Assembly: GCA_965248435.1 (NCBI GenBank)
Contig: OZ252100.1
Coordinates: 1,184,001-1,248,000 of the forward strand
Direction of reading: 5' to 3'
Length of the DNA: 64,000 nucleotides
Origin: Candidatus Latescibacterota bacterium
GTDB taxonomy: Bacteria > Latescibacterota > UBA2968 > GCA-2709665
Position 1 is the stretch's first letter; each line of letters starts with the position of its first letter. The translations under genes were made by a program, and so were the position numbers. Shown one piece after another: positions 1 through 64,000 of this stretch. The notes beneath the pieces were generated by a model. The model was not told where the DNA came from and ran no database searches. It was given only the letters and a program-made list of their open reading frames with translations.

Positions 1-153
1 AAACATCCAGCCGAGTTCCTTTTCTGCCATTGCTCCAAAGATGTGACCGATCATTTGTGCTTCATCGCCTTCAAACTCAGCTACGCCATCCAGCGCATCC
101 TTCTCTAGGAGAAGCAGGAAGGTTTTCCCGTCTGGTATCTTGATAGTCTTCAT
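1..153 (-). CDS. Hypothetical protein, runs off the window edge (MKTIKIPDGKTFLLLLEKD...)
   Basis: ATG at 153 preceded by a GGAGGGG SD-like sequence; frame is open to position 1. Confidence 0.5.
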   Translation of the reverse strand, partial: MKTIKIPDGKTFLLLLEKDALDGVAEFEGDEAQMIGHIFGAMAEKELGWMF

Positions 154-218
154 TTCCAATCCCCTCCATTTCGAAGTGGGGTGCCCTGGCCGATTAGGTA
201 TGTTGAATCCCCAGCTTG

Positions 219-455
219 CTATGGGATGAAAGTCGAGTTGTCCGTGAACGTGTATTCAGTCATAGGTTCTAACGCGTCCTTTCGAATTTTGCCGTGAAAC
301 TCCACCACGGCATCTTCCAGAGCCTGCCTCAACACATCTGTGATAGCGCCTACTTCACCCTTAGCCTCGTACCAAACTCTCTTGCCGTCCCACGTGCCGC
401 TAACTACGATCGTGAAGTCCATCTCGTTAATGCCCTTCTGTTTCTCCGTTGGCAT
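219..455 (-). CDS. Small hypothetical protein
   Basis: 78-aa ORF with GGAGG/GAGG upstream; part of a run of small minus-strand ORFs. Confidence 0.5.
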   Translation of the reverse strand: MPTEKQKGINEMDFTIVVSGTWDGKRVWYEAKGEVGAITDVLRQALEDAVVEFHGKIRKDALEPMTEYTFTDNSTFIP

Positions 456-734
456 CCTCGGCCTCCGTGGAAAGTGTAGTTGTTGGGGAGAATTTTAAGG
501 GGCTGGAGAACCTCTCCCTCAGATCGTGTTATTCTGAAATCCTCCAGCCCCTTGGGTTTGTCAGCTCGCAGGCATCAACCCCTTTCTCCTCTTGCCTTAA
601 ACCGAGGATGGTCTCATATTAAGAGACCCCTCGGGTGTGCTCCACCACAGTGGCTTTGACGGGTTCTTGGTTGTCAGGCCTGACCCGTTTCAGCTACGGA
701 CACATTCGGGGGTTTGCTACGTCTAGAAGCCTTT

Positions 735-934
735 CTAAGTCGTAGTGCTTTGCCTAGCTTTGAGTTTCTTTACCGTTTCGTGAATCCCTTGGCTGGCCCT
801 TTCTTTGAGATGCTGCTTCAACTCCTCTACGTATTCTTCTGCCTTTCTCGGAAATTCTAACCCTCCCAGTGAATGAACAAAGCAATGCTTTCTTTATCTC
901 CATTTCTAAAGGATATACTTATTCTATCTCCCAT
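735..934 (-). pseudogene. Frameshifted small virus-like hypothetical gene (MGDRISISFRNGDKESIALFIHW / GLEFPRKAEEYVEELKQHLKER...)
   Basis: GGTGA SD then ATG at 934. The frame stops after 25 codons, but a shifted frame continues with protein-like sequence to a TAG at 735. Confidence 0.45.
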
Positions 935-1046
935 CTTCACATCACCCTTTAAAGAATCCATTATCCTTTAGAAGAATCTCCCCAGTGCTTTCGGAAGTAG
1001 CTGTATGCCGTCCTAATTCTGCTCCCACTTACTTTGCTTGCACCTT

Positions 1047-1703
1047 CTATTCGAGAATCATATCAAAGAGGTTATTTATTTCCTGCATTACTTGCGTATC
1101 TCCACCTCTATCAGGATGGAGGTGAAATGAGACTTTCTTCTTTAACTTCTTAACAGTCGCAATCTTTTCCTCTAGCCTTCTGAGTCGAGCTCTCAAATCA
1201 GAGACAGTTTCTCTTAGTGCATCTAGGGATTCTGCCTTTTTTTGCTTTGGTGGAAGGAGCGAATTTATCTTTGTACGAAGCGTGTCACGAGTGATCTTTT
1301 TTTTGAAAAGCTCTTCCTTGAGCATTTCGAACTCTGGCTGAGGAAGCTGTTTCTGAACTCGACGTAGCATTGCGATCTGGTTGTATGAGGGGACGAACGC
1401 GCTGTGATTTTTCCGTCTGACGGAAATCAGATGTGGAAAATGCTGTTCGATGAACTCTCGCCCTCTGATAATGTCGCTTGCTGCGGATCTCCCGAACCAT
1501 AGCTCTCCTGCAACATATGAATTGAAGCTTTCGAAGTTCCCAAACAGACGCCAAAGATTGTCCTTCTTTACCTCCATAAAAAGCTCACCTAGCTCCATCC
1601 AACATTGATGGTCTGGACGGAGTTGCTTCGCAAGCTGAAAGATCTCGGTTCGAACCCGGTTTGCGTGTCTCTGGCTACTTCCAGCTTTCTTTTTAGACGC
1701 CAT
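1047..1703 (-). CDS. Hypothetical protein with coiled coil and C-terminal J-domain-like HPD motif
   Basis: C-terminus KKVSFHLHPDRGGDTQVMQEINN resembles the J-domain HPD loop; the N-terminal part resembles small phage DNA-binding proteins. Confidence 0.65.
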   Translation of the reverse strand: MASKKKAGSSQRHANRVRTEIFQLAKQLRPDHQCWMELGELFMEVKKDNLWRLFGNFESFNSYVAGELWFGRSAASDIIRGREFIEQHFPHLISVRRKNHSAFVPSYNQIAMLRRVQKQLPQPEFEMLKEELFKKKITRDTLRTKINSLLPPKQKKAESLDALRETVSDLRARLRRLEEKIATVKKLKKKVSFHLHPDRGGDTQVMQEINNLFDMILE

Positions 1704-1788
1704 AACGTTTTATCTCAACTTTCGAGCCGAGCCCCGTGGGATTCTAAAGATTTCGGGCGTGTGACGCGTGTGCGATACGACCTTGCTG

Positions 1789-2010
1789 TTATATATAAAG
1801 GTTGGTAGATGTCCCAGCTCCTTGAGTTTGTTGCTCCAGATGAACGCGAAGGCAATCGAGGACGAAAACCTGAACGCCTCTGTTCGCAAGCTCTTCGCGA
1901 ATTGATGCAAGTCGCGTATATGGTCCGGGATTACCGCGCTGCTGTTCCGCCTCAGTCCAATACGCGAAAATCAGATCCGGCGTTGACGTTGATGATTCCA
2001 TCCTGAACAC
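1789..2010 (-). CDS. Small hypothetical protein
   Basis: GTG start after AAGGGG; closely follows the upstream ORF. Confidence 0.35.
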   Translation of the reverse strand: MFRMESSTSTPDLIFAYWTEAEQQRGNPGPYTRLASIREELANRGVQVFVLDCLRVHLEQQTQGAGTSTNLYI

Positions 2011-2019
2011 CCCTTATTC

Positions 2020-2214
2020 TTAAGCAGTTTGATCTGTGCCGCTTGTGCGCTTCAGCTTTGCGATTGCTTGCTGACCGCAGTGCAACTGGTTTACTAAGAT
2101 TCGCTCTGCTTCAGGTGAACCGTAGGGATGGTACTTTATTGCGCCTGTGGCCTTGTCATATTCAAGGATGTAGGCGGCGCTAACTCCGCCGTCCAGAATC
2201 TCCGGAAGGCTCAT
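2020..2214 (-). CDS. Small hypothetical protein
   Basis: 64-aa ORF in the tightly packed minus-strand run. Confidence 0.4.
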   Translation of the reverse strand: MSLPEILDGGVSAAYILEYDKATGAIKYHPYGSPEAERILVNQLHCGQQAIAKLKRTSGTDQTA

Positions 2215-2231
2215 TCGGTCGTCTGTCGTTG

Positions 2232-2450
2232 TTATCTTCCTTCTCCTCGTCGATCGGGTGGTTTCGCCGAACGCGGAAAAGTTGTGTCTTCGATAGACCC
2301 TCCTTGACTTACCTGCTTGAAAAGGACTAGATTCTCTAGCCCTGACTCCGGTCGGCTAAGAGCATTTGCGGATATTCCGTCGCCAAACGAATCCTCCGCA
2401 TTTGCCCTGGCTAGAGTTGGGGTTTGTTTACCCCACTCCGATATCTTCAC
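2232..2450 (-). CDS. Small hypothetical protein
   Basis: GTG start after GGAGAA; first ORF of the leftward run. Confidence 0.3.
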   Translation of the reverse strand: MKISEWGKQTPTLARANAEDSFGDGISANALSRPESGLENLVLFKQVSQGGSIEDTTFPRSAKPPDRRGEGR

Positions 2451-2535
2451 TTCTCCGCTGCTGTCTCGAATCTACCGACGGATCAAATATACGACTCTTA
2501 ATGAGCATGTGCACATTATTGTTTTTACAGTAGTT

Positions 2536-2574
2536 AGTCCAACATTATGGATAAAGAGTCCAACATTCTGGACT
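2536..2574. promoter_or_regulatory. Tandem palindromic operator-like sites in a divergent intergenic region
   Basis: AGTCCAACATTATGGA (2536-2551) and AGTCCAACATTCTGGACT (2557-2574), 21 bp apart, each of form TCCA-N6-TGGA. Confidence 0.6.
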
Positions 2575-2600
2575 ACTGCCGTTTTCGACGCTATGAGATC

Positions 2601-2615
2601 CGAAACCTTTATATA
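2601..2615 (+). promoter_or_regulatory. Archaeal-type BRE-TATA promoter
   Basis: CGAAACC-TTTATATA upstream of the rightward gene run. Confidence 0.55.
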
Positions 2616-2799
2616 GGTCGAGTATTGTTGCATGCTGCAATAATGCAAGACAATCGCAAGCGAACGACCAAGGTCGGCACTGTATGCGTATTTATCTGAG
2701 GTTGGGATTAAGTCGACACAGCCAGGGAGGATTGATTACAACGAAGTTGATGTAGACAGGGCCCTTGAAGCGATTGTTCAGGACGGCGACAATTTTCTC

Positions 2800-3327
2800 T
2801 TGGAAGGATTGTATTCCTATGCGTTGGACAATAATTCACGCATTGGCATAGACCTCGAGCGGCAAGACAGGATACCTGAGGACGAAAATGCCTTGGTTGG
2901 CAGAGGGAAGGAGCAATGGGTTGAATACTGCGAAGCTACTTATTCTTGTGGCGAATGGATTGGCATTGAACAAGATGAAAGGGTAGCACTTGGTCCCAGC
3001 GTCCCCATTTACAATCGTGATACTGGCCAACTAGAGCCATTTGATCCTGTTACATTCCACCCTCTTCCTTTTGAAATTGGGACAAGTGATCACGTTCAGA
3101 ACTATCGCACGCTCTACAATATTTACCAAAAAGCAAGGCAGCTTGGTTACGATTTGGTTAATGTACGGTTGCACAGTGGTGAATGGGCCACGAGTGACAA
3201 TACTGGATTTCAACTTGGGAGATGCGGAGGATATTTAGATGACCTCCCACCCGACTTCTCTCTCGATTATGAGGATATCTCTATTGCCCGGGAACGATAC
3301 AAAGAATTGCTTCCAGGCTTAGAATAA
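2800..3327 (+). CDS. Acidic hypothetical protein; start uncertain
   Basis: 175-aa ORF. The frame is open back to 2644, and an in-frame ATG at 2632 is cut off by a TAA at 2641. Confidence 0.55.
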   Translation: MEGLYSYALDNNSRIGIDLERQDRIPEDENALVGRGKEQWVEYCEATYSCGEWIGIEQDERVALGPSVPIYNRDTGQLEPFDPVTFHPLPFEIGTSDHVQNYRTLYNIYQKARQLGYDLVNVRLHSGEWATSDNTGFQLGRCGGYLDDLPPDFSLDYEDISIARERYKELLPGLE

Positions 3328-3347
3328 CTTGCTTCTTCTCAGAGATT

Positions 3348-6300
3348 ATGAAACCTATCCAGAGTAAAGAAGAGTTCGATGAGCTTGCGTGCGAGCACGG
3401 TTTCAAGACTCGCCGGGAACTGCTGGCTGCCTGCAAAAAAGTCGAGGGAATCAAAAAATCAACTCTGGAGAAAATCCGCAGCCAAAATTATAGAAATTTC
3501 GGACGAGTTACGCTCAGGGCCTTGGCAGAACTTCTTAGTCTAGTAGGCAAGGAGATTACTCCCTCAGAGCTCGATATCAAATTGGGATGGATCGAGCCGG
3601 TCACTGGCGAGAATACCCTCAGAGCTGGGCAGGACACCGGGCGAGACACCGTCGCAGAGAAGTTGGCAACGTTATCGGAGTCCCTACGAGCCAAACTTAG
3701 CGCCATTCACTATGAAGACAGGAACTTGAAACGCCTCACCGTGGGTCATAAAGGGGCTAATTCGAGTGAAGATGACGAGGTAATCACTGTCGCGCAGCTG
3801 TCGCGCAAGAAGTGTGCTCTTGTAATAGGTGAAGCCGGATTAGGGAAAAGCACCTTGTTGGATGATATTGCTCGGTATTCAGCCCTAAACAACCGAATCC
3901 CAGTCTATGTTGATCTTAGTATCCGAATCGTAGAAGAACTTGAGCATTTCGAGAGTCACGTCTGGGCATGTGCACAATCCTACAGGGGTGTAGACAACGT
4001 AGCATTCTCACCCTTAGACTCGAAGAGCACGGACGTCGTTTTTCTGTTTGACCACTTGGATTTGTCTCCTCGCCCCAGTGCGAATGAGATTCCTGAGGTA
4101 GTTCGCCTTGTTAATTCATTCCTTAACAAACAGGGGCGTCTGAAAGAGCGCGCCCAATTCATCGTGTGTTGCCGGACTAACTTCGATTCGTATTATCGAA
4201 AACTACATCCCAGTTTCGACTGTTTCGAACTGCTTAATCTCAATTCTGAAGACAACATACCCAGATTGTTGGAAGCCCATGGAGTCCCTTCTTTACTTTC
4301 TGATTCTTTGAGGGAGAGGGAGTTACTTGACTTTGCAAAAAACCCTCTACGACTTGTCCTATTAGCTGAGATTTACAAGGCTAATACCGAAGACGGCAAA
4401 GAGATCAGAATTCTGAAGGAGTCGGATATATATGACCAACATGTTGATCTGCATATTGAGAGGGAAATCAGAGAACGAGAGTTGAAGGCACCAAAGAGAT
4501 TAGTGAAAAGACTGCTAGCTCGTCTTGCATTTGAATCATTCACATCCGCGATCCCTGGAGCACAGGAGTTCAGAAGGGGTTGGGCAGTGGACTTTCTCCA
4601 AGAGATCTTGCCGAAAGCCGTTGGGACAAGCCAAATCAACGGGAGTCTAGTAATAGAAGGACTCATCAGCGGAGGCTTGATCACTCTCTCTTCAGATGGT
4701 AGACGGTTCGAATTCTATCATCCATTGCTTAGAGATTTCTTTTGTGCTCTGCATCTAGCAAGGAATAACTCTCAGGCCAATGCTTTAGAAATCTTACTCG
4801 CAAAAGCCGGCGACCCAGAGAAGAGATTAGGTCCCGAGTGGGAGAAAGTATTCTTGCTCTATGCGGGACTGGTAAAGGACGTCACCCCCCTTGTTGCAGC
4901 ACTAGCAGATAAGGAAGAAGTCCAAGACGACATTTTCCGAACAAACCTTCTCCTTGCCGGAAAGTGTCTTGCTTCTTCCACCCTAAGCCACGACAATCCC
5001 ACATACACGCAGGTCATGGATGAGGTCTGGGAGATGTTCTTACAAGCTGAGGATCCGAATTTCTTGGGGGAGGCCCCAGAGGTCCTTGGCAGTTACACCA
5101 GTCCGAGCTTCATCGACGATCTATTTACGAAGCTCAGAAGTCGAGATAAGGGAACTCAGTGTCGCAGCCTGATTGTGTTATCACTTTTGGCGACTAGAAG
5201 CGGAACAGTCACCCAGCAGCTATTGTCCTTGTTGGACGTAAGCCATAGGAGGATTCGCTCAATTAGGACGGAGCTAGTTGAGATACTAGCAGATCTTCAT
5301 TGCAATGATGCAGTTCAACCACTAGTCAAACTGCTGGGTGATAGCAGTGGTGATCTGAAAGGAACAGTCGCACGCAGTCTTGCGAGATTGGGAACCAGGA
5401 ATGCGATCGAAGCTCTGGTAGGACTTCTCAGGCAGAATCTGGAAGACGACTCTTGGCGCTTCGTTGAATTTGCCCTAGTCCACAGCAAATCGGAGATTGC
5501 GGTCGAACTTCTCGGTGAACTGTTGCTTGATGAAGACGTACCGTGGGAGGCCAGACTGAGAGCCATGACCCCTTTGGCATTGATTGGCTCAAAAAAGGCC
5601 ATTGAAGTGATATCGTGGGGTCTTGAAACCGAACTTAAGGGTCTGATCATTGCGGTATTGGCTTTGACGAGGTCAAATAGAGTTGTCGAGCTACTCAAGA
5701 GACTGCTGGAAGATGAAGATGTTCGGACGCAGACAATTTGGACTCTTGCGTGGATCGGAACGCCAGAAGCTCTTGAACCATTGATATCTCTGCTGAATGA
5801 CAAGACTCACGACTTAGCCCTCTGTGAAACCATCGTGCGGAGACTCAGGTATTGCGAAGCGGTGCGGAACACTACTTTCGATCTATCGGGGGCCCTTGAA
5901 GCTTTGCTGCAGTTGCTGAATAATCCAGATGTTGAGTTCAAGGCAGATGTCATTACCATATTGCGGGCGCCTGAAGCATGCGGGCTACTTGTGAATCTTC
6001 TCGAAACGAGCGACCCAGAAATACAGCGAGCGGCCGTTCGCGCTCTTGGCAGGAATGGCTGTGAAGAAGCCGTCAACAATCTAGTTAAGCTCTTTAGTCA
6101 TAGGATCTGGGATGCTGAGGAACCTTGGCCCTTGGGGCGTGTAATACTCCATTCAATAGAGTCTATTGGGACCCCGGAAGTCGTTTCTGTGCTACAGGGT
6201 ATAGCCTCTGATGGATCTGTCGAGGAGGTCTACCGGATGGACGCTCTGGAATCTCTTGATAAGATCGATTCGGGGGGTGGACATCTTCAAGACCAGGATG

Positions 6301-6728
6301 TTGAACCCGACTTCCTAGAGGCCCGAATCAAGGGACGCCCCTCACTCGCTTTGGAATTGAGTGACCCTGGCTTCGCCAGCAGTATCCTGATCAGCGAGTT
6401 AGTTCGAATCTGTGAAGAGAAAGACGAGTATGCCTATGGTGAGCATTGCGTCGAAGTCGCCAAGGTCCTTTTGCAGATTGGAGCTGGTGAGGGAATAGAC
6501 AAGCTAGTTTGCCTTCTTGGAAATGAAAACACCCCTGACACACTTCGAAGTGGGGTGGCAAGAGCGATGAAGGAAGTTCAACCATTCAGGGCTATCGAGG
6601 CTTTGTCTTGTTTGATCGGTGTGAAATCATTGAGGCCAGAAATCCTGGGTTTACTACACAACATTTCGGTTGAGACAGGAATAAGAATCACCGAGGACTT
6701 AATCCAGACATCTCCTGTTGGGGAGTAG
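3348..6728 (+). CDS. NACHT/STAND NTPase with HEAT (PBS-lyase-like) repeats and an N-terminal HTH-like segment
   Basis: Walker A GEAGLGKST, Walker B-like VFLFDHLD, VCCR sensor, NPLRL, winged-helix FYHPLLRDFF, and many HEAT-like repeats (AAVRALGRNG, LVKLLGD). Confidence 0.9.
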   Translation: MKPIQSKEEFDELACEHGFKTRRELLAACKKVEGIKKSTLEKIRSQNYRNFGRVTLRALAELLSLVGKEITPSELDIKLGWIEPVTGENTLRAGQDTGRDTVAEKLATLSESLRAKLSAIHYEDRNLKRLTVGHKGANSSEDDEVITVAQLSRKKCALVIGEAGLGKSTLLDDIARYSALNNRIPVYVDLSIRIVEELEHFESHVWACAQSYRGVDNVAFSPLDSKSTDVVFLFDHLDLSPRPSANEIPEVVRLVNSFLNKQGRLKERAQFIVCCRTNFDSYYRKLHPSFDCFELLNLNSEDNIPRLLEAHGVPSLLSDSLRERELLDFAKNPLRLVLLAEIYKANTEDGKEIRILKESDIYDQHVDLHIEREIRERELKAPKRLVKRLLARLAFESFTSAIPGAQEFRRGWAVDFLQEILPKAVGTSQINGSLVIEGLISGGLITLSSDGRRFEFYHPLLRDFFCALHLARNNSQANALEILLAKAGDPEKRLGPEWEKVFLLYAGLVKDVTPLVAALADKEEVQDDIFRTNLLLAGKCLASSTLSHDNPTYTQVMDEVWEMFLQAEDPNFLGEAPEVLGSYTSPSFIDDLFTKLRSRDKGTQCRSLIVLSLLATRSGTVTQQLLSLLDVSHRRIRSIRTELVEILADLHCNDAVQPLVKLLGDSSGDLKGTVARSLARLGTRNAIEALVGLLRQNLEDDSWRFVEFALVHSKSEIAVELLGELLLDEDVPWEARLRAMTPLALIGSKKAIEVISWGLETELKGLIIAVLALTRSNRVVELLKRLLEDEDVRTQTIWTLAWIGTPEALEPLISLLNDKTHDLALCETIVRRLRYCEAVRNTTFDLSGALEALLQLLNNPDVEFKADVITILRAPEACGLLVNLLETSDPEIQRAAVRALGRNGCEEAVNNLVKLFSHRIWDAEEPWPLGRVILHSIESIGTPEVVSVLQGIASDGSVEEVYRMDALESLDKIDSGGGHLQDQDVEPDFLEARIKGRPSLALELSDPGFASSILISELVRICEEKDEYAYGEHCVEVAKVLLQIGAGEGIDKLVCLLGNENTPDTLRSGVARAMKEVQPFRAIEALSCLIGVKSLRPEILGLLHNISVETGIRITEDLIQTSPVGE

Positions 6729-7150
6729 GAATGCGTACGTGCCCTTCGGTGGTAGGTGGTATGTGACGCGTATACTAGAACTGACCAAGACTTTTGTAGA
6801 TTGTCTAGACGCCAGTGAAGTAGCTCAGGTAGTTATGAGAGTAGGGCTCTCAAACAGGCTATGAAATCGAAGATGAGGAAGGTTGGCAGAGACACCTCCT
6901 TGTTCAGGCAATTTTGTGGGAGAATTTCGCAGAACCTGTTAAGGAAGGTGTGACCACTCGCCTCATTTACCTGCTGCTGACACCCATATCACTAAGGTCC
7001 TAGCAAGTTCTTGATTTTCTTAAGACTCTCTTGCCTGCAAACAAAGTCACAGTCTCTTGTATATCTAGAAATATCTAGAAAACCTCTCAAAGCATACCCG
7101 CCGATTAGAATTAGTTTTGGCTGTTGGAAATTCTTAGTGGCCTTGCTTAG

Positions 7151-7909
7151 TCTTTCAAGAAGAGACCCAATAACCTCTTCGCGGAGCTCTCTGGATATGC
7201 AAGGGACCTCTTTGAAAATGGACGCACAGCAGTAATTAGAAGTGACAACAGAGATCAGATTCTTAATTCCTTTGAAATCCCCAAGACTGTTTTGCAGAAA
7301 GTTGACAAGCTCACCCTCTACTTTGGTAGAAAATCTGAGTATCCTGGTTCAAGCATACCCGTAAATGGAGCAACGCATTATCCAATTGCTTATGCGAAGA
7401 ACGCAAAGGAGTTCTCATATCTACTGCAGCATATAGAGGGTGCAGAATTATACGGTCCAGGAGATGCGCTGACAATGAAGGGTTGGGAACGATTTCAAGA
7501 AATTGAGGAAAGGCGCCCATCCAGCAGGAATTGCTTTGTTGCGATGTGGCTTGACAAGAGCCAGGATGAGATATATGAGAACGGCATTGAGAAGGCTGTT
7601 AAGAAAGCGGGCTATCAACCGGTTAGAATCGACGAGGTCGAACACCTAAATAAGATTGATGACCTTATCATCGCTGAGATTCGCAGGAGCAAGTTTGTGG
7701 TGGCTGAGTTTACAGGACATAGATAGAATGTGTATTTCGAATCTGGATTTGCGATGGCGCTTGGCTTACAGGTGATACGTCTCTGCAAGGAAGATGAAAT
7801 CAACGATGCACATTTCGACACCAGGCAATACAACCACATTACCTGGAGAGATGCTGGCGATCTTTATGCAAAACTGCTAAACAGCATTAGAGCCAACATA
7901 GTTGACTGA
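7151..7909 (+). pseudogene. Nucleoside 2-deoxyribosyltransferase/TIR-like domain gene interrupted by an in-frame TAG
   Basis: CFVAMW...VVAEFTGHR, TAG at 7724-7726, then NVYFESGFAMALG...HFDTRQYNHITW in the same frame to TGA 7909. The frame is open back to 7151 with no ATG upstream of the TTG at 7292. Confidence 0.8.
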
Positions 7910-7962
7910 CTCGGTTCGAGGAAGCCGCCTTTACTATTTTCCAATTTGAAAGAGCCTGGACT

Positions 7963-9252
7963 ATGCAAGAACCGACTTCTACACTTGCCGACATCGCTGC
8001 CTATTGCGCCATCATTGGAGTGCTATTCTCCGTTGTTTACGCCGTCTGGAGAAGGAGGTCAGTGGCTTTCGTCTCTATAGGTCTAATTGTGATTGGCGCT
8101 TCAGTGATTGCCTACAAGAGCGCTTGGCTTCGTGCGTTGGAGATTGTTGGAGGCCTTCCAGGTCTGTTCTTTTCTGCTTTCAAGTATGTAGCTTGGGATC
8201 ACCCCATCATTCTTGCATCTGGAATCATCGTGCTGCTTGTGGCCAAGAATCGGAGGCTTGCAAAGGTGGTTACTGGTTTAAGAGAAAGGCTGAAGAGCAC
8301 TGGATTGGATAAGCCTTCTGGTCCCTTAGAACTGTTCGAGACTGAAATAAATCAACAGATGGATCGCCTAATTTCCCACCTGCCAAGAGAATGGACTCCC
8401 AAAGAAGCATTCCAGAAAGGATGGGCGGGCTGCGACACGTTAGAAGTTCCGGCAGAAGAGCTCCTCAGACCCTTCGTGCTCACCCTTAGATTGCATCCCC
8501 AAAAAAACAACGATTGGAGAGCTGGAGTTTTCTTCTTTAAGGATATGAAAAGAGATTCCCCCAGAGTCATCTTCCACGCCTCTCGGGACACTAATCATAT
8601 GGGGGAGATTGGATATTCTGCTTATCTCTATTGGGACCAGGACAAACTCACGCTTCGAGATGCAGAAGATGCTCTGAAGCCACCAAAAGCAATCTGCGGC
8701 TTGTCTCTTGGTTCTGGATTGATGAGGCTGGTCTTCCTTAAGCACTGCTTGATTCTCTCTCTCGACGACGTAGCCTGGGTGTTGACCAACGACCATTTGG
8801 AGATTGAGAACCTTGGAAATCCGTATCTAGCTCACTGGTGGGAAGGTGGGTTCTCGCAAGTCTTCTTTAAGGATGTTAGTGTTCAAAGAACCGTATCGAA
8901 TGCAGAGATACTGCTGTTAGAGCATCTCGCCAAAACTACCGGAAGGTTGGTTAGCACTATCAAGATGAACCCTAAAGTGCTCGAAGCTTTTGAGAAGCTT
9001 CGATTTCTTCGCTCCATCTTGAACAAGAACAAGTGGGACACGACCGTGTTGTATAGAGAGCTCAGAGATTTCCTTATGGAGAACAAGATGAAGCATCCTC
9101 AAGTAGACGTGGATGCTCTCCCAACCTTTGATTCTGACGCGGCTGAACAGGCCATATTGCTTGCTTGGTCCAGAGGATTTCTGACTCCACTTAAGCTTGG
9201 AACGGATGATCTCGGGAACGTCTTCCTGAAGTTCAATCCTGAAAGCCAGTAG
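7963..9252 (+). CDS. Hypothetical membrane protein
   Basis: 429-aa ORF with several N-terminal hydrophobic helices followed by a soluble domain. Confidence 0.75.
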   Translation: MQEPTSTLADIAAYCAIIGVLFSVVYAVWRRRSVAFVSIGLIVIGASVIAYKSAWLRALEIVGGLPGLFFSAFKYVAWDHPIILASGIIVLLVAKNRRLAKVVTGLRERLKSTGLDKPSGPLELFETEINQQMDRLISHLPREWTPKEAFQKGWAGCDTLEVPAEELLRPFVLTLRLHPQKNNDWRAGVFFFKDMKRDSPRVIFHASRDTNHMGEIGYSAYLYWDQDKLTLRDAEDALKPPKAICGLSLGSGLMRLVFLKHCLILSLDDVAWVLTNDHLEIENLGNPYLAHWWEGGFSQVFFKDVSVQRTVSNAEILLLEHLAKTTGRLVSTIKMNPKVLEAFEKLRFLRSILNKNKWDTTVLYRELRDFLMENKMKHPQVDVDALPTFDSDAAEQAILLAWSRGFLTPLKLGTDDLGNVFLKFNPESQ

Positions 9253-9627
9253 CTTTTCTACAGAGAAACTCCTCTTTTCCTCTCCCTTCCAAAGTTAGCT
9301 ACCCAACTACAGCAGAAACCCATAAAAGGCACTCTCCAGAGCCAGCTAACCCTTTAAGGCTCTCTGCTGGACCTCCCGCGGGTTCCCGCACCCTCCTGCA
9401 GCCACTTCCTCCGAAGAAAACATCTCATCCTGAAATCATAAAAGCCACTCTTCTGAGAGGAGCTAGGCATTTAAGGTTTCGGATGAAAGCGGTTTCTCAA
9501 GCTCAACCACTTGAGAGCCAGAAAACCATTCCTGAAGTCATTCTCCTTTTCTGTCTCCTTCTATTGGAATTGAAACAGTGGGGTTCATTGAGAAAAATGA
9601 GCTACTAAAACTGTGAGGTGATGTGGA

Positions 9628-9987
9628 ATGACATCAAACAAGAACGATTGGGTTTCAATGGAACCTGAAATTTGGAAGTATGAAAACAAAGGAGACGAGC
9701 TCGAAGGCGTGTTAGTTGCCAAGATTCCTAATGGTGGGAAGTTTGGGAATGAGAGCTATCTCATAGAAAACAAGGCTGGGAGATTTACTGTGTTTGGAAC
9801 AACAATCTTGGAGAGGTTGATGAAGACAGTAGATGTAGGAGCTGAAGTGAGAGTCGTCTACAACGGCATTGGAAAGAACAAGAAGGATGAAGATATGAAG
9901 CTGTTCTCCGTGTTCCAGAAAAAAGCAAGTGTGGAAGAAAAGAGTGAAGGAGAGGGTGGAATTCTCTCTTCATCTGGTGGTGATTGA
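9628..9987 (+). CDS. Putative OB-fold / single-strand-binding-like protein of archaeal mobile elements
   Basis: WKYENKGDELEG...TVFGTTILERLM...GAEVRVVYNG pattern, acidic tail, GAGGTGA SD. Family assignment is from memory. Confidence 0.6.
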   Translation: MTSNKNDWVSMEPEIWKYENKGDELEGVLVAKIPNGGKFGNESYLIENKAGRFTVFGTTILERLMKTVDVGAEVRVVYNGIGKNKKDEDMKLFSVFQKKASVEEKSEGEGGILSSSGGD

Positions 9988-9988
9988 G

Positions 9989-10141
9989 ATGGGCAAGATG
10001 AAAAAATACAGAACAAAGTGCTGGATTGAAGTTGAGCAAGAAGAGGATGTGTTAATGAACAAGAAAGAAGCAGAAGAAGAGCTGGAACATCTCCAAACTC
10101 TACATCCAGACAATAGGTATGAAATTGAAGAGGTGGACTGA
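9989..10141 (+). CDS. Small acidic hypothetical protein
   Basis: GGTGGTGA SD then ATG at 9989; abuts both neighbours. Confidence 0.5.
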   Translation: MGKMKKYRTKCWIEVEQEEDVLMNKKEAEEELEHLQTLHPDNRYEIEEVD

Positions 10142-10144
10142 AAA

Positions 10145-10993
10145 ATGCAACAGACACTATTCCAACGCGGACTGAGCCAGAGTAGAGGAGAAGCAGCCGA
10201 AGTAGAACTGGAAAAGAAGCAAGAGCAACAACCAGCAGTAAAGGACTCGAAAGGAACAGACGAGCAAACTAAAGCCTATTCAGATTTCATTGATGAATGC
10301 GAGGCAAATAACACTCCATTCAGAGCTGTGTTAATTGAGGCTATAGTGAATACAACCTTGAGCGGAACAACCAGAATTCTATCTACATCGATTTCGGAAT
10401 TGGCTATGTGGGGATGTGGTGGAGACTACCAGAGCGAAGATGAGATTCTTGGAGAGAAGCAGACAGTATGTAAGGACTGCTACTTTGAGGATGATGAGAT
10501 GTTCTTCACTACTCAAATCAGAGCAGAAAACATAAGGCTTTTCGTAACAGACCAAGCAAGAGTGTGTCTTGAGCAAAGGGGCATTGACATTGATGGTGTT
10601 ATAGAAAAATGGACAGCAATTCAAAACACACTACCGAGCGAAGAACAGATAAGAGACTTTGCAAGGTTTACTGAAATCAGAAATGCACTTCATTCATTAG
10701 GCTGTCACATTACATCATCCGAAGACATTGGAGTGAAGAAAGAAATAGACATCTTGAATCAAGCCATCAGAGCTAAACTTGGAATGCGAGAGAAATATGG
10801 CAATAAACTTGAGCAGTGTCCTCTTGGTTTTTCTGAGAATTCAATACAAGAACTGCTGGATAGAAAAGCTGAGATTGTTGCTAAAGGGAAAGAGCTGGAA
10901 AGGGAGGGCAACGTAATTGTCGAGAAATATAGACCTGGATGGTATGAAGATGGGTATTTCAATGATGTGAAGTCCCAATCAAGGTTGGACTAA
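10145..10993 (+). CDS. Hypothetical protein
   Basis: 282-aa ORF with GAGGTGG SD, operonic spacing. Confidence 0.75.
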   Translation: MQQTLFQRGLSQSRGEAAEVELEKKQEQQPAVKDSKGTDEQTKAYSDFIDECEANNTPFRAVLIEAIVNTTLSGTTRILSTSISELAMWGCGGDYQSEDEILGEKQTVCKDCYFEDDEMFFTTQIRAENIRLFVTDQARVCLEQRGIDIDGVIEKWTAIQNTLPSEEQIRDFARFTEIRNALHSLGCHITSSEDIGVKKEIDILNQAIRAKLGMREKYGNKLEQCPLGFSENSIQELLDRKAEIVAKGKELEREGNVIVEKYRPGWYEDGYFNDVKSQSRLD

Positions 10994-11099
10994 CATACCA
11001 ATACCCCCATTAACATTCATAAGCTTGAACTACGAAAAGGAGTAAAGAGGTGTATGAGAAATCACAACAAAGACAAAAGAACCAAGTGATGAGCAGATT

Positions 11100-11903
11100 T
11101 TGGATAGAACCAAGAGCGGCTGGCTACGTCCGTATCTCCTGGCTTTGGACGATATGTTCAGCAAACGCTGGAACTATTGGCTGAGAACTCTGGATGAAGG
11201 GAAAGTCTTGGAGGAGAGGATTCCGCAGATTGAATGGTTGGGGCAAGGAGAAAAGGAAACGAGGAAAAACCTACAGGATTGTTTGGACTATGTTCACCAC
11301 CAGCGTAGAGATGATACGTTCAGCCAATTTACAGACTGGTTGCTCTATGGATTTGGAGACTCTGCACAGAGAGAGTTTCCGAAGAAAGTTGATGATAATG
11401 TCAATGCCCATTGGTATAAGACATTTAATATGGGTCTGATGCTGAAGCATCCCTACGATTACCTTGGAGAAATCGCCGCAGAGCTCTATGGCAAAGGAAA
11501 ATGGAATTCAACTGGCTATTTCCCAACACCATTGGATGTGTGTGTTATGATGGCGAAGATGACAATGAATGGAGCAAGAGAGGAGATGAAGACAGCTTCT
11601 GTGTGCGACCCTTGTGTTGGCTCTGGCAGGATGTTGATGGTTGCTTCAAACTCCTCGCTAAATCTTTACGGGATGGACATTGACTACAACGTCCTAAAGG
11701 TCTGCAAGGTGAATATGTGGATGTATGTCCCCTGGGCTATTCACCGTCCTAAGATTGAGGGGTTGGAATCAGCAGTGGGGATTGGGGGAGGAGATAGTCT
11801 CGCTCCTTCTTACACAGAACCAATCCAGAAAGTAACGCCTGAAGTCCAGCAGCAGCTTTTGAGTCAAAGGGGAGAGAAGCAGACGGATTTGTTCGGTAGC
11901 TAA
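11100..11903 (+). CDS. N-6 DNA methylase-like SAM-binding protein
   Basis: GYFPTP, motif I CDPCVGSGRML and YGMDID present; no NPPY/F catalytic motif seen. An SD-linked ATG at 11054 is out of frame by one base. Confidence 0.75.
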   Translation: MDRTKSGWLRPYLLALDDMFSKRWNYWLRTLDEGKVLEERIPQIEWLGQGEKETRKNLQDCLDYVHHQRRDDTFSQFTDWLLYGFGDSAQREFPKKVDDNVNAHWYKTFNMGLMLKHPYDYLGEIAAELYGKGKWNSTGYFPTPLDVCVMMAKMTMNGAREEMKTASVCDPCVGSGRMLMVASNSSLNLYGMDIDYNVLKVCKVNMWMYVPWAIHRPKIEGLESAVGIGGGDSLAPSYTEPIQKVTPEVQQQLLSQRGEKQTDLFGS

Positions 11904-11912
11904 CTAAGGAAG

Positions 11913-12215
11913 CTAGCGGAAGAAACTCTCAACATCTTTTTTTCTTCTCTTTGCGAGAATCCTCTCAGCATACTTTTTTACTTTCTCTTTCGGATAATCC
12001 TTGTGCTCCTTGCAGAAAGAGAATTCTAACCCCTTTACAACCTCTTCTTTTGCACAACACTTAGGGCAAACCTGCCTCTCTTTGCCAGGTTCTTCGTTCC
12101 AACATCCTAAACACGGTTCCTGCCAGAATTCACCTACTATTGATTCGCTTTTGCAAGAAGAACATATCCTGAATTGAAGTCTGATTCCTTGATTCATCTG
12201 TATTTCTAACTTCAC
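11913..12215 (-). CDS. Cys-rich Zn-finger-like hypothetical protein
   Basis: CSSC, CLGC, CPKC and CKEH motifs in 100 aa. Confidence 0.55.
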   Translation of the reverse strand: MKLEIQMNQGIRLQFRICSSCKSESIVGEFWQEPCLGCWNEEPGKERQVCPKCCAKEEVVKGLEFSFCKEHKDYPKEKVKKYAERILAKRRKKDVESFFR

Positions 12216-12288
12216 AAGTAGTTATATGTCTTCCCCTCCAAGTAACCTCCAGCCTTAATGAATTCTATCTCACACCAGAAAGAGTGAG

Positions 12289-12304
12289 CCGAAAGGTTTA
12301 TATA
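12289..12304 (+). promoter_or_regulatory. Archaeal BRE-TATA promoter of the TA operon
   Basis: CCGAAAGG-TTTATATA; conserved as CCGAAAGC-TTTAAATA in the paralogous copy at 53531-53546 (minus strand). Confidence 0.75.
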
Positions 12305-12340
12305 CTCCGAATGCTTCATTCCTGAATGGGGTAATGTAGA

Positions 12341-12586
12341 ATGCTAACAAAAATGACAAAGGGAAGGCAGGTCTCAATCCCTGCCGAGCTTCGGAAGAAA
12401 TTGGAAATCGAAGATGGCACTCTCTTGGTGTGGGATGTAAATGCGAAAAAGGATGCATTGATACTGAAGCCTGTGAAGACTGGAACTCTCTCGGAACTGT
12501 TCAAAGAAGCGGATGGTATCAAGAACAAGACTAAGAAATCGGTCAAGGGAATTCTGAAGGAATATGATGAACAAATGCTTCATTGA
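12341..12586 (+). CDS. AbrB/MazE/SpoVT-family antitoxin (VapB-like)
   Basis: TKGRQVSIPAELRKKLEIEDG signature; overlaps the PIN gene. Confidence 0.9.
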   Translation: MLTKMTKGRQVSIPAELRKKLEIEDGTLLVWDVNAKKDALILKPVKTGTLSELFKEADGIKNKTKKSVKGILKEYDEQMLH

Positions 12587-12971
12587 CGCTGACGTGCTGA
12601 TAACAGCGATCGTCGGGAAAGGAGAGAAGGCGAAAAGGTCAAGATCCTTACTTAGAAAGATTGAGAAAGGTGAGCAAAGTTTCTTAACAGACGCTCTCGT
12701 CTTGAGCGAAGTTTGGTATGGAATTGAACGACAGAAAGGAAGAGACTTCGCTGCGAAAGTGATCAAGGATTTCTTGAGCTTTGGCGAGCTGGAGGTAATT
12801 CCAGTTGACAGGAATGTTCTGTTTGAAGCGCTCAGACGAGCTGAAAAGAAAAGAAAACTGGTCGGCAATGATCTGATTCATTTGACTATTGCTCTTCTGG
12901 AAGGTGCTTCTGGAATTTACTCTTATGATAAAGACTTCGATGGATTAGAGGTGAAGAGAATTGAGCCGTAG
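12564..12971 (+). CDS. vapC: PIN-domain VapC-family toxin
   Basis: FIDADVL, VLSEV, NDLIH and YSYDKDFD acidic PIN motifs. Confidence 0.9.
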   Translation: MMNKCFIDADVLITAIVGKGEKAKRSRSLLRKIEKGEQSFLTDALVLSEVWYGIERQKGRDFAAKVIKDFLSFGELEVIPVDRNVLFEALRRAEKKRKLVGNDLIHLTIALLEGASGIYSYDKDFDGLEVKRIEP

Positions 12972-13100
12972 GAAGAGATTGAGTAAGCTGTTTGGTCTAT
13001 GCCCGAAACTAGAGCCAGGGCAGAAAGTAAAAGACAGACTGAGGAATAGGGAATTTCAGGACTTAGGAAATGTGGAGTTTGTCAAGGGGTAGAAAGTCTA

Positions 13101-13238
13101 ATGGCAAATGTTGGGAAAGTGCGGAAAAGAAGAACTGACAAGGATATTGAAATAGATATGGACTTGCACTTTGACCACTTGGATCGAGGGAGAAAAGAGA
13201 ATTGTCCTTGTGGTGTGTGCAGGGCAAAGGAAGAGTAA
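13101..13238 (+). CDS. 45-aa peptide with CPCGVC motif
   Basis: MANVGKVRKRRTDKDIEIDMDLHFDHLDRGRKENCPCGVCRAKEE, preceded by AAGGGGT; below the ORF-track cutoff. Confidence 0.4.
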   Translation: MANVGKVRKRRTDKDIEIDMDLHFDHLDRGRKENCPCGVCRAKEE

Positions 13239-13475
13239 TGAATTCTAAGTTGATTTAGATTTGGCAGAAGCCCTTCCCTTGAATAGAGTATCCGGCTCAA
13301 GCTTGCATTCCAACTTAAGCCAGTCCCTTTACTCAGGCAGATGAGGTAAAGGCTTAAGAGAATGCCAGCGTTGCGAGCACGGGAGATAGGCAACTGGGTT
13401 GCGGTAGGGAAGATTTCTGCGAATGTATGGATTGAAGACTCCACTCCTTGGTCTTGAAAGGCAGAAACCAGGGAG

Positions 13476-13718
13476 GTGGTTGAGATGAATGAATTAACAG
13501 CACAGCAAGAGGATTACTTGCTGGAGTCTGGAATGGAAAAGTTTAGAGAATGGAAGGAACGTCTCGATAGAGAAGATGAGGAAGACAGCGATGACGGATT
13601 TGAGTTTGATAACTCGAAAGCGATGGAGATAGCTCAGGAGGTGCTGAAGGCACGTAGAAGGAAGAAGGAGAATGAAGAGTTGGCGAGGCAGATGTTAGAG
13701 AAGGAACGAATAGCTTAG
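13476..13718 (+). CDS. Small charged hypothetical protein
   Basis: GGAGGTGG SD; the likely start is the ATG a few codons in (MNELTAQQEDYLLE). Confidence 0.65.
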   Translation: MVEMNELTAQQEDYLLESGMEKFREWKERLDREDEEDSDDGFEFDNSKAMEIAQEVLKARRRKKENEELARQMLEKERIA

Positions 13719-14247
13719 TTCCTTGTTTTTTTTCTATTCGAAAAAGAGGGCATCCAAGGTTGGATAGAGGGATGTTGGATACAGAATGATGGGAGAGGTT
13801 TAACCCTAATGGGCATTGGGGGATGAAACTCGTTTCATCCCAGGGAAGAAGCCGGAGGGTTTGATGAGGGGAATGATAGCCTTCGGTATGCTCAGGTTTT
13901 TGGGGGTGCTAATGGTGTGTAAAAAAGGAAAGTTGAAGGTGGGAAGGGAGATGATGAGGATAGGAAAGAATGGATGGGAATGGAGGGAGTAGGACCCCTG
14001 GCGGGGGAATGGATGGGCCCCCTTCGGGGGGAGGGAAAAGGAGGATGGAATGGAGGCGGGAGAATGAGGGAAAAGGTTTAGTTATAGAGATGAGGGAAGA
14101 GAAACAACGCCTATAACTATAACAAATAAAACAAATCTAACTGATTGTAGTTCAACCACATATACGCGAATTCAATTTAGCGGTATTTTTCCCCCTAAAC
14201 AAATACCTGCCATACTATTTAAGGCTCCCAGATGCTAAATATGCAAA

Positions 14248-14607
14248 ATGGTGAGGAAGGAAATACCGAGGCTGTATGACACTGAGAATATTCCTGTTGA
14301 AGAGAAAGTAATATTCGAACACTACTTCCTGCCAGGCACAGCTTGGGAGTGGTATATAGCTGAGTTAGATGATACAGGCAGGACCGCTTTTGGCTATGTG
14401 TGTTCTGGCCTAGATCCCAATTTTTCTGAGTGGGGCTATATTGATATGAAGGAGCTGAGAGAAGTCAAAGCCAGAATTGATGTAAGGCAAGCCAGATCTG
14501 GTACTAGTGTTGGAAGTTTTGAACAGGCTGTGGAAAAGGATATAGAGTGGTTTCCAAAGAAAGTTAAGGAGGTTGACAGCTTAATCCAGAGATTAGGACT
14601 TGGGTAA
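14248..14607 (+). CDS. DUF2958-family protein
   Basis: IPRLYDTE...YFLPGTAWEWYIAELD...AFGYV...EWGYIDMKEL pattern; TATTTAAG box 32 nt upstream. Confidence 0.8.
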   Translation: MVRKEIPRLYDTENIPVEEKVIFEHYFLPGTAWEWYIAELDDTGRTAFGYVCSGLDPNFSEWGYIDMKELREVKARIDVRQARSGTSVGSFEQAVEKDIEWFPKKVKEVDSLIQRLGLG

Positions 14608-14635
14608 AAAGAGAATCTTAATTTCTAGTTCCTTA

Positions 14636-15166
14636 TCAAAGCATCCCGGTTTCTTTAAAACTTAACAAACTACTAGGGGGAGAGAAGATCAAATGGTCTA
14701 GCAAACTAATCCCAACAATTTCTCCTGCTTCCTCCAATCTCTTTGTTAACCCAATATCCTCCTGGCTAGGAGTAGAATCTCCAGATGGATGATTGTGGCT
14801 ACAGATAATAGCAGCAGCACTAAGGAGGATGGCGGGTTTGAAAACTTCTCTTGGATGCACAAGAGAGGCGTTCAAAGAGCCAACCGAAACTAAGTCTATT
14901 CCCATAAGTTGATTACGGGCATTAAGAATCAGAGAGTAGAAATATTCCTTCTCTGATCCATTATAGAGATGGTTGAGGATAGATAAACTATCAGACGGAT
15001 TGCAGATGCTTACTCTCGGCTTATAGGCCTGCTCCCGCACAACCTTTACCCCCAAACCTCTAAAGTCATACAAACTCTCATAATGCCTTCCTCTGAAGAC
15101 TGGAACTTTGATCGAGCTGCTAGGGGAGGGGAAGAGCTCTAGCTGCTCTCCCTTTCTATAGCTCAT
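14636..15166 (-). CDS. radC: RadC-like JAB-domain protein
   Basis: EKEYF...GSLNASLVHPREVFK...HNHPSGDSTPSQED...LLDHLI. Confidence 0.95.
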   Translation of the reverse strand: MSYRKGEQLELFPSPSSSIKVPVFRGRHYESLYDFRGLGVKVVREQAYKPRVSICNPSDSLSILNHLYNGSEKEYFYSLILNARNQLMGIDLVSVGSLNASLVHPREVFKPAILLSAAAIICSHNHPSGDSTPSQEDIGLTKRLEEAGEIVGISLLDHLIFSPPSSLLSFKETGML

Positions 15167-15564
15167 TCCTCACCCAATACTTTTTGAGTTTCAAGCTTCT
15201 CTAGAGACAATCCTTCTCCAATTTGCTTGATTTCATCTACTGAGAAATACCGATAGGTCTTTCCGTTCTTGCTGAAAGTCCGAAAGTTAGCCTTGATCCT
15301 GCATACCCCTTCTTCCGAAACTCTGTGGCTCAAGTCAAGAATCACTGGGTCTAACTCATCAACTTTTACACTCTGCTTGTTTGTCAACACCACTTTCTTC
15401 CCGCCAATTTCCTGAGTAATCTCTCTTTGCGTAAATGGTCTATGCACGATACTCCCATAGTTTGTCTCAAACACAACTCTGGTAGCTCTCCACACTCTAT
15501 TTATCCTGTCATGAAATCTCTCCACTGAAACTTTATGGATATCAATTAGTTTTTTCTCGCTCAT
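15163..15564 (-). CDS. Hypothetical protein
   Basis: GGAGGTGAG SD before ATG 15564; 4-nt overlap with radC. Confidence 0.7.
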   Translation of the reverse strand: MSEKKLIDIHKVSVERFHDRINRVWRATRVVFETNYGSIVHRPFTQREITQEIGGKKVVLTNKQSVKVDELDPVILDLSHRVSEEGVCRIKANFRTFSKNGKTYRYFSVDEIKQIGEGLSLEKLETQKVLGEE

Positions 15565-15997
15565 TCTTCTCACCTCCCTTTTCCCTTGGTTTCCCATCTA
15601 GGTAAATCCTAACAATGGGTGCGTCATTCTCGTCCTGCTCACGATAGCAGTAGAGTTCTTGGCTTCTCTTTAGATTGGCCTGAAGAGCGATTGACTTCAA
15701 AATCCTCATCCTATGCACGCCTCTTGCTATATCCACACTCGGTGCCCAGGAAGTTGCGTTGATCCACTTTCTGCTCACCTTCCGTGGCTCTCCACTTAGG
15801 TAGACCGCGATAGTCGGTCTCTTGCCTTTGTATTCGTAGTAGTTGTGCATAATCCTGCCCTGCTCCAGACATAAGCCTCTGGCTAGCTCATTCGGAAAAG
15901 TCCAACGATACGTCACCCCTTTGTTCACTTGACAAGATGTCACCCAGGAAAATCGCTCTGGATGCGCATCAAGTATTTTTTGTCTCATAGCTTCCAC
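15542..15997 (-). CDS. Hypothetical protein
   Basis: 151-aa ORF with GGGGGTGG SD; overlaps the next gene. Confidence 0.65.
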   Translation of the reverse strand: MEAMRQKILDAHPERFSWVTSCQVNKGVTYRWTFPNELARGLCLEQGRIMHNYYEYKGKRPTIAVYLSGEPRKVSRKWINATSWAPSVDIARGVHRMRILKSIALQANLKRSQELYCYREQDENDAPIVRIYLDGKPREKGGEKNEREKTN

Positions 15998-16271
15998 CCC
16001 CTAATTTCAGCTCAGTCACAAACGAGATTCCAGAACTCCCCATAAGACGCTAACGCTTTTTAATCGCTGCGGCTATGTGGCGGGTTTGTCGGGTGAAATT
16101 GGTTTCACATTCCAACCAAATCCTAACATCCAACTTCGCTTTGGAGATTGTTTGTTCTTTTAGGTAAATGGGCAACAGAACTTATGAGTCTTCACACCAG
16201 AACAGGTGTCAGTCTGATTCTCACGTATTCCTTCACGAACACTCTTAAACTGAAGACCTCTCTCTTGAGCT

Positions 16272-16421
16272 ATGACAGAAAGAAAATCATTGGAACGGAG
16301 AAACCACGCGCTCTTGAAGGACTTGAACGCTAAGGTGGATTATCTGATTGAGAGTAGAAGGGAGTATGTCTTTGGCAGGAGATTCAGCGGAGAGTATGAG
16401 CCTGAAGGTCGGGTAGGATGA
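16272..16421 (+). CDS. 49-aa hypothetical protein
   Basis: MTERKSLERRNHALLKDLNAKVDYLIE...; ATGA overlap with the next ORF. Confidence 0.4.
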   Translation: MTERKSLERRNHALLKDLNAKVDYLIESRREYVFGRRFSGEYEPEGRVG

Positions 16422-16543
16422 GCAGTCCAGATATTGAATCTGCAAGAAGTGAAATTCTTGCTATCCGGAGCAGACTCCTGGCTCGGGTTCAGAAGCTGTG
16501 CAAGGAAGCTGAAGGTGAGCTCGAAACTCTCTTGAAGAAGTGA
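16418..16543 (+). CDS. 41-aa helical hypothetical protein
   Basis: MSSPDIESARSEILAIRSRLLARVQKLCKEAEGELETLLKK; translationally coupled to the previous ORF. Confidence 0.4.
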   Translation: MSSPDIESARSEILAIRSRLLARVQKLCKEAEGELETLLKK

Positions 16544-16629
16544 GAGTATGGAATTTCACATCTATATTCTCTACTACAGAAATGTTTATATCCTTCGAGT
16601 GATTAGTGCAGGTAGACAGAATGAATGGA

Positions 16630-16885
16630 GTGAGGGATTTAGAATTCTTCAAGTGTGCCCGGCTAGGGCGTTCTGCTCCTATTCCAAATCCTCAATAAGT
16701 TAAGAGGGAATGGGATTAGGTGTGATCTGCTCGGCCAGAGCGTTCTCTTTGAATTCTAAATCCCCCCCACGTCTCAGACCTTTGTATTTGGCAAGTAGGG
16801 GTCAATCTGGGTGGGAACCCGTGTAGGAGTCACTCGCCCTAGCTGGGCGTATAAGCCCCTGGACTGAATCCCTCCCTACTGCTAA
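16630..16885 (+). ncRNA. Candidate structured RNA or recombination site upstream of the integrase
   Basis: Interleaved inverted repeats at 16634-16647/16751-16764, 16657-16670/16835-16848 and about 16791-16800/16874-16882. Confidence 0.4.
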
Positions 16886-16929
16886 AAAGGACAGAACCAT
16901 TTGGTATCAAAGGAGGTGCTATGTAAGAA

Positions 16930-18195
16930 ATGGCAGAAAACGACATCTACAACAACCAAGGGAAATATGAGCGCTACAAAAAGAACTTGGAGAGTTTCCT
17001 TTTGCCGCCAGAGCAAAGGCCGAGGAGGGAGTCTTGGACATCAAGATATTACTGTAAGAATCCCGACAATTTGAAACACTTCAGAAGGCTTTTCATCGTC
17101 GTAGAGGCCCAGGATATAAGCTATATCAGGAGATGCAGGTTAATTGAAATCCTGAGAGTCATTACTTACTATGCAGAGAAAGAGCTAAGTCTGTTGGATC
17201 GAGAGGATGTGGATGTGATTATCGCTGGGATGCACAAGACACACAAATCCCCTGAGTCAAAGAAGTTCTTCATCCGAGTGATTAAATGGCTCTGGAGGAA
17301 GCTGTTTCCTGAGTTAGACGAAAGAGGAAGGATAGATGAGACAATCACGCCTTATGCGGTTCGACATCTCAAGGCAGAGATAGATCGAAGCAAACTGACA
17401 ACCACGAAAGACAGACTCTATTGGACTGAGTATGTTGCATATTTGAGGGGACTAACGAATGACCCGATGATGCAATGTTACCTGGGAATGCACTTTGAGT
17501 GTTATGGCAGACCTCAAGAACTCTGTTATCTCAAACGTTCAAACTTTCAGATTTTTGATGATTATGCCATTGGAGATGTGAGAGAGCACGGAAAGGAAGG
17601 GCCAAGGCGTCTCCTGATTATCGACTCCTTTCCCTACTTCATCCGCTGGTATAATCTCCATCCTTCTAAAGACACAGATGCCTACTTCTTTCTCAACGAA
17701 CACGGGAAGCAGTTCACGCCTGGAGCTGCGAATAAGAGAATTCGGAGCGTGACCAAGCTTCTTGGCTTGAAAAAGCACATCACCAACTACACTTTCAAGC
17801 GCAGTGGTGTAACCATTTCGGCGGAGCAGGGAGAACCTTCAGTATTGACACAGCATAAGGCTGGATGGACCTCTGACAAGCAGCGTAAGACCTACATACT
17901 TACCAGTCAATCAGATGCTTTCAACACAGAGCTTGCCAGGCGCGACCTTCTGAAAGACTCAAACTACAAGCCCTACTCCCCCAAAAACAGAACTTGCCAA
18001 TTCTGTGATACATTGAATGGATTTGCCGAGGAGGTTTGTGTAACCTGCAAGAGGCCATTGGATAGGACGAAAGTAAAGGAGCAGATTAGGAAGCAGAAGG
18101 AAGAGGCTGTGGCGGAACATCTCAAAAGCCCTGAAATGGAATGGCTGATGAAGACTGTGAAGAAATTTGATGTGGCCTTAGCCCAGAAGAAGTGA
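16930..18195 (+). CDS. Tyrosine recombinase/integrase with C-terminal Zn ribbon, archaeal (DPANN-like) type
   Basis: GRPQEL (Arg I), HGKEG, YTFKRSG, HKAGW, KTY catalytic Tyr, and CQFC...CVTC. The MAENDIYNN N-terminus resembles Woesearchaeota-type integrases as I recall them. Confidence 0.9.
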   Translation: MAENDIYNNQGKYERYKKNLESFLLPPEQRPRRESWTSRYYCKNPDNLKHFRRLFIVVEAQDISYIRRCRLIEILRVITYYAEKELSLLDREDVDVIIAGMHKTHKSPESKKFFIRVIKWLWRKLFPELDERGRIDETITPYAVRHLKAEIDRSKLTTTKDRLYWTEYVAYLRGLTNDPMMQCYLGMHFECYGRPQELCYLKRSNFQIFDDYAIGDVREHGKEGPRRLLIIDSFPYFIRWYNLHPSKDTDAYFFLNEHGKQFTPGAANKRIRSVTKLLGLKKHITNYTFKRSGVTISAEQGEPSVLTQHKAGWTSDKQRKTYILTSQSDAFNTELARRDLLKDSNYKPYSPKNRTCQFCDTLNGFAEEVCVTCKRPLDRTKVKEQIRKQKEEAVAEHLKSPEMEWLMKTVKKFDVALAQKK

Positions 18196-18254
18196 CCTTC
18201 CTGCATTACCTCCCGCCATAGAATTCTTAGTATCCCATCTGCTCCAAAGTAGGG

Positions 18255-20450
18255 ATGAACTCTTACACTCTGATTCCAAATGCAAAGATTCTAAGGAAAG
18301 CAGTTCCTGTTACTTCATCTCTAGAACAAAGAGTGAAGGCCACGCAGGTTGAGAAGCTGTCTGACCTTAAAGGGATTGTGAAGTCACTCGGCCAGGACCT
18401 TCAGCAGAGAACAATTCTCTACGGTCGCATTCTTTCAAAGCTGGAAGAATCGATTGTGAGGATTGATAACGAAATCCTACAAGGAGAAAAAGGTAGGGAA
18501 GGTGACCTGACGAGGGTAGCGATTGAGAAATTGAAGGAGCGGCAGAGAGCTTTCAAAGACATCATCCATATCAAAGGACAGATACGGCACTACGCTTTGG
18601 CCTATAAGGATTTGGGCAGGGCTGTTTCTCTTCTTCCAAGTTCTTATCTAAATCGACAACTCATCGAAGATTTGAAGCCAGTGATCGGTTTGCCGGCCGA
18701 TTTGCTGAAGCTGAACTACGATTTCAAAACTCAAGAAACCATCCTTCTCCAACCGCCAACGCCGGAGCAGTGCGAGGGAGAGTTTTCCTTGGGTCAGGTG
18801 ATGTATGATGACAAGGAACTGGGGAGAGAGTTCGGGTTAAGCAGAGAGGATTTTACGAAACATCTCTTAGTCTGTGGCGAGAGCGGAAGTGGTAAGACCA
18901 CATTCATCCGTCATATGCTGAAGCAGCTCATTGACAAGGTCCCATTTTGCGTGTTTGACTTCAAAAGAGACTACAGAGGACTTGCGCAACATCCTGAAGT
19001 TGAGGTTATCAGATGGGAGCAGCTTACCTTTAATCCCCTCCGTCCACCTGGGCCTCTGATTGAATGGCTCCAGAATTTCAGTGATGCCCTATCCCAAGAC
19101 AGTGCCTTGATGATTGGTTCCAGAGGCTTCTTGCTAGAACAGTTGGTCTCTGTTGTGAGGCAATTCAAGGAGGGACTTCCGAGCTTGAGGGATCTACTGA
19201 CACTCCTGAATACTCTCAAAATTTCCGGCTTCTATAGGGAGGCGTCCTACCTGTCCGTGGTCAAGAATCGTCTAAGGACTCTCTGGATTCAGCTACCCAA
19301 GACAGTTGGTTGTAGAGAAGGTTTTCAACTAGAATCTTTGCTTGGCAAGAATGTCATTTTGGAACTGGACGGACTTGGCATTGAGGCCCAGAACTTCCTC
19401 GTCACCACCATACTTTCCTGGATTTACCTGTATAGGATGGCTCGACACCAGAGAGGTAAGTTGAGGCACGTCTTGGTTTTGGATGAGGCCAAGAGAATCT
19501 TCGATCGCAACAAGGAGCTGAGGCCTGCCGAGGGTGTTCCTCAGATAGATATTCTAACTTCCAGAGTAAGAGAGTTTGGAGAAGCCTTGCTGGTGAGCGA
19601 CCAGGAGCCAGTGGCCCTGACGAATTCCATCAAAGCAAACTCTTATACGAAAGTGTGTTTGAGGCTGGGCAACGGCAAGGACATTGAAGACTTTGCAAAA
19701 GCAATGAGCCTGAACAGAAGGGACTTCATCTCTAAGCTTAAGACCGGGCAAGCCATTGTCAGAGTAGACGGACTCAATCCTTTTCTTGTCAATATTCCAT
19801 TTGTGAAAGCCGAAGCCGATTTCACCCCAAACAACCGTTTTCAGCCTGTTTCTAAACCGATTTCTCCGATTTCACCTCCAGATAAATTATCTCTTGTTGA
19901 TAGGACCTTTCTATTAGACATCGTCAGTTCTCCACTTGCAAGCGTGACTCAACGATACCAACGACTCAAAACTAACCCAAGAGAAGGCAACCAGAGGAAA
20001 AGAAAACTCATTGAACAAGAATTCATCAAGGAGGTGAGTATTGTTGATGGCAGGAAAATTCTGTTTTTGGAGCTAACTCCGAAAGGAGCTTTATCCCTTG
20101 GCAGAAATCCGAGAAGGGGCTGGAGAGAAGGCGGGATTGAGCATCAGTATTGGAGAGGAAAAGCAGCTCAACATTATCTCAAGGAAAGCTATAAAGTAGA
20201 GGAAGAAGTGTCTGTTGGCGAAGGAAAGAAACTGGATGTCGTAGTTGAGAAACAGGGGAAGAAAGTAGCCATTCAGGTTGAAACAGGAAAGTCTGACATC
20301 AAGCAAAATATAGAGAACGCTCTTAATGCTGGCTGCTCTTCTGTCATCTGCATTCCAACAAATCCGGAGGCAAGAAAAATCATTACAGGAATTGTTAAAG
20401 CATTCTATCCTGCTCCTGTTTTTCTCAAACTTCCACAAACTCTGAGATAG
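18255..20450 (+). CDS. HerA/DUF87 (FtsK-HerA superfamily) ATPase with C-terminal winged-helix and PD-(D/E)xK-like nuclease domain
   Basis: HLLVCGESGSGKT, FDFKRDY, VLVLDEAK, REFG...DQEP, and C-terminal EHQY...EEEV...LDVVVEK...AIQVETG. Confidence 0.85.
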   Translation: MNSYTLIPNAKILRKAVPVTSSLEQRVKATQVEKLSDLKGIVKSLGQDLQQRTILYGRILSKLEESIVRIDNEILQGEKGREGDLTRVAIEKLKERQRAFKDIIHIKGQIRHYALAYKDLGRAVSLLPSSYLNRQLIEDLKPVIGLPADLLKLNYDFKTQETILLQPPTPEQCEGEFSLGQVMYDDKELGREFGLSREDFTKHLLVCGESGSGKTTFIRHMLKQLIDKVPFCVFDFKRDYRGLAQHPEVEVIRWEQLTFNPLRPPGPLIEWLQNFSDALSQDSALMIGSRGFLLEQLVSVVRQFKEGLPSLRDLLTLLNTLKISGFYREASYLSVVKNRLRTLWIQLPKTVGCREGFQLESLLGKNVILELDGLGIEAQNFLVTTILSWIYLYRMARHQRGKLRHVLVLDEAKRIFDRNKELRPAEGVPQIDILTSRVREFGEALLVSDQEPVALTNSIKANSYTKVCLRLGNGKDIEDFAKAMSLNRRDFISKLKTGQAIVRVDGLNPFLVNIPFVKAEADFTPNNRFQPVSKPISPISPPDKLSLVDRTFLLDIVSSPLASVTQRYQRLKTNPREGNQRKRKLIEQEFIKEVSIVDGRKILFLELTPKGALSLGRNPRRGWREGGIEHQYWRGKAAQHYLKESYKVEEEVSVGEGKKLDVVVEKQGKKVAIQVETGKSDIKQNIENALNAGCSSVICIPTNPEARKIITGIVKAFYPAPVFLKLPQTLR

Positions 20451-20743
20451 CTCTCACAAATCTAACAATTTCTATCCTATTGAATTAGTGTTAACGCTTG
20501 GGCTTTCCAGACCTTTTCTTCTCTTCTTCTAAATCAATACACTCCTGAAACATACGGAGGAGTTTTTTGCAAGATCCACATACTCACAATCAAATGGCAC
20601 CTGCATTGAAATTATGCCCTACCTTCACTTGTAGCATTTCCTTGCTTTAGGGAGAACTGCTATGGAGGACTCCCGCCGGTGGGTAGGGTAGGTCAATCCC
20701 CATTGACTCTCCCTTTTGGTAGGTGTTGGGGAAACACTAAATG

Positions 20744-20781
20744 TGATACAAAGGAGTCCGCGCTCGAATGCCTTTGTATCA
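20744..20781. repeat. 11-bp perfect inverted repeat
   Basis: TGATACAAAGG / CCTTTGTATCA between convergent genes. Confidence 0.6.
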
Positions 20782-20919
20782 TAAACGCAAAAATCAATGT
20801 CCAGGCTATGGTAATACCTGACAGTGCCATCAGTAGCTCATTCGCTCAGGATTGTGTGACCATTTAGAACCTTGATTATTGCTACACTTGCTGAAAGCCA
20901 GGCCAGATAGGTCTCCAAA

Positions 20920-22212
20920 CTATCCCAATACTCCCCTAAGCCACAAAAGAAATCTTTGTAACAAAACTGGTTCTACGCATTGATCGTCTACACATAAATT
21001 GCTGCTACATTCATAACTGTTATTACAAGGTATGTCCGCACCGAACTGCTGCTTGAATTGTTTATCAATATCGCAAAACTCATTTTCAATCCTTACCCCG
21101 ATTGGGATGCAATCATTATAACCGCAACATCCCTCACAGATAGGCTCTGCCATACAAGCACCATCTTTGCACCCATAGGGACACTCATAAGGTTCGCCCT
21201 TAAGCCTATCATCATCACCGCACCAATGCTCAGTTAATGTTATGCCATCCTCCTGGCAAGAATCTGTGAATGGATTTACAGCGCTCACGTCGTAAGTAAA
21301 GCCTTTGACATAATAATCTTTTCCCCCATCTGAATCGCTACATTTATCTGTTTCCTGAATGCAAGCACCCTCTTTACACCCATAGGGACACTCATAAGGT
21401 TCGCCCTTAAGCCTATCATCATCACCGCACCAATGCTCCATAACTCTCTTATCACTTAGATTTCCCTCAGGATAATCTCTTAAGCATCTATCAATAAAGG
21501 GTTTCGTACCCCCCTTGTCATATGTGGAGCCTTTCATGTAGTAACTCCTTCCTCCATCATCATCTCTACAACTCAAGACGTATTTATCCATAACCTCCCC
21601 GATTATCAATGCTTGTTCTTCAGGGTCCGCAAATTGCAATTTTCCAGAATTCAAGTCAGTATAAAAAATGGCCGTATTTGATCCATCTTGAAACAGAAAG
21701 ATGTGTTTTGTTTTTACGATGTCTTGTCGTAATCCTGTAGACTCATCTATAGAATAGATGCTAACTTCTCCTTCCAAGGATTGAAGACTGAATCCCTTAA
21801 TCGATGTATAAGCCTCCCATCCAGCAACATCGCTTAAATCGATAGAAGGATGAAAGCTCAATAAATACGGCGCAGCATATCCATCATCTTTGAACTTCAG
21901 TGTTTGTTGAGCAGAATCTGCAAATTTGAATCTATTGGTATCGACATCCTTATAGAAGATTCCTAGATCCTTTTCATCTTCATATACCAAAACACTACGT
22001 GTTCTTACACCTTCTTCTACAAGCTGTATTGCATTTGCTTCATTGGTTTGAACAATGAACGAGCTAGATGATGAATGATCTTCCCATCCTGGCGAATCGC
22101 TTAAATCGGCAGAAGGATCATACTTCATTCTATAAGAGATTGCCTCCACCAAGCTAGGTACATTTAGAACGAATATAAATACCACAAGTAGGGATAAACG
22201 TGTCAGTTTCAC
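20920..22212 (-). CDS. Secreted Cys-rich surface protein with CxDxDGG repeats (DPANN-like)
   Basis: Signal peptide; CRDDDGGRSYYMKG and CSDSDGGKDYYVKG repeats; C-terminal CNNSYECSSNLC...LLQRFLLWLRGVLG. Confidence 0.8.
   Translation of the reverse strand: MKLTRLSLLVVFIFVLNVPSLVEAISYRMKYDPSADLSDSPGWEDHSSSSSFIVQTNEANAIQLVEEGVRTRSVLVYEDEKDLGIFYKDVDTNRFKFADSAQQTLKFKDDGYAAPYLLSFHPSIDLSDVAGWEAYTSIKGFSLQSLEGEVSIYSIDESTGLRQDIVKTKHIFLFQDGSNTAIFYTDLNSGKLQFADPEEQALIIGEVMDKYVLSCRDDDGGRSYYMKGSTYDKGGTKPFIDRCLRDYPEGNLSDKRVMEHWCGDDDRLKGEPYECPYGCKEGACIQETDKCSDSDGGKDYYVKGFTYDVSAVNPFTDSCQEDGITLTEHWCGDDDRLKGEPYECPYGCKDGACMAEPICEGCCGYNDCIPIGVRIENEFCDIDKQFKQQFGADIPCNNSYECSSNLCVDDQCVEPVLLQRFLLWLRGVLG
21170..21438. 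repeat. Exact 62-bp intragenic direct repeat
   Basis: 21170-21231 is identical to 21377-21438 (encodes EHWCGDDDRLKGEPYECPYG). Confidence 0.9.
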
Positions 22213-22232
22213 TACTTGAGGAGAGAGGGTAG

Positions 22233-22248
22233 TATTTATACATCTTTT
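22233..22248 (-). promoter_or_regulatory. Archaeal-type TATA promoter
   Basis: AAAAGATG-TATAAATA, with the box starting 28 nt before the GTG start and no SD. Confidence 0.55.
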
Positions 22249-22364
22249 GGTGTGAATCTTTGATAGGAGAACTCATAACAGATCCGGAGTGAAGGGAATG
22301 GTTTAGGTTAAGGCCCTGTCAATTTTGAGCAAAAATCACGAGTCGTCTCGAGTTAGTCATTAGG

Positions 22365-23339
22365 TTAGTTCTGTATTAGGCATCGAATACCGAATTCAGG
22401 CGCGAATATGAGAAAGTCCTGAAAATCTATCTTGCAGTCTCCGGTGCTTTTGGCCGGGTATATATCGTACCTTTGGTCGTAGTTAGCGTCTCCACAAGCT
22501 GAATCGTAGGCATCCACAAACTCGAGAAAATCCCAAAAATCGACATAGTGATCTCCATTAAAATCAGACACTGGACATGATTCAAGTTTTAGTGACTCCT
22601 CTTCTGAGATGGCATCTTGTTCAAATGGAAATGGACCTACCCAAACCACCTCGACAAGTTTGATATCGGTGCTAACATCCGAAAAGCTATTCTCGTCCGC
22701 ATTGGGAAATCGATCGGATGCCACAAATGTTACTACTCCAAGCAATCCACTTGTATCTGATGGGGATTTCTCTTGTGCTAATACCTCTCCGGAAATTTCA
22801 ACCGTACCTGTATCTGTTTTTTGGGATAAGAAGCTCATATTATCACCAAAGTAATTTGGCTCCGAACCAAAATTTGGTTGACCATCTTGATAACTCATTG
22901 CTACTGGATCGTACACGAGTCTTACGACATATTTCGTAAGGTAATCTGGAGTGCAATGGTCTGCATACACAGCAATATTGATGGAATCTTCTGCCTTAAT
23001 GCTTTTGAGCGAGCCTAGATTTTGATTATTATTGTGAGCTACGTCTGCATCAAACACAGTCCGACCTTGAGAATTTCTGGTTTGTTGAACCTGGAATCCA
23101 GAAGATAGTATGACCGTATTATTAGGATCAAAGGCAGATCCGCCAGGAGGTGACGGCTGCCCAACGCAATCTTGTATCTTGTAATTGTCAGAGCTGCCCG
23201 TATTACTCCCGGCTTGAGACAGAACATCAAGAATGAGTTTGTAGGAATTATTCTGTGCGTGGACCATCCTGGTAGACATAAGGAAGGCAAACAGGCCGGT
23301 CAGAATGAAAAACGCATAGGTGATTGGTCGCACTTTCAT
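22365..23339 (-). CDS. Secreted protein with cohesin-like domain and C-terminal dockerin/EF-hand-like repeat
   Basis: Signal peptide; VRLVYDP...LLGVVTF beta-sandwich; DFNGDHYVDFWDFLEFVDAY...KIDFQDFLIFAPEFG. Confidence 0.75.
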   Translation of the reverse strand: MKVRPITYAFFILTGLFAFLMSTRMVHAQNNSYKLILDVLSQAGSNTGSSDNYKIQDCVGQPSPPGGSAFDPNNTVILSSGFQVQQTRNSQGRTVFDADVAHNNNQNLGSLKSIKAEDSINIAVYADHCTPDYLTKYVVRLVYDPVAMSYQDGQPNFGSEPNYFGDNMSFLSQKTDTGTVEISGEVLAQEKSPSDTSGLLGVVTFVASDRFPNADENSFSDVSTDIKLVEVVWVGPFPFEQDAISEEESLKLESCPVSDFNGDHYVDFWDFLEFVDAYDSACGDANYDQRYDIYPAKSTGDCKIDFQDFLIFAPEFGIRCLIQN

Positions 23340-23372
23340 CTTTTTCTCTCTTTGTCTTAGATATTATGGATA

Positions 23373-24770
23373 TCATTTCCGAACTGCTCGATGCTCCTCT
23401 TCTATTGAATACTCCAGTCTTCGGGTTTCATATCCTTTTCGCTTAGCTGCTACCTCCCAGTTCAAGGTTGCATCCGAAGTTCCTTTTACAAGTTCTTTAA
23501 CCGTAAAGCTACTTTGGGTGGTTTCAGAAACAAAAATACCATTACAATCCGCAGTAAGAGTAACTTGTACTAAGATTGGATAATCTTCATCAATAGTGAC
23601 TGTCTCTAGGAATATAGGATCCAGATTGACAGTTATCTGGCCATTCACAAGTCGAGCTTGACCTCTGTCAAAGAAAAAGACTTCGGTAGATTCATCGGCA
23701 TAAGTTATGCGCTTACCAAAAGATTTGGTTTCCACAACTGCATTTTTCGTTCCAGTTGCTGTAAAATAACCATCAACATACAGACCAGGCATAGTTGAAG
23801 TAGTGTTGCCAATTCGGACAGTGTAGTTAGTGCTGCTGGAGTTGTCAAATCTGCCAGCTACACCATCTGCTTCATTAACGCCTCTGATGCCTGGATTATT
23901 TCCATCCGCATAAGAACGTCCAAGTATTGCTGTGGCATTTTCACTTCTTCCATAAAACGCATTTCCGGACCCATCATTACGCACTATCAATATATATCCA
24001 TCCAAGCTGCCACTGATCGTACTCCCTGGCGCAATTTCTGCAGGGTCACCTTTGTCACCTTTATCTCCAGGGTCACCCTTGTTCCCTTTAGGTATGCCGA
24101 ATGCAAAACTTAACATACTGTCGGCCAAATCTACAGAGACTGTAGCTGAGTCACTAGCCCCAAGATTATTGGTCGCAGTAACCCTAGCTGATGTAACTCC
24201 TGGTGGGCCAGGGTCACCCTTAATACCTGGCGATCCGGCAATTCCTGCATCTCCTTTTAGCCCTTGAGGTATTCCGAAACTAAAGACCAGAACACTATCT
24301 ACGAAAGCCACTGAGGCCGTAGCTGAATCTCCAGGCGAAAGAGTTTCAGTCTCTGTCACCTTTGCTGTATTAATACCCCCAGCTGCTCCCCCAGGTGTGC
24401 GAAAGGCGTACGCAACAGTAGCAAGCATACGGCGAGGGCGAATCTCCGGTTCAGATCCTATCTGTATGCCAAGGTAGCGATTTGGATCCCTGAAGAGACT
24501 GCTATCTAGAGGATTCTTGATTCCCAACAACACACCGAACAATCCATTTACTACTGATACTTCTTGAGTTTCGGTCCAAAGTTCCTGTCCCTCTTCCGCA
24601 TTATCATATATCCGGAAATTCATACTGAACAATCCATTCAATGGCTTGTCATTAGTGTCAGTCAAGCGCCCTTGATAGTTCATTACAGAGGGAACATCCG
24701 AATTCGCGGTAGAGCTAATCCCTAAAAGAATAAAGGGAAGCATCCAAGAGATTTTGCACCCGATTTTCAT
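23373..24770 (-). CDS. Secreted collagen-like / fibre-like protein
   Basis: Signal peptide; VPSVMNYQGRLTD N-terminal domain; Gly-X-Y runs (GDPGDKGDKGD); C-terminal TKNAVV...ESTEVFFFDRG chaperone-like domain. Confidence 0.8.
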   Translation of the reverse strand: MKIGCKISWMLPFILLGISSTANSDVPSVMNYQGRLTDTNDKPLNGLFSMNFRIYDNAEEGQELWTETQEVSVVNGLFGVLLGIKNPLDSSLFRDPNRYLGIQIGSEPEIRPRRMLATVAYAFRTPGGAAGGINTAKVTETETLSPGDSATASVAFVDSVLVFSFGIPQGLKGDAGIAGSPGIKGDPGPPGVTSARVTATNNLGASDSATVSVDLADSMLSFAFGIPKGNKGDPGDKGDKGDPAEIAPGSTISGSLDGYILIVRNDGSGNAFYGRSENATAILGRSYADGNNPGIRGVNEADGVAGRFDNSSSTNYTVRIGNTTSTMPGLYVDGYFTATGTKNAVVETKSFGKRITYADESTEVFFFDRGQARLVNGQITVNLDPIFLETVTIDEDYPILVQVTLTADCNGIFVSETTQSSFTVKELVKGTSDATLNWEVAAKRKGYETRRLEYSIEEEHRAVRK

Positions 24771-24920
24771 CGTTACCTCCTTGTTATGACCGCGTGTCGC
24801 AAGTCAGAGAAACAGTACGATTTGAAAACGCCTGTTTTTCATCTTCCAGTCCTCCTGCTATTCCGCGAATATCCAAATTCTTCTTCCGACACAAACCACC
24901 AAAATTTTCGCCACTAAACA

Positions 24921-25241
24921 TTACCCTGGATTCACTCTAAACTTTGTTTGTGTGCGACCTTCCTGCGCTTGTTTCTTCTCCTTCAAATTCGAAGCTAGGT
25001 CCTTTTCTTCCAGCTCTAGATCTTGAACTACTTTTCGCAAGCTCTGCACTTCCTGCTCTGATCCCTGCACTTCACTTTCCAACTCGAGGGTTTTAGCCTC
25101 AAAATCTATTGTTCTAGCTCTGCAATCTATAATCTTCAGTTTTAGCTCACTTACTTCCTGTAATCCATCCCGTATTACTTTCACGGCAAGCCCAATCCCA
25201 ATAACAATCAAGCCAACCAGAAATAGTTCCATCTCTGCCAT
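24921..25241 (-). CDS. Single-TM coiled-coil protein
   Basis: N-terminal hydrophobic helix followed by a heptad-rich charged region. Confidence 0.65.
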   Translation of the reverse strand: MAEMELFLVGLIVIGIGLAVKVIRDGLQEVSELKLKIIDCRARTIDFEAKTLELESEVQGSEQEVQSLRKVVQDLELEEKDLASNLKEKKQAQEGRTQTKFRVNPG

Positions 25242-25605
25242 TCTCTATACCTTGCCTTTGAGTTCCTTTGCCTCTTTCAGTAGTTCTTGCTGTTCAGCAG
25301 CTTTAGCCTTCTCCTTCTTTTCTTGAGCAGAATAACCACCAAGCATTTTGTCAAAGCGACCGATATGTTTTTCAATCGTTGACTTCTTTGCACTAAGCTG
25401 TCTTTTCTCCGCTTGGAGAAGTTTCTGTTTGCCTTCTATTCATTTCCATCTTGGCTGCTTCCAACAGTGTTTTTTCTTGCTTTAGTTTTCTCTCCGAACT
25501 CTTCGTTTTTAGGGCAAGAACGAACTTTCCGATTAAGCATGCTAGAATTGCACCAAATGCAAGAATCTCCATACTTCATCTCCATTACATCAGTTCTACA
25601 AAAGT

Positions 25606-25785
25606 TTAGGATTGCTCTTTAGGTCTTTTCCTTAAACTAGAAATAGGCAGTGATGTCATCGTTTTGTCCTGCATTACCAAAGTTGCACTATCACCTTTAA
25701 TAGAAACCACTTACCAAGGCCCCCAATGAGTGTCATCCTCATCAACGAATTCAACAAAGTGCCCAGGTTTCAGCTCAGTTGTCAT
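25606..25785 (-). pseudogene. Small SH3/KOW-like gene, copy 1, with in-frame TAA
   Basis: MTTELKPGHFVEFVDEDDTHWGPW*VVSIKGDSATLVMQDKTMTSLPISSLRK; the paralog at 36900-37065 has AAA at the stop position. Confidence 0.6.
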
Positions 25786-25889
25786 AGTTGCTTTATTCCT
25801 TCTCTAGCAGCTCCCCTGTGACACCAGCCTGATTTCACCAGCACAAATTCTCCGCCATCCATATCCACACAGAGCCTCTACAAACTAGA

Positions 25890-25929
25890 AGACCAGAGGC
25901 ATCGCCATCCTCACAGAAACGCCCCCGGC
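25890..25929 (-). repeat. Hairpin repeat X, degenerate copy
   Basis: AGACCAGAGGCATCGCCATCCTCACAGAAACGCCCCCGGC; similar to 26406-26464 and 37541-37604. Confidence 0.7.
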
Positions 25930-26405
25930 GTTTGCAACCCGGCAAAGGGATCTCTGTTCCAGACTGCTTAAAGGAAGGGACTGAAAATGTACAATCAGCA
26001 GGTTGCAAAGCGCAACTCCAAAGACGAATTACAGAAGAAGAATTGATTAACGAATGTTCAGGAATCCGCACCTTTGTACTGCAATGTGCACAAGCCCAGT
26101 GGATTGAACCTCCTGAGGACGGATGTCAACTTCAGACACAAATTAGAAGTCAGCTCAAACCGCAATAAATGCCAACCTAGAGGCTCAGAGTTTGCGGATG
26201 GCTATATTCTTTGGCTTTGCGGAAAGCTGCTCGATATAGGTCTCTAATACATTTCGGCATCCCAACTTAGTTCCCTCCTCTCCCCCGAACTCTCGTCTAT
26301 TCTCCTGGCCATCTTATCAACCCATATACAACAACGATGATGCCAACAACTACCAGCACGATAAAAACTGTGTATCATCCATTCTTGAACGCCTAAAAAA
26401 CTGAA

Positions 26406-26464
26406 ACCGGAGACGCCGCCATCCTATAAATAGAAACGCCTCCGGCCACCCCCGACCCGCCCAA
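26406..26464 (-). repeat. Hairpin repeat X
   Basis: On the minus strand, CCGGAGGCG...CGTCTCCGG forms a stem (one G-U pair) followed by a U-rich run. Confidence 0.75.
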
Positions 26465-26604
26465 TGGCAAGCAAGCAAGGCTGTTTCAAAAGTGAAACAA
26501 AAAAGCTCAGCTTAGTGCTCGATCTTCGCAAATCAATCATCAGTTCAATATTAGCAACAACTTACCAAGTGTTCGAGTATCTGCACTCTTGTTCTAAAAT
26601 CTGC

Positions 26605-26707
26605 ACAAAGAAAAAGGCGCCAGCTCTCCGAAAGCCAGCGCCTCAGACCTGACCAAGGGTCTCTTGCCACTGCACTATTCTTATCGTCTGTAGTTCTTGA
26701 GTATTGA
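26605..26707 (-). ncRNA. Repeat Y: sigma28-type promoter, short leader and intrinsic terminator (candidate sRNA)
   Basis: TCAA-N15-GACGATAA, then AGTGGCAAGAGACCCTTG, then GGCGCTGGCT...AGCTGGCGCC-TTTTT. Confidence 0.55.
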
Positions 26708-26820
26708 ATGCTAATCTCCTAAGCAACTTCTGATGATTGGAGTAATAAGGAAATCTGAAATTGCATCGATTCTCATAAGCAAGCTCGAACATCTACCTTT
26801 TCTGTATAGTTCATATTGAA

Positions 26821-27336
26821 CTATCCGAGAGATCCCTCTAGTGTGTATACGAATTCAGTTTCCTTTTTTGAGAGCTTAGATCCCTCGATCTTTTCTGACA
26901 ATTGCTTGTCCACATTTCCAAGGCGTTCACATAGCAGCTCAACAATGTTCCTCAGCGCCTTGACTTCCAGACTTTGATTTTCACTGAATAAAGCGCTCAA
27001 CTTTGCCCTGGAAATAACAAGGCCGCTGGATTTCTCCGACGCTAGCACGTTAGCAGTTCTTGGCTGACCTGTCAGCACTCCCATCTCTCCAGTAGAAGTC
27101 CCAGGAACAATCTCGCCAAGAATAGAACCCGAGTTTGATGTTACCCTTAATTTTCCTTGAAGGAGTATCAACATCTCATCACTCTCCGCTCCTTCTTTGT
27201 ATATCATTTCTCCTGATTGAAGAGATTTGTAATCGCTTATGGTCACAATGAACTCTACCTCTTTGGGTGTGAAATTTCTAAAGACTCTGATTTTTTTGAT
27301 AATTGGCAGTAGACGTCTGTGCAATTCTGGATCCAT
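26821..27336 (-). CDS. Cyclic-nucleotide-binding domain protein
   Basis: IYKEG...MLILLQGKLRV...GEMGVLTGQPRTANV cNMP motif; no HTH. Confidence 0.9.
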   Translation of the reverse strand: MDPELHRRLLPIIKKIRVFRNFTPKEVEFIVTISDYKSLQSGEMIYKEGAESDEMLILLQGKLRVTSNSGSILGEIVPGTSTGEMGVLTGQPRTANVLASEKSSGLVISRAKLSALFSENQSLEVKALRNIVELLCERLGNVDKQLSEKIEGSKLSKKETEFVYTLEGSLG

Positions 27337-27362
27337 TCAGGGTCTATGTTCTTTTTTAAGGC

Positions 27363-30080
27363 CTACGTGAACTCCTGAGCAACTTTATCTTCATCATTGT
27401 TTAGACGAAAAATCACTGAACTTAATTCTTCATTAAGTTGCCTATATAAATCTCCGATCTGCACCGTGACTTTCGGATACGCGATTCCCAAGACCCGGAT
27501 CTTTGCACGTTTACTCTGCTCCAGTCCTTTTCCCTTCAGTTCTCTTATATGGTGTTCGAGGCTTTCCTTCAGCCGAGTGAGCTGTTGCATGTCCTTCAAA
27601 CGGTCAAGCAGGAACTTCTTTTTTTCTTCTGAAGATTCCTTAATTATCTGAAGAAGACGTTGTGTATTATAGCGGCCTCCGCAGACTGACATCAGCGTTC
27701 TCATTATCTGGCGGGAACGCAAGCTATCAAAATCAAGGCCTTCCATATAGCGCTTTATCTTTGACTCTATCTCTAGGTTAAGACCAGAAATCACCTTTGT
27801 CTCTCTCTCGGTTTGAGAGCCGATAGAGTTTGCTTCTACTCCAGAGGTTCCAAGCAAGGTTCCGCCTAAAAGGCATAAGTTCTTAGAGCCCCCCTCGTTA
27901 CCCTGAATAGTAGCCCTTCCGACAACCGCTATTTCAGAATCTTGAGCATAGTTCCTCACTATCATATCCTTACCGACATCCACTTTGGAATCCTGTATAA
28001 ACTTAGCATAAAGGCCGCCTCCAGCCTTCACTCTAGACCCTATGATCCCACCTTGGACAGAGACATCTCCATCTGCTGTAACTATCGCACGCCTCTCAAG
28101 AGTACCGCCTACATAAACGTCTCCTGTAGCCTCAACCTTGAATTTACTCTTAACACTGCCCTGTATTTCCACATCACCTTCGAACTTGATGTTGCCCACT
28201 TCGTAATCCACATCTCCTCGAACTATGAACTTCTGTGTGACTGAAAGGGTGTCTCTACTTAATTTTGCAAATCCTCCAGACGTGGCATAGAACCTCTGCT
28301 CCACTCCTTCTTTCTTCTGAATGACATTTGCCCCTGGAAGCAAAAGATCTTGCTCGGGTTTTGGTGGCTCAAGTGTTTTGCCCCTTACATCTGCCCCAGC
28401 AGTTCCGGGCTCTGCAAATGTTCTTTTTGCAAGAAGCTGTCCGGCCTGGGCTGCAGAAACTCCATCCCTCTCTCTGAAGTCTATCTTCTCACCTTCTAGT
28501 ATTCTGCCTGGATCAGGACCTTGCTTGAACAAGAGCTCTGCCTTACCTTCCTTTCCCAAACCCGGTTTTGTGCCAGTGGCTAAAAGCACTGATATTTCAG
28601 AGTCTTCTCCTCGTGGTAATTCTCTGGATATACCTGCTATCGCATTCTTGTTGATGCCATATTTGATATGAGCTACTTCAAGAAGCTGCTCAACTTCCTC
28701 TTGACGAGGAGGAACAAATCTGTCTTTCTGGGGTAGAGATATGAAGTAGGCTTCTAACTTGTCAGGAGATATCCATATTGGTGAAAGAACTGTGATCTTA
28801 TTTTCAATTATTCCAGGATAACCATAAATTTCTGATATGTAGCGAATCCTGCCTTCATAAGCTTCCCGCCTGACATTAATTCCAGCTTTGTAAGTCTTTT
28901 GTTCTTGCTCTTCTTCTGTTATCGCAACAGGTTCGCCAAAGACGTCAATTCCAGGACCTGAATCCTCGCCTTCTGCTTGTTCTGCCAGCAAAGCACCTGA
29001 ATGAGCGATCGGAACCCTAAGGTCAAAAGTTTCTAAATCATCCTTCCTGGGCAGCTTCAACTTATTTTGTAAATCCTCAAACCTGATCTCGGGAAGAGGC
29101 TCAAATGTGAAACCTATCTTTCCCTTCGATACTTGTGGTTTTTTCCCACGAGCAACTAGAACACAAGACTCCCTCAGATTGCCTGCCGAAAGGTCCTGAC
29201 ACATCTCAGCGATTGTCTTTTCTTCAATTCCCAGGCATACGCCACTTGCTTTGAGATCATCCTGAACCTGCTGAGGAGTGGGATATGCGGGAGTTCCAAG
29301 CTGAGGAGGGTTTACGAAATAGACTTCCATTTTGTCAGAAGAAATCCAAATAGGAGAAATGACAGAAATATGCCTTTCATCAACAGACACATACCCAAAC
29401 CTTGATGCAATTAATAAATTGTCCTTTTCAGTAACACCATCGGCTGGCCTTAGAGAACTCGGGGTTGCCTCAGGGATTGTGTGTATTTTCTTGCCAAAGA
29501 TGTCGATTCCCGGCTCAATCACGTCTTCCCCTTGAACTTCCATCAGAGTCTGCCCGGGAGATACTGCAACTCCTGGCTTTCCATAGCCTCGGATCTTCTC
29601 GATACTTTCCAGCAACATGATTTCGGAAATTTCTCTAAAGATGTGTGAAGCGAGATGAAGTGGCTCGCCTGATTCAGGATCTTTGAGGTCTTTTAAGAAG
29701 GGAAAGCTTGTTTGCATCCTTTTGATATATACCGCAGCCTTTCCCAAAGCCACGAGCACGTCTTTCTGTCTCCTGCCTGTTTCATCTGCTTTAGCCACAG
29801 CCTTTATTAGTGACTCTTCCTGGACCCCTTGTGAGATTCCTTCTATTCTTAGAAGTTCTTGGATTTCCTCAAAGCTAGTAGCAGGAAACACTACTTCAAG
29901 CTTCGCCTCTAGTCTATCAGGAGAAACCAACAGATTGAGTTTGCGATGAGATGGCGGGGCAGACTGCTTTTCCCAGCCAGCGTCTTGATCCTTTTCTCTC
30001 ATCTCCTTTGAGGCTTGGTCCAAAAACTCTTCCAAGGCCTCCTCGGATACTGCATCTGGTTTTTGCTTCTCTTCTGGCAT
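27363..30080 (-). CDS. FapA (DUF342) family protein with repeated N-terminal modules
   Basis: KIDFRE, GDVDYEVGNIKFEGDVEIQG beta-solenoid, repeated SPDxxEA...GI...I units, C-terminal AYPKVTVQIG. Confidence 0.9.
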   Translation of the reverse strand: MPEEKQKPDAVSEEALEEFLDQASKEMREKDQDAGWEKQSAPPSHRKLNLLVSPDRLEAKLEVVFPATSFEEIQELLRIEGISQGVQEESLIKAVAKADETGRRQKDVLVALGKAAVYIKRMQTSFPFLKDLKDPESGEPLHLASHIFREISEIMLLESIEKIRGYGKPGVAVSPGQTLMEVQGEDVIEPGIDIFGKKIHTIPEATPSSLRPADGVTEKDNLLIASRFGYVSVDERHISVISPIWISSDKMEVYFVNPPQLGTPAYPTPQQVQDDLKASGVCLGIEEKTIAEMCQDLSAGNLRESCVLVARGKKPQVSKGKIGFTFEPLPEIRFEDLQNKLKLPRKDDLETFDLRVPIAHSGALLAEQAEGEDSGPGIDVFGEPVAITEEEQEQKTYKAGINVRREAYEGRIRYISEIYGYPGIIENKITVLSPIWISPDKLEAYFISLPQKDRFVPPRQEEVEQLLEVAHIKYGINKNAIAGISRELPRGEDSEISVLLATGTKPGLGKEGKAELLFKQGPDPGRILEGEKIDFRERDGVSAAQAGQLLAKRTFAEPGTAGADVRGKTLEPPKPEQDLLLPGANVIQKKEGVEQRFYATSGGFAKLSRDTLSVTQKFIVRGDVDYEVGNIKFEGDVEIQGSVKSKFKVEATGDVYVGGTLERRAIVTADGDVSVQGGIIGSRVKAGGGLYAKFIQDSKVDVGKDMIVRNYAQDSEIAVVGRATIQGNEGGSKNLCLLGGTLLGTSGVEANSIGSQTERETKVISGLNLEIESKIKRYMEGLDFDSLRSRQIMRTLMSVCGGRYNTQRLLQIIKESSEEKKKFLLDRLKDMQQLTRLKESLEHHIRELKGKGLEQSKRAKIRVLGIAYPKVTVQIGDLYRQLNEELSSVIFRLNNDEDKVAQEFT

Positions 30081-31048
30081 TACTCAGTCCACATCGAAGA
30101 CATTTTCAATACATCTTCTATGTTGCCCTGCCATTCAGGCAATTCCTTTTGAAGCTTGAAATCCACCACGGCAAAGCCCATATAGGGAAGAAATTCTTCC
30201 AATTCCTCAAGTTCTTGATAGCTTAGCAAAACGTTCTGGCTTTTCCTGTCAACTTCAAGAATCGCGATAATTTCGTCGACTCTGGCTATAGGAAACATTC
30301 CAAAACAGAATATCCCATTACTACGCCTAAAATCACCTGGGTCATCGACCGTAAATCCCCTCCGTTGCTGGCATATTTTTGCAATACTCTCTTTCGTTTT
30401 CGCTTCCTTGTCCAGACCTGTGGAGTTTGAGAACCCTGTTGCCTCACTTAGTTCAGCACAGCCCTTCTCATCTACCATATAGAGAGCTCCTGCCTCACAC
30501 TCAGCCAAGCTACAGGCTAACCCCAGGGCCAAACGCAGATTATCGCCTGGAGGATTAATTGAAAGTAACGACCTCAATAGCTCGTCTCTTGCTTTCAATT
30601 GCCTAACAAGTTTCTTTAACTCTTCAGTTCTTTCCTCTACTTTAATCTCTAAGTCTCTTTGATATTCTTTGTTTCCCAGCGAAAATTGTCTGTGCTGCAG
30701 TGCACGTTTCACAGATGCCATAACATCACTTATGTCAAACGGCTTAACGAAATATTCGTAAATGCCAATTGAGATTGCTTTTCTAGCGCTCTCTAATTCA
30801 GCATACGCCGTCATCATCAACACAGGTCTATCAGCGTCCTGTTCTAAGAGTTTCTGAGAGAGGGAGAGGCCATCCATTTCTTTCATTCTAAAATCTGTGA
30901 TGATAAGGTCAAACCTATCTCCTCCTACGACCTCAAGAGCCTCTTCAGCACTTTCAGCTTCCTCTACTGAATATCCTACCTGCCTTAGCAATCTGCTCAA
31001 CATCTCTCTCACAGTCTCTTCATCGTCAACCACAAGGATTTTAGACAT
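30080..31048 (-). CDS. Response regulator with coiled coil and GAF-like output domain
   Basis: ILVVDDE, ITDFRM, MMTAY, VKPF; LEIKVEERTEEL linker. Confidence 0.9.
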   Translation of the reverse strand: MSKILVVDDEETVREMLSRLLRQVGYSVEEAESAEEALEVVGGDRFDLIITDFRMKEMDGLSLSQKLLEQDADRPVLMMTAYAELESARKAISIGIYEYFVKPFDISDVMASVKRALQHRQFSLGNKEYQRDLEIKVEERTEELKKLVRQLKARDELLRSLLSINPPGDNLRLALGLACSLAECEAGALYMVDEKGCAELSEATGFSNSTGLDKEAKTKESIAKICQQRRGFTVDDPGDFRRSNGIFCFGMFPIARVDEIIAILEVDRKSQNVLLSYQELEELEEFLPYMGFAVVDFKLQKELPEWQGNIEDVLKMSSMWTE

Positions 31049-31085
31049 ATCAGCGCTCCGAATTTCATAATGAGAGGATGAGAAA

Positions 31086-33038
31086 CTATGAACTTCTCTT
31101 AGATGGTTCTAGAGCTTCCTCAATGGTCTTTGCAATCTTTTCCATTCTAAGTGGTTTTTCTATGAAGCCCACGATGTCAGTTGGAAGTTCAAAATCAAGC
31201 TCCACCCCAGTGATGTAGCCACTCATAGCAGCGATAGGCACATCTTTGTCAATCTCACGAACAAACTTGATAAAATTAAAACCGCTAACCTCGGGCAAAA
31301 CTAGATCTGTAAGCACAAGTGCAATCTCGTTTCTTAACTCTTTAAACAATTCCGTTCCCTCCTGTCCATCTTTGGCGGCAACGACTTCGTATCCGAGACT
31401 CTCCAGCATGGCCTGCGCAACCCTAAGCACTTCTGGTTCGTCTTCTACAACTAAGATTTTTCCTCCTCGTCCTTTCTCCAAATCCTCTGTCTTTTCTCCC
31501 TCTAGGACTTGCTCCCTCTCTGCTTTTGGAAGATATATTGTGAAGATGGTTCCAGATCCTTCCGCACTCTCAGCATCGATAAATCCTTTATGTTGCTTGA
31601 TAATGCCATAGACCTGTGCCATTCCTAGACCAGTCCCATTTTGCCTAGCTTTTGTCGTAAAGAACGGCTCGTAGATATTTGCAAGAACTTCCTTGGACAT
31701 ACCACAACCTGTATCCTTAACAGCCAGCACAACCCACTCTCCTTCTCCAATCCTTATTCTTCTTCCTGACTTTACATCACGAACCCATCTCCTCTCTTCC
31801 TTTTCGATTTTAGATGAAGACAGCTCAATTCCCAACTCTCCTCCGTCCGGCATCGCATCCTTGGCATTTAAAGCTAGGTTAGTTATGACTTGTTGAAGTT
31901 GCGTTAGGTTTGTATTAACCAAACACCTTTCATCATCAAATCCTGTTACAAGCTGAATATCCGCCGGCAAAGTTCTCTGCAAGAGCTTTGTGGTTTCCCT
32001 CAGGAACGGAACTATATTCACCACTTGCTTCTGCACAACTGTTTTTCGACTGAAATCCAGCACTTGCCGAATCAGCTGAGAAGCTCTTTCTCCCTGATTC
32101 ATGATTGTTTCCAGTTCTTCCTTAGCAGAACCAGAGATGTCTTGCTTGTAGAGAAGCATCTGGGCGGTCCCCATAATTACTGTGAGCAAGTTGTTAAAAT
32201 CATGCGAGATACCCGCTGCCATTTGACCAACAGCAGCAAGCCTTTCCTGCTCTTTTGCTCTCTCCTCCCTCTGTTTTTCTTCTATAATGTCACGTGAAAC
32301 TCCCATCACACCTACAGCCTCACCCTGGGCGTTACGTAGAATAGAGGCGGACATACGGCTCGGGAAAAGCTCGCCGTTCTTCCGTTTGTTCACCACTTCC
32401 TTCACAAGCCTACCTCTTTGTATTGTTGTTCTGTGCACATTGTGCCCTTCATCAGCTTCAGCATACAGCAAGCTTACGTGTTTACCCAAGACATCTTCTG
32501 ACCGATACCCAAATGTCTCCTGCGCCGCTCTGTTAAATTCTGTGATGCGTCTGTCGTTGTCGACTGCAATGATCATGTCCAGGGAGCTGTCGATGATATT
32601 TCTCGAATATTCTTGCGACGCCTTTAACGCTTCCTCTACCTGCTTTCGCCTGCTGATATCCCGAGTGATGCCAAAGAGACCGGTCACCTGCCCCTTCTTG
32701 TCCTTTATTGGCACTTTGGTGTTTGAATACCACCGCACGCTTCCATCTTTCTTAACCATCTTGACATCAAGGTCAACTATAGAGAGTCCAGACTTAATAA
32801 CCTCTTGTTCAGCACTATAAGCCTGAGTTGATATCTTGTCCGTGAGGAAATCAAAAGATGTTTTGCCGATGGCGTCCTGCGGATCTTCTATGCCCAAGAT
32901 CTCCTGAGCTTGCGTCCTGTTGATCTTAACGAATCGAGAAGCAGTGTCTTTAAAGTAGATGGCGTCAGGACTGTAGTCCATCAACGCTTGTAACAGCTCG
33001 AGTTCCTGCTTCAGATGCTCTTCGTTGTGTTGGCTCAC
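31086..33038 (-). CDS. Hybrid PAS-PAS histidine kinase with C-terminal receiver
   Basis: Two PAS/PAC domains, H-box AGISHDFNNLL, N-box NAKDAM, G boxes DTGCGM and GTGLG, receiver ILVVEDE...LTDLVLP. Confidence 0.95.
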   Translation of the reverse strand: MSQHNEEHLKQELELLQALMDYSPDAIYFKDTASRFVKINRTQAQEILGIEDPQDAIGKTSFDFLTDKISTQAYSAEQEVIKSGLSIVDLDVKMVKKDGSVRWYSNTKVPIKDKKGQVTGLFGITRDISRRKQVEEALKASQEYSRNIIDSSLDMIIAVDNDRRITEFNRAAQETFGYRSEDVLGKHVSLLYAEADEGHNVHRTTIQRGRLVKEVVNKRKNGELFPSRMSASILRNAQGEAVGVMGVSRDIIEEKQREERAKEQERLAAVGQMAAGISHDFNNLLTVIMGTAQMLLYKQDISGSAKEELETIMNQGERASQLIRQVLDFSRKTVVQKQVVNIVPFLRETTKLLQRTLPADIQLVTGFDDERCLVNTNLTQLQQVITNLALNAKDAMPDGGELGIELSSSKIEKEERRWVRDVKSGRRIRIGEGEWVVLAVKDTGCGMSKEVLANIYEPFFTTKARQNGTGLGMAQVYGIIKQHKGFIDAESAEGSGTIFTIYLPKAEREQVLEGEKTEDLEKGRGGKILVVEDEPEVLRVAQAMLESLGYEVVAAKDGQEGTELFKELRNEIALVLTDLVLPEVSGFNFIKFVREIDKDVPIAAMSGYITGVELDFELPTDIVGFIEKPLRMEKIAKTIEEALEPSKRSS

Positions 33039-33323
33039 AGTGACCCCCTTTGAGCTAGCTTTTCAACACTCAAACAAACTTGCTCTTGATGCGTATTCGT
33101 AGCCACAAATCAAGATGATTTTATTCCTACAAATCATCCACCTCTGTAGCATTCAGACGGCATATGTTGCATGGTGCAACTTTCAGTCCGAAAAAAATAT
33201 GGATTAGCAAACCTCTGCTGAAACAATCTGGAATCTGAAAAACAATCGAGGGCACCACCATGGCACAGTGGTTAGACGCCCCCGATCGTCTACCTGCGTA
33301 ACTGCTCGGCTACTCAGAAGAAA

Positions 33324-33409
33324 ATAAAAAAGGCCACACTTCCCCAACGAAAGTGCAGCCGCCAAGCTGTTCCGCATAGGAATATATGGAGCAGTCTAAA
33401 CTTTGTCCA
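33324..33409 (-). promoter_or_regulatory. Sigma70-like promoter followed by a short leader ending in a terminator hairpin
   Basis: TGGACA-N17-TATATT, then GGCTGCACTTTC...GAAGTGTGGCC-TTTTTT. Confidence 0.5.
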
Positions 33410-33599
33410 AGGCAATAATCATAAATTCTCTCCTTTTATTTTGAAATTGTTCAAGGAGCGGCACTACTGTTTACGAATCCGCACAAGAAATGCTCTGATT
33501 AAGATCCAATACTCTTTATTTTGACCAGAATCACTTACTATGGACGCACCAAAAAGTAGAATTCTTGATGCCGGACTTGAGACGAGAAATTTCATATAC

Positions 33600-34178
33600 C
33601 TAATCGCCACTAGCCGACAGCTTCTTTAAAGCCCAATCAGTAATAGCAAGGATATCAGCAAGCACAAATGGTTTCTGCAAATAATAGCTCGCGCCTAACT
33701 CCAGGATTCCTCTACGCACCATTGAATAAGTTCCAGGTCCAGAGTTAAGGATGATCTTCGAGTGAGGAGAAGTTTCCTTTATAGCCTCCACTACTTGTAA
33801 TCCAGAAACGTATATTGCTTCATCACCAAGTTTTATGTCGACAAAGGCAATGTCTACAGTCAGATTATTTATGAGAGACATGGCTGTCTGACCGGAAGAA
33901 CAAACGAAAATGGCGTCTTCAGGATAACCGAATTCTACCAACGCAGATTTCAGAAAGTCAGTTACTTGCTCGTCATCATCCACTATGAGAAGTATTGGTG
34001 CCCTGGCAATGAAATTCAATCTATCTGGTAATGCCAAGGCTTGCTCAAGATCTCTTGACTTAAAAATCTGAATTAGGTTTTCCAAGTCTTCATACTGTTG
34101 CATTTCAGGATCTATCTTAGCTTCTTCATAGCATCTAATGCTAAATTCGTGAGACATCCTTTCTCCCATACAAAGCAA
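33600..34178 (-). CDS. Receiver-domain protein with N-terminal extension
   Basis: LLIVDDDE, AFVDIKL, LQKPF. Confidence 0.85.
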   Translation of the reverse strand: MLCMGERMSHEFSIRCYEEAKIDPEMQQYEDLENLIQIFKSRDLEQALALPDRLNFIARAPILLIVDDDEQVTDFLKSALVEFGYPEDAIFVCSSGQTAMSLINNLTVDIAFVDIKLGDEAIYVSGLQVVEAIKETSPHSKIILNSGPGTYSMVRRGILELGASYYLQKPFVLADILAITDWALKKLSASGD

Positions 34179-34194
34179 AAAGTCTTCTCATCTG

Positions 34195-34905
34195 CTAATC
34201 AATGTTTTGTCCAAATTTTACGCGGTATTCGCTAGGAGACATCCCTTCGAGTCTATGGAAAGTAGCTGTAAGATGACGGTAATTCCTAAAGCCGCATCTT
34301 TGTGCAACTATATGAAGTCGTTCATTGCTGGATTTCATAAGTGCTTTTGCTTTCTCAACACGATAGTATGCTAATCGTCTTCTAAATGTCATCCCAATGT
34401 GTTCTTTGAACAACTTAGATACATATCTATCTGAAATTTTGAAGTTCCTGGAAATATCACCTAATATTAATTCAGAATTAGATGCGTTGGCCCTAACAAA
34501 AGCATCTAACTCACTGGCCAGTGGGTGTTCTGATGGATAATGCTTCGCGAGCAACCTCTCAATAGCATCTATTAACTCTTCTGCCTTGAATGGTTTTGTC
34601 AGAAAGTCCTTAGCACCGCTTCTCATTGCTTTTACGGTCCTAGGTATGGTGCCGTGCCCTGTTAAAATAAGTACATCAGTTTCAATCCCTCTCTCTTGAG
34701 CTGCCTGCAAAACCTGCATACCGCAAATGTGTGGCATCCTTAGGTCCAAAACAGCCACGTCAAAGTGCTTGCTAGAGAGAAGATCAAGTGCCTCTCTACC
34801 ATCCCTGGCTAATTCAACAACCCAGGATTGAGAGCTGAGTGCTTGTGTGATGAACTCAAGAACTATGGGCTCATCATCTGCTATGAGAATTCTGGGCTGT
34901 GGCAT
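34195..34905 (-). CDS. Response regulator with AraC-type HTH (paralog 1)
   Basis: MPQPRILIADDE receiver and VAQRCGFRNYRHLTATFHRLEGMSPSEYR AraC HTH; start inferred from the paralog. Confidence 0.9.
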   Translation of the reverse strand: MPQPRILIADDEPIVLEFITQALSSQSWVVELARDGREALDLLSSKHFDVAVLDLRMPHICGMQVLQAAQERGIETDVLILTGHGTIPRTVKAMRSGAKDFLTKPFKAEELIDAIERLLAKHYPSEHPLASELDAFVRANASNSELILGDISRNFKISDRYVSKLFKEHIGMTFRRRLAYYRVEKAKALMKSSNERLHIVAQRCGFRNYRHLTATFHRLEGMSPSEYRVKFGQNID

Positions 34906-35006
34906 CTGACTGCTCTTTTTGATTCTCAATTTCCATCTTGGAAACGCCCTGACCTCTGTCAATTCTTGCCCCAAAGCAGATAATTATCTTACGATAGATC
35001 TCCTCC

Positions 35007-35369
35007 TTATATCAAATACACCTTGGCGGCTGCATCTAAGCAGTCCTCTATTGTTCCTTCTTGAAGATCTCTATAATTGCTGTACTTTTGAATGTCAGAC
35101 TTGTAGATCAGAAATCTCCACTTATTAGGTCCCAAATACTCCAGCCTGGCTAATCTGGCTATTCCTCTTACACTACCCATTTTGAAGATCCTTCCAACAA
35201 GACCTTCTTTCTCCTCCTTCACTACTTCTAGAAAGAGATGGTTGCCTTTGAAGTGTCCGCGAATCTCTTTCACCCCTTGCCTTCCTATGTAGTGTTTCTT
35301 AGCGTGAGTTTCTAATCGACTGAGTGTCAGCTTCTTGTTTTCATCAGAAGGAATACTAACGGGTGACAT
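35007..35369 (-). CDS. Hypothetical protein (DUF3024-like)
   Basis: FKGNHLFL...RLARLEYLGPNKWRFLIYK pattern. Confidence 0.6.
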   Translation of the reverse strand: MSPVSIPSDENKKLTLSRLETHAKKHYIGRQGVKEIRGHFKGNHLFLEVVKEEKEGLVGRIFKMGSVRGIARLARLEYLGPNKWRFLIYKSDIQKYSNYRDLQEGTIEDCLDAAAKVYLI

Positions 35370-35414
35370 CCTTGGCTATCCTTTCCAGATCAGTGACATT
35401 TGCATCTGGTTAGA

Positions 35415-35780
35415 TCAGCGAAGAGCCTTTTGAACAGCTTCAATCAAGCCTGAAAGCCCGAAGGGTTTTGGAAGGAAATGTCTAATACCTAACTTTCTTA
35501 GATGTTCAATTAGAGAATTGTTCAGATAGCCAGATATTATGAGCACTGGGGTTTCTAGATCCTGACGTTCAAAAAGCTGGGCCACGTCTGTTCCATCAAT
35601 ACCCGGCATATTTAGGTCTAGTGTAATAAGTCCGTAATCACCTGACAGGGCATTTTCAATACAGGTGGCTAGATGAGGCTTGGCATCCACTTCATAACCA
35701 CAGCCTGTCAAAAGCGTTTCAATTACGTCGCGAATACCTTCCTCGTCTTCAACCATTAAAATTCGTTTAGCTTTCGACAT
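35415..35780 (-). CDS. Single-domain response regulator
   Basis: ILMVEDE, TLDLNMP, IISG, PKPF. Confidence 0.9.
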   Translation of the reverse strand: MSKAKRILMVEDEEGIRDVIETLLTGCGYEVDAKPHLATCIENALSGDYGLITLDLNMPGIDGTDVAQLFERQDLETPVLIISGYLNNSLIEHLRKLGIRHFLPKPFGLSGLIEAVQKALR

Positions 35781-36044
35781 TAAAATATCAGAGATTTAAT
35801 TGACGGACAAAGAACACTAATATAAGTTTCCCTGATCAGGTACTTATAGCCCGTGACAAGAGTCACATTGTAACCCTACTGGCAATCTTTTTTCTACAGA
35901 ACTGAAACAATTGTTCGGGTTTCTGCATCTCTTGGTCATGTATCTGAACAATTTCAACCAGCCAACAAAAAAGCCGAAGATTAAACAAAATCCCGGCTCT
36001 AGATTGACGATATATCAAAGAGAAGTTGCCAATACTACCTCCAT

Positions 36045-36083
36045 AGCAAAGGCGCTGGGTTATCTTCTTCCAGCGCCTTTGCT
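36045..36083. terminator. 14-bp perfect hairpin downstream of merR
   Basis: AGCAAAGGCGCTGG / CCAGCGCCTTTGCT. Confidence 0.65.
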
Positions 36084-36119
36084 CCTCAGATCGGGATAGT
36101 AATAAGCTCAGTCTCAGTC

Positions 36120-36551
36120 CTAGGCAGAACTTCCTGAATCATCTTCTAAGGCTTCGAGAATAGGGCATTCGCTAGTAGGACCACGGCCAGAGCAGAGAGC
36201 AATTAGCTTGGAAAGTGCCTGTTTCATTGCCTGAAGGGTTTGGACCCTATCTTCAATATCATCGACTTTAGCGTTTGCCTTTTTTCTGACTTGATCACAA
36301 GTCCTATCTGAATCTACCCGTAATTCAAGTAGCTCTGAGATCTCATTAAGGGTGAAGCCCAGTCCCTGGGCACGCTTGATGAACCTGATCCTCGAAACAT
36401 CCTCCTGAGAGTATTCCCGGTGACCAGACGCCTTTTTAGGCGGCTGAGACACGAGTCCCCGTCGCTGATAATAGCGAATTGTTTCAACGTTCACCTCGAC
36501 CTTCTTAGCGACTTGACCAATCTTTAGCGTTTTAACTTTCTCAGCCATCAT
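36120..36551 (-). CDS. merR: MerR-family heavy-metal-responsive regulator (Hg(II)-type)
   Basis: IGQVAK...VETIRYYQRRGL HTH; Cys triad in TCDQ, ALCSG and ECPIL. Confidence 0.85.
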   Translation of the reverse strand: MMAEKVKTLKIGQVAKKVEVNVETIRYYQRRGLVSQPPKKASGHREYSQEDVSRIRFIKRAQGLGFTLNEISELLELRVDSDRTCDQVRKKANAKVDDIEDRVQTLQAMKQALSKLIALCSGRGPTSECPILEALEDDSGSSA

Positions 36552-36555
36552 AAAA

Positions 36556-36586
36556 AATATAATGCCGTACCTAGGTACAGAATCAA
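36556..36586 (-). promoter_or_regulatory. MerR-type sigma70 promoter with dyad operator
   Basis: TTGATT-N19-TATATT, with CTGTACCTAGGTACGG dyad in the spacer. Confidence 0.85.
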
Positions 36587-36679
36587 GACAAATCTTGGAA
36601 TTTCGAAGTGCTTTAGCGAAGTTTCCTCAAACGCCCGCTCCTCTTAGGTTCACTTTTCCGCACTCTTGTTTACGAATCG

Positions 36680-36781
36680 GCACAAGAAAAGGCGCTGGCC
36701 TTTAACGGCCAACGCCTTAACCAAAACAAGGGGTCTTCTGTCGCTTCTTTGTTTTTATCGACTGTAATTCGAAAACATTTA
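36680..36781 (-). ncRNA. Repeat Y: sigma28-type promoter, leader and terminator
   Basis: TAAA-N15-GTCGATAA, then GACAGAAGACCCCTTG, then AAGGCGTTGGCC...GGCCAGCGCC-TTTT. Confidence 0.6.
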
Positions 36782-36899
36782 GTCCTTGAAGCCTTCACCA
36801 AAGAACTTTAAAATTGAATCGGGATCGGGCTTCTTTGTCAAAGTACTTTGAAAGAGAAGAAACAAGTTCACGATTATGGGAGAGTATTGCTATCTATTA

Positions 36900-37065
36900 T
36901 TCTCAACTTTTTCTAAACTAGAAATAGGTAATCGTGTCATTGATCTTCTGGAGTTTCAACTGTTGCTTTATCTCCAGAAATAGAAAGCACTTTGCAAGGC
37001 TCACAAAGAGTACCATTCTCATCAACGAATTCAACAAAGTCCCCAGGTTTCAGCTCAGTTGCCAT
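36900..37065 (-). pseudogene. Small SH3/KOW-like gene, copy 2, frameshifted
   Basis: MATELKPGDFVEFVDENG...KVLSISGDKATV; the MTRLPISSLEK tail is out of frame by one nt relative to copy 1. Confidence 0.55.
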
Positions 37066-37100
37066 ATTTTCTCTAAGCTTCACGATAAACTTCTAAATCA

Positions 37101-37460
37101 TCAATCCTCTTCCAATAGTTGTCTTACAACTTCCAGCAGTGCTTTCATACGAAGGGGTTTTTCAAGGATGCGATCAGCTCCTAATTCCTTAGCCTTGAGA
37201 AGCACTTCTTGTCCTCCAGCACCTACCGCAATGATTCTTACTTTCGGATAGTCTTTTCTAAGCTCCGTTATAACATCTAGCCCATCTTTCCTTGGCATAA
37301 AAATATCTGTGATAACTAGATCTGCTTGCTCCTGATGGAATAGACGTAGTCCCTCCTCACCATCAAGTGCTTCCGTGACTTGATGCCCCCTTGTGTGAAG
37401 CATTTCCCGCAACACTTCCCGGTTCGTCAGTTCATCTTCAATAACAAGGATGCGTGCCAA
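37101..37460 (-). CDS. Single-domain response regulator
   Basis: ILVIEDE, ITDIFMP, EKPL. Confidence 0.9.
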   Translation of the reverse strand: MARILVIEDELTNREVLREMLHTRGHQVTEALDGEEGLRLFHQEQADLVITDIFMPRKDGLDVITELRKDYPKVRIIAVGAGGQEVLLKAKELGADRILEKPLRMKALLEVVRQLLEED

Positions 37461-37540
37461 TCCAAATTACCATTTCTCCCCGACCAATATGCTTTCTCTA
37501 CTAGCATCTCCATTGAAGCTAGTGTTTTGATGCAAATAAA

Positions 37541-37641
37541 AGACCAGAGACGCCGCCATCCTCATAGAAACGCCTCCGGCCATATACCCCCGACCTGCCG
37601 CCAAACTAAACTCAATATAATCCTCAATTTTTAATAGTCAA
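37541..37641 (-). repeat. Hairpin repeat X with upstream sigma70-like promoter
   Basis: TTGACT-N16-TATATT, then GGCGGCAGGTCGGGGG...CCGGAGGCGTTTCT...GGCGTCTCTGG-TCTTTT. Confidence 0.7.
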
Positions 37642-37685
37642 CCTGTAAAAATGGTCGGTCAAGAAACAGATTTGGTTCGAAACCT

Positions 37686-37757
37686 GCACAAAAAAGAGGC
37701 GCTAACTCTCCAACACCAGCGCCCTTCCTCAATCAAGGGGTCTCTTGCCACTTCATA
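37686..37757 (-). terminator. Repeat Y copy directly after the AraC-type regulator
   Basis: AGTGGCAAGAGACCCCTTG...GGCGCTGGT...AGTTAGCGCC-TCTTTTTT; the promoter part is degenerate. Confidence 0.65.
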
Positions 37758-38492
37758 TCATCTGATGCTTAGCTCGTGAGACACCTTGTCCTTTAGGATG
37801 AAATCCCTGCGAAACCCTCTTGGAGTTATTCCCTCTAATCTTTGGAAAGTAGACGTAAGCTGGCGATAATTTCTAAAACCGCACTTCTCTGCAATTACAT
37901 AAAAAGGCTCATCGCTGCACCTAATGAGATGCTTTGCCCTTTTTACGCGATAGAAGGCCAAGCGTCTTCTGAATTTCATTCCCACTTCATTTCTAAATAA
38001 TCTGGATGCATATCTCGTTGAGATCCCGAAATGCGCGCATATGTCACCTAACTTCAACCCAGGCTCTGAATAGTGGTCTCTCACAAAAGCTTCCAATTTA
38101 TTTGCAAGTGGATGCGTTGATGAATGACGTTTGGCAATCAGGTTCTTTATGGAACCTATTAACTCATCTGCCTTAAAGGGTTTTGTTAGGAAGTCCTTGA
38201 CTCCTTTCTTAATCGCTGAGACAGCAACTTCTACGGTCCCATAGCCTGTCAGAATAAGAAGATCAGTTTCAATTCCTCTCCCTTGCACCTCTTCCAAAAC
38301 CTGCATCCCATTAAGATGTGGCATCTCCAGGTCGAGAACTGCCACATCAAAGTGCTGGCTGGAAAGCAGATCAAGTGCTTCTCTCCCATCTTTTGCTAAT
38401 TCAACAACCCAAGGTTGGGAGCTGAGTGCCTGTCTGATGAACTCAAGAACTGTAGGCTCATCATCGGCTATGAGAATTTTGGGTTGTGGCAT
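37758..38492 (-). CDS. Response regulator with AraC-type HTH (paralog 2)
   Basis: Close paralog of 34195-34905, including about 40 nt of conserved upstream sequence. Confidence 0.9.
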   Translation of the reverse strand: MPQPKILIADDEPTVLEFIRQALSSQPWVVELAKDGREALDLLSSQHFDVAVLDLEMPHLNGMQVLEEVQGRGIETDLLILTGYGTVEVAVSAIKKGVKDFLTKPFKADELIGSIKNLIAKRHSSTHPLANKLEAFVRDHYSEPGLKLGDICAHFGISTRYASRLFRNEVGMKFRRRLAFYRVKRAKHLIRCSDEPFYVIAEKCGFRNYRQLTSTFQRLEGITPRGFRRDFILKDKVSHELSIR

Positions 38493-38632
38493 CTAGCTAC
38501 TCTTTTGATTCTTAATTTCCGTCCTGAAAATACTCTGATCTTGTTGCTTCGTGCAAGTCGGCGCCTTAGAGGTCTCCTCTTGTCACTTCAATATATTTAT
38601 CGTCTGTGATCCTTGGTAATCCAATGCTTAAT

Positions 38633-38980
38633 TTATTCCTCTCCCATAACATCCTCAATAGCCTTACTTAAATCTTGAAGCTTAAATGGCTTTTGAAGAA
38701 AGCTAAGTGCTCCAGCTTCTTTAGCTGGTTCTGCTATCTCTTCGGAGAATATACCAGAGATGGCAATTATTCTCGCTCCATTATCATAGCTCTTTAGTTC
38801 TTTAATCACTTCAAGCCCGTCTTTTCCTGGCAATCCCATATCTACGAACACCACGTCTGGATTTTCTTGATGGTAAAGCTCAATACCTTCCTCTCCATTA
38901 TGCGCCAGATAAACTTCATAACCCTCTGAATTCAAGCTGCTCTTGAACAGCTCTCTAACTGGAGCGTTATCATCTATCAC
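38633..38980 (-). CDS. Single-domain response regulator; start may lie slightly upstream
   Basis: IDDN, FVDMGLP, AISG, QKPF. Confidence 0.9.
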   Translation of the reverse strand: MIDDNAPVRELFKSSLNSEGYEVYLAHNGEEGIELYHQENPDVVFVDMGLPGKDGLEVIKELKSYDNGARIIAISGIFSEEIAEPAKEAGALSFLQKPFKLQDLSKAIEDVMGEE

Positions 38981-39009
38981 AAGAATTGTTGGGAGCCGAG
39001 ACAGATATC

Positions 39010-39375
39010 TTACTTTCCTCCAACAATCCCGGATGCAATTGCTTCACGCAACACACTTGGTTTAAAAGGCTTTTTAAGAACTGCAACAGGTTCTAAATGC
39101 TGTAAGGCTTGCTCAAACTCTGGCAGATGTAAGAACGCTGATAGGATAATGAAAGGAATCTTTTCAGGAAGCATCTCAATGAGTTCTTTACCGTGACACC
39201 CCGGCATCTTCAAATCTGTAATAACAAGCTCAATCTTCTCCTCACCTACTAATATCTGAGAAACCGCATCAAAGCCACTATCCGCCTCAACCAAATCATA
39301 GTGTTGGTCAAGCACGCGATGCAAGAGTTTTCTAAGGTCTACATCATAACCCACTATCAGAATACAAGGTTTCAT
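39010..39375 (-). CDS. Single-domain response regulator with degenerate acidic pocket
   Basis: ILIVGYD instead of ILIVDD; ITDLKMP and KKPF retained. Confidence 0.85.
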   Translation of the reverse strand: MKPCILIVGYDVDLRKLLHRVLDQHYDLVEADSGFDAVSQILVGEEKIELVITDLKMPGCHGKELIEMLPEKIPFIILSAFLHLPEFEQALQHLEPVAVLKKPFKPSVLREAIASGIVGGK

Positions 39376-39469
39376 CTCTTCGCCTTATTCTCTTTGGACC
39401 ATCTTACTAGCTCATAGAGAAAGATACCGATGCACGGAATTAGCAGAATTAGGAAGGGTGTAAAGCCAT

Positions 39470-39787
39470 TCATTTCTTTCCCTCAGCTTCTCCATCTCTA
39501 GGCTTAGCAAATTCTTCCTTCAACGTCTTTCCAGGTCTAAAACTCACCTTTCTTCGGGCCGGAACATACACTCTCTCTCCAGTGCTCGGATTGCGGGCAT
39601 TGGGATTAGCCCTTACTTCTCGTACTCTCCAAACACCAAACCCTCTAATCTCAATTCTGTCTCCCTGAATAACAGCCTCGGTCATAGCCTTCACTACTGT
39701 ATCCACCATAAGCTTCGCTTTTCTCTGAGTGATGTTGCACTTCTTAGCAATAACTTTACAAAAATCTAGTTTGGTGATTGTTGCCAA
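39470..39787 (-). CDS. HU/IHF-family DNA-binding protein
   Basis: GDRIEIRGFGVW...ARNPSTGERVYVPARRKVSFRPGK. Confidence 0.95.
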   Translation of the reverse strand: MATITKLDFCKVIAKKCNITQRKAKLMVDTVVKAMTEAVIQGDRIEIRGFGVWRVREVRANPNARNPSTGERVYVPARRKVSFRPGKTLKEEFAKPRDGEAEGKK

Positions 39788-39936
39788 CTCTACCTCAGAT
39801 CATAAAGAAAAAGGCACACCTCTCATCAAGTGCACCTCAATAATTCTGGCTTTCTCCCTCCCGATGAGAGAACTGGGATCGACATAAATATATGTTTCGA
39901 CTGTTGGAATTGTCAACTTGAAAGTAGAATCTTTAG

Positions 39937-40242
39937 CTACTCATACCCTTGCTCTTCCACTCTTTGCAGAATTGCCTTAAGCCTTCTACTCATTGTCCGA
40001 ATCAGTTTTGAGTTTTCAAAGTAAAGAAAAGCATCACACACAGCCCCAGGTCCAAAGGCATAGCCTTCACAAGGTGTAAAGTTATCAACTTCAGGAATCC
40101 AGGGCTTGTAATTCGCATCTACCCTTTGTCCTCTGCCACACATCCTCTTCTCTATCTCTCTCGGCAAAATACCTTGGTTGTAAAATCCACAATCACTATG
40201 GTATTTGCATCTTGCTGGCTCTTTGTATTGTTCATCTGGCAT
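39937..40242 (-). CDS. Cys-containing hypothetical protein
   Basis: 101-aa ORF; TTCTTAAG TATA-like box 30 nt upstream and no SD. Confidence 0.55.
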   Translation of the reverse strand: MPDEQYKEPARCKYHSDCGFYNQGILPREIEKRMCGRGQRVDANYKPWIPEVDNFTPCEGYAFGPGAVCDAFLYFENSKLIRTMSRRLKAILQRVEEQGYE

Positions 40243-40368
40243 TCACTCTTAATGGACTTTCCAGCTTAAGAAATTCTTTGCAGGTATTAGTGTAGCGATT
40301 GTAGGACAGAAGATGCAAAAGAGAGGATTAACTCTCTTGGCTTCTGTCTTTCTACTCTCAATACAAAG

Positions 40369-40400
40369 AAAGCAACCTTTATAAAAGCAACCTTTATATA
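40369..40400 (+). promoter_or_regulatory. Tandemly duplicated archaeal BRE-TATA promoter
   Basis: AAAGCAACCTTTATA twice (40369-40383, 40384-40398), ending in TTTATATA about 30 nt before ATG 40426. Confidence 0.7.
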
Positions 40401-40425
40401 TACGTTTCCCCCTTCCTTAACATAG

Positions 40426-40872
40426 ATGTTTCATAACAAAGAGAAGGTGATATTTGTAATTCTAAGTCTTGTATTTCTCATAGGTGCTGGGTGTGAACAG
40501 GAAAAGATTGAAAAACTCATTACCGATATTATTGAATGTGAGAACATTCCTAACTTGCATAAGAGGGGTGAGTGTTTAGATGATTTTTATTTGCAGCAGG
40601 CTCTAGATAACGATGATAGTAGTATTTGCAATCTAATTACAGATCCTTCAGTTAGAGAAAGTTGTGAAGCCGCATTTGTCATAGGATTTGAAGAGTCTGT
40701 TGTAGAAAATGCTTTGGCTGATGCAAGCTTGTGTGATGAATTAGAAGAAGAGCTGCGACAAGATTGCCTTGATGATTATTACTTTAACCAGGTTATTGAG
40801 ACTGATGATCTAGGTTTTTGTAATCAAATTAATGATGGAGAACTGAGAAAGGTTTGCCAGGAGCTAGAATGA
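40426..40872 (+). CDS. Secreted acidic Cys-repeat protein (DPANN/CPR-like)
   Basis: Hydrophobic leader ending GAGC; repeated D..xC..I.D..R..C units. Confidence 0.75.
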   Translation: MFHNKEKVIFVILSLVFLIGAGCEQEKIEKLITDIIECENIPNLHKRGECLDDFYLQQALDNDDSSICNLITDPSVRESCEAAFVIGFEESVVENALADASLCDELEEELRQDCLDDYYFNQVIETDDLGFCNQINDGELRKVCQELE

Positions 40873-42707
40873 GAAAGATACTTTTCCTTTTGGTGTTGGC
40901 GGTTTTTGTCTTTGCAATTATGCCTGAGAGTGAGTCAAGACACCTTACTGCTTCTCTTTCCTCTGCCTTCTCCTCTTCTCTGTCTCCATATTGTAAGGAA
41001 TACAAAAGCGGGAATGTTAAATACAGAGTTGGAAGTAAGAGTTATTACAAGAAGGATTACTGCGGCAGAAATTCTTTCATAGACTATTCTTGCCAGGGAA
41101 AGAGGAAAAAGACTACAATTCGTAGGTGTAATTTCGGATGCGGTAGAGATGGATGCAAGCCAGCCCCTAGAGTTGAAGTGACGCAGAAACAAGCTGAGGC
41201 TGCTTTCCAACAAGGTGGATTTACAGGATTGGTAAAGACCGTCACCCAGGGACAAACAGATACTAATTGCTGGGGTAGAAATTGCAATGCTGGTGATGGC
41301 TGGAAACCTGACTGGAGAAACATAGGCCAATGCCAAGAACAAAAATGGGAGAGGTATTCTGATTTCTTTTGTGATACCAGGTCTAGTGCTCAGAGATGTA
41401 ATCTGCAAATAACTCAGAATAGAAAAACTGAGGAGGTAAGAACGATTGCGCCTCCAAGATGCACTCTTCCTACACGTGCTCCAACCCCAGCTCCAGCTGT
41501 AACTCCTAGCGCTCCTAAGCTAGCTGCTGATCCTGGCTTCCCACAAGTTAGAGATAATTTGTTTACAGCCAATTATTATGATGGTGTAAACTTCGATAAT
41601 TTCAGGCTCGGAGTTAGAGCATCTGATTTAGCAAGTTCAGGACAAGGAGATGAGCGAAAATTCTCCAAAGATTGGGGTATTGGTGCTCCTGCTCAAGCTA
41701 CTAATGTTGGGGCTGATCAATTTTCAGTAAAGTATGTTGGCAGATTTGATCTAGCCGCTGGTCAGTATGAGTTCTGGACTAATAGTGATGATGGTTCAAG
41801 ATTATATTTGATTTACCCTGGTGGAAACAGAAGATTGATTATCGATAACTGGGGCTTGCACGGACCTAGAAGAATCTCTACAAATAATGCTGACACTAAT
41901 CTGCAAGCTGGAAAACATACAATTCAAGTTGAGTATTTTGAGCAAGGTGGAGGTGCTTCAATTGAATTTGGATGGAAGTTAGTTACTCCTGCTGCTCAAC
42001 AGCTTGAAGCATTTGGTTTTGTCAAAGTGCCCGATGATAGTCAAATGAATGTAGATGAGGTTGCTGGGGGCGAGAAAGCTACTGTTAGTTGTGGTGGAGG
42101 GGTTATAGGGCAATACAAAGCAATTTATTATTGTGAGAATAAAGCATCAAGTAGTTGCAGTAAGGGTTTTCAGTTCGGTCCAGTAGGAAAGCCAACATTA
42201 GCAAGCGCAAGTGGAGACCCCCCTAAATTGAGTATTGTTTTCAATGACGCTAATTGCGGAATTCCTTGTGGTGCTCAAAAGAAAAGAGGATTTTTAGTTG
42301 CTACCTGCCAAGATTCGTTAAGAGAGAAAACCTGCACTACTAATAATGATTGTTCCTTCTTTTCTTCCAGTGCTTTGCCTGGACAGAGAAATGAGAATCT
42401 GTATTGCAGCTTTGCTAGCGGACAAGGCGGTTGCTGTTTTGTTGCCAAAGAAGCTTGGGATGGAGAAAGATGTATTGGAGGAGCAGAAACAGTAAGTCCT
42501 TGTGATTGTCCGATTGAGCAAAAGCAGGGTGGAAAATTCTTCTATGGTGGAAGAGAATACGATATTGGAAAGATCAAGAGAAATCCCTTTAAAGTTGGAG
42601 GCAAAACCCTTGATTGTTGGGCTGCAGAGCAGATATGTTTGAAGACAAATGCTCTTGGCAAATCTGATCAAGTTATTTTAGTAAAGCCCGAAACTTACGG
42701 AACCTAA
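40854..42707 (+). CDS. Secreted Cys-rich protein with PA14 domain
   Basis: DWGIGAP...DQFSVKYVG...GQYEFWTNSDDGSRL...HTIQVEYFEQGGGA PA14 signature; probable start is MRKIL. Confidence 0.85.
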   Translation: MPGARMRKILFLLVLAVFVFAIMPESESRHLTASLSSAFSSSLSPYCKEYKSGNVKYRVGSKSYYKKDYCGRNSFIDYSCQGKRKKTTIRRCNFGCGRDGCKPAPRVEVTQKQAEAAFQQGGFTGLVKTVTQGQTDTNCWGRNCNAGDGWKPDWRNIGQCQEQKWERYSDFFCDTRSSAQRCNLQITQNRKTEEVRTIAPPRCTLPTRAPTPAPAVTPSAPKLAADPGFPQVRDNLFTANYYDGVNFDNFRLGVRASDLASSGQGDERKFSKDWGIGAPAQATNVGADQFSVKYVGRFDLAAGQYEFWTNSDDGSRLYLIYPGGNRRLIIDNWGLHGPRRISTNNADTNLQAGKHTIQVEYFEQGGGASIEFGWKLVTPAAQQLEAFGFVKVPDDSQMNVDEVAGGEKATVSCGGGVIGQYKAIYYCENKASSSCSKGFQFGPVGKPTLASASGDPPKLSIVFNDANCGIPCGAQKKRGFLVATCQDSLREKTCTTNNDCSFFSSSALPGQRNENLYCSFASGQGGCCFVAKEAWDGERCIGGAETVSPCDCPIEQKQGGKFFYGGREYDIGKIKRNPFKVGGKTLDCWAAEQICLKTNALGKSDQVILVKPETYGT

Positions 42708-44018
42708 CTAAGGTTCAGCCTTAGCTAGACCTGCTTTTAGTCTTTCATCTATGTTTGCAGTTACTAAAGCTATGTGCATCGGTGAATAAGCTTTAACATC
42801 TGGAATTCCTCCTACAGAAAATAGATCTCCTACTTTTTCTGAATGTGTTCCAGAAGTTGCGACGTGATAATTCTCGTGAAGGTGGGTTGAGAAATTTGCC
42901 CCTGGTTTAGTATAATATCCAGCAGCAGTGTAGTTTCTATTGCGGTCTCCATTATTATAGGCTCCCCCATTTCCTCTTATGTTGTCCCTAGTATACCAGT
43001 GTATCCATCCTTCTGGAGGCTCTACAGTGTTCGTAGCTTCATTATAAATTTTAGTATGGTCTGTTCCTCTGACAATTTCAATGTCTTTAGGAATAAAGCC
43101 ACTCGTTAAGATGTGAAGTTGTTTTATTGCGTTCTCTGCATTTGCAAGGTCTTCTTCAGATGTTAGAGGGCCTTCCCAGGTTCTAGGATCTTTATTTTTG
43201 ACATCTAACCTTGTAGCACCTGCCCATAGGTAAGCCATTTTAATCGGAGATTTGAGACCTTCTTGTATGTCCGGGAAGAGAGTCTTGTATTCATCTATAA
43301 AATCATTATCGCTCTCAATCTCAACCTCTAGTTCTCCCAGATTGCTTTCTAGATCTCCTTTCCTAACTCTAAACGCAACCTTAGCCAAACCATTATCTTC
43401 TTTATTAAAGAGTCCTCTTGGTCTGTATGCCAGAATTGAGTCTTTTAGCTGCGTAACTAAACCATTACTGCCAACTATTTCATAAACTAAATTACTATCT
43501 GGCTCTGTAATAAATTGGAAAAGGTCTAGAGTTCTTGGCTCTGTAAAGGGTTCAACTTGAGGAATTTTTTGTAAAGGAATTTCAGTTATTTGCGGAGGGT
43601 TTTCTCTTATTTCAATGTCTTTTCCAAATGTCTCTGTAAGTTTTAGAAAGTCAAAAAATCCTACTTGTTCATCTTCATTCAAATCATATCTAGCATCCCA
43701 ATCAAGGTCAGTGCGTCTAGAGCCAAAAGCTTGTGCAAATCCTACAAAGTCAAGGAAGTCTACTTTCCCACTTCCATTAAAATCTGGATTTGGTTCACCT
43801 GGAGATATGATGTAAGAATCTCCTTCCACAACACCCTTAGAGGCTTTTGTTGTTGAAGGATTAGGATGCGGGTTTGCTTGAAGAGGCATACTTAATAGGC
43901 CGCTAGCTAATAATCCGTAACCTGTATCCTTCAAGGTCCTCTTTATTCTTCTGCCTAAACTTGGCTTTTTCATCCTCCAAGGAGATATCTGAGTGTTTAT
44001 AAAGTTTTCTATTTTCAC
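42708..44018 (-). CDS. Secreted protein with dockerin/EF-hand-like repeat and possible HExxH metallopeptidase motif
   Basis: DFNGSGKVDFLDFVGFAQAFG...YDLNEDEQVGFFDF; HLHENYH near the C-terminus. Confidence 0.7.
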   Translation of the reverse strand: MKIENFINTQISPWRMKKPSLGRRIKRTLKDTGYGLLASGLLSMPLQANPHPNPSTTKASKGVVEGDSYIISPGEPNPDFNGSGKVDFLDFVGFAQAFGSRRTDLDWDARYDLNEDEQVGFFDFLKLTETFGKDIEIRENPPQITEIPLQKIPQVEPFTEPRTLDLFQFITEPDSNLVYEIVGSNGLVTQLKDSILAYRPRGLFNKEDNGLAKVAFRVRKGDLESNLGELEVEIESDNDFIDEYKTLFPDIQEGLKSPIKMAYLWAGATRLDVKNKDPRTWEGPLTSEEDLANAENAIKQLHILTSGFIPKDIEIVRGTDHTKIYNEATNTVEPPEGWIHWYTRDNIRGNGGAYNNGDRNRNYTAAGYYTKPGANFSTHLHENYHVATSGTHSEKVGDLFSVGGIPDVKAYSPMHIALVTANIDERLKAGLAKAEP

Positions 44019-44095
44019 TATTGCTAAGGGGTGAATAACAAGACCCTGAAAGAGCCTCAGAGCCTTTTAGGGGGATGTTCTATGTCTAAGCGAAC

Positions 44096-44467
44096 TCAGC
44101 GAGGGCTTAGAATTATCGTTACTACATTTGCGATGTTTAGCCTATCAAAGCCAAGTTCTGCCATCCTGGCTTGATTGCCTTCAACAGTCACCAAGTAGGT
44201 CTCATTCTCACCAGCATTAAGTGGTCCTAGGATGGATGTTCCTTCTCCAATAGTTTCTCCTGAGACAGTGACTCTATGGCTGAGGCTGGCTCGCTCAGAT
44301 GTATCATCGCCATCATTGGATAACTGAACGCTCACTTCGAACCAGCCTCCGTTTATGCTATAGCGCTCAACCTTTGAGAATGCTCGGTATATGGGAGCTT
44401 CCTCCATATTTGGATTCAAGCCACAGGAAAAAGCCAACAAGGCTAGTATGAAAACAACAGACTTCAT
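44096..44467 (-). CDS. Putative lipoprotein with CARDB-like Ig fold
   Basis: LALLAFSC lipobox-like leader; VQLSNDG...LGPLNAGE. Confidence 0.65.
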   Translation of the reverse strand: MKSVVFILALLAFSCGLNPNMEEAPIYRAFSKVERYSINGGWFEVSVQLSNDGDDTSERASLSHRVTVSGETIGEGTSILGPLNAGENETYLVTVEGNQARMAELGFDRLNIANVVTIILSPR

Positions 44468-44479
44468 CTCTTTTCATCC

Positions 44480-44941
44480 TCAAGTGGGAATGGTAAATCT
44501 CACCTCTGCTGGAGTGGGGTCTTTTGCTCCTTCATCGTCAACAGCTCTGACTCTCAAGGTGTAGCTGCCTCTCGGTAGGTTTCTGACAGTGCCTCGTTGG
44601 AGGTATTCTATAACTGCCTCAAAGCTATCTGAGATTGTTGGAGGATTTGATTTGAGAGAAATCCAACTAATGACTTTTGGTCCTTGGATAGAGAACTCAT
44701 AATCCACAACGACCCCATCCCCATCATTTCCTTCATAGCCAACCAGAAGCGAAGGTCCTGGATCAACCTCTATTACGATAACTTGAGGGGGGAGAAAAAT
44801 GCTCCCAGGCGTAGGACTTGTGAACTTTGCAGATGTCTCTGGCGGTTGATTTCTTTGAGAGGAAAGAAGACCATCTAAGTCTTGATTACTTTCCTTGCAC
44901 CCCAGGACTAAGAGAATGAGAATTAGAGATAATTGTTTCAT
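44480..44941 (-). CDS. Putative lipoprotein with Ig-like/Y_Y_Y-type domain
   Basis: LLVLGC lipobox; GSYTLRVRAVDDEGAKDPTPAEVRF. Confidence 0.7.
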   Translation of the reverse strand: MKQLSLILILLVLGCKESNQDLDGLLSSQRNQPPETSAKFTSPTPGSIFLPPQVIVIEVDPGPSLLVGYEGNDGDGVVVDYEFSIQGPKVISWISLKSNPPTISDSFEAVIEYLQRGTVRNLPRGSYTLRVRAVDDEGAKDPTPAEVRFTIPT

Positions 44942-44960
44942 CTCCTCTCTTTACCTCCTT

Positions 44961-45827
44961 CTACGGCATAATGAATTTCATATAGAGACTGACTTGCAAA
45001 GCACCAAGTTTGACTTTTCCAAAATCTCCTTCCAGTTCAGTTTCGAGGGAAGTCCATTTGGGCTCAACAACAAAACCCACATAGTTGTTTGGCATCCGCA
45101 TCTCAAGATTTGCTCCGAAACTCCACCCATCCTCCCACTTATCAATATTTCCTTCTGTAACAGAACTGTCTAGCCCAAGCTCAGAGCCATTCATCTTTAC
45201 AGAGCCAAAAGCCAAACCTCCGAAAATGCTGGCATACACCTTTACACCTGGGCTCTCCTTCTCAGCCAGATTTTCCCTGTAGAGAAGCATCACTTCAAAG
45301 ATTCCTACATCCCAATTCCAGGTATTCAGGAAAGTGTTATCCAGAAAACCCTTTTGCAGCTCATAGCCTGTATAGTCCACTTTCAGTCCAAAGCCATCGC
45401 CGTGCTCGAACTCTGTTGAAAATCTCACCCCTGAAAAGCTTTCTCCATCAGGTCCAGCGATTGCCTGAATTCCAGTATTCCCCGCCAGTTTTCCTATTCC
45501 ATATCCGACTCCTAGAGACAGAACTCTTTCTGATTTGCTTTCTGTGGAAGCTTGCTCATCTTGGTTGATGAGACTATCTGGTTCAGGTGGTGCAAATAGA
45601 TCAGAGTCAACTGATAGCTGCACTTTTCCAATCCTCTTCACTTCCTCCATCCTAAACACCAGCAAGTCTCCTGCTCGATTCTTTACTTTTACATACTCTC
45701 CAGGAATTTGCTCAACAATGGTTCCAAAGATGATGCTGCCATTTTTGAGCTGGATCTCGTATAGGATTTCCTGAGCTCCTATCTCTCCTGCAAACACCAA
45801 GACCATCACTGCAAGTAAGCTTCTCAT
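44961..45827 (-). CDS. Putative outer-membrane beta-barrel protein
   Basis: Signal peptide; IQLKNGSIIFGTIVEQIPG N-terminal domain; alternating amphipathic strands ending VSLYMKF. Confidence 0.65.
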   Translation of the reverse strand: MRSLLAVMVLVFAGEIGAQEILYEIQLKNGSIIFGTIVEQIPGEYVKVKNRAGDLLVFRMEEVKRIGKVQLSVDSDLFAPPEPDSLINQDEQASTESKSERVLSLGVGYGIGKLAGNTGIQAIAGPDGESFSGVRFSTEFEHGDGFGLKVDYTGYELQKGFLDNTFLNTWNWDVGIFEVMLLYRENLAEKESPGVKVYASIFGGLAFGSVKMNGSELGLDSSVTEGNIDKWEDGWSFGANLEMRMPNNYVGFVVEPKWTSLETELEGDFGKVKLGALQVSLYMKFIMP

Positions 45828-45848
45828 ATGAATACCCTCCTTAGAGTG

Positions 45849-45929
45849 TTGCTTTTAGCCCACATTTAAGATAAGGAAAAGATTGCTTATGAGCAATCTT
45901 AATAGATAGGAAAATACTGCTTTTAAGCC
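45849..45929. promoter_or_regulatory. Operator-like dyads upstream of an XRE regulator
   Basis: AAGATTGCT-TATG-AGCAATCTT (45879-45900) plus two related TGCTTTT(A)AGCC sites. Confidence 0.55.
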
Positions 45930-46017
45930 ATTACGCCCCCGGCTTGGAAATCTTACCTTAGTGTTTTAAAATTCAGGACTTACTTGCAGTAGAGGTTTGA
46001 AAAGGTAGGAGGGGGCT

Positions 46018-46380
46018 ATGAAACAGTTCGAGGAAACAGCAAGACTTCTGGGCAAAAGGATATGGGATTTGCGAAAGCAGGCAGGATTATCTCAAGAGGA
46101 GCTTGCAGAGGGTGCGGATGTTAGTCTGGATGCTTGTGGAAGGCTGGAGAGAGGGGAGGGGAATGCGACTCTAAAGACAATGGTTGGAATCTCTGAAGCC
46201 TTCAGAATCAGCTTGAGTGAATTGTTTCAGCTCCGACAAGGAAAACAAGATCCTATAAAGAAGGAGATTGGAGAACTTTCCATTTTTCTTTCTACAAAAC
46301 CTTTAGAGGATGTTAAGTTTGCTGCTGGATTGATGAGGCAGATGATTTTACAGCTTCAGGAAGTTCGTGGAGAGGAATAA
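46018..46380 (+). CDS. XRE-family HTH transcriptional regulator
   Basis: LGKRIWDLRKQAGLSQEELAE...RLERGEGNATL. Confidence 0.9.
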   Translation: MKQFEETARLLGKRIWDLRKQAGLSQEELAEGADVSLDACGRLERGEGNATLKTMVGISEAFRISLSELFQLRQGKQDPIKKEIGELSIFLSTKPLEDVKFAAGLMRQMILQLQEVRGEE

Positions 46381-46388
46381 TAACTAGA

Positions 46389-46607
46389 CTAACGTATCTT
46401 AACTTTTCTTTCTCCATAGAGCTCAGAGATCAAAACATCTAAAGCAATTGCAATATTCTGAACGTGCTCTGCTGAAAGCCTTCTCGACCCTAGTTCTAAT
46501 TGAGTGTAGTAAGGTCTAGAGATTCCTATAGATTCTGCAACTTCCTTGGCAGATAGACCTTTTTGGATTCTTATTGCTCGAATTTTTTCTCTTATTACGA
46601 TTGGCAT
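46389..46607 (-). CDS. XRE-family HTH (Cro-like) regulator
   Basis: IRAIRIQKGLSAKEVAESIGISRPYYTQLELG. Confidence 0.9.
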   Translation of the reverse strand: MPIVIREKIRAIRIQKGLSAKEVAESIGISRPYYTQLELGSRRLSAEHVQNIAIALDVLISELYGERKVKIR

Positions 46608-46831
46608 TCAACCAAATCCATTTGCACAATAAACTTGTGTAGCCACCTTATCATAGCAGTCCTCGCTCCAGTTAGATCTCCGAATTCAACCACTTCCTGA
46701 ATCAAACGTTCTCTTTCTTTTCTTAGAATATCAACTTCTTCTGCTTCTTCAGAAACTTCACAAAAAGAAATCTCATCAAAAAGTTCTTTGACCTGGCTGT
46801 TGAATAATGTATTCACTGTATTGTCCTCCAC
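46595..46831 (-). CDS. Hypothetical protein
   Basis: 78-aa ORF overlapping the XRE start. Confidence 0.45.
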   Translation of the reverse strand: MEDNTVNTLFNSQVKELFDEISFCEVSEEAEEVDILRKERERLIQEVVEFGDLTGARTAMIRWLHKFIVQMDLVECQS

Positions 46832-46904
46832 TTTCAGGCAAAAAAAATCCGAACATCAAGCTCCTATGACATTCGGCCTATTTCCGGTCCTCCTTTTGTA
46901 GCCA

Positions 46905-47238
46905 TTAGGCTAACACTTTGTCAATGGTTCGCATCATCTCTTCTACGTCTACAGGCTTGGACAAAGAGCGAGCAGCTCCCAATTCCCTCGCTGAGTTCAT
47001 TAATCCAGGTTTGCTTTCAAACGAACCTGAAATAGCTGAGTTCTCGAATCACTTCCAATCCGCTTTTCTGAGGCATCTGGATATCTGTGATGACTAAATC
47101 GGTTTGTTCTTCTCGGTAAGCAGCAACTCCACTTTCTCCATCAGAAGCTTCTAGGACATTATGCCCTGCAACTTCTAGGGTCCGTCGGAGCACTCGCCTA
47201 ACAAGATTTTCGTCGTCGATGATTAGGATATTTGCCAT
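46905..47238 (-). pseudogene. Response regulator broken by an internal deletion/frameshift
   Basis: ILIIDDE...EVIREL, then AISG...ARELGAARSLSKPVD...KVLA* in another frame ending at 46905. Confidence 0.8.
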
Positions 47239-47424
47239 ACCACAATATCTTGTGTTTCCGAATGTTAGGTATTGCCATCCCTGGAATCTTACATTATCTT
47301 ATATACACCAATGGGGCAGTTTACTGCTCTGTTTGGTTTGGGCCGGGGGGTCTGTCCACCAAGACTAACACCCCTCGGCTTCTATTTTGATACTAAGACT
47401 TGCTAATCCCGCTACATCCTCAAC

Positions 47425-48462
47425 CTAGGCAACTTTACGCATTTTCCTTCCAGACTTTTTCCTCTTTTCCTCTCTCCTAAATCGACGTATAACCATATCA
47501 ATCAAAGTCCCGCCTAATTCAGCGTGTGGATGCCCTTTCAACTTCTCGGCCTCTTCCAAGCTGCTACAATTTGAAATCTCCAAGCTAATCTCAAGACGCT
47601 GAGCCAATTCCCAAGGCTTGTGCTGGCGAAATATAGAGAAAAGTGGATCAATCATCTCTGGATGATATTCCAAGATGAAGTTTAAAATAGCAGGCCAACA
47701 GACAAGCTTAGCTGGTCCACCATAAATCGTTGGGACAAACAAACGACCAATGAGATGGTCTATGATGGCTAACATAGCAGGAGGCATGTCCTCGCCCACT
47801 GAAAGCTGGATAAGTTTTACAATGGCAAAGTGATTCTGATATATTTCTTTGATCTGAAAAGGATCGAATTTCTCTGGAAACACCATCCCCATTGAGCGTT
47901 TCCCACCAGTCTTTAATATGACGTTTTTGAATTCGCCTTTTGACACATCGCTCATTTGCAGCGAAGTGAATTTTCCGAATCGGACATTCTCAACCTCTGT
48001 ATGGATCTTAGCTCCTGTAAGATCCCACGTATTCATATCTATGTCTTTTACCTTTGCATCAGTTAGATTAGCAAAACGGAGCTTGACGTCTCTTCCTGTA
48101 GTTCTCTCTAGGTTGGCACCGCTTAGGTCCATTCCTGTTAAATCCCATCCAGATAAGTCCTCGCCAGAAAGGTCAGCTCCTCTTAGGTCTTTGCCGTGAT
48201 AGCCGTTTTGATGGCCATTCAAGAGACTTCTAGCAGGAACGTTTCCTTTTGTTTCATATTCGATGAACTCAGCCAAGCTCAGAGCTGTGGAATCCTTCAT
48301 TCGTCGAATATTACCCCTGATGGCCTGGCTAATTGTATCACGGCTTATCCTATGCCCATTTTGTTTGGTCCAGGCTTCTGTATACTCAAGCTTAAAACCT
48401 TGAGTATCGTAAAGTTCCTTGAGGGCATTTGACAGGCGAGAAGTGACTAAAGCTCCAGGCAT
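47425..48462 (-). CDS. Pentapeptide-repeat protein with N-terminal HTH-like segment
   Basis: KDLRGADLSGEDLSGWDLTGMDLSGANLE repeats; N-terminal ISRDTISQAIRG...TALSLAEFI. Confidence 0.8.
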   Translation of the reverse strand: MPGALVTSRLSNALKELYDTQGFKLEYTEAWTKQNGHRISRDTISQAIRGNIRRMKDSTALSLAEFIEYETKGNVPARSLLNGHQNGYHGKDLRGADLSGEDLSGWDLTGMDLSGANLERTTGRDVKLRFANLTDAKVKDIDMNTWDLTGAKIHTEVENVRFGKFTSLQMSDVSKGEFKNVILKTGGKRSMGMVFPEKFDPFQIKEIYQNHFAIVKLIQLSVGEDMPPAMLAIIDHLIGRLFVPTIYGGPAKLVCWPAILNFILEYHPEMIDPLFSIFRQHKPWELAQRLEISLEISNCSSLEEAEKLKGHPHAELGGTLIDMVIRRFRREEKRKKSGRKMRKVA

Positions 48463-49015
48463 GACTCATTACTCCCTTGTCAAGAACTCCTGAAAACTCC
48501 TGAAAGAATTCAGATGTTTTTCTAGAATATTTTGATAAATTTAGCTTATTGCTACCGTACATAACGCGGCGGCGATACTGGGGCTGAGGGGCGTTTTTCT
48601 CCGCAAGAGTGGACGCTCCTTGGCCTTTTGTTTTGCCTACCTAATTTCCTACCCCCCGGCTCAAAAGTCAAGTTGAAAAGCAGTCGCTGAGTAGGCATTC
48701 TGAATGTTCCCTTTCTGAGTCTTGACATCTAACCCATATTGGTATACTTTTGTGCACTACTCTCCAAACTGGCTCATAATTGAAGGTTCGGTAACTAAAA
48801 GATGATCGCATTGATCCAAACGCAGATTTCCCCTGTCGAAGCGGTCGAAAATCCGTTGGCGGTTATAAAGCTAGCGCGTTTTCTTTATGCACATTTTTGT
48901 ATAAAGGTCACATTTTTGAATGTTCGAGGTTAACAGAAGAGAGAAGCCACAGTGTTTTCTTTCACTTACATAGATTGCGTTGTACATTTCAACCTGAAAA
49001 AAGCGAGACTATGGC

Positions 49016-49306
49016 TTGGCGGCTACACCTTCAAAGAGCTTTCGCGAACAGCTCAAGGGTGCAATATCTGATTTTCTCGGTCGAGAAGAGATGCCTTGTT
49101 ATAAGACTGAAGAGGCAATCCTAGAGCTTGTTGTCGCATTGTCCAGTTACACAGAGGAAGGAACCAATCTCTTTCCCAGGATACTAATCTGCGATGAGTT
49201 GCATGAGACCTTACGCATACTCAATGGAAGGAACAAGGTTCCGATAGGTCGCGAGGCTGGTCAAGTCGAAAAGCGATGTTTGGCAAGTCGCAAAATCCGC
49301 CAATAG
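49016..49306 (+). pseudogene. Probable N-terminal gene fragment
   Basis: LSSYTEEGTNLFPRILIC resembles sensor domains found N-terminal to DisA-like cyclases (from memory); the ORF degenerates afterwards. Confidence 0.3.
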
Positions 49307-49362
49307 CCTTCAGCGTCTCTTGATGCAAGGACAGCCTCGCAAGTGAGCCGTGAGGATATTGA

Positions 49363-49563
49363 GTGACCCGCCCAATGGTCGAGGCGTCAGAAGCTATAGG
49401 GTACGTTATCGCCGAGGGAGAGATGACTTACGCCCTTACGGATTCTGGCACAGAACTTCCTTCCACGATGAAGATTCGGCCCCAAGAGAGCTTCTTCGAC
49501 AAGCTCATCAAACGGTTCAAACTAGACATCTCGTTTGACATTACGAAGCTATTCAAGCAGTAG
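49363..49563 (+). CDS. Small hypothetical protein or 3' gene remnant before an attC-like site
   Basis: The stop codon is followed within a few nt by an attC-like sequence. Confidence 0.35.
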   Translation: MTRPMVEASEAIGYVIAEGEMTYALTDSGTELPSTMKIRPQESFFDKLIKRFKLDISFDITKLFKQ

Positions 49564-49567
49564 TGAG

Positions 49568-49624
49568 ACCCCAACCATTCCTTTCAGCCGACGGCGTTCC
49601 GCCGCCGCGAAGGCCGCGTTATCT
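49568..49624 (+). other. Degenerate integron attC-like site
   Basis: ACCCAAC...TTCAGCCGACGGCG...CGCCG...GCGTTATC: RYYYAAC/GTT ends with an internal dyad. Confidence 0.5.
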
Positions 49625-49653
49625 CATTCAATCATTTTCAACATATTCCACTA

Positions 49654-50076
49654 ATAGAAAAACGAATAATACTGATTTCCTGTGCGAGGAAAAAACGAGA
49701 TACGAAATCCAAAGCAAAAGATATGTATGTAAGCGCTTTGTTTAAGAAAAGTCTAGCTTATGCAAATCAGATACAACCAGTAAAGAAGAATATTTACATC
49801 CTATCTGCAAAACACGGGTTATTGCCATTAGATCAGGAGATTGAACCATATGAATTTTCATTGAAATTCTTATCAAATGTGAAGGTAAAGAAATGGGCAA
49901 AAAACGTATTAAATCAATTGGAAGAAGTATGTACACTTGACGAAACTGATTTCATTCTTTTTGCTGGTGAAAGATATAGAAGATACTTAGTGCCACACCT
50001 AAAATCTTATGAAATTCCTCTTAAAGGATTGGGTATTGGCAAACAGTTAAAAGAACTTAATGAGCTTGTAAAATGA
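49654..50076 (+). CDS. DUF6884-family protein; canonical start apparently lost
   Basis: In-frame KRIILISCARKK...AKDMYVSALFKKS...ILSAKHGLL...AGERY...GLGIGKQL; first ATG is at 49723, after the conserved ISC motif. Confidence 0.75.
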   Translation: MEKRIILISCARKKRDTKSKAKDMYVSALFKKSLAYANQIQPVKKNIYILSAKHGLLPLDQEIEPYEFSLKFLSNVKVKKWAKNVLNQLEEVCTLDETDFILFAGERYRRYLVPHLKSYEIPLKGLGIGKQLKELNELVK

Positions 50077-50711
50077 GCCAAAAGTGTTGTTTGATCACAA
50101 CCGTTTTTAATGACCTTAATCGATACAATTTTCCCTATGATGAATCCTATATTCCAAAGAATGGTATCTACATTTTATTTGAAAAGAGAGAAACCGGCCA
50201 TAAATGTGATAGAGTGGTGAGAATCGGAACTCATACAGGAATTAATCAGTTACGATCAAGATTAACACAACATTTTCTGAAGGAAAATAAAGATAGAAGT
50301 ATCTTTAGAAAGAATATTGGAAGAGCAATATTAAACAAAAGAAAAGATCCTTTTCTCAAACATTGGGAAATCGATCTAACAACAAAAGAGACAAAAGAAG
50401 AATATTTCAGGTTAATCAATTTGAATTATCAAATGGAGGTTGAAAGTGAAGTCAGTGTGTATATTAGGAATAATTTTTCGTTTGTTGTTTTCGAAGTCGG
50501 AAAAAACGAAAAGCGTCTTGAATTGGAATCTAAAATTGTATCAACGGTGTCACTCTGTGAAAAATGTAGACCATCAAGCTCATGGCTGGGGAACTTTTCA
50601 ACAAAGGAAAAAATTGTTAATAGTGGTCTATGGCAAATAAATGAGCTCTATAAGAAACAGTTGAATAGTAATGATATTGATGAGTTAGCTAGGTTAATGA
50701 AAAAGGTTTGA
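50073..50711 (+). CDS. GIY-YIG-like nuclease-family protein
   Basis: NGIYILFE...VVRIGTH...LRSRLTQH and LELES; ATGA overlap with the DUF6884 gene. Confidence 0.7.
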   Translation: MSQKCCLITTVFNDLNRYNFPYDESYIPKNGIYILFEKRETGHKCDRVVRIGTHTGINQLRSRLTQHFLKENKDRSIFRKNIGRAILNKRKDPFLKHWEIDLTTKETKEEYFRLINLNYQMEVESEVSVYIRNNFSFVVFEVGKNEKRLELESKIVSTVSLCEKCRPSSSWLGNFSTKEKIVNSGLWQINELYKKQLNSNDIDELARLMKKV

Positions 50712-50781
50712 ATTTCTCATAATGAGGTCGGAAAATGAAAACATTTACCGTAGTTTTTATATGGTTTGGAAAGGAGGTAGA

Positions 50782-52388
50782 ATGTTAAGTAATTACTTAG
50801 GTTCTCAACCTCATTATGGATAATCCATCTAAACCAACAAGCAAGACGAAATAGGCTCGCGCTTATTTGCGGTGCCGGAATCTCAATTGATGCTGGGATA
50901 CCATCGTGGAATACGCTTGTGGAGAGAATCGCTCGCAATCTAAAGGATATTCCAGAAGACTCCATTCAATTCTTTGGTGCTGGTTATAGTCCTACCTTTT
51001 TGACACAAATTGCTTATGAGCATTTTATTCGTAAATGTAAGCTATATAATACGACTGATAGACTCCTCGCGAATGAATACTGGGCAAGAATTGTTCATGA
51101 GTCTCTTTACCAAGACTGCGATCAATCTATTGACAATATCTTGAATTCACATCCATATTTACGGCAACTGGCCAGACTAGCATTCAAATGTCCACAGATT
51201 GTAACTTTTAATTTTGATAATCTGTTATCAGAAGCAATGCAAGTGCATGCATCAGAAGTAGCGAAGACTGGTGGTCATTTGGTTCCACCAGACATTTCTG
51301 TTAAACCAGGCTTAATTGATAAACCTGGTGCACCTACAATATTCCACATTAATGGATTATTACCAAGAAATCTACAGAGAAAACGAAGCGAGCATTTAGT
51401 ATTCACCGAAAATGCTTTTGCTGACGCTATGTTGTCAACAAACAGCTTAGAATTCAATCACATTTTGTTTAACCTCAGCAACTATACAAACTTGATAATC
51501 GGGCATTCGCTAAACGATTCATCGCTCAAGAATTTACTGAGGGGGTCAAGGCAAAGGGCTCCTGCGCAATTGAATTATTTCATTAGCTGGGTTGATGAAA
51601 AGGAACCACCAAATGATCAAGTAATGCAAGATATTTTTGCCGTTAATCTGGAAGTGTATAATCTGATAACGATTTTTGCCACTACTTCAGACATTGCAGA
51701 GATCCTAAAACTAATAAATATAACAGAAGAAATCGATTTCGCGGCAGCATTAAGACCTTTCGGGATTTCATCCATTAAATATCTATACTACATTGTTGGT
51801 CCCGTCGCATCTGGCAAAACTTCGGTTCTGCTGCATTTACGCTATTTCCAGACCTATGAAGAATGGTTAGATCCAGTTCCACCGTTGATGTATCTAAGTC
51901 ATAACCTCCTAACAGATGAACAGCGTTCAGATGTTGAAAAATGGGTATTAGACCAATTAGATAAGAAGAACAGAATAATGCAAAGGACTGAGGCGGGTTT
52001 CTATTTTATGGATAGAGCACCCTTAGATGCTTTGGTTTTTTCTGCTACTGAAGAGGAACGAAGAAAAAAGGCATGTGCTCTGTCCAAGTGCTTTCAAGCT
52101 GATAACCAGCTTACAAATGCTCAGATCCAGTTCATTTATGCCGAAGGGAAGGCGCTAGAAGAGAGGAACATTCGACGAGGCAGACTTCCTGAACAAGGAG
52201 GGGATTCAGATTATATTGATAAACAAACTAATGATCTATTAACACTCTATACTCCAGACAAAATCTATGATGCAACAAACAAAAGTTCTGGAGAAATCGC
52301 AAGAGAAATTGTAATCTCAACATTACTTGATGATTATGAAGAGAAGAATTTAGGAAGCATATTGGAAGAAGAAACCAATGAAATCTAA
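50782..52388 (+). CDS. SIR2-like domain fused to a C-terminal P-loop nucleoside/nucleotide-kinase-like domain; 5' frameshift
   Basis: LICGAGISIDAGIPSW, VTFNFDN, FHING, IIGHSLND; then GPVASGKTS, EEW, MDRAPLD. The AAGGAGGT SD-linked ATG at 50782 is out of frame near 50820. Confidence 0.8.
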
Positions 52389-52803
52389 AGTATATTTTGC
52401 AGCTCCTCTGTTTACAAAAGAAGAACGATCCTTCAATTCGTTTCTAACAGATATTCTGTCAAAGAGATACTATGTTTATCTTCCCCAAAGAGATGGTGTC
52501 CTGCTAGAAAACGAGGCTCGTAAAGGGAAATCGGTTGCTCAGGTAAAAGAGCTTATTTTTGAGAAGGACTGTGAAGCAATCAGAGACTGTAATATTGTTT
52601 TTGCTGTTCTTAACGGTAGAACCATTGATGAGGGTGTTTGTTTTGAACTTGGCTATGGATTTGCTCTGGGGAAGAAATGCTGGAGCTATAAAGAAGATTG
52701 GCGCTCTTTGTTTAAATATGGTGATAATCCAATGATTGAAGGTGCAATACAACACTATTTCAAGTCAATTGACAAACTTGTAACCTTCATTAGCGATCGT
52801 TAA
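52378..52803 (+). CDS. Nucleoside 2-deoxyribosyltransferase-family protein
   Basis: VYFAAPLF, YLPQRDG, DCEAI, DEGVCFELGYG, NPMI; overlaps the SIR2 gene end. Confidence 0.9.
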   Translation: MKSKVYFAAPLFTKEERSFNSFLTDILSKRYYVYLPQRDGVLLENEARKGKSVAQVKELIFEKDCEAIRDCNIVFAVLNGRTIDEGVCFELGYGFALGKKCWSYKEDWRSLFKYGDNPMIEGAIQHYFKSIDKLVTFISDR

Positions 52804-53237
52804 TTCAAAGTTCTTGCTTTTCCAAAGTGAATACACTGCGGTAAATATAGACAAAGGAAATAGTCGGGTAGCCGGCGGATTTTCTCCCCCAGCTCCCAAA
52901 GCAGGTGCCCCACTCCTTCAAGAGTGAGTTTCTGATGTATGTGCTTATTCTCGTAATAGTTAAATCAAAAGTACAGGTCTATTTTCGTAACAGGCCACTA
53001 GAATCATAAAACAGAGAAAAATTGAAGCCCATCCTGGATTCGACTTGAGCATCAGGCGTCGTTCGGTCACCCTCCTATTCCCTCAACGATCTCGCAAAAC
53101 GCTGTCCTCTGAAATTCCCTGTCTGAAATTTCACCAATGACCGAAGTGTAAGCCTCCTTGAGAGGATTCGGTAGGTTTGGGACTCTAGTCCGACCTGCTC
53201 ATTCTCCGTAAAGTGCAGATGAAACCCAATCCACCTT

Positions 53238-53495
53238 TTACAATCCAGGAGGGATTCCTCGGATGCCTATGTAGTCCTTTTCAGCCGTTTTCAGGCCCTT
53301 CTCGGGAAGTGATGGGGTTTCTTTGCCCAAAATCCCAAAAACCCCATAAATGCCAGTCTTCAGAGGCTTTAGTATCAGTGCGTCCTTTCTCTCGCTTAAG
53401 TCCATCTCCAGGAGAGTGTCCTCTTCAATTTCCAGTTCCTTACGAAACTCAGAAGGGATCGAGACCTGCCTTCCTTTTGTCGTTTTTGTTAGCAT
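53238..53495 (-). CDS. Orphan AbrB-family antitoxin paralog
   Basis: MLTKTTKGRQVSIPSEFRKELEIEED...DALILKPLKTG, near-identical to 12341; the C-terminus diverges and no PIN gene follows. Confidence 0.7.
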   Translation of the reverse strand: MLTKTTKGRQVSIPSEFRKELEIEEDTLLEMDLSERKDALILKPLKTGIYGVFGILGKETPSLPEKGLKTAEKDYIGIRGIPPGL

Positions 53496-53559
53496 TCTGC
53501 ATAACCTCATTCAGAATGAAGCATTTGAAGTATTTAAAGCTTTCGGCTTGCTCTCTTTG

Positions 53560-53745
53560 CACTTCGGACACTTGGGCATTTTCTCCACCAATTGGAGAAG
53601 AGGGCTTTTCACCCTCTCCAATTTCCTCACTTCTCTCAACCGCCTTCTTCCTAAATACTGAGAACAGCTTCATATCCTCATCTTTCTTGTTCTTTCCAAT
53701 GCCGTTAAAGACTATTCTCACTTCATCTCCCACACTTACTGTCTG
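53560..53745 (-). pseudogene. 3' remnant of the OB-fold gene at 9628
   Basis: VGDEVRIVFNGIGKNKKDEDMKLFSVF matches VGAEVRVVYNGIGKNKKDEDMKLFSVF. Confidence 0.8.
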
Positions 53746-53764
53746 AATATTCACAGGGCAGAAA

Positions 53765-54208
53765 TTGTTATTGGCTTCAGTGTTCCTCTTTTTCTGTATG
53801 GAAAAACGAAAATATGGCCTTCAGCTCTTCGATGAAAACTATCTCCCACGACCCTCACCGCCGTTTCCCTTCGGGATGCAACCTCAACATTCGGTTGGGA
53901 ATGCTGGGTTGTTCCGGAAACTCTTGACAGGATTGGCGGCGCTCCAAAGGAATTCATTGGTCCGTTATAGAGATCCATCTATTGAAGGAATGTTGAAGGA
54001 GAGCGTTGTTGAGGAAGCACTCAATGAGACCGGTATGAATTCAGAACGAAGATATCCGTATCTCGAAGCAGAGGTGAGTGATGCAGTGGAAAGCGGTAGG
54101 TATTTTCGAACTCTAGGAGCGTCGAAATCCAGTCGTGGCCGGAGCCTTCTGGAGCAAATGGACTTACTCCCTCGTGAGCTCCCACGAGACAGTATCAGCA
54201 TTTCCTAA
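53765..54208 (+). CDS. Possible hypothetical protein or fragment
   Basis: 147-aa ORF with no recognised motif. Confidence 0.25.
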   Translation: MLLASVFLFFCMEKRKYGLQLFDENYLPRPSPPFPFGMQPQHSVGNAGLFRKLLTGLAALQRNSLVRYRDPSIEGMLKESVVEEALNETGMNSERRYPYLEAEVSDAVESGRYFRTLGASKSSRGRSLLEQMDLLPRELPRDSISIS

Positions 54209-54454
54209 GAACGGGATTCTATGTGAGGGAAGGAATGATCTACAGGGGACCTCGGTAAATCCCTGTGGCAAATTTGAGGAGATATGGTCGTGCAGCTAAG
54301 CGCTAAGTGCTCAAGGAGTTGAATTCGAATTTGTGGAAGATCCTGAAGACCTAGCTAGCTAAGGCTATTGCGTCTTTCATTCCCGGTGGAGTTCGTAAAG
54401 CTATATTCGATCGTTACCGAACTGGATGTCAGAGATGTAATCCCCCCCTAGACC

Positions 54455-54776
54455 TCCTTTCCAAAGTTCTGAGCAAACGTCAGAAAGTCCAAGAAGTCTA
54501 CTGCCTGTTATTGTCAAAATCAAATTTTGCATCGAACTTTTCTTCTCCTTGCTTTGTGCCAAAACCCTGTGCAAAGGCGAGGAAATCAAGGAAGTCTACT
54601 TTGTTGTTGCCATCAAAGTCACCAACCAAGAGAGTAGCTATCGTAACGGTGAAAGCGTGCTGGCCCGCAATGGAAACAAGAGCTCCTTCATCATCTTCAG
54701 TTCCATAGATCTGGTCATTCGGAAGAATTTGCTTGTCAAACACGTGTCCGTCCCTCCTATTGGCCAGAATAGGCAT
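54455..54776 (-). pseudogene. Fragment with dockerin/EF-hand-like repeat, frameshifted
   Basis: GDFDGNNKVDFLDFLAFAQGFG...KFDFDNN, then VDFLDFLTFAQNFGK in another frame. Confidence 0.7.
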
Positions 54777-54831
54777 GCTAGGAGGATGCCAGCAGAGAAG
54801 GACTTAAAGGCAATCGAAAGGAAGCCATGTT

Positions 54832-54891
54832 AAAAAAATAGAAACCCCGAGGACTACCAACGAAGCTCTGTCGGTATATATCCTCGGGGTC
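54832..54891 (-). terminator. Hairpin with U-tract downstream of the RND gene
   Basis: ACCCCGAGGA / TCCTCGGGGT stem followed on the minus strand by TTCTATTTTTTT. Confidence 0.55.
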
Positions 54892-55021
54892 AAATAGGAC
54901 CGGAGGCGCTGGCATCCCCCGGTCAACGCAGCCCGGCAAGATGAGACCCCTAGATCACGGCCAGGTTGCGTCACGATCCAGTCATCAAAAGCCCCGCTTG
55001 TGCTCCGACATCAGCCATCCG

Positions 55022-58000
55022 TTAAGAAATCGCGCTGGGTTGCGACAGGACCACGGCCATTTCTCGATGCAGGGCCGTCCTTAGATCATCCAAGTAAGTA
55101 TAGAATAGCGGCACCACGAACAGCGTCAGGGGCGTCGCGCACAGCAAACCTCCCATCATCGCCCTACCCATAGAGGAATACGGAACGCCCATCAGCGTGT
55201 CCGAGGCAAGCGACATCGGCACGAGCCCGAACACGGTCGTGAAGGTCATCATCAGGATCGGACGGAACCGGCTAGTACCGGCCTCCAGGATCGACTCCAT
55301 CCGATCCTTGCCTTCAGTCCTCAGCCTGTTGACCACATCGACGAGCACGATTGCGTTATTCACCACGACCCCGATCAGCACGATGATCCCCACCTGGGCC
55401 ATCTTGTCCATCACAGTGTCGGTAAGGTAGAGCGTCCAGTAGACGCCCAGAAAGGCGAACGGGATGCAGAACAACACCGAAAACGGGAGAAGGAACGACT
55501 CGAACAGCACACCCATCAACAGGTAAACACACGTGATCGCCAGAATAACAGCGAACGCCATGGTCTGCTCCGACTCCTTGAATCTTGAATACCGCTCCCC
55601 CTTGTCCCAGGAATACCCTGGCGGCATCTTGAAATCCGCCATCACCCGGTCCACATCATCGTAGAGGCCCTTGAGGTTATCCTTGGTCGCATACATATCC
55701 AGTGTCAACTGAAGCTTCCCGCCAAACCGGTAAACCCTCATGTCTCCCTTTTTCACCCTAAATGACGCAAATGCTGAGAGTGGGATCCTCTCACCCAATT
55801 CCGAGGGAAAGGTTAAGTTCTTGAGTTGGTGCAGGCTCTGCCTGTTCAGCTTGTTCAAGTAGAGTCGCACCCGCATCTCCCGTGCGTCCGATCGGTAGCG
55901 AGGCAGGTCGACCCCAGCGTACTGGTAGGCAATGCTCTCGCTTACGAACTTAGGGGACACCCCAAATCTACTCATCCGCTTCCGGTCTAGGAGCACGAGA
56001 ACTTCGTCGTCTGCAGCCTCAGAATTACTCACTATGCTGGTGACCGAAGGAATGGTCCGAACCCGAAATGTTGCTTCCTTAAGCAGATTGTCCAGCATTT
56101 CAATATCCTCGCCCCTAAGGTTAATGCGCACGAACGTCCGGCCATATCTTCCCGATTGGTCGACATCGAAATCGTGCCCTACGAATTTGGGCATGGATTC
56201 TCTTATGTCCTTGATCACGGCCTTCCGGTTCATTGGACCAGCCAAGGGGTTGTCAGCCCAACTTCTGAGGCCCTTATATGCTTGATACCACCATTCGCGA
56301 TTCTCTTCTTCCTCCAGAATGACTTCGAAGAACAGACGGCTTCCCCCCATCGTTCGATACATAAACCTCACGGATTGAATACCGTAGGCCGCCTTCCTGC
56401 TCTCCAGAAAGTCCTCGATCTCGACACCGACGTCACTCAGCTCCTCCCAGCCCAGAAACTTCGGCGGATAGCCTGTAATACGTACGCTGCTGACCACACC
56501 TTGCAATAAATCCGTCTTCTTGACCTTTTCCATCGGATACAGCACCGTTGCAAACAGCGCGACGGCGATCAAAGCGACGTCTCGTCTATGTGTAAGTGCC
56601 CAGGCCAGGGCCTGATGATATCCCGTTCGGGCCCAACGGATCGACTTGGGATCCGCCTTCACCTCAGACCCACCGAACCGCTCTGCTGCCAGAGGGATGA
56701 AGATCAGGGCCACGAACAGAGAGCCCAGAAGAGCCGCGACAAAAGGCACACCGATCTTCGTCAGGAAGAATGAGAGATCCACATCTCCGCTCATCACCAT
56801 CAGGGGCAGAAATACGACCACCGTCGTGAGCGTGGCTGTCGTAATCGCCAGCCCCACCTCGCTCGCCCCGTTCACCGACGCAACGCGAGGGTTCGCCCCT
56901 TTCGCCCGCATCCGGTAGATGCTCTCGACGATCACGATCGCGTTGTCCACGACCATGCCTACAGCGATCATTAGCCCCATCATGGTCAGCAGGTTCAGAG
57001 ACCAATCCATAAAGTAGAGGACGGTGACGGCGATCATCACGCAGAGGGGAATGGCCAGAGTGATCAGCGCAGTCATTCGCGCAGAACGAAGGAAGAAAAG
57101 CAGTACCAGGGCCGCAAGCAGACCGCCCCAGAGGGCCGTATTCTGCAGATTCTCTATCGATTTCCGGATGAGATTTCCCTGGTTGTAAATGGTGCTGAAT
57201 TGGAAATCAGTATCTGCCTCAATCTCCATCAATTCCGCCTCCACCCGATCACACAACTCCACGATGTTGGCTTCCGACGCCCTGTGAACGCTGATGTAAA
57301 CTGCTGACTGTCCATCCATACGGAATTTCGCCATCTGCAACGGCACATCATAGACGACACTTGCGACCTCCTTCAGCCTGATGACACCGCCCGGCGCAGA
57401 GATCGCGAGGTTCTCTATTTCGTCTACGCTTTGGAAGCGTGCCACAGACCTAACATAGAACTTCCTTCCACCTTCATGAACGGTGCCACCGCTCATTTCA
57501 AAGTTGTCCGCCCTAAGTGTCCTCACAATTTCGTGTGTGGTCAAGCCTCGTGCCTGGAGCCGCTCCTGGTATACTGAGATCTTTATCACCTTCTTAGGAG
57601 GCCCATAGATCCTTATGCCCGCCACCCCATCAAGCCGCTCCAACCGCGGTTGCACCCACGTCTCTAAGGCGTAGTACATGTCTTCGGCATCTCGAGGAAC
57701 TGTGACATCCACCCCCAAGATTTGTTCGTCAGCATCCCGATCGTATTTGAAGACGAAGACATAGTGCCGTATTTCTTCAGGCAGCACTTGCTTCATACTC
57801 TCCACCCGATCAACAACCCTATTGTAAACGTCCGTCATATCGACGCCTCTTTGGAACACTAGCTCTGCGGAAGTTGCATACTTGTCGCTGCGTATTCGAA
57901 ATTTCTGAAGATTCTTCATGTTCCTGAAGTGCTCTGTCAGTGGTCGACCAATCAGCAAATCTTTTTCACGCGGCGAAATGTTAGGCTGAGTGGGGATATA

Positions 58001-58186
58001 GACATAGATTTGGGGGCCATCCAGGCCGGAGGCAAAGGCCCGTATCGGGATCCGGGAGTGCGAGACCAGGCCGATTCCCAATAAGGCCACTAAGCACATC
58101 GTCACCGTCACCGGACGGGTCAGGAAGATCCGAAGGAGCAAAGCGGAACCTCTGTTCAATTGTTCTGAGATAGTGCCACACTCCAA
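55022..58186 (-). CDS. RND efflux permease (AcrB/AcrD/AcrF family)
   Basis: RPVTV, GMVVDNAIVIVE, GVVVNNAIVLVD, RFRPILMMT; visibly more GC-rich than its neighbours. Confidence 0.95.
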   Translation of the reverse strand: MECGTISEQLNRGSALLLRIFLTRPVTVTMCLVALLGIGLVSHSRIPIRAFASGLDGPQIYVYIPTQPNISPREKDLLIGRPLTEHFRNMKNLQKFRIRSDKYATSAELVFQRGVDMTDVYNRVVDRVESMKQVLPEEIRHYVFVFKYDRDADEQILGVDVTVPRDAEDMYYALETWVQPRLERLDGVAGIRIYGPPKKVIKISVYQERLQARGLTTHEIVRTLRADNFEMSGGTVHEGGRKFYVRSVARFQSVDEIENLAISAPGGVIRLKEVASVVYDVPLQMAKFRMDGQSAVYISVHRASEANIVELCDRVEAELMEIEADTDFQFSTIYNQGNLIRKSIENLQNTALWGGLLAALVLLFFLRSARMTALITLAIPLCVMIAVTVLYFMDWSLNLLTMMGLMIAVGMVVDNAIVIVESIYRMRAKGANPRVASVNGASEVGLAITTATLTTVVVFLPLMVMSGDVDLSFFLTKIGVPFVAALLGSLFVALIFIPLAAERFGGSEVKADPKSIRWARTGYHQALAWALTHRRDVALIAVALFATVLYPMEKVKKTDLLQGVVSSVRITGYPPKFLGWEELSDVGVEIEDFLESRKAAYGIQSVRFMYRTMGGSRLFFEVILEEEENREWWYQAYKGLRSWADNPLAGPMNRKAVIKDIRESMPKFVGHDFDVDQSGRYGRTFVRINLRGEDIEMLDNLLKEATFRVRTIPSVTSIVSNSEAADDEVLVLLDRKRMSRFGVSPKFVSESIAYQYAGVDLPRYRSDAREMRVRLYLNKLNRQSLHQLKNLTFPSELGERIPLSAFASFRVKKGDMRVYRFGGKLQLTLDMYATKDNLKGLYDDVDRVMADFKMPPGYSWDKGERYSRFKESEQTMAFAVILAITCVYLLMGVLFESFLLPFSVLFCIPFAFLGVYWTLYLTDTVMDKMAQVGIIVLIGVVVNNAIVLVDVVNRLRTEGKDRMESILEAGTSRFRPILMMTFTTVFGLVPMSLASDTLMGVPYSSMGRAMMGGLLCATPLTLFVVPLFYTYLDDLRTALHREMAVVLSQPSAIS

Positions 58187-58365
58187 TTCTCACGATCCAA
58201 TATTTAGGAATTCGCACTTGCTATGGTGTCGCAAGTCGATCCGCCATTGTATGCGGCTGAGTGCCATCAGAATGACTATCGACATATCGATATCTTCCTC
58301 AGGAGCGAAACAGGTTGCTCAATCCGTTAGTTCTCTAGCCTAAGTAAATCACCAATTGCCGAAGA

Positions 58366-60771
58366 CTAGAGATCGGGTCTGAGAGTCAATGTGTGCGTAG
58401 TAGGCCCGGGAAGAAATGGCAGGGGATCTCCATGAACCCAACTGCTATGTTGGTCATTGTAGTTAGTAGAAAAAGGATGACCCGATTGTCCACAGGGCAT
58501 ATGTAGAATCCCATCTTCATGTTGCCCCGGGGAAACAACCAGGCGCTGAGATGCGCCAATAGATCCTCCGGAGTAGCGAATACTAAAAGGTCCTCCAGGA
58601 AGCGGATCCCGGGGCATGTTTAGAAGCTTTCCTAATACTGGAATGCCTCTTCCGAGAGGATGCGAGATCATAGCTCTATTCATAAGCCCCCAAGTTAGTT
58701 CGCCTAACGACCTAGCTTTGTAGTTCTTCCGTAGATCTTGGACAGCTTTCTCTAGTTTTCCGAGGACGAACGCGTCCCAATCGGGAAAGTGCTCTGGGTC
58801 CGGAAGAATCTCAGGAATCCTGTTAGTAAGCATCATGCGTAGAGGAGTCTCCTTGTTAGACCAAGCGTATGAAAATCTTCTATCTTTTTCTCTACATAGC
58901 AACAAAAATGGACCAAATACGTCATCTGCTAGAACCTCTCGAAACCGAACCAAAAGACCAAAGCCCACACTTTTCAAACCCGCTTTGCCATTCCATCCTT
59001 CAACATGCTTGCGTACTTTCCGCAACAGAGGCTTATCAGCAATCACCTCTTCAGTAAGAACATCTAGGGCCAACTGTCTGTAAAAATCGTAGAAGTCACT
59101 CGTAGTATCCAGCTGCAGTTGAAACATATCCTGTTCGGTGATCTGATCGGCTTCTTTGATCTTCTTACTTATTTGATGCGCTCGGTAGCTATAGTCGAAA
59201 TTATGGCCAATTACGTGCGGATAGTCCTTGCCTAAGGTACGATTATTTGCAGTAGTCAGAAAACCTGAAGGTGGATCAATTACCCTGGGCAATTCATCGG
59301 GTGGAATATAACCCTGCCATCCTATATCACCCTCGGACCAGGACTTGCTAAAAGCACCATCGAATCCATTCCTGATAGGAATTTTGCCACAATAGGTCCA
59401 AGCAATACGTCCAGTTTCATCCGCCAGGATGGCATTTAGAGGCGGTCCTTTGAATCGATTCATGACATACATAGCATCTTCAAGGGTCTTCGCCCGATTC
59501 ATGTGGTGCAAACCAATGTCAACTGCAGTGGGATCAAGGGCTGTCCAATGCAGGGCAACCGGTTGGCCCATGAGTGGAATTTCACTAACAGGTCCCCAGA
59601 TCGTGAGTCTTATGTCTTGAATCACATCTGCATCATCTTTGACTTTAATGATTTCTTGCGAAATTCCAAACCGTTTCCAGCCATGGCGAGTTTTGTATTC
59701 CTCTGGATTCTTAGGATTGATCTCCAGCCGGACAAAATCAAGAAAATCACCACCTATATTGGTAAATCCCCAAGCCACATGCCCGTTCGATCCGGCAACC
59801 ACAAGGGGAATGCCGGGTATAAGTACACCCGAGATTGCAATACCTTCGTATTGAATCGTAGCTCTGTACCATATATTCGGCACAGAGAGAGTCAAGTGCA
59901 TATCATTGGCCAGGATCGCCCTCCCATCTAGCGTTTTCGATTTATCAACCGCCCAGTTGTTGGAGCCTACAATGAATTCCTCTGTATGACCGAGTGTTGT
60001 TGTCCCCTCACCTTTCTGGTGTGACATTCGGCGAATCAAAGCCATCGACTCAACAGGAATAGGCCTAATCGGGCGATGTGACTCATTCCCCCCCAAGAGA
60101 ACAATTGTGTGCTCATCTGTATCAGGCGTCAGAAAGGCAACGACCTCTGGCGGCAGGACCTCCTCCATTATCGTCATCATCCTCTCATCTTGAGCCCCCC
60201 CGTTTAGTCTTTGAAACATATTCAGCTCCAATAGGATGCTGTCTTCTATTGTCCAAGGCTCTGGACGATACCGCAACAGGAGGAATTCAACAGGTGGAGT
60301 ATCCATTTGTTCCATGAAGGAATTCACTCCCTCAGTATAAGCTTGCAGCACTTCCTCCTGGTCCTTCGGGAGATGGGCAATAATGGCTTTTGCCACGCCT
60401 CTAAATCCCAATACTCTTTGCCTCTTATCGCTCCTTACTGCGGCTTTACCGATGACTTCAGAAAGACGACCGCCACTCAGGCGACGAGCTAAATCCATCT
60501 GGGAAAGACGATCTCGTGCGGTAACGTAGCCTAAAGCCCGAACAGCATCCAGATATGACTGGGCCTTAATAGTTGGAATTCCGTACCGATCTGACACCAC
60601 AGTGACAGGCAAGGACAGCATAGATAACCGCTGTTCGCCATCCAAGACAGGAAGAGAAGTATAGAGCATGACTCCTACAAAGATTCCTGCTCCCATCACA
60701 ATCAGAAGAAGAGCTAGGAACGAATAGGCAATGCCTTTAAAGATTCCTGTTCTCTTTTTAGGACCCATCAA
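58366..60771 (-). CDS. Penicillin acylase family (Ntn hydrolase, peptidase S45)
   Basis: DRYGIPTI, ARDRLSQMD, GSNNWAV nucleophile, LANDMHL, TANNR, GQSGHP. Confidence 0.95.
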   Translation of the reverse strand: MMGPKKRTGIFKGIAYSFLALLLIVMGAGIFVGVMLYTSLPVLDGEQRLSMLSLPVTVVSDRYGIPTIKAQSYLDAVRALGYVTARDRLSQMDLARRLSGGRLSEVIGKAAVRSDKRQRVLGFRGVAKAIIAHLPKDQEEVLQAYTEGVNSFMEQMDTPPVEFLLLRYRPEPWTIEDSILLELNMFQRLNGGAQDERMMTIMEEVLPPEVVAFLTPDTDEHTIVLLGGNESHRPIRPIPVESMALIRRMSHQKGEGTTTLGHTEEFIVGSNNWAVDKSKTLDGRAILANDMHLTLSVPNIWYRATIQYEGIAISGVLIPGIPLVVAGSNGHVAWGFTNIGGDFLDFVRLEINPKNPEEYKTRHGWKRFGISQEIIKVKDDADVIQDIRLTIWGPVSEIPLMGQPVALHWTALDPTAVDIGLHHMNRAKTLEDAMYVMNRFKGPPLNAILADETGRIAWTYCGKIPIRNGFDGAFSKSWSEGDIGWQGYIPPDELPRVIDPPSGFLTTANNRTLGKDYPHVIGHNFDYSYRAHQISKKIKEADQITEQDMFQLQLDTTSDFYDFYRQLALDVLTEEVIADKPLLRKVRKHVEGWNGKAGLKSVGFGLLVRFREVLADDVFGPFLLLCREKDRRFSYAWSNKETPLRMMLTNRIPEILPDPEHFPDWDAFVLGKLEKAVQDLRKNYKARSLGELTWGLMNRAMISHPLGRGIPVLGKLLNMPRDPLPGGPFSIRYSGGSIGASQRLVVSPGQHEDGILHMPCGQSGHPFSTNYNDQHSSWVHGDPLPFLPGPTTHTLTLRPDL

Positions 60772-61213
60772 TTACCCCCCAAGACAAACCATAGCGGCAC
60801 CGATTGAGAGACGCTACTCGTCTTGCCAAATTACAAGCGAAAAGGGTGTTGCTCAGGAGACCCAAGCATCTAGGGCGCTGAGCTGAGATGCACGAACACG
60901 TCGTCCACCGGATTGGTGGTAGACCGGTAGGGAAATTGTACCCGGATAGACGGAAATAAGGCTGGACTCTAAGTAAGATTTATAAAAGAGGAACGATCCG
61001 ACCAAGACCTTGGTTTGCAGCAAGCCTCCAATGGAGTTGCCTTCAATCCATATTCTCAAGCAGTGTATGCAAGTATTTCAGATTGATGATTTCCCTAAAG
61101 ATCTATCAGCGTTCCGAGGCGACAAATGAGAAACACTCTATCTACAATGATCCACACTGCAGCTATGGAAGCAGGCAAAGTGATCGCCACTTGATAATCC
61201 AAGTTTCCAGAAC

Positions 61214-63949
61214 TTATAGGAAGTATGCAATGAAAGCGTCAAGTGATTCAACATAGCACTGAAGTCCGTACTCCCTAGTAGAGCTTCGGAATTGCCCCTT
61301 AAAGCCCAAGCCAAGAATCATTTCGAGCTTGCCTTCATCTAGCCAGACCTTGTTTGCAAAAGCGAATGGTTTTCCCATTACTGTTCCAACAGGCCACGAA
61401 ACCGGCTCCTCAATCAACCGAATCGATATATCGTCCGAAGAGTCATTGCTTGTGCACAAACCTTGATCACTATGCGGCACTAATATAGAGTTGTAGCGGG
61501 CCTGGCAATGCGAGAATCCTGTGAGTTTCTCAGCAACTTCTCTATCCTCGCTCATATAGCGCAACAAAGTGTAGCCAATACCCATATTAGGAACACGCCG
61601 GATCCTATCTGCGACCCTCTCTAGCGTCTCCCTCTGATTGATCATTTCTCCTAGATCCAATAGCAGAGGAACCTCAAATACGAAGAGACCTACAGTTCGG
61701 GACAAGTCAACTTCATCGAAAATAGGATCTCTCCCGTGATGAATTTTCTCAATCAGTACAGTATTGTGCTCGCTCCATCTAGCGACAGTCTGGGCAAGAA
61801 TCGTCAGCAGCACCTCATTGATGTTGCTGTGCAATGCCCTGACGACCCTAAATAGATTTCGGGTTCTCTCTGGAGAAAGCGTCAGCCGTGCGAGAATAGC
61901 TGTCCCATAATCAATTTGATCGTTGTCAGTACACTCCACTGGAAGTGGTCTGATTTCACTCAAAGACAAATTCATCCAATAGTCGACCTCTTGTTGAAAC
62001 TCATCTGACCGAACATACGTCCTCAGGCGTTCAGCCCAATACTTGAACGATGTCGTCTTGGACGGCAACTGGATAGGTTCTCCCTGGATGAGCTGCGAAC
62101 AAACCATCTCGAAATCCTCCCTCAGGATTTCATAAGACAGACCTTCTGACACTATATGGTTGATGGCCATTAGCAACCTTTTATCTTTCCCCCGCTCAAC
62201 AATAGTAGCATTAAACAAAGGTCCCTTCGACAAATTTATGTGGCTCTTAATATCTTCTTGTAGCACATCAGTCACCATCTCCTCGGCCTTCTGATTCACA
62301 GATATCTCAGATAGATCCACCCATTGACAAGGTAATCTCCGACCGATGTCGCCAATCGACTGCTGCCAGCCAGACTCATTGCGGACAAAGCTTGTTCGTA
62401 GTGCATCATGGTGCGCAAACAACTGCTGAGTGATCTTCTCCAAATGAATCGGTCTGAAGCCCCGGGGCATATCAAATGTGTGTTGAATAGTACCATAGTA
62501 TCCATAGTCGTACTCAAGTCCAAATAGTTCCAAAGTCTGGTATTGTCGAGGTAACATAGGTACAGGCCCAGCAACTATTCCTTGCTCAGCATCTATTGTT
62601 GAACCCTCTTCTCGCTGCTTAGCTAGTTCGGCGATAGTCTGATGTACGAAGAACTGTTTAGCACTGAACCGAAGATCACACCGACGAGCTTTGGCAACGC
62701 ACCGCATAATGAGCAGAGAATCGCCACCTAGCTCGAAGAAATTGTCGTGAATACCAATCTGTTCAATCCCGAGCACGTCTTGCCAAATGCTTACGAGGGT
62801 TTTCTGTACCTCACTATCGGGACCGACATACACACTGTTCATCTCCGCCGGGCGGGCGTACCTTGCTCTCGACGAAGACTCACTTTCTAAGCTTTCTAAA
62901 GTGCTTGATCCAAGCTTATTCAACTCGAACGATACAGCAGATCCATTTTTGCACAATTGAAGCAATGCATTGGCAGTCTCCTCTTCTCTATCGGCTAATC
63001 TTTCAATTCTCTCAGAAACTCTACCTCTTAGATCCTCATTACTGGGCATCAAGGAGGCTTTCATCAACAAGCTTCGAATTAAACTCCATTCTCTGCCCAG
63101 TGCTTCAAGACCTTGGGATATTTCTTGAAATTCTAAAATTTGATGCTCTTCAACTAAATACTGAAGCAATCTGGCGAATTGATAACGCCCTTGACTAACA
63201 CGCATCAAATTGCTAAACAGAGGGACAAAAAAGTATCTTGAGTGTCCACTCGTTTCAATTTCAAGATCTAGGGACTTCGATACGCTATGACCAAAACATT
63301 TCATCAATGAAAAGACACTGTCAGAATCAAGCGCCTTAAGGCGCAGAAGGGCATCCTCGACAATCTTTCGTCCATCCACCTCGTTTGATCTGTCACTTCC
63401 TACCAGCCTCAACGTTGTATAGAGGTCCCACCTTTCACTTATGAGTTCTTCAACAGATGACCTTTCTGCTTTGTCATTGAAGTCACTATGGTTATCATCA
63501 ACATCTCGATTGTAGCTGAGATAATGGACCGCCTTTTCACTTTTAATGAATCCCTCTATTAGAATGTCTTTACTGCTTGGTTCCGTGATGTCACGATGTT
63601 TAGTGATCTGAAGAGGTTTGTTAAGTTGGGCGAGCCTGATTGGATATCCAGCCAGTAGTTCACTGTGAATAATAGTTGAAAGTTCTGTGTTATCTGAGAT
63701 GTGTTTCTGGATTAGCCTTACTCCATGATATTTCTCCAAAAGCCCCCACCGGTCTCCTATTCCTGCTTTGATCTGCTCTCCAGTTATGTGTTCGCTTCTC
63801 GGATTCTCCAGGCCAAATCCCCAAGATTCCCCATACATCAGTTCATGTCTCCGTCCCAGCCACGAAAGTACTGAGACAACCATGTCTTCAGAACAGTTTC
63901 TTGATTCCCTTTCGTAAAGGAGCTTGAGATCCAGTAGTATCTCATCCAT
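61214..63949 (-). CDS. BtrH-like N-terminal domain fused to an NRPS carrier (PCP) and a condensation/epimerisation domain
   Basis: N-terminal NCSED...ESWGF; PCP IHDNFFELGGDSL; HHDALR, NHIVSEGLS, HGRD, SRTVGLF and VPNMGIGY E-domain motifs. Confidence 0.8.
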   Translation of the reverse strand: MDEILLDLKLLYERESRNCSEDMVVSVLSWLGRRHELMYGESWGFGLENPRSEHITGEQIKAGIGDRWGLLEKYHGVRLIQKHISDNTELSTIIHSELLAGYPIRLAQLNKPLQITKHRDITEPSSKDILIEGFIKSEKAVHYLSYNRDVDDNHSDFNDKAERSSVEELISERWDLYTTLRLVGSDRSNEVDGRKIVEDALLRLKALDSDSVFSLMKCFGHSVSKSLDLEIETSGHSRYFFVPLFSNLMRVSQGRYQFARLLQYLVEEHQILEFQEISQGLEALGREWSLIRSLLMKASLMPSNEDLRGRVSERIERLADREEETANALLQLCKNGSAVSFELNKLGSSTLESLESESSSRARYARPAEMNSVYVGPDSEVQKTLVSIWQDVLGIEQIGIHDNFFELGGDSLLIMRCVAKARRCDLRFSAKQFFVHQTIAELAKQREEGSTIDAEQGIVAGPVPMLPRQYQTLELFGLEYDYGYYGTIQHTFDMPRGFRPIHLEKITQQLFAHHDALRTSFVRNESGWQQSIGDIGRRLPCQWVDLSEISVNQKAEEMVTDVLQEDIKSHINLSKGPLFNATIVERGKDKRLLMAINHIVSEGLSYEILREDFEMVCSQLIQGEPIQLPSKTTSFKYWAERLRTYVRSDEFQQEVDYWMNLSLSEIRPLPVECTDNDQIDYGTAILARLTLSPERTRNLFRVVRALHSNINEVLLTILAQTVARWSEHNTVLIEKIHHGRDPIFDEVDLSRTVGLFVFEVPLLLDLGEMINQRETLERVADRIRRVPNMGIGYTLLRYMSEDREVAEKLTGFSHCQARYNSILVPHSDQGLCTSNDSSDDISIRLIEEPVSWPVGTVMGKPFAFANKVWLDEGKLEMILGLGFKGQFRSSTREYGLQCYVESLDAFIAYFL

Positions 63950-64000
63950 CGAAATTTCCTCTAGGCCTGATTCGGTCGCTCGTCAAAGGCAGCAACAACA

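What the first reader, a model, noticed from the sequence alone, without database searches (positions are those of the whole stretch)
700..54000. Inter-domain mosaic: archaeal (DPANN-like) segments interleaved with bacterial genes that keep bacterial promoters
Seen: BRE-TATA boxes at 2601, 12289, 14216, 22233, 40265, 40393 and 53531, several about 30 nt before SD-less starts. These alternate with segments carrying sigma70 promoters (36556, 33380, 37614) and sigma28 promoters (26681, 36755), intrinsic terminators, lipoboxes, a beta-barrel protein, HU/IHF and FapA. Knowledge from memory: the CxDSDGG-repeat protein and the MAENDIY integrase resemble Woesearchaeota/Pacearchaeota proteins, while the DFxDFxxFAQxFG dockerin-like, FapA and cNMP genes resemble Latescibacterota-like bacteria. 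Inference: this is either a small symbiotic archaeon or its element stockpiling host genes, or a replicon functioning in both domains. Most speculatively, the integrase and HerA-like pump deliver cassettes that are expressed in a bacterial partner.
Basis: partly seen in the sequence, partly recalled or inferred. Interest (0 to 1): 0.85.

Follow-up and report, generated by a model that had tools for sequence, protein, structure and literature searches.

The report
Bacterial genomic island carrying DPANN-archaeal genes
This stretch is a foreign, low-GC island in an ordinary large bacterial chromosome, not an archaeon, but its integrase, a toxin-antitoxin cassette and a secreted protein have their nearest relatives in tiny DPANN archaea, which points to gene traffic between the two domains.

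Summary
The window is C1:1184001-1248000 of a 5.66 Mb, 56.6% GC bacterial chromosome with a bacterial 16S rRNA gene. It lies inside a ~104 kb low-GC (40-48%) variable region beside tRNA-Ala(GGC). Both flanks are syntenic with a same-genus genome that lacks the region. So it is neither a small archaeon nor a two-domain replicon.

- The MAENDIY integrase belongs to a family found mostly in DPANN archaea: 62 of 80 genome loci are archaeal, and 0 of 167 other genomes of the host's phylum have it.
- The Cys-rich half of the CxDSDGG protein matches 97 of 201 DPANN genomes and 0 of 172 other bacterial genomes tested.
- The VapBC cassette is closest to DPANN copies (46% identity against 28-31% in the host phylum). 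It shares a BRE/TATA-plus-operator promoter with one of them.
- GAAANNTTTAWATA occurs 3 times in the window (0.03 expected) and nowhere else in the genome.

Most other genes are bacterial in type. These include STAND, RadC, DUF2958, a two-component/FapA block, HU, AcrB and intrinsic terminators. A diverged sister island at 5.58-5.62 Mb repeats the same backbone, so the "archaeal" and "bacterial" parts travel together.

Verdict: a composite bacterial island with real DPANN-derived pieces. The direction of transfer and the activity of the promoters are not shown.

The parts
2602..2615 (+). Exact BRE/TATA-like composite, followed by the palindrome TTGCATGCTGCAA. No ORF of 80 aa or more starts within 60 nt. 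It lies upstream of ORF 2800-3327 and the STAND gene.
   Evidence: no toxin-antitoxin remnant found after it
3348..6728 (+). STAND/AAA NTPase with HEAT/ARM repeats (Avs-like defence candidate); bacterial affinity
   Evidence: Pfam; PADLOC; 0 of 151 DPANN genomes against 10 of 167 host-phylum genomes
11100..11903 (+). N6 DNA methyltransferase-like protein
   Evidence: Pfam E 1.8e-7; PADLOC MTase_I and mad2, weak
12291..12971 (+). VapBC cassette: BRE/TATA composite at 12291-12304, palindromic operator GAATGCTTCATTC, MazE/AbrB-type antitoxin at 12341-12586 and PIN toxin at 12564-12971. DPANN affinity.
   Evidence: Pfam
14248..15166 (.). DUF2958 protein (14248-14607, +) and RadC-like JAB protein (14636-15166, -). 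These accessory genes accompany the integrase only in bacterial loci.
   Evidence: Pfam
16579..16592 (+). One-mismatch BRE/TATA-like box, 351 nt upstream of the integrase start. Similar boxes lie 164-228 nt upstream of the integrase in the sister island and in three bacterial loci.
16930..18195 (+). Tyrosine integrase (MAENDIY N-terminus, C-terminal CxxC...CxxC ribbon) of a DPANN-dominated family. Preceded by a strong SD, AAGGAGGTG.
18255..20450 (+). HerA/FtsK-superfamily ATPase with a C-terminal extension that I read by eye as a winged helix plus nuclease-like domain. The family occurs in both domains.
20920..22212 (-). Secreted protein whose C-terminal half (aa 212-430) consists of CxDSDGG Cys-rich repeats typical of DPANN genomes. 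TATAAATA lies 28 nt before its GTG start, with no SD.
22365..24770 (-). Two secreted proteins: one with a dockerin-like C-terminus (22365-23339) and one collagen-like (23373-24770)
25682..37075 (.). 11.3 kb block bounded by 114-nt direct repeats (25682-25795 and 36962-37075) and absent from the sister island. It holds cNMP-binding, FapA, RR-GAF, PAS histidine kinase, response regulator and MerR genes, with strong terminators.
39470..46380 (.). Backbone block shared with the sister island at 83-86% nucleotide identity: HU, 101-aa and 148-aa ORFs, PA14 protein, dockerin-like protein (start revised to ATG 43973), two small ORFs, a beta-barrel-like ORF and a Cro/C1 HTH gene.
40387..40400 (+). One-mismatch BRE/TATA box 39 nt before the ATG at 40426, no SD. 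The overlapping minus-strand match at 40395-40408 is the one kept in the sister island (C1:5599875).
43996..44009 (-). One-mismatch BRE/TATA box 36 nt before the ATG at 43973. It is kept in the sister island (C1:5596268, also 36 nt).
49723..52803 (+). Defence cluster: PDC-M57 A/B (49723-50711), SIR2-like plus AAA protein (50919-52388) and a nucleoside 2-deoxyribosyltransferase-like protein (52378-52803). GC 32-38%.
53238..53544 (-). Orphan MazE-like antitoxin (ATG 53495 to 53238) with its exact BRE/TATA composite at 53531-53544. It is a paralogue of the 12.3 kb cassette.
55022..63949 (-). AcrB-family RND pump, penicillin amidase and an NRPS PCP-condensation protein: bacterial cargo at the right of the window
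   Evidence: AcrB has host paralogues at 59-68% identity

Best explanation
The window is the middle of a composite genomic island of about 104 kb, inserted beside tRNA-Ala(GGC) in the chromosome of a 5.66 Mb bacterium.

The island was built by several integrative elements.
- A classical tRNA-side integrase with its own HerA-like ATPase lies just left of the window.
- Inside the window is a second mobility module: a tyrosine integrase of a family that otherwise lives mainly in DPANN archaea, a HerA/FtsK-type ATPase, RadC and DUF2958.
- A diverged sister copy of this second element sits at 5.58-5.62 Mb.

The element carries defence genes, toxin-antitoxin stabilisers, surface proteins and a block of bacterial signalling genes inserted between 114-nt repeats.

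At least three pieces came by horizontal transfer from DPANN-like archaea or their mobile elements: the integrase, the VapBC cassette with its orphan copy, and the Cys-rich module of a secreted protein. Some kept their archaeal BRE/TATA promoter and operator.

Shown: the bacterial setting, the island limits, the sister copy, the taxonomic skew of the three families, the homology of the promoter, and the enrichment and spacing of the motif.

Inferred: the direction of transfer (archaea to bacteria), that the integrase moves this element, and that the TATA-like boxes are read, if at all, by the bacterial polymerase as AT-rich -10-like elements.
For: Bacterial setting.
- The genome is 5,673,632 bases in 2 contigs at 56.6% GC, with a bacterial SSU rRNA of 1586 bits.
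- The window is 40-48% GC, inside the low-GC stretch C1:1.176-1.264 Mb.
- In same-genus genome G050, LigA and tRNA-Ala are followed by 16.4 kb of other DNA. Synteny then resumes at our C1:1278772.

Sister island.
- Sixteen window proteins have syntenic matches at C1:5583329-5614868. Examples: integrase 40%, ATPase 56% and 49%, HU 71%, PA14 86%, HTH 93%.
- A 6 kb block is 85.7% identical in DNA.

Integrase.
- Nearest Atlas clusters are 82-100% Archaea.
- The named homologues are Woesearchaeota, Nanoarchaeota or 'archaeon'.
- By record title, 62 of the 80 best genome loci are archaeal and 18 bacterial.
- 13 of 151 sampled DPANN genomes hold it, 2 of them seeds. None of the 167 other host-phylum genomes does.
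- In the tree, bacterial rows are scattered, with at least 4 changes forced by starred branches.

Cys-rich module.
- 97 of 201 DPANN genomes match.
- 0 of 167 host-phylum genomes and 0 of 5 other bacterial genomes match.

PIN toxin.
- The best DPANN matches are 46% and 41% identical, E 3e-23 and 2e-21.
- The best host-phylum match is E 1.5e-8, at 28-31% identity.
- A DPANN locus has the antitoxin at 51% identity and an alignable GAAA/TATA box plus palindrome.

Motif.
- In 62 archaeal loci the motif occurs 47 times in 922 kb. By my count from the listing, 21 of those lie 35-40 nt before an ORF start.
- In the window the spacings are 36, 39, 50 and 49 nt.

Bacterial accessory genes.
- The ATPase neighbours the integrase in 10 of 18 bacterial loci by tblastn, or 11 of 18 by ORF clustering, and in 0 of 62 archaeal loci.
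- RadC and DUF2958 neighbour it in 4 bacterial loci each.
Against: - Identities to DPANN homologues are only 40-50%, so no sampled archaeon is a recent donor.
- The integrase tree is unrooted. The query sits on a long branch (1.32) with no starred clade, so direction is not proven.
- The ATPase family is found in both domains at similar strength: DPANN best 31%, host phylum best 36%. Its tree does not place ours.
- BRE/TATA-like boxes also precede genes without DPANN affinity. The dockerin-like protein gave 0 of 5 DPANN genomes, the neighbouring PA14 protein 1 weak match in 151, and the STAND gene downstream of 2602 gave 0 of 151. The motif could therefore be a promoter type of the element itself.
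- The integrase has a strong SD and no TATA at leaderless distance.
- GC is uniform (40-49%) across the 'archaeal' and 'bacterial' genes.
- MAG titles may be wrong. Thirteen of the 62 'archaeal' loci are titled Methanosarcinales yet interleave with Woesearchaeota in the tree.
- The reads come from one sample, probably the source of the assembly. In two of the four runs depth differs up to two-fold between parts.
Confidence: 0.7

Rival explanations
1. Shared mobile-element pool without an archaeal origin. On this reading the integrase, ATPase, VapBC and Cys-rich module belong to element families that circulate in anoxic sediments and groundwater. DPANN archaea, with small and gene-poor genomes, took them from bacteria or from elements, and the GAAANNTTTAWATA box is the elements' own promoter, read in bacteria.
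For: - The ATPase family is equally strong in both domains.
- The boxes precede genes with no DPANN affinity, and two are kept in the sister island.
- The integrase occurs in at least 18 loci titled as bacterial. Four of them lie on contigs of 341 kb to 6.48 Mb.
- The trees are unrooted.
Against: - 62 of 80 integrase loci are archaeal.
- None of 167 other host-phylum genomes has the integrase.
- 97 of 201 DPANN genomes have the Cys-rich module against 0 of 172 bacterial genomes.
- The box and its spacing to the start codon are the standard promoter form in the archaeal loci.
- The exact box is absent from the other 5.6 Mb of this genome.
Confidence: 0.18
2. Chimeric assembly: archaeal and bacterial contigs of similar coverage were joined by the assembler.
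For: - The record is metagenome-like, with 7% estimated contamination.
- Depth differs up to two-fold between the 12-25 kb and 26.7-32 kb parts in runs X1 and X2.
Against: - Both flanks are collinear with a same-genus genome.
- Relatives in the family show the same 5-12% 'contamination' figure.
- Single contigs from the runs bridge 12000-19106, 21409-25159 (across the 22.3 kb join) and 26659-31999 at 100% identity. Depth is even in X3 and X4.
- The sister island repeats the joins at 39.9 and 44.05 kb.
- An integrase 99% identical lies on a separate 78.8 kb contig.
Confidence: 0.03
3. One reading: the region is the genome or element of a small symbiotic archaeon that stockpiles host genes, or a replicon that works in both domains.
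For: The integrase, the VapBC cassette, the Cys-rich protein and the BRE/TATA boxes are DPANN-like.
Against: - The region is embedded in a 5.66 Mb bacterial chromosome.
- The window has no tRNA gene and no Rfam match at gathering score, so no rRNA or other curated RNA of either domain.
- No replication gene was recognised.
- The scans recognised mostly bacterial-type genes, and strong intrinsic terminators are present.
Confidence: 0.02

Closest known systems
Bacterial genomic islands and integrative elements at tRNA genes (defence islands)
   Same: A low-GC insert beside a tRNA gene, absent from a close relative, with integrases, toxin-antitoxin pairs and defence genes (STAND, PDC-M57, SIR2) and a mosaic build.
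   Different: The internal integrase belongs to a family seen mainly in DPANN archaea. No att repeat was found. No type IV secretion or phage structural genes were recognised.
Archaeal tyrosine recombinases (XerA; pNOB8-, SNJ2- and SSV-type integrases), as reviewed in PMC8371274 (passages read)
   Same: A tyrosine recombinase catalytic domain. The best solved match is archaeal XerA, 5hxy, E 1e-7. NCBIfam recomb_XerA_Arch matches weakly.
   Different: It is about 420 aa with a conserved MAENDIY N-terminus and a C-terminal zinc-ribbon-like motif. It scores far below the XerA cut-off (25 against 220 bits). The gene is intact, not split as in SSV-type integrases. The review passages found by my term search do not mention DPANN.
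Integrons in Archaea as platforms for cross-domain transfer (Ghaly et al. 2022, PMC9668308; passages read)
   Same: Archaeal cassettes reaching bacteria by site-specific recombination. Toxin-antitoxin cassettes with their own promoters are typical cargo.
   Different: The integrase here gave no match to the integron-integrase model TIGR02249 at the E 0.001 limit of the scan. No attC or other Rfam match was found. That paper found only six IntI in archaea, whereas this family is common in DPANN.
VapBC (AbrB/MazE antitoxin with PIN toxin) modules
   Same: Overlapping antitoxin and PIN genes, with a palindromic operator over the promoter.
   Different: The promoter is of the archaeal BRE/TATA form and is homologous to that of a DPANN copy, yet it sits in a bacterium.
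HerA/FtsK/VirB4-superfamily ATPases (archaeal CedD DNA translocase; MADS mad8; defence HerA)
   Same: P-loop ATPase core. Matches: PADLOC mad8 E 1e-21, NCBIfam CedD E 8.8e-10, PDB DUF87 protein 8yho E 3e-6.
   Different: All scores are far below the family cut-offs. It has an extra C-terminal part and is linked to an integrase rather than to a known defence or conjugation operon.

Membership tests
Archaeal genome or archaeal replicon | Archaeal rRNA, tRNA or informational genes on the same molecule | tested here: not met
   A bacterial SSU rRNA of 1586 bits lies on the same 5.66 Mb contig. A bacterial NAD-dependent LigA flanks the island. The window has no tRNA gene and no Rfam match at gathering score.
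Genomic island / integrative element | Foreign composition, insertion beside a tRNA gene, absence from a close relative, and an integrase | tested here: met
   GC is 40-48% against 56.6% for the genome. tRNA-Ala lies at the left edge. The region is absent from G050, whose flanks are conserved. Two integrases are present.
Genomic island / integrative element | Flanking att direct repeats | tested here: not met
   No tRNA-derived repeat, no second copy of the integrase 5' end, and no suitable direct repeat in the window.
Tyrosine recombinase (Phage_integrase, PF00589) | Catalytic R...K...(H/Y)xxR...(H/W)...Y | tested here: met
   In alignment A1, R194, K222, Y287, R291 and Y322 are invariant and W313 is nearly so. 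Assigning them to the catalytic roles is my reading. Pfam gives 23.6 bits, below the 27.1 cut-off. PHROG integrase matches at E 9e-12. Homologues carry PF00589.
Integron (IntI plus attC cassettes) | Match to the integron-integrase model, and attC sites | tested here: not met
   The integrase gave no TIGR02249 match at the E 0.001 limit of the scan. No Rfam match at gathering score.
SSV-type 'suicidal' integrase | att site inside the gene, so the gene is split on integration; Phage_integr_3 domain | tested here: not met
   The gene is intact at 421 aa. No Phage_integr_3 (PF16795) match was returned. No int(N) fragment occurs elsewhere in the genome.
Integrative conjugative element | Relaxase, coupling protein and type IV secretion genes | tested here: not met
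   Only weak P-loop matches to TraG, TrwB and TraC models. No relaxase or VirB-type genes among the 58 ORFs scanned.
Prophage | Capsid, portal and terminase genes; relatives on viral contigs | tested here: not met
   PHROGs gave only integrase matches and a P-loop match to terminase (10 proteins scanned). The integrase profile found no relative in viral contigs.
VapBC toxin-antitoxin | AbrB/MazE antitoxin directly upstream of, and overlapping, a PIN toxin | tested here: met
   MazE_antitoxin E 5e-8 and PIN E 5e-14. The genes overlap by 23 nt (12564-12586).
Archaeal BRE/TATA promoter | Purine-rich BRE plus TTTAWATA about 25 nt before the transcription start | tested here: inconclusive
   The sequence and its spacing to start codons match those in 62 archaeal loci. 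No start-site or expression data exist, and no RNA run was listed.

The most novel reading that the evidence does not exclude
An integrase-plus-ATPase element family is mobile across the archaea-bacteria boundary today. This bacterium is, or recently was, a physical partner of DPANN archaea, and archaeal cassettes arrive with their own BRE/TATA promoters and persist in bacterial islands. That would give a genomic handle on whether some DPANN archaea live on bacterial hosts.
Probability: 0.12. Interest if true: 0.85.

Novelty: new variant of a known kind. Interest (0 to 1): 0.6.

Why it matters
Gene flow from bacteria into DPANN archaea is widely reported. This is the reverse case: an integrase, a stabilising toxin-antitoxin cassette and a surface-protein module lodged in a bacterial chromosome, with archaeal promoter architecture still readable.

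If the direction and recency hold, three things follow.
- It names a recombinase family that may carry genes between the domains without integrons.
- It offers natural test cases for what happens to archaeal promoters in bacteria.
- It points to specific bacteria as candidate neighbours or hosts of DPANN cells.

If the boxes are instead the element's own bacterial promoters, that is also new, because they are confined to two islands of this genome.

Tried and rejected
Searches that gave nothing useful.
- att sites: no tRNA-Ala-derived repeat in C1:1170001-1300000, no duplicate of the integrase 5' end or N-terminus in the genome, and no bounding direct repeat.
- A conserved partner gene of the integrase in archaeal loci: the only large shared cluster was antisense ORFs inside the integrase gene.
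- A toxin-antitoxin remnant after the 2602 box: nothing significant, best E 0.024. That box stays unexplained.
- Atlas search for the Cys-rich protein: no usable hit.
- Taxonomic names for the Cys-rich and PIN homologues: the search for homologous proteins gave 25 and 10 hits without names. The listing of cluster members gave no names for 10 proteins.
- Closer integrase relatives in metagenome contigs: 43 loci, none above 47% identity among matches covering most of the protein. Higher figures belong to N-terminal fragments of 30-155 residues.
- Host phylum from 16S: only 75-80% identity to five named bacterial genomes, so the phylum is not named.
- HerA-like ATPase tree: our copy was not placed, and long branches meet.
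- Dockerin-like protein in 5 DPANN genomes: 0 of 5, too few to conclude anything.

Expression and depth.
- No RNA holder was listed, so there is no evidence either way.

Literature.
- Four searches and passages of two papers turned up no description of this integrase family or of a DPANN-type integrase in a bacterial island. This is not proof that none is in print.
- Supplements were closed. Data S1 and S4 of PMC9668308 and Table S1 of PMC8371274 might bear on it.

Readings rejected.
- Integron: no match to the IntI model and no attC.
- Prophage: no structural genes and no relatives on viral contigs.
- Conjugative element: no relaxase or type IV secretion genes.

Full report
WHERE THE WINDOW LIES

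The window is G000:C1:1184001-1248000 of a genome of 5,673,632 bases in 2 contigs. The genome is 56.6% GC and has 48 tRNA genes, including tRNA-SeC. A bacterial SSU rRNA gene scoring 1586 bits lies on the same contig. The window itself has no tRNA gene and no Rfam match at gathering score.

Its GC is 36-55% in 2 kb windows. In 4 kb steps, the chromosome drops from 53-60% to 40-49% right after tRNA-Ala(GGC) at C1:1174327-1174402, and climbs back only beyond about 1.264 Mb. One other comparably low-GC stretch lies at 5.55-5.63 Mb; a few isolated 10 kb windows elsewhere dip just under 50%.

A same-genus genome, G050 (4.08 Mb, one contig), keeps LigA (81% identity) and tRNA-Ala (91%). It then has 16.4 kb of other, high-GC DNA, and synteny with our genome resumes at C1:1278772. 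The window is therefore the middle of a ~104 kb variable region at a tRNA hotspot in a bacterial chromosome.

GENE CONTENT

I scanned 58 ORFs against Pfam.

Left part, 1-22 kb:
- STAND/AAA NTPase with HEAT repeats (3348-6728)
- N6 methyltransferase-like protein (11100-11903)
- MazE/PIN pair (12341-12971)
- DUF2958 (14248-14607) and RadC (14636-15166, minus strand)
- tyrosine integrase (16930-18195)
- HerA-like ATPase (18255-20450)
- secreted Cys-rich protein (20920-22212, minus strand)

Middle part, 22-47 kb:
- dockerin-like and collagen-like secreted proteins
- cNMP-binding protein, FapA, RR-GAF, a PAS histidine kinase, eight further response-regulator genes and MerR
- HU, a PA14 protein, a second dockerin-like protein, a weak beta-barrel match and a Cro/C1 HTH protein

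Right part, 47-64 kb:
- pentapeptide-repeat protein
- PDC-M57 A/B, a candidate defence system (PADLOC E 1e-41 and 7e-96)
- SIR2-like plus AAA protein and a nucleoside 2-deoxyribosyltransferase-like protein
- AcrB, penicillin amidase and an NRPS PCP-condensation protein

Just left of the window, next to tRNA-Ala, are a classical tyrosine integrase and a second HerA-like ATPase.

A SISTER ISLAND

The genome holds a second integrase of the same family, 40% identical, at C1:5611451-5612668. Sixteen window proteins have syntenic matches around it at C1:5583329-5614868:
- RadC 53%
- the ORF next to RadC 43%
- ATPase 56% and 49%
- a coiled-coil ORF 84%
- a response regulator 91%
- HU 71%
- ORFs 39937 and 40426 at 92% and 96%
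- PA14 86%
- dockerin-like protein 76%
- ORFs 44096 and 44480 at 98% and 75%
- the barrel-like ORF 64%
- HTH 93%
- AcrB 65%

In DNA, window 40389-46367 is 85.7% identical to the other island.

The 11.3 kb cNMP/FapA/two-component/MerR block is missing from the sister island. In the window it is bounded by 114-nt direct repeats at 25682-25795 and 36962-37075 (82% identity). Its genes have paralogues across the host chromosome, for example FapA at 51%. The sister island ends near tRNA-Glu and tRNA-Arg with a large serine recombinase.

THE INTEGRASE

The Atlas places the integrase among clusters that are 82-100% Archaea. A protein search gave 159 homologues. The best, apart from its own cluster, is 57% identical. 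The few named ones are 'site-specific integrase' of Woesearchaeota, Nanoarchaeota or 'archaeon'.

A profile scan of one genome per species found 106 relatives, and the best 80 were kept. By record title, 62 are archaeal: mostly Woesearchaeota, Nanoarchaeia and Nanoarchaeota, one Aenigmatarchaeota, and 13 titled 'uncultured Methanosarcinales'. The other 18 are bacterial. Four of the bacterial loci are on long contigs: Desulfatiglandales 6.48 Mb, Omnitrophota 398 kb, Verrucomicrobia 369 kb and Acidobacteria 341 kb.

At E 1e-20 or better, the family is in 13 of 151 sampled genomes of the DPANN phylum of G006. Two of those 13 were seeds chosen through the integrase. It is in 0 of 167 other genomes of the host's phylum.

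The tree had 76 rows. Five loci with products under 330 aa were dropped. In it the 18 bacterial rows need 9 changes of label, at least 4 of them forced by starred branches. The query sits on a long branch (1.32) beside a Woesearchaeota row with SH-aLRT 92, not starred. The tree is unrooted.

Further points:
- The catalytic set I read from alignment A1 is R194, K222, Y287, R291, W313 and Y322. These columns are invariant or nearly so.
- It is not an integron integrase: the scan returned no TIGR02249 match.
- It is not a split SSV-type gene.
- It has no relatives on viral contigs.
- Its nearest solved relative is archaeal XerA, E 1e-7.

WHAT TRAVELS WITH THE INTEGRASE

By tblastn of the window proteins against the 80 loci, the HerA-like ATPase lies within 10 kb of the integrase in 10 of 18 bacterial loci and in 0 of 62 archaeal loci. 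RadC and DUF2958 each occur in 4 bacterial loci and in no archaeal locus. ORF clustering gave 11 bacterial loci for the ATPase. No neighbour gene is conserved among the archaeal loci.

The ATPase family itself crosses the domains:
- 35 of 151 DPANN genomes match at E 1e-5 or better, 14 of them at E 1e-27 or better. The best is 31% identical over residues 156-711.
- 17 of 167 other host-phylum genomes match, 5 of them strongly. The best is 36% identical.
- The ATPase tree pairs our copy with the sister island's (support 100) and does not resolve the rest.
- It matches PADLOC mad8 (E 1e-21), NCBIfam CedD (E 8.8e-10) and HerA models, all below their cut-offs.

THE CYS-RICH PROTEIN

The protein search gave 25 homologues, all partial and without names. 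Genome searches were decisive:
- Residues ~212-430 match 5 of 5 DPANN genomes reached through integrase loci.
- They match 97 of 201 sampled genomes of that phylum, E down to 7e-19 at 35-50% identity, often in several copies per genome.
- They match 0 of 167 other genomes of the host's phylum.
- They match 0 of 5 other large bacterial genomes.

The N-terminal half matched nothing.

THE TOXIN-ANTITOXIN CASSETTE

For the PIN toxin, 16 of 151 DPANN genomes match at E 1e-4 or better. The best are 46%, 41% and 38% identical, E 3e-23 to 2e-18. In the host's phylum, 19 of 167 other genomes match. The best E is 1.5e-8, at 28-31% identity.

In DPANN genome G308, which also holds the integrase, the toxin (39%) follows an antitoxin that is 51% identical to ours. 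The upstream DNA of the two aligns. Ours reads GAAAGGTTTATATAC...GAATGCTTCATTC. The DPANN copy reads GAAACATTTTTATAC...AATGAATTCATT. In each, the start codon follows about 20 nt later.

A second, orphan antitoxin gene (53495-53238, minus strand) with the same promoter is 82% identical over 203 nt to the first.

THE PROMOTER-LIKE BOXES

Counts for GAAANNTTTAWATA are as follows.

| Test | Found | Expected or comparison |
|---|---|---|
| Exact, window | 3 | 0.03; 0 of 100 shuffles reach 3 |
| Exact, whole genome | the same 3 only | none elsewhere in 5.66 Mb |
| Up to 1 mismatch, window | 7 | 0.97; 0 of 100 shuffles reach 7 |
| Up to 1 mismatch, whole genome | 24 | 7 in this island, 3 in the sister island, 14 in the other ~5.47 Mb |
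| 62 archaeal loci (922 kb) | 47 | 0.51 per 10 kb |
| 18 bacterial loci (290 kb) | 7 | 0.24 per 10 kb |

By my count from the listing, 21 of the 47 archaeal copies lie 35-40 nt before the start of an ORF of 80 aa or more. That is the leaderless archaeal geometry. Among the 7 copies in bacterial loci, one lies 36 nt before a MAENDIY start codon (L070). Others lie 168-228 nt upstream of the integrase.

In the window the spacings from the box to the start codon are:
- 50 nt (12291 to 12341)
- 49 nt (53544 to 53495)
- 39 nt (40387 to 40426)
- 36 nt (44009 to 43973, after revising the start of the dockerin-like gene)

The 43996-44009 box and the minus-strand match at 40395 are conserved in the sister island, the first again 36 nt before the ATG. 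The Cys-rich gene has TATAAATA 28 nt before its GTG start and no SD. Boxes with one mismatch lie 351 nt and 164 nt upstream of the two integrase genes of this genome. Our integrase itself has a strong SD and no box at leaderless distance.

Three results count against a simple 'archaeal gene equals archaeal promoter' rule:
- The PA14 protein, the neighbour of the box-bearing 40426 and dockerin-like genes, matches 1 of 151 DPANN genomes, weakly. It matches 7 of 167 other host-phylum genomes, through the PA14 domain only.
- The dockerin-like protein gave 0 of 5 DPANN genomes.
- The STAND gene downstream of the 2602 box gave 0 of 151 DPANN genomes and 10 of 167 host-phylum genomes.

Other signals:
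- Sigma-70-like sites are at chance level overall.
- Five strong intrinsic terminators lie in the 26-40 kb bacterial block.
- Gene GC is 40-49% throughout, apart from the defence cluster (32-38%), ORF 40426 (36%), the dockerin-like gene 42708-44018 (39%) and AcrB (54%). GC3 is lowest (0.27-0.30) in the 40.4-44.0 kb genes.

ASSEMBLY

Four runs of one sample hold the stretch. This is probably the source sample, so the runs are not independent support. Their contigs tile window 12000-31999 at 100% identity with 30-nt overlaps. Single contigs bridge 12000-19106, 21409-25159 (across the 22.3 kb join) and 26659-31999.

Depth in X3 is 37-48 over 12-24.7 kb against 44.7 over 26.7-32 kb. In X4 it is 34-51 against 39.9. 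Both rise to 55-69 over the repeated 24.7-26.7 kb stretch. In X1 (12.8 against 23.3) and X2 (15.6 against 6.9) depth differs about two-fold, in opposite directions. I cannot explain that difference from contig means.

An integrase 99% identical is on record on a separate 78.8 kb contig. The joins at 39.9 and 44.05 kb recur in the sister island. The island ends themselves could not be checked with reads.

READING

This is a composite bacterial genomic island, not an archaeon or a dual-domain replicon. Real pieces of DPANN affinity sit within it: the integrase, the VapBC cassette with its orphan copy, and the Cys-rich module. They are interleaved with bacterial element genes (RadC, DUF2958), defence genes and host-like signalling genes.

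The most economical account has three steps.
1. A bacterial integrative element acquired an integrase and cassettes from DPANN-like archaea or their elements.
2. The element then diverged into two copies in this genome.
3. Those copies gathered bacterial cargo.

The direction of transfer rests on taxonomic skew, not on rooted trees. Identities of 40-50% mean that no sampled archaeon is a recent donor.

The BRE/TATA-like boxes are enriched and correctly spaced. Because they also precede genes without DPANN affinity, they may be relics of unsampled archaeal donors, or a promoter type of the element itself. Only start-site mapping can tell.

I found no description of this integrase family, or of such an island, in four literature searches and passages of two papers.

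Noticed in passing
window 49723-52803: A very low-GC (32-38%) defence cluster. It holds PDC-M57 A/B (PADLOC E 1e-41 and 7e-96), a SIR2-like plus AAA protein, and an overlapping nucleoside 2-deoxyribosyltransferase-like gene.
   Followed up: partly
window 25682-25795 and 36962-37075: 114-nt direct repeats (82% identity) bound an 11.3 kb cNMP/FapA/two-component/MerR block that the sister island lacks. Similar terminator-bearing repeat units recur at 26583-26644, 33461-33490 and 36660-36718. This suggests cassette-like insertion by recombination between repeats.
   Followed up: partly
L082:5773-5868 (C1:1171773-1171868), left of the island: A ~95-nt sequence between host genes has dozens of copies at 83-87% identity in the same-genus genome G050, and shorter matches in family genomes G062 and G065. 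It looks like a lineage-wide REP- or MITE-like repeat family.
   Followed up: no
metagenome loci L114, L120, L121, L125, L126, L128: Several contigs carry only the first 30-155 codons of this integrase family. One 58.6 kb contig has a full gene near one end (L097) and an inverted 71-codon N-terminal fragment near the other (L121). This may reflect recombination within the conserved 5' end of the gene.
   Followed up: no
window 12000-31999, runs X1 and X2: Contig depth of the 12-25 kb part against the 26.7-32 kb part differs about two-fold in opposite directions in two runs of one sample (12.8 against 23.3, and 15.6 against 6.9), while two other runs are even. Possible causes are strain variants with or without the 11.3 kb block, or noise in contig means.
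   Followed up: no
window 23373-24770 (-): A secreted protein with collagen-like GDxGDxG runs and a weak N-terminal match to the Bdellovibrio 'mosaic adhesive trimer' fibre family (NCBIfam E 9e-5, below the cut-off).
   Followed up: no
L144 = G167:C66:538-20500 (same class as the host): A relative's contig carries a STAND NTPase (24-30% identity), a HerA-like ATPase (31-36%) and RadC (52%) within 14 kb, but no MAENDIY integrase anywhere in that genome. The accessory module therefore exists without this integrase.
   Followed up: partly
L138 and L141 (DPANN genomes G183 and G200): Two DPANN-genome contigs that carry the HerA-like ATPase are 56-57% GC, far above the 37% mean of the archaeal loci. 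They may be foreign islands or misbinned contigs.
   Followed up: no

Follow-up and report, generated by a model that had tools for sequence, protein, structure and literature searches.

The 13-kb region at positions 26,821-39,787 of the window (the whole 64,000-nt stretch of DNA analysed here) is best read as an additional, mobile copy of a module typical of the lineage, through which phosphorylation and cyclic nucleotides would signal to a motor regulator of the FapA type. With moderate confidence, we regard the cluster as mosaic island cargo whose core module feeds this regulator. The functional core would comprise four genes, which encode a PAS hybrid kinase, a REC-GAF response regulator, a long FapA with three repeats and a small cNMP-binding protein. 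What is new in the region is how known parts are arranged; the kind of system is not new.

A receiver-dense cluster on an integrative island

All 14 genes of the cluster lie on the minus strand in the ORF list, as does the next gene (39,937-40,242). Pfam detects nine REC domains, with five of the proteins being receiver-only or nearly so, a single protein that carries both HisKA and HATPase_c, two REC-AraC paralogs (64% amino-acid and 72% nucleotide identity), three FapA_N stretches together with FapA, and cNMP_binding, MerR and HU domains. None of the 52 window ORFs scanned matches a flagellar structural or chemotaxis family. This inventory agrees at every point with the initial annotation, which had listed the same strand bias, receivers, AraC paralogs, lone kinase and companion genes and had noted the absence of structural flagellar and chemotaxis genes. 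An HMM built from the nine receivers finds 153 REC domains in the chromosome, a mean of about 0.35 per 13 kb; the cluster is the densest 13-kb stretch with nine, followed by stretches with six. Contiguity is confirmed in four sequencing runs from a single sample, which may be the source sample: a 13,487-bp contig covering 26,659-40,145 matches without a difference in three of them and with one difference in the remaining run.

That the cluster arrived by horizontal transfer as cargo of an integrative island in this flagellated, uncultured bacterium is well supported. The surrounding island (hereinafter island A) spans about 85 kb at 45% GC, and the cluster itself has 43.6% GC, compared with 56.6% for the genome. 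A tetranucleotide comparison with the genome reveals a foreign signature, with a correlation of 0.50 to the host core, compared with values for 59 random native 13-kb segments that average 0.92 and do not fall below 0.75; the correlation rises to 0.90-0.93 against the rest of island A and against a second island (island B). The tetranucleotide CTAG, judged common by eye in that annotation, indeed occurs 37 times in the cluster (2.85/kb, observed/expected 0.78) and at 2.7/kb in the island, compared with 0.64/kb (observed/expected 0.17) in the chromosome, which makes it 4.5-fold enriched in the cluster relative to the host genome. This excess means that amelioration of the DNA towards a host that avoids CTAG has not taken place; the long residence outside the donor that it had been taken to hint at does not follow.

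The left border of island A is sharp and coincides with tRNA-Ala(GGC) downstream of ligA, and an integrase gene (PF00589; phrog_1, E 4e-60) lies about 2 kb inside. The right border is fuzzy, and a search of the far border for attR, expected as a direct repeat of the 3' end of the tRNA, yields no exact 14-mer, the best blastn-short match being 13 nt (E 0.31). Island B, about 85% identical, ends at tRNA-Glu. Island A resembles known tRNA-integrated islands in its tRNA border, its tyrosine integrase, its unusual GC and oligonucleotide usage, its cargo of defence-type and hypothetical genes and the diverged second copy at another tRNA; it differs from them in that no attR repeat was found and in the unusual density of its nine-receiver signalling cargo. 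Apart from isolated, weak matches of the terminase-like and tail-like kind, a PHROGs scan reveals no set of phage structural genes, and no conjugation genes are recognised in Pfam scans.

Mosaic structure and the accessory genes

The cluster is a mosaic of backbone genes and an extra segment. Four receiver genes and the HU gene form a backbone common to islands A and B, which match at 83-89% nucleotide identity in blastn, while a segment of about 11.3 kb (25,679-37,069, minus strand) is present in island A and absent from island B, as seen in blastn and self-comparison. A small broken ORF, in two diverged copies, flanks the segment, which contains the MerR gene, REC121a, a 120-aa gene, one REC-AraC gene, REC192 and the kinase/REC-GAF/FapA/cNMP module.

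The backbone includes an HU/IHF-like DNA-binding protein (39,470-39,787, minus; PF00216, E 2e-25; 68-71% amino-acid identity to the island B copy) and the single-domain receiver REC119 (37,101-37,460, minus), which lacks the conserved Thr/Ser in the alignment and is 91% identical to its island B copy with a dN/dS of 0.12. A further backbone marker is a Cys-rich 101-aa protein of no family (39,937-40,242, minus), the island B copy of which is 92% identical and which is present in 2 of 151 phylum genomes. Also outside the segment lie the receiver REC121b (39,010-39,375, minus; PF00072, E 4e-14), in which GY replaces the acidic pair DD; the single-domain receiver REC115 (38,633-38,980, minus), whose listed GTG start excludes strand beta-1 and whose upstream in-frame codons read '..PTILVIDD' with ATG, GTG and TTG all absent; and a 244-aa REC-AraC regulator (37,758-38,492, minus), whose C-terminal tail was contributed by a duplicated REC192-like gene, from its 5' end, as judged from repeat D8 and the translations. 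The duplication joins 37,819-38,541 to 34,232-34,955 at 72% nucleotide identity. The latter stretch falls within the second REC-AraC gene (34,195-34,974, minus), where an internal Met is likely the true start, giving a protein of about 236 aa.

Within the segment, the MerR-family regulator (36,120-36,551, minus) may be of the metal-sensing type and has Cys residues near its C-terminus; its Pfam MerR domains are clear, and its TIGR02051 score of 146.2 bits falls just below the cut-off of 150.85. The single-domain receiver REC121a (35,415-35,780, minus; PF00072, E 1e-21) has a 69% identical paralog that adjoins the gene for a 690-aa FapA. The 120-aa protein (35,007-35,369, minus) has no Pfam or NCBIfam match and only a weak atlas lead to DUF3024 (score 0.85); its 81% identical paralog lies at C1:1.537 Mb. 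REC192 (33,600-34,178, minus; PF00072, E 7.5e-17) carries a 60-aa N-terminal extension and is 47% identical to a paralog at C1:2.544 Mb. Almost every cluster gene outside the core trio of kinase, REC-GAF and FapA has a paralog elsewhere in the host at 41-81% identity.

A repeated intergenic cassette (36,640-36,800, minus) consists of about 50 conserved nt, a terminator-like hairpin and a conserved motif of about 40 nt. Other copies occupy 26,570-26,730 and 37,680-37,757, with partial copies at 33,449-33,491, 38,560-38,632 and 26,056-26,098. The motif is restricted to the island and lies after terminators and ahead of three units. Terminator-like hairpins separate at least four units within the region, and the receivers encoded upstream may thus have nothing to do with the cluster kinase.

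The genes are maintained by purifying selection. In the substitution analysis that the initial annotation had proposed, five paralog pairs give dN/dS of 0.12-0.19 with dS up to 1.9, which argues against decay, and all 14 large ORFs are intact. Of the four features scored in CheY-like receivers (PF00072), namely the acidic pair, phospho-Asp, Thr/Ser and Lys, the phospho-Asp and Lys are conserved in all nine and the full set in seven. Hitch-hiker DNA in which duplicated receiver genes drift after transfer might account for the stops in both copies of the small repeated ORF, the missing canonical start for beta-1 in REC115, the single conserved feature lost from each of REC121b and REC119, and the truncated remnant left by the REC-AraC duplication; set against the intact reading frames, the low dN/dS and the retained phospho-Asp and Lys, we consider such drift very improbable.

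The initial annotation interpreted the cluster as a collected kit of phosphate sinks, that is, receivers gathered by a mobile element as decoys that drain or rewire the host's phosphorelays, many of them depending on a single kinase. Multi-CheY chemotaxis systems of the Sinorhizobium and Rhodobacter type do use phosphate-sink CheY proteins, and the cluster resembles them in that stand-alone CheY-like receivers outnumber kinases. The foreign, integrated DNA, the nine receivers, five of them stand-alone, for one kinase, and the phospho-acceptor Asp kept in all nine are compatible with this proposal. The setting in which sinks are known is missing, however: no CheA, CheW or MCP family is matched among the 52 window ORFs scanned with Pfam, CheR and CheB are likewise absent from the window, the cluster kinase is a PAS hybrid of the HisKA type, and Pfam detects no Hpt domain in any of the 15 cluster proteins, with only a weak, sub-cut-off HPTransfase match inside the kinase ATPase region. 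Moreover, pairwise identity among the receivers does not exceed 39% in the alignment, the AraC pair aside, each receiver has a host paralog in an ordinary signalling neighbourhood, terminators separate the units, and the core trio is native and conserved. Since the host encodes at least 153 receivers and dozens of kinase-like matches, orphan receivers are normal in this organism. Nothing speaks specifically for a sink kit, which we judge improbable; from the initial interpretation, the foreign character of the DNA is retained, given its composition and its place in a tRNA-Ala island with an integrase, as is the intactness of the genes, which are under purifying selection.

A conserved kinase/REC-GAF/FapA module

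The core trio begins with the only kinase of the cluster, a 650-aa PAS-PAS-HisKA-HATPase-REC hybrid (31,086-33,038, minus). It has the features of HisKA-type hybrid kinases, with a phospho-His in HisKA (H-box 'SHDFNN'), HATPase_c and a receiver that keeps its Asp. A 322-aa REC-GAF response regulator follows (30,080-31,048, minus; REC E 9e-30). Its GAF domain is weakly detected (E 0.0015), and the assignment is based on orthologs that carry GAF: Pfam finds the domain in 17 of the 19 listed full-length orthologs, which are 35-51% identical (P0035-P0051, P0054 and P0056). The REC-GAF stop codon overlaps by 1 nt the start codon of the third gene, which encodes a 905-aa FapA (27,363-30,080, minus). 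FapA_N is recognised in three stretches (PF20250, E 1.5e-55; 187.8 bits, cut-off 27), together with FapA (PF03961, E 2.8e-49; 168.6 bits, cut-off 31). The last gene of the core module encodes a 171-aa cNMP-binding protein (26,821-27,336, minus). In Pfam this is a single PF00027 domain (E 6e-18) with no HTH or other DNA-binding output; a CRP/FNR-type transcription factor was considered and rejected, as the C-terminal HTH is absent and the binding domain stands alone.

The kinase, REC-GAF and long FapA genes are grouped at seven loci: the island, two native-composition copies in the host genome (L012 and L013) and four loci in other Latescibacterota (L014, L015, L016 and L050). The gene order of the trio is the same in native-composition DNA at L012-L016, with REC-GAF split at L012, and the kinase is placed after FapA at L050. 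The GC content of the modules at L012-L015 resembles that of their flanks. A REC-GAF homolog lies directly upstream of FapA at seven of the eight loci whose long FapA is at least 30% identical to that of the island. The trio as a conserved module typical of flagellated Latescibacterota is well supported. The initial annotation had held that the same gene order in an ordinary chromosome of matching composition would speak against a collected kit; such an order exists for the core trio and not for the whole 13 kb.

The module varies at its downstream end, where the fourth gene encodes the cNMP-binding protein in the island, a REC-Guanylate_cyc protein at L014 and L015 and a His-less REC-HATPase at L013, or is replaced by an IS element. 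In a more distant long-FapA clade (25-29% identical), no two-component genes adjoin FapA at the four loci scanned (L052, L053, L055 and L056), and at L051 kinases are present and REC-GAF is absent; the coupling to a kinase and REC-GAF is thus clade-specific.

Candidate link to the flagellar motor

FapA and FliG are co-distributed in the host family: of its 21 genomes, the 4 with PF03961 are also the 4 with FliG_C; the host itself also has flagellin and MotA/ExbB-family matches. A REC gene lies within 2.5 kb of seven of the nine host FapA-family genes, compared with 12% of random 7-kb windows. Paralogs of REC192, REC119, the cNMP-binding protein and HU adjoin two fliG genes, the closest cNMP paralog (45% identical) doing so at C1:2.545 Mb.

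According to a 2026 preprint, FapA works as a clutch by which flagellar stators are uncoupled from the rotor, and the authors call its control unknown; binding to the MotA pentamer and location at the motor are described there for Borrelia only. The FapA proteins of Borrelia burgdorferi (BB0267), Vibrio vulnificus and Helicobacter pylori, for which action at flagellar motors is reported, share their Pfam domains with the island protein, and family members in the 21 genomes are confined to those that also have FliG. An AlphaFold2 model of the island protein (mean pLDDT 81.7, pTM 0.41) predicts three FapA_N-type repeats, a beta-solenoid (strands at 617-765), a helical hairpin (769-858) and a small C-terminal beta domain (strands at 860-904); the order of the last three matches published descriptions of FapA. 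The island protein differs in having three FapA_N-type repeats in 905 aa and in being encoded in an operon-like trio with a hybrid kinase and REC-GAF, plus a cyclic-nucleotide gene; for published FapA proteins, the text accessible to us describes no kinase, REC-GAF or cyclic-nucleotide input.

We propose that the PAS domains of the kinase sense a signal, leading to phosphorylation of REC-GAF, which would in turn set the state of FapA; the genes of the two are translationally coupled. A cyclic nucleotide, bound by GAF and/or by the cNMP-binding protein, may act jointly with REC-GAF. By analogy with Borrelia FapA, the island protein would then act on the flagellar stator. From gene context and two 2026 preprints, the module probably tunes the flagellar motor. 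The variable fourth gene, the failure to detect Hpt in the cluster and the weak GAF of the island protein count against this best reading. The remaining receivers, like both REC-AraC regulators, would be accessory, four coming from the island backbone and the rest with the 11.3-kb segment. Given their resemblance to host paralogs located beside FapA, FliG, cNMP-binding and HU genes, the accessory genes most likely belong to the same motility or behaviour network, and most likely their regulators also plug into transcription of the island's own units.

Alternatively, the cluster could be regulatory cargo of an ordinary kind, unconnected with motility, in which REC-AraC, MerR and HU regulate island genes and the FapA module serves polarity or division, as a MinC-like solenoid might, or another output. 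The two REC-AraC proteins, the MerR and HU/IHF-like proteins and the island-only motif that follows terminators and precedes three units fit such cargo, as do weak MinC_C matches to the solenoid in two native FapA paralogs and in the PDB search. In the latter, the long FapA has no FapA-like match and only weak MinC sequence matches, and Foldseek finds no PDB match to the model at E <= 0.001. The MinC likeness makes a polarity or division role possible. The exact co-occurrence of FapA with FliG in the family sample, the position of accessory-gene paralogs next to fliG and FapA genes and the action at flagellar motors reported for published FapA proteins weigh against cargo of this kind, which we hold to be possible though not probable. 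Should the motor link fail, the region would be ordinary, though unusually receiver-dense, genomic-island cargo.

Returning to the motor-regulator reading, its more specific form is, in our estimate, rather doubtful: flagellated Latescibacterota may possess a dedicated clutch input, in which the hybrid kinase acts on a REC-GAF adaptor docking on the triple-repeat FapA. A cyclic nucleotide, made by an adjoining REC-cyclase or read by the stand-alone cNMP-binding protein, would provide a second input, and the control unit, together with accessory CheY-like receivers and REC-AraC regulators, would be transferred from genome to genome by an integrative island. The cluster demonstrates that a full signalling unit of the kinase/REC-GAF/FapA sort can be island cargo, and the conserved trio offers concrete, purifiable candidates for control of the FapA clutch. 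If the clutch input is real, it would supply the upstream control of the clutch and would make motor behaviour re-programmable by horizontal transfer.

Gene content and transcription units of the cluster

All 14 large ORFs called between window positions 26821 and 39787 lie on the minus strand. In the order of transcription, Pfam assigns them to an HU/IHF-like protein (39470-39787); four receiver (REC) proteins, hereinafter designated REC121b, REC115, REC-AraC (244 aa) and REC119; a MerR protein; REC121a; a 120-aa protein of no family; a second REC-AraC (259-aa ORF); REC192; a 650-aa hybrid kinase with the architecture PAS-PAS-HisKA-HATPase-REC; a 322-aa REC protein that matches GAF weakly over its C-terminal half (E 0.0015); a 905-aa FapA with three FapA_N stretches; and a stand-alone 171-aa cNMP-binding protein (cNMP171). 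The GAF domain is present in orthologs of the 322-aa protein, hereinafter designated REC-GAF. The initial annotation had counted nine receivers, one kinase and two AraC-type paralogs and had seen no flagellar structural or chemotaxis genes; Pfam returns the same counts, none of the 52 window ORFs scanned matches such a flagellar or chemotaxis family, and the observation as a whole is confirmed. Searches of Pfam and NCBIfam gave no family for the 120-aa protein or for a 101-aa protein encoded next to HU; the former has a weak DUF3024 lead in the atlas.

Alignment of the nine receivers shows that all retain the phospho-acceptor Asp and the conserved Lys; the acidic pair is missing from REC121b and the Thr/Ser from REC119. 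Receiver-receiver identity does not exceed 39% except for the AraC pair (74% over the receiver), indicating that the cluster is not a recent tandem array. An HMM built from the nine finds 153 receiver domains on the chromosome, and the densest 13-kb stretch is the cluster itself, with nine, followed by stretches with six. The suggestion that these receivers serve as phosphate sinks gained no specific support. At the start of REC115 (38980-39012), the first ATG, GTG or TTG removes strand beta-1, and the preceding codons in the same frame encode '..PTILVIDD'; translation may begin at a rare codon (ATT or CTG) or through coupling to the upstream gene, or the start may have been lost.

Terminator-like hairpins on the minus strand precede HU, follow the 244-aa REC-AraC, REC119 and the cNMP gene, and separate REC192 from the kinase, indicating that the region is co-oriented, yet not one operon. 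The REC-GAF stop and FapA start share one base, an overlap that suggests coupled translation. A repeated cassette of three to six copies (36640-36800, 26570-26730, 37680-37757 and 33449-33491) follows the units and comprises a conserved stretch of ~50 nt, a hairpin with a T-run, and a ~40-nt motif in which two GTGCnGA half-sites are spaced about 20 nt from each other. PWM and fuzzy searches returned no copy of this motif outside the low-GC island that holds the cluster (hereinafter designated island A), and our guess is that the REC-AraC proteins might bind it. An integron cassette was set aside as a possible identity of these repeated hairpin elements, whose GTTC.. ends do not fit the GTTRRRY core. 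A second, GC-rich hairpin, in which 18 pairs are predicted and one change is compensatory, precedes a T-rich run and is conserved at 37525-37605, 26390-26470 and 25868-25945 and, on the host chromosome contig C1, at 830,382, 5,602,128 and 2,044,103. Three of its copies occupy leaders of single-domain receiver genes, and it looks like a terminator or attenuator. It matches no Rfam family, and an Rfam scan of window 24000-41000 at E <= 1 gave nothing beyond a chance lncRNA match.

A mosaic cluster in foreign DNA

The host genome (5.67 Mb in 2 contigs, 56.6% GC) strongly avoids CTAG (0.64/kb, O/E 0.17), whereas the cluster has 43.6% GC and 2.85 CTAG/kb (O/E 0.78). A tetranucleotide comparison with the host core genome supports a foreign origin, with a correlation of 0.50 for the cluster versus a mean of 0.92 (sd 0.05, minimum 0.75) for 59 random native 13-kb segments; against the rest of island A, and against a second, diverged island (island B), the cluster reaches 0.90-0.93. 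Island A spans approximately C1:1,175,000-1,260,000 (45.3% GC). Its left edge is sharp and directly follows tRNA-Ala(GGC), itself located after ligA, and a tyrosine integrase (PHROGs E 4e-60) is encoded ~2 kb inside this edge; the right edge is gradual, running through NRPS, IS and patatin genes. A search for an attR repeat of island A found none. The PHROGs scan also returned a second, weak integrase-like gene and isolated weak terminase-like and tail-like matches, with no phage structural gene set.

The remainder of the window carries defence-type and hypothetical genes (PIN, RadC, HerA-like, N6 methylase, SIR2_2 and DUF6884). Those for PIN, RadC, two HerA-like ATPases and a fragmentary N6 methylase are found at 11-20 kb. 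At 49723-52803, genes for DUF6884, a 212-aa protein of unknown type, SIR2_2 and a nucleoside 2-deoxyribosyltransferase-like protein are consecutive, a row that looks like a defence system. The far low-GC part (47-55% GC; 55022-63949 together with locus L002) encodes an AcrB-type pump, a penicillin amidase and NRPS modules, and may be a separate insertion.

Island B (C1:5,552,501-5,630,000; 77.5 kb, 45.9% GC) ends at tRNA-Glu(CTC) and shares a backbone with island A at 83-89% nucleotide identity (~85%). The shared stretches are 40389-46367, 39526-40253 (the HU and 101-aa gene pair), 36959-37505 (REC119 and part of a small ORF) and 24921-25789. REC119, the small ORF and a 106-aa gene are contiguous in island B, whereas in island A ~11.3 kb lies between two diverged small-ORF copies (25625-25795 and 36907-37075; 78% nucleotide identity), which read 'M[AT]TELKPG.FVEFVD..', both contain stops and bound the segment. 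This segment contains the genes for MerR, REC121a, the 120-aa protein, a REC-AraC, REC192, and the kinase, REC-GAF, FapA and cNMP proteins. The comparison of the two islands thus resolves the cluster into a backbone of four receiver genes and HU and an extra segment that brought five receiver domains. Island A may have gained the segment or, alternatively, island B, which carries a third copy of the small ORF, may have lost it by recombination between repeats. Among read contigs from four runs of one sample, possibly the source sample, a single 13,487-bp contig covers 26659-40145 with no joint, and none contains a joint bypassing the 11.3-kb segment; rare variants could escape such contigs. 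Within island B (C1:5,594,001-5,610,000), an IS30-like gene interrupts one receiver gene, and an extra 195-aa AraC-type ORF is present. The 101-aa backbone marker occurs in 2 of 151 phylum genomes, the host included, and is absent from all 18 sampled genomes of the host's family.

The two REC-AraC genes reflect a duplication (34232-34955 versus 37819-38541; 72% nucleotide identity), wherein the C-terminal tail of the 244-aa copy equals the first codons of the next gene, carried along in the duplication. Nei-Gojobori dN/dS ratios of 0.12-0.19, together with the intact large ORFs, argue against the neutral decay raised in the initial annotation: between islands A and B, 0.12 for REC119, 0.15 for the 101-aa gene and 0.19 for HU; between the two REC-AraC copies, 0.16; and between REC-AraC and its copy at 0.83 Mb, 0.13. 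Decay is limited to the small repeated ORF, a duplication remnant and possibly the REC115 start.

The kinase, REC-GAF and FapA genes in native and related loci

The host carries nine FapA-family genes; two of them encode long paralogs that share 51% and 47% identity with the island protein, and both are preceded by a hybrid kinase and REC-GAF in DNA of native GC and signature (host loci L012 and L013). In L012 (C1:2,821,001-2,841,000), two IS30-like genes with identical Pfam scores flank the module, an arrangement resembling a composite transposon. REC-GAF is divided there between ORFs of 101 aa and 257 aa, and a 23S-rRNA-IVP-family gene precedes FapA.

In two Latescibacterota MAGs (OZ252228.1 and CBDCJO010000002.1), where the module has GC like that of its flanks, the order is hybrid kinase, REC-GAF, long FapA and REC-Guanylate_cyc. 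In both single-contig assemblies the long FapA frame is interrupted and reads as two or three ORFs, which may reflect assembly indels. A further locus (L016, 41.7% GC) has a PAS kinase, REC-GAF and FapA; another (L050) has REC-GAF, long FapA and an HNOBA hybrid kinase; and a third (L051) has kinases and DUF6901 without REC-GAF. Among the eight loci with a FapA that shares 30% or more identity with the island protein, seven have REC-GAF directly upstream, and the four loci scanned from a distant long-FapA clade (25-29% identical; L052, L053, L055 and L056) have no two-component genes beside FapA. FapA loci in genome contigs were found with an alignment query, a single-sequence query having returned none.

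A quick ML tree places the FapA of the island, a sequence of deviant amino-acid make-up, in a group with four metagenomic proteins (SH-aLRT 99) and separates it from the two native paralogs. Outside the host, identity reaches at most 52% for FapA and 51% for REC-GAF, implying that no close donor has been sampled. Viral contigs contain no relatives of long FapA. Plasmids provide 17 records of distant FapA (~25-32% identity in the eight shown), none of them covering 80% of the query. A literature search on FapA/DUF342, part of which is obscured by DUF342x names, found no title on a kinase/REC-GAF/FapA module.

The initial annotation had described a collected kit, an idea that is half right. The DNA is indeed foreign and mobile, and the cluster is a backbone plus an insert, but the core is a lineage-typical module that native DNA carries too. 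By the test set in the initial annotation, an identical gene order in ordinary chromosomal DNA of matching composition, the kit idea is refuted for this core.

Motility context and a possible signal input to FapA

Nearly every cluster gene has a host paralog by tblastn. REC121a has a 69% paralog oriented divergently to a gene for a 690-aa FapA, and another receiver comes after that FapA gene (L044). REC-AraC paralogs lie at 0.83 Mb (59-64%) and 2.85 Mb (51-53%), each adjoined by a single-domain receiver. The paralogs of REC192 (47%), REC119 (48%), cNMP171 (45%) and HU (42%) all reside in one native cluster (C1:2,539,001-2,557,000; GC 55.9%), ordered REC, HU, REC-REC, REC, cNMP-binding, FliG, REC, FliG. 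The two fliG paralogs there are full-length, interleaved with receivers and separate from the remaining flagellar genes. FliG_C hits in the host total eight, and flagellin and MotA/ExbB-family matches are also present. A receiver gene lies within 2.5 kb of seven of the nine host FapA genes, compared with 12% of random 7-kb windows. Across the 21 genomes sampled from the host's family, FapA (PF03961) and FliG_C occur in the same 4, and both are missing from the one other member of the host's genus (4.1 Mb).

AlphaFold2 predicts for the island FapA (mean pLDDT 81.7; pTM 0.41, so domain placement is unreliable) three alpha+beta/beta repeats (residues ~50-240, 244-432 and 435-615), followed by the solenoid (617-765), a long hairpin of helices (769-858) and, last, a small beta domain. 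Against PDB, the sequence gives weak MinC matches only, and Foldseek no match at E <= 0.001. An uncontrolled prediction of a complex between REC-GAF and FapA 429-905 scored 0.24 and 0.18, where the mark was 0.32.

According to one preprint, Borrelia FapA sits beneath the MotA pentamer, bound via a beta-solenoid and coiled coil, and masks the FliG-contact surface, its control being described there as unknown (bioRxiv 10.64898/2026.10.14.759253). A second preprint reports that PF03961 is widespread among flagellated bacteria and that fapA deletion in H. pylori increases soft-agar migration (bioRxiv 10.64898/2026.10.23.761471). Our interpretation is that the module feeds signals into a motor regulator of the FapA type. 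Beyond the observation that the genes are kept together, we infer that the signal would pass from the kinase to REC-GAF to FapA, that a cyclic nucleotide would provide a second input via the GAF domain and/or the cNMP-binding protein, and that in relatives the REC-cyclase may be the nucleotide source.
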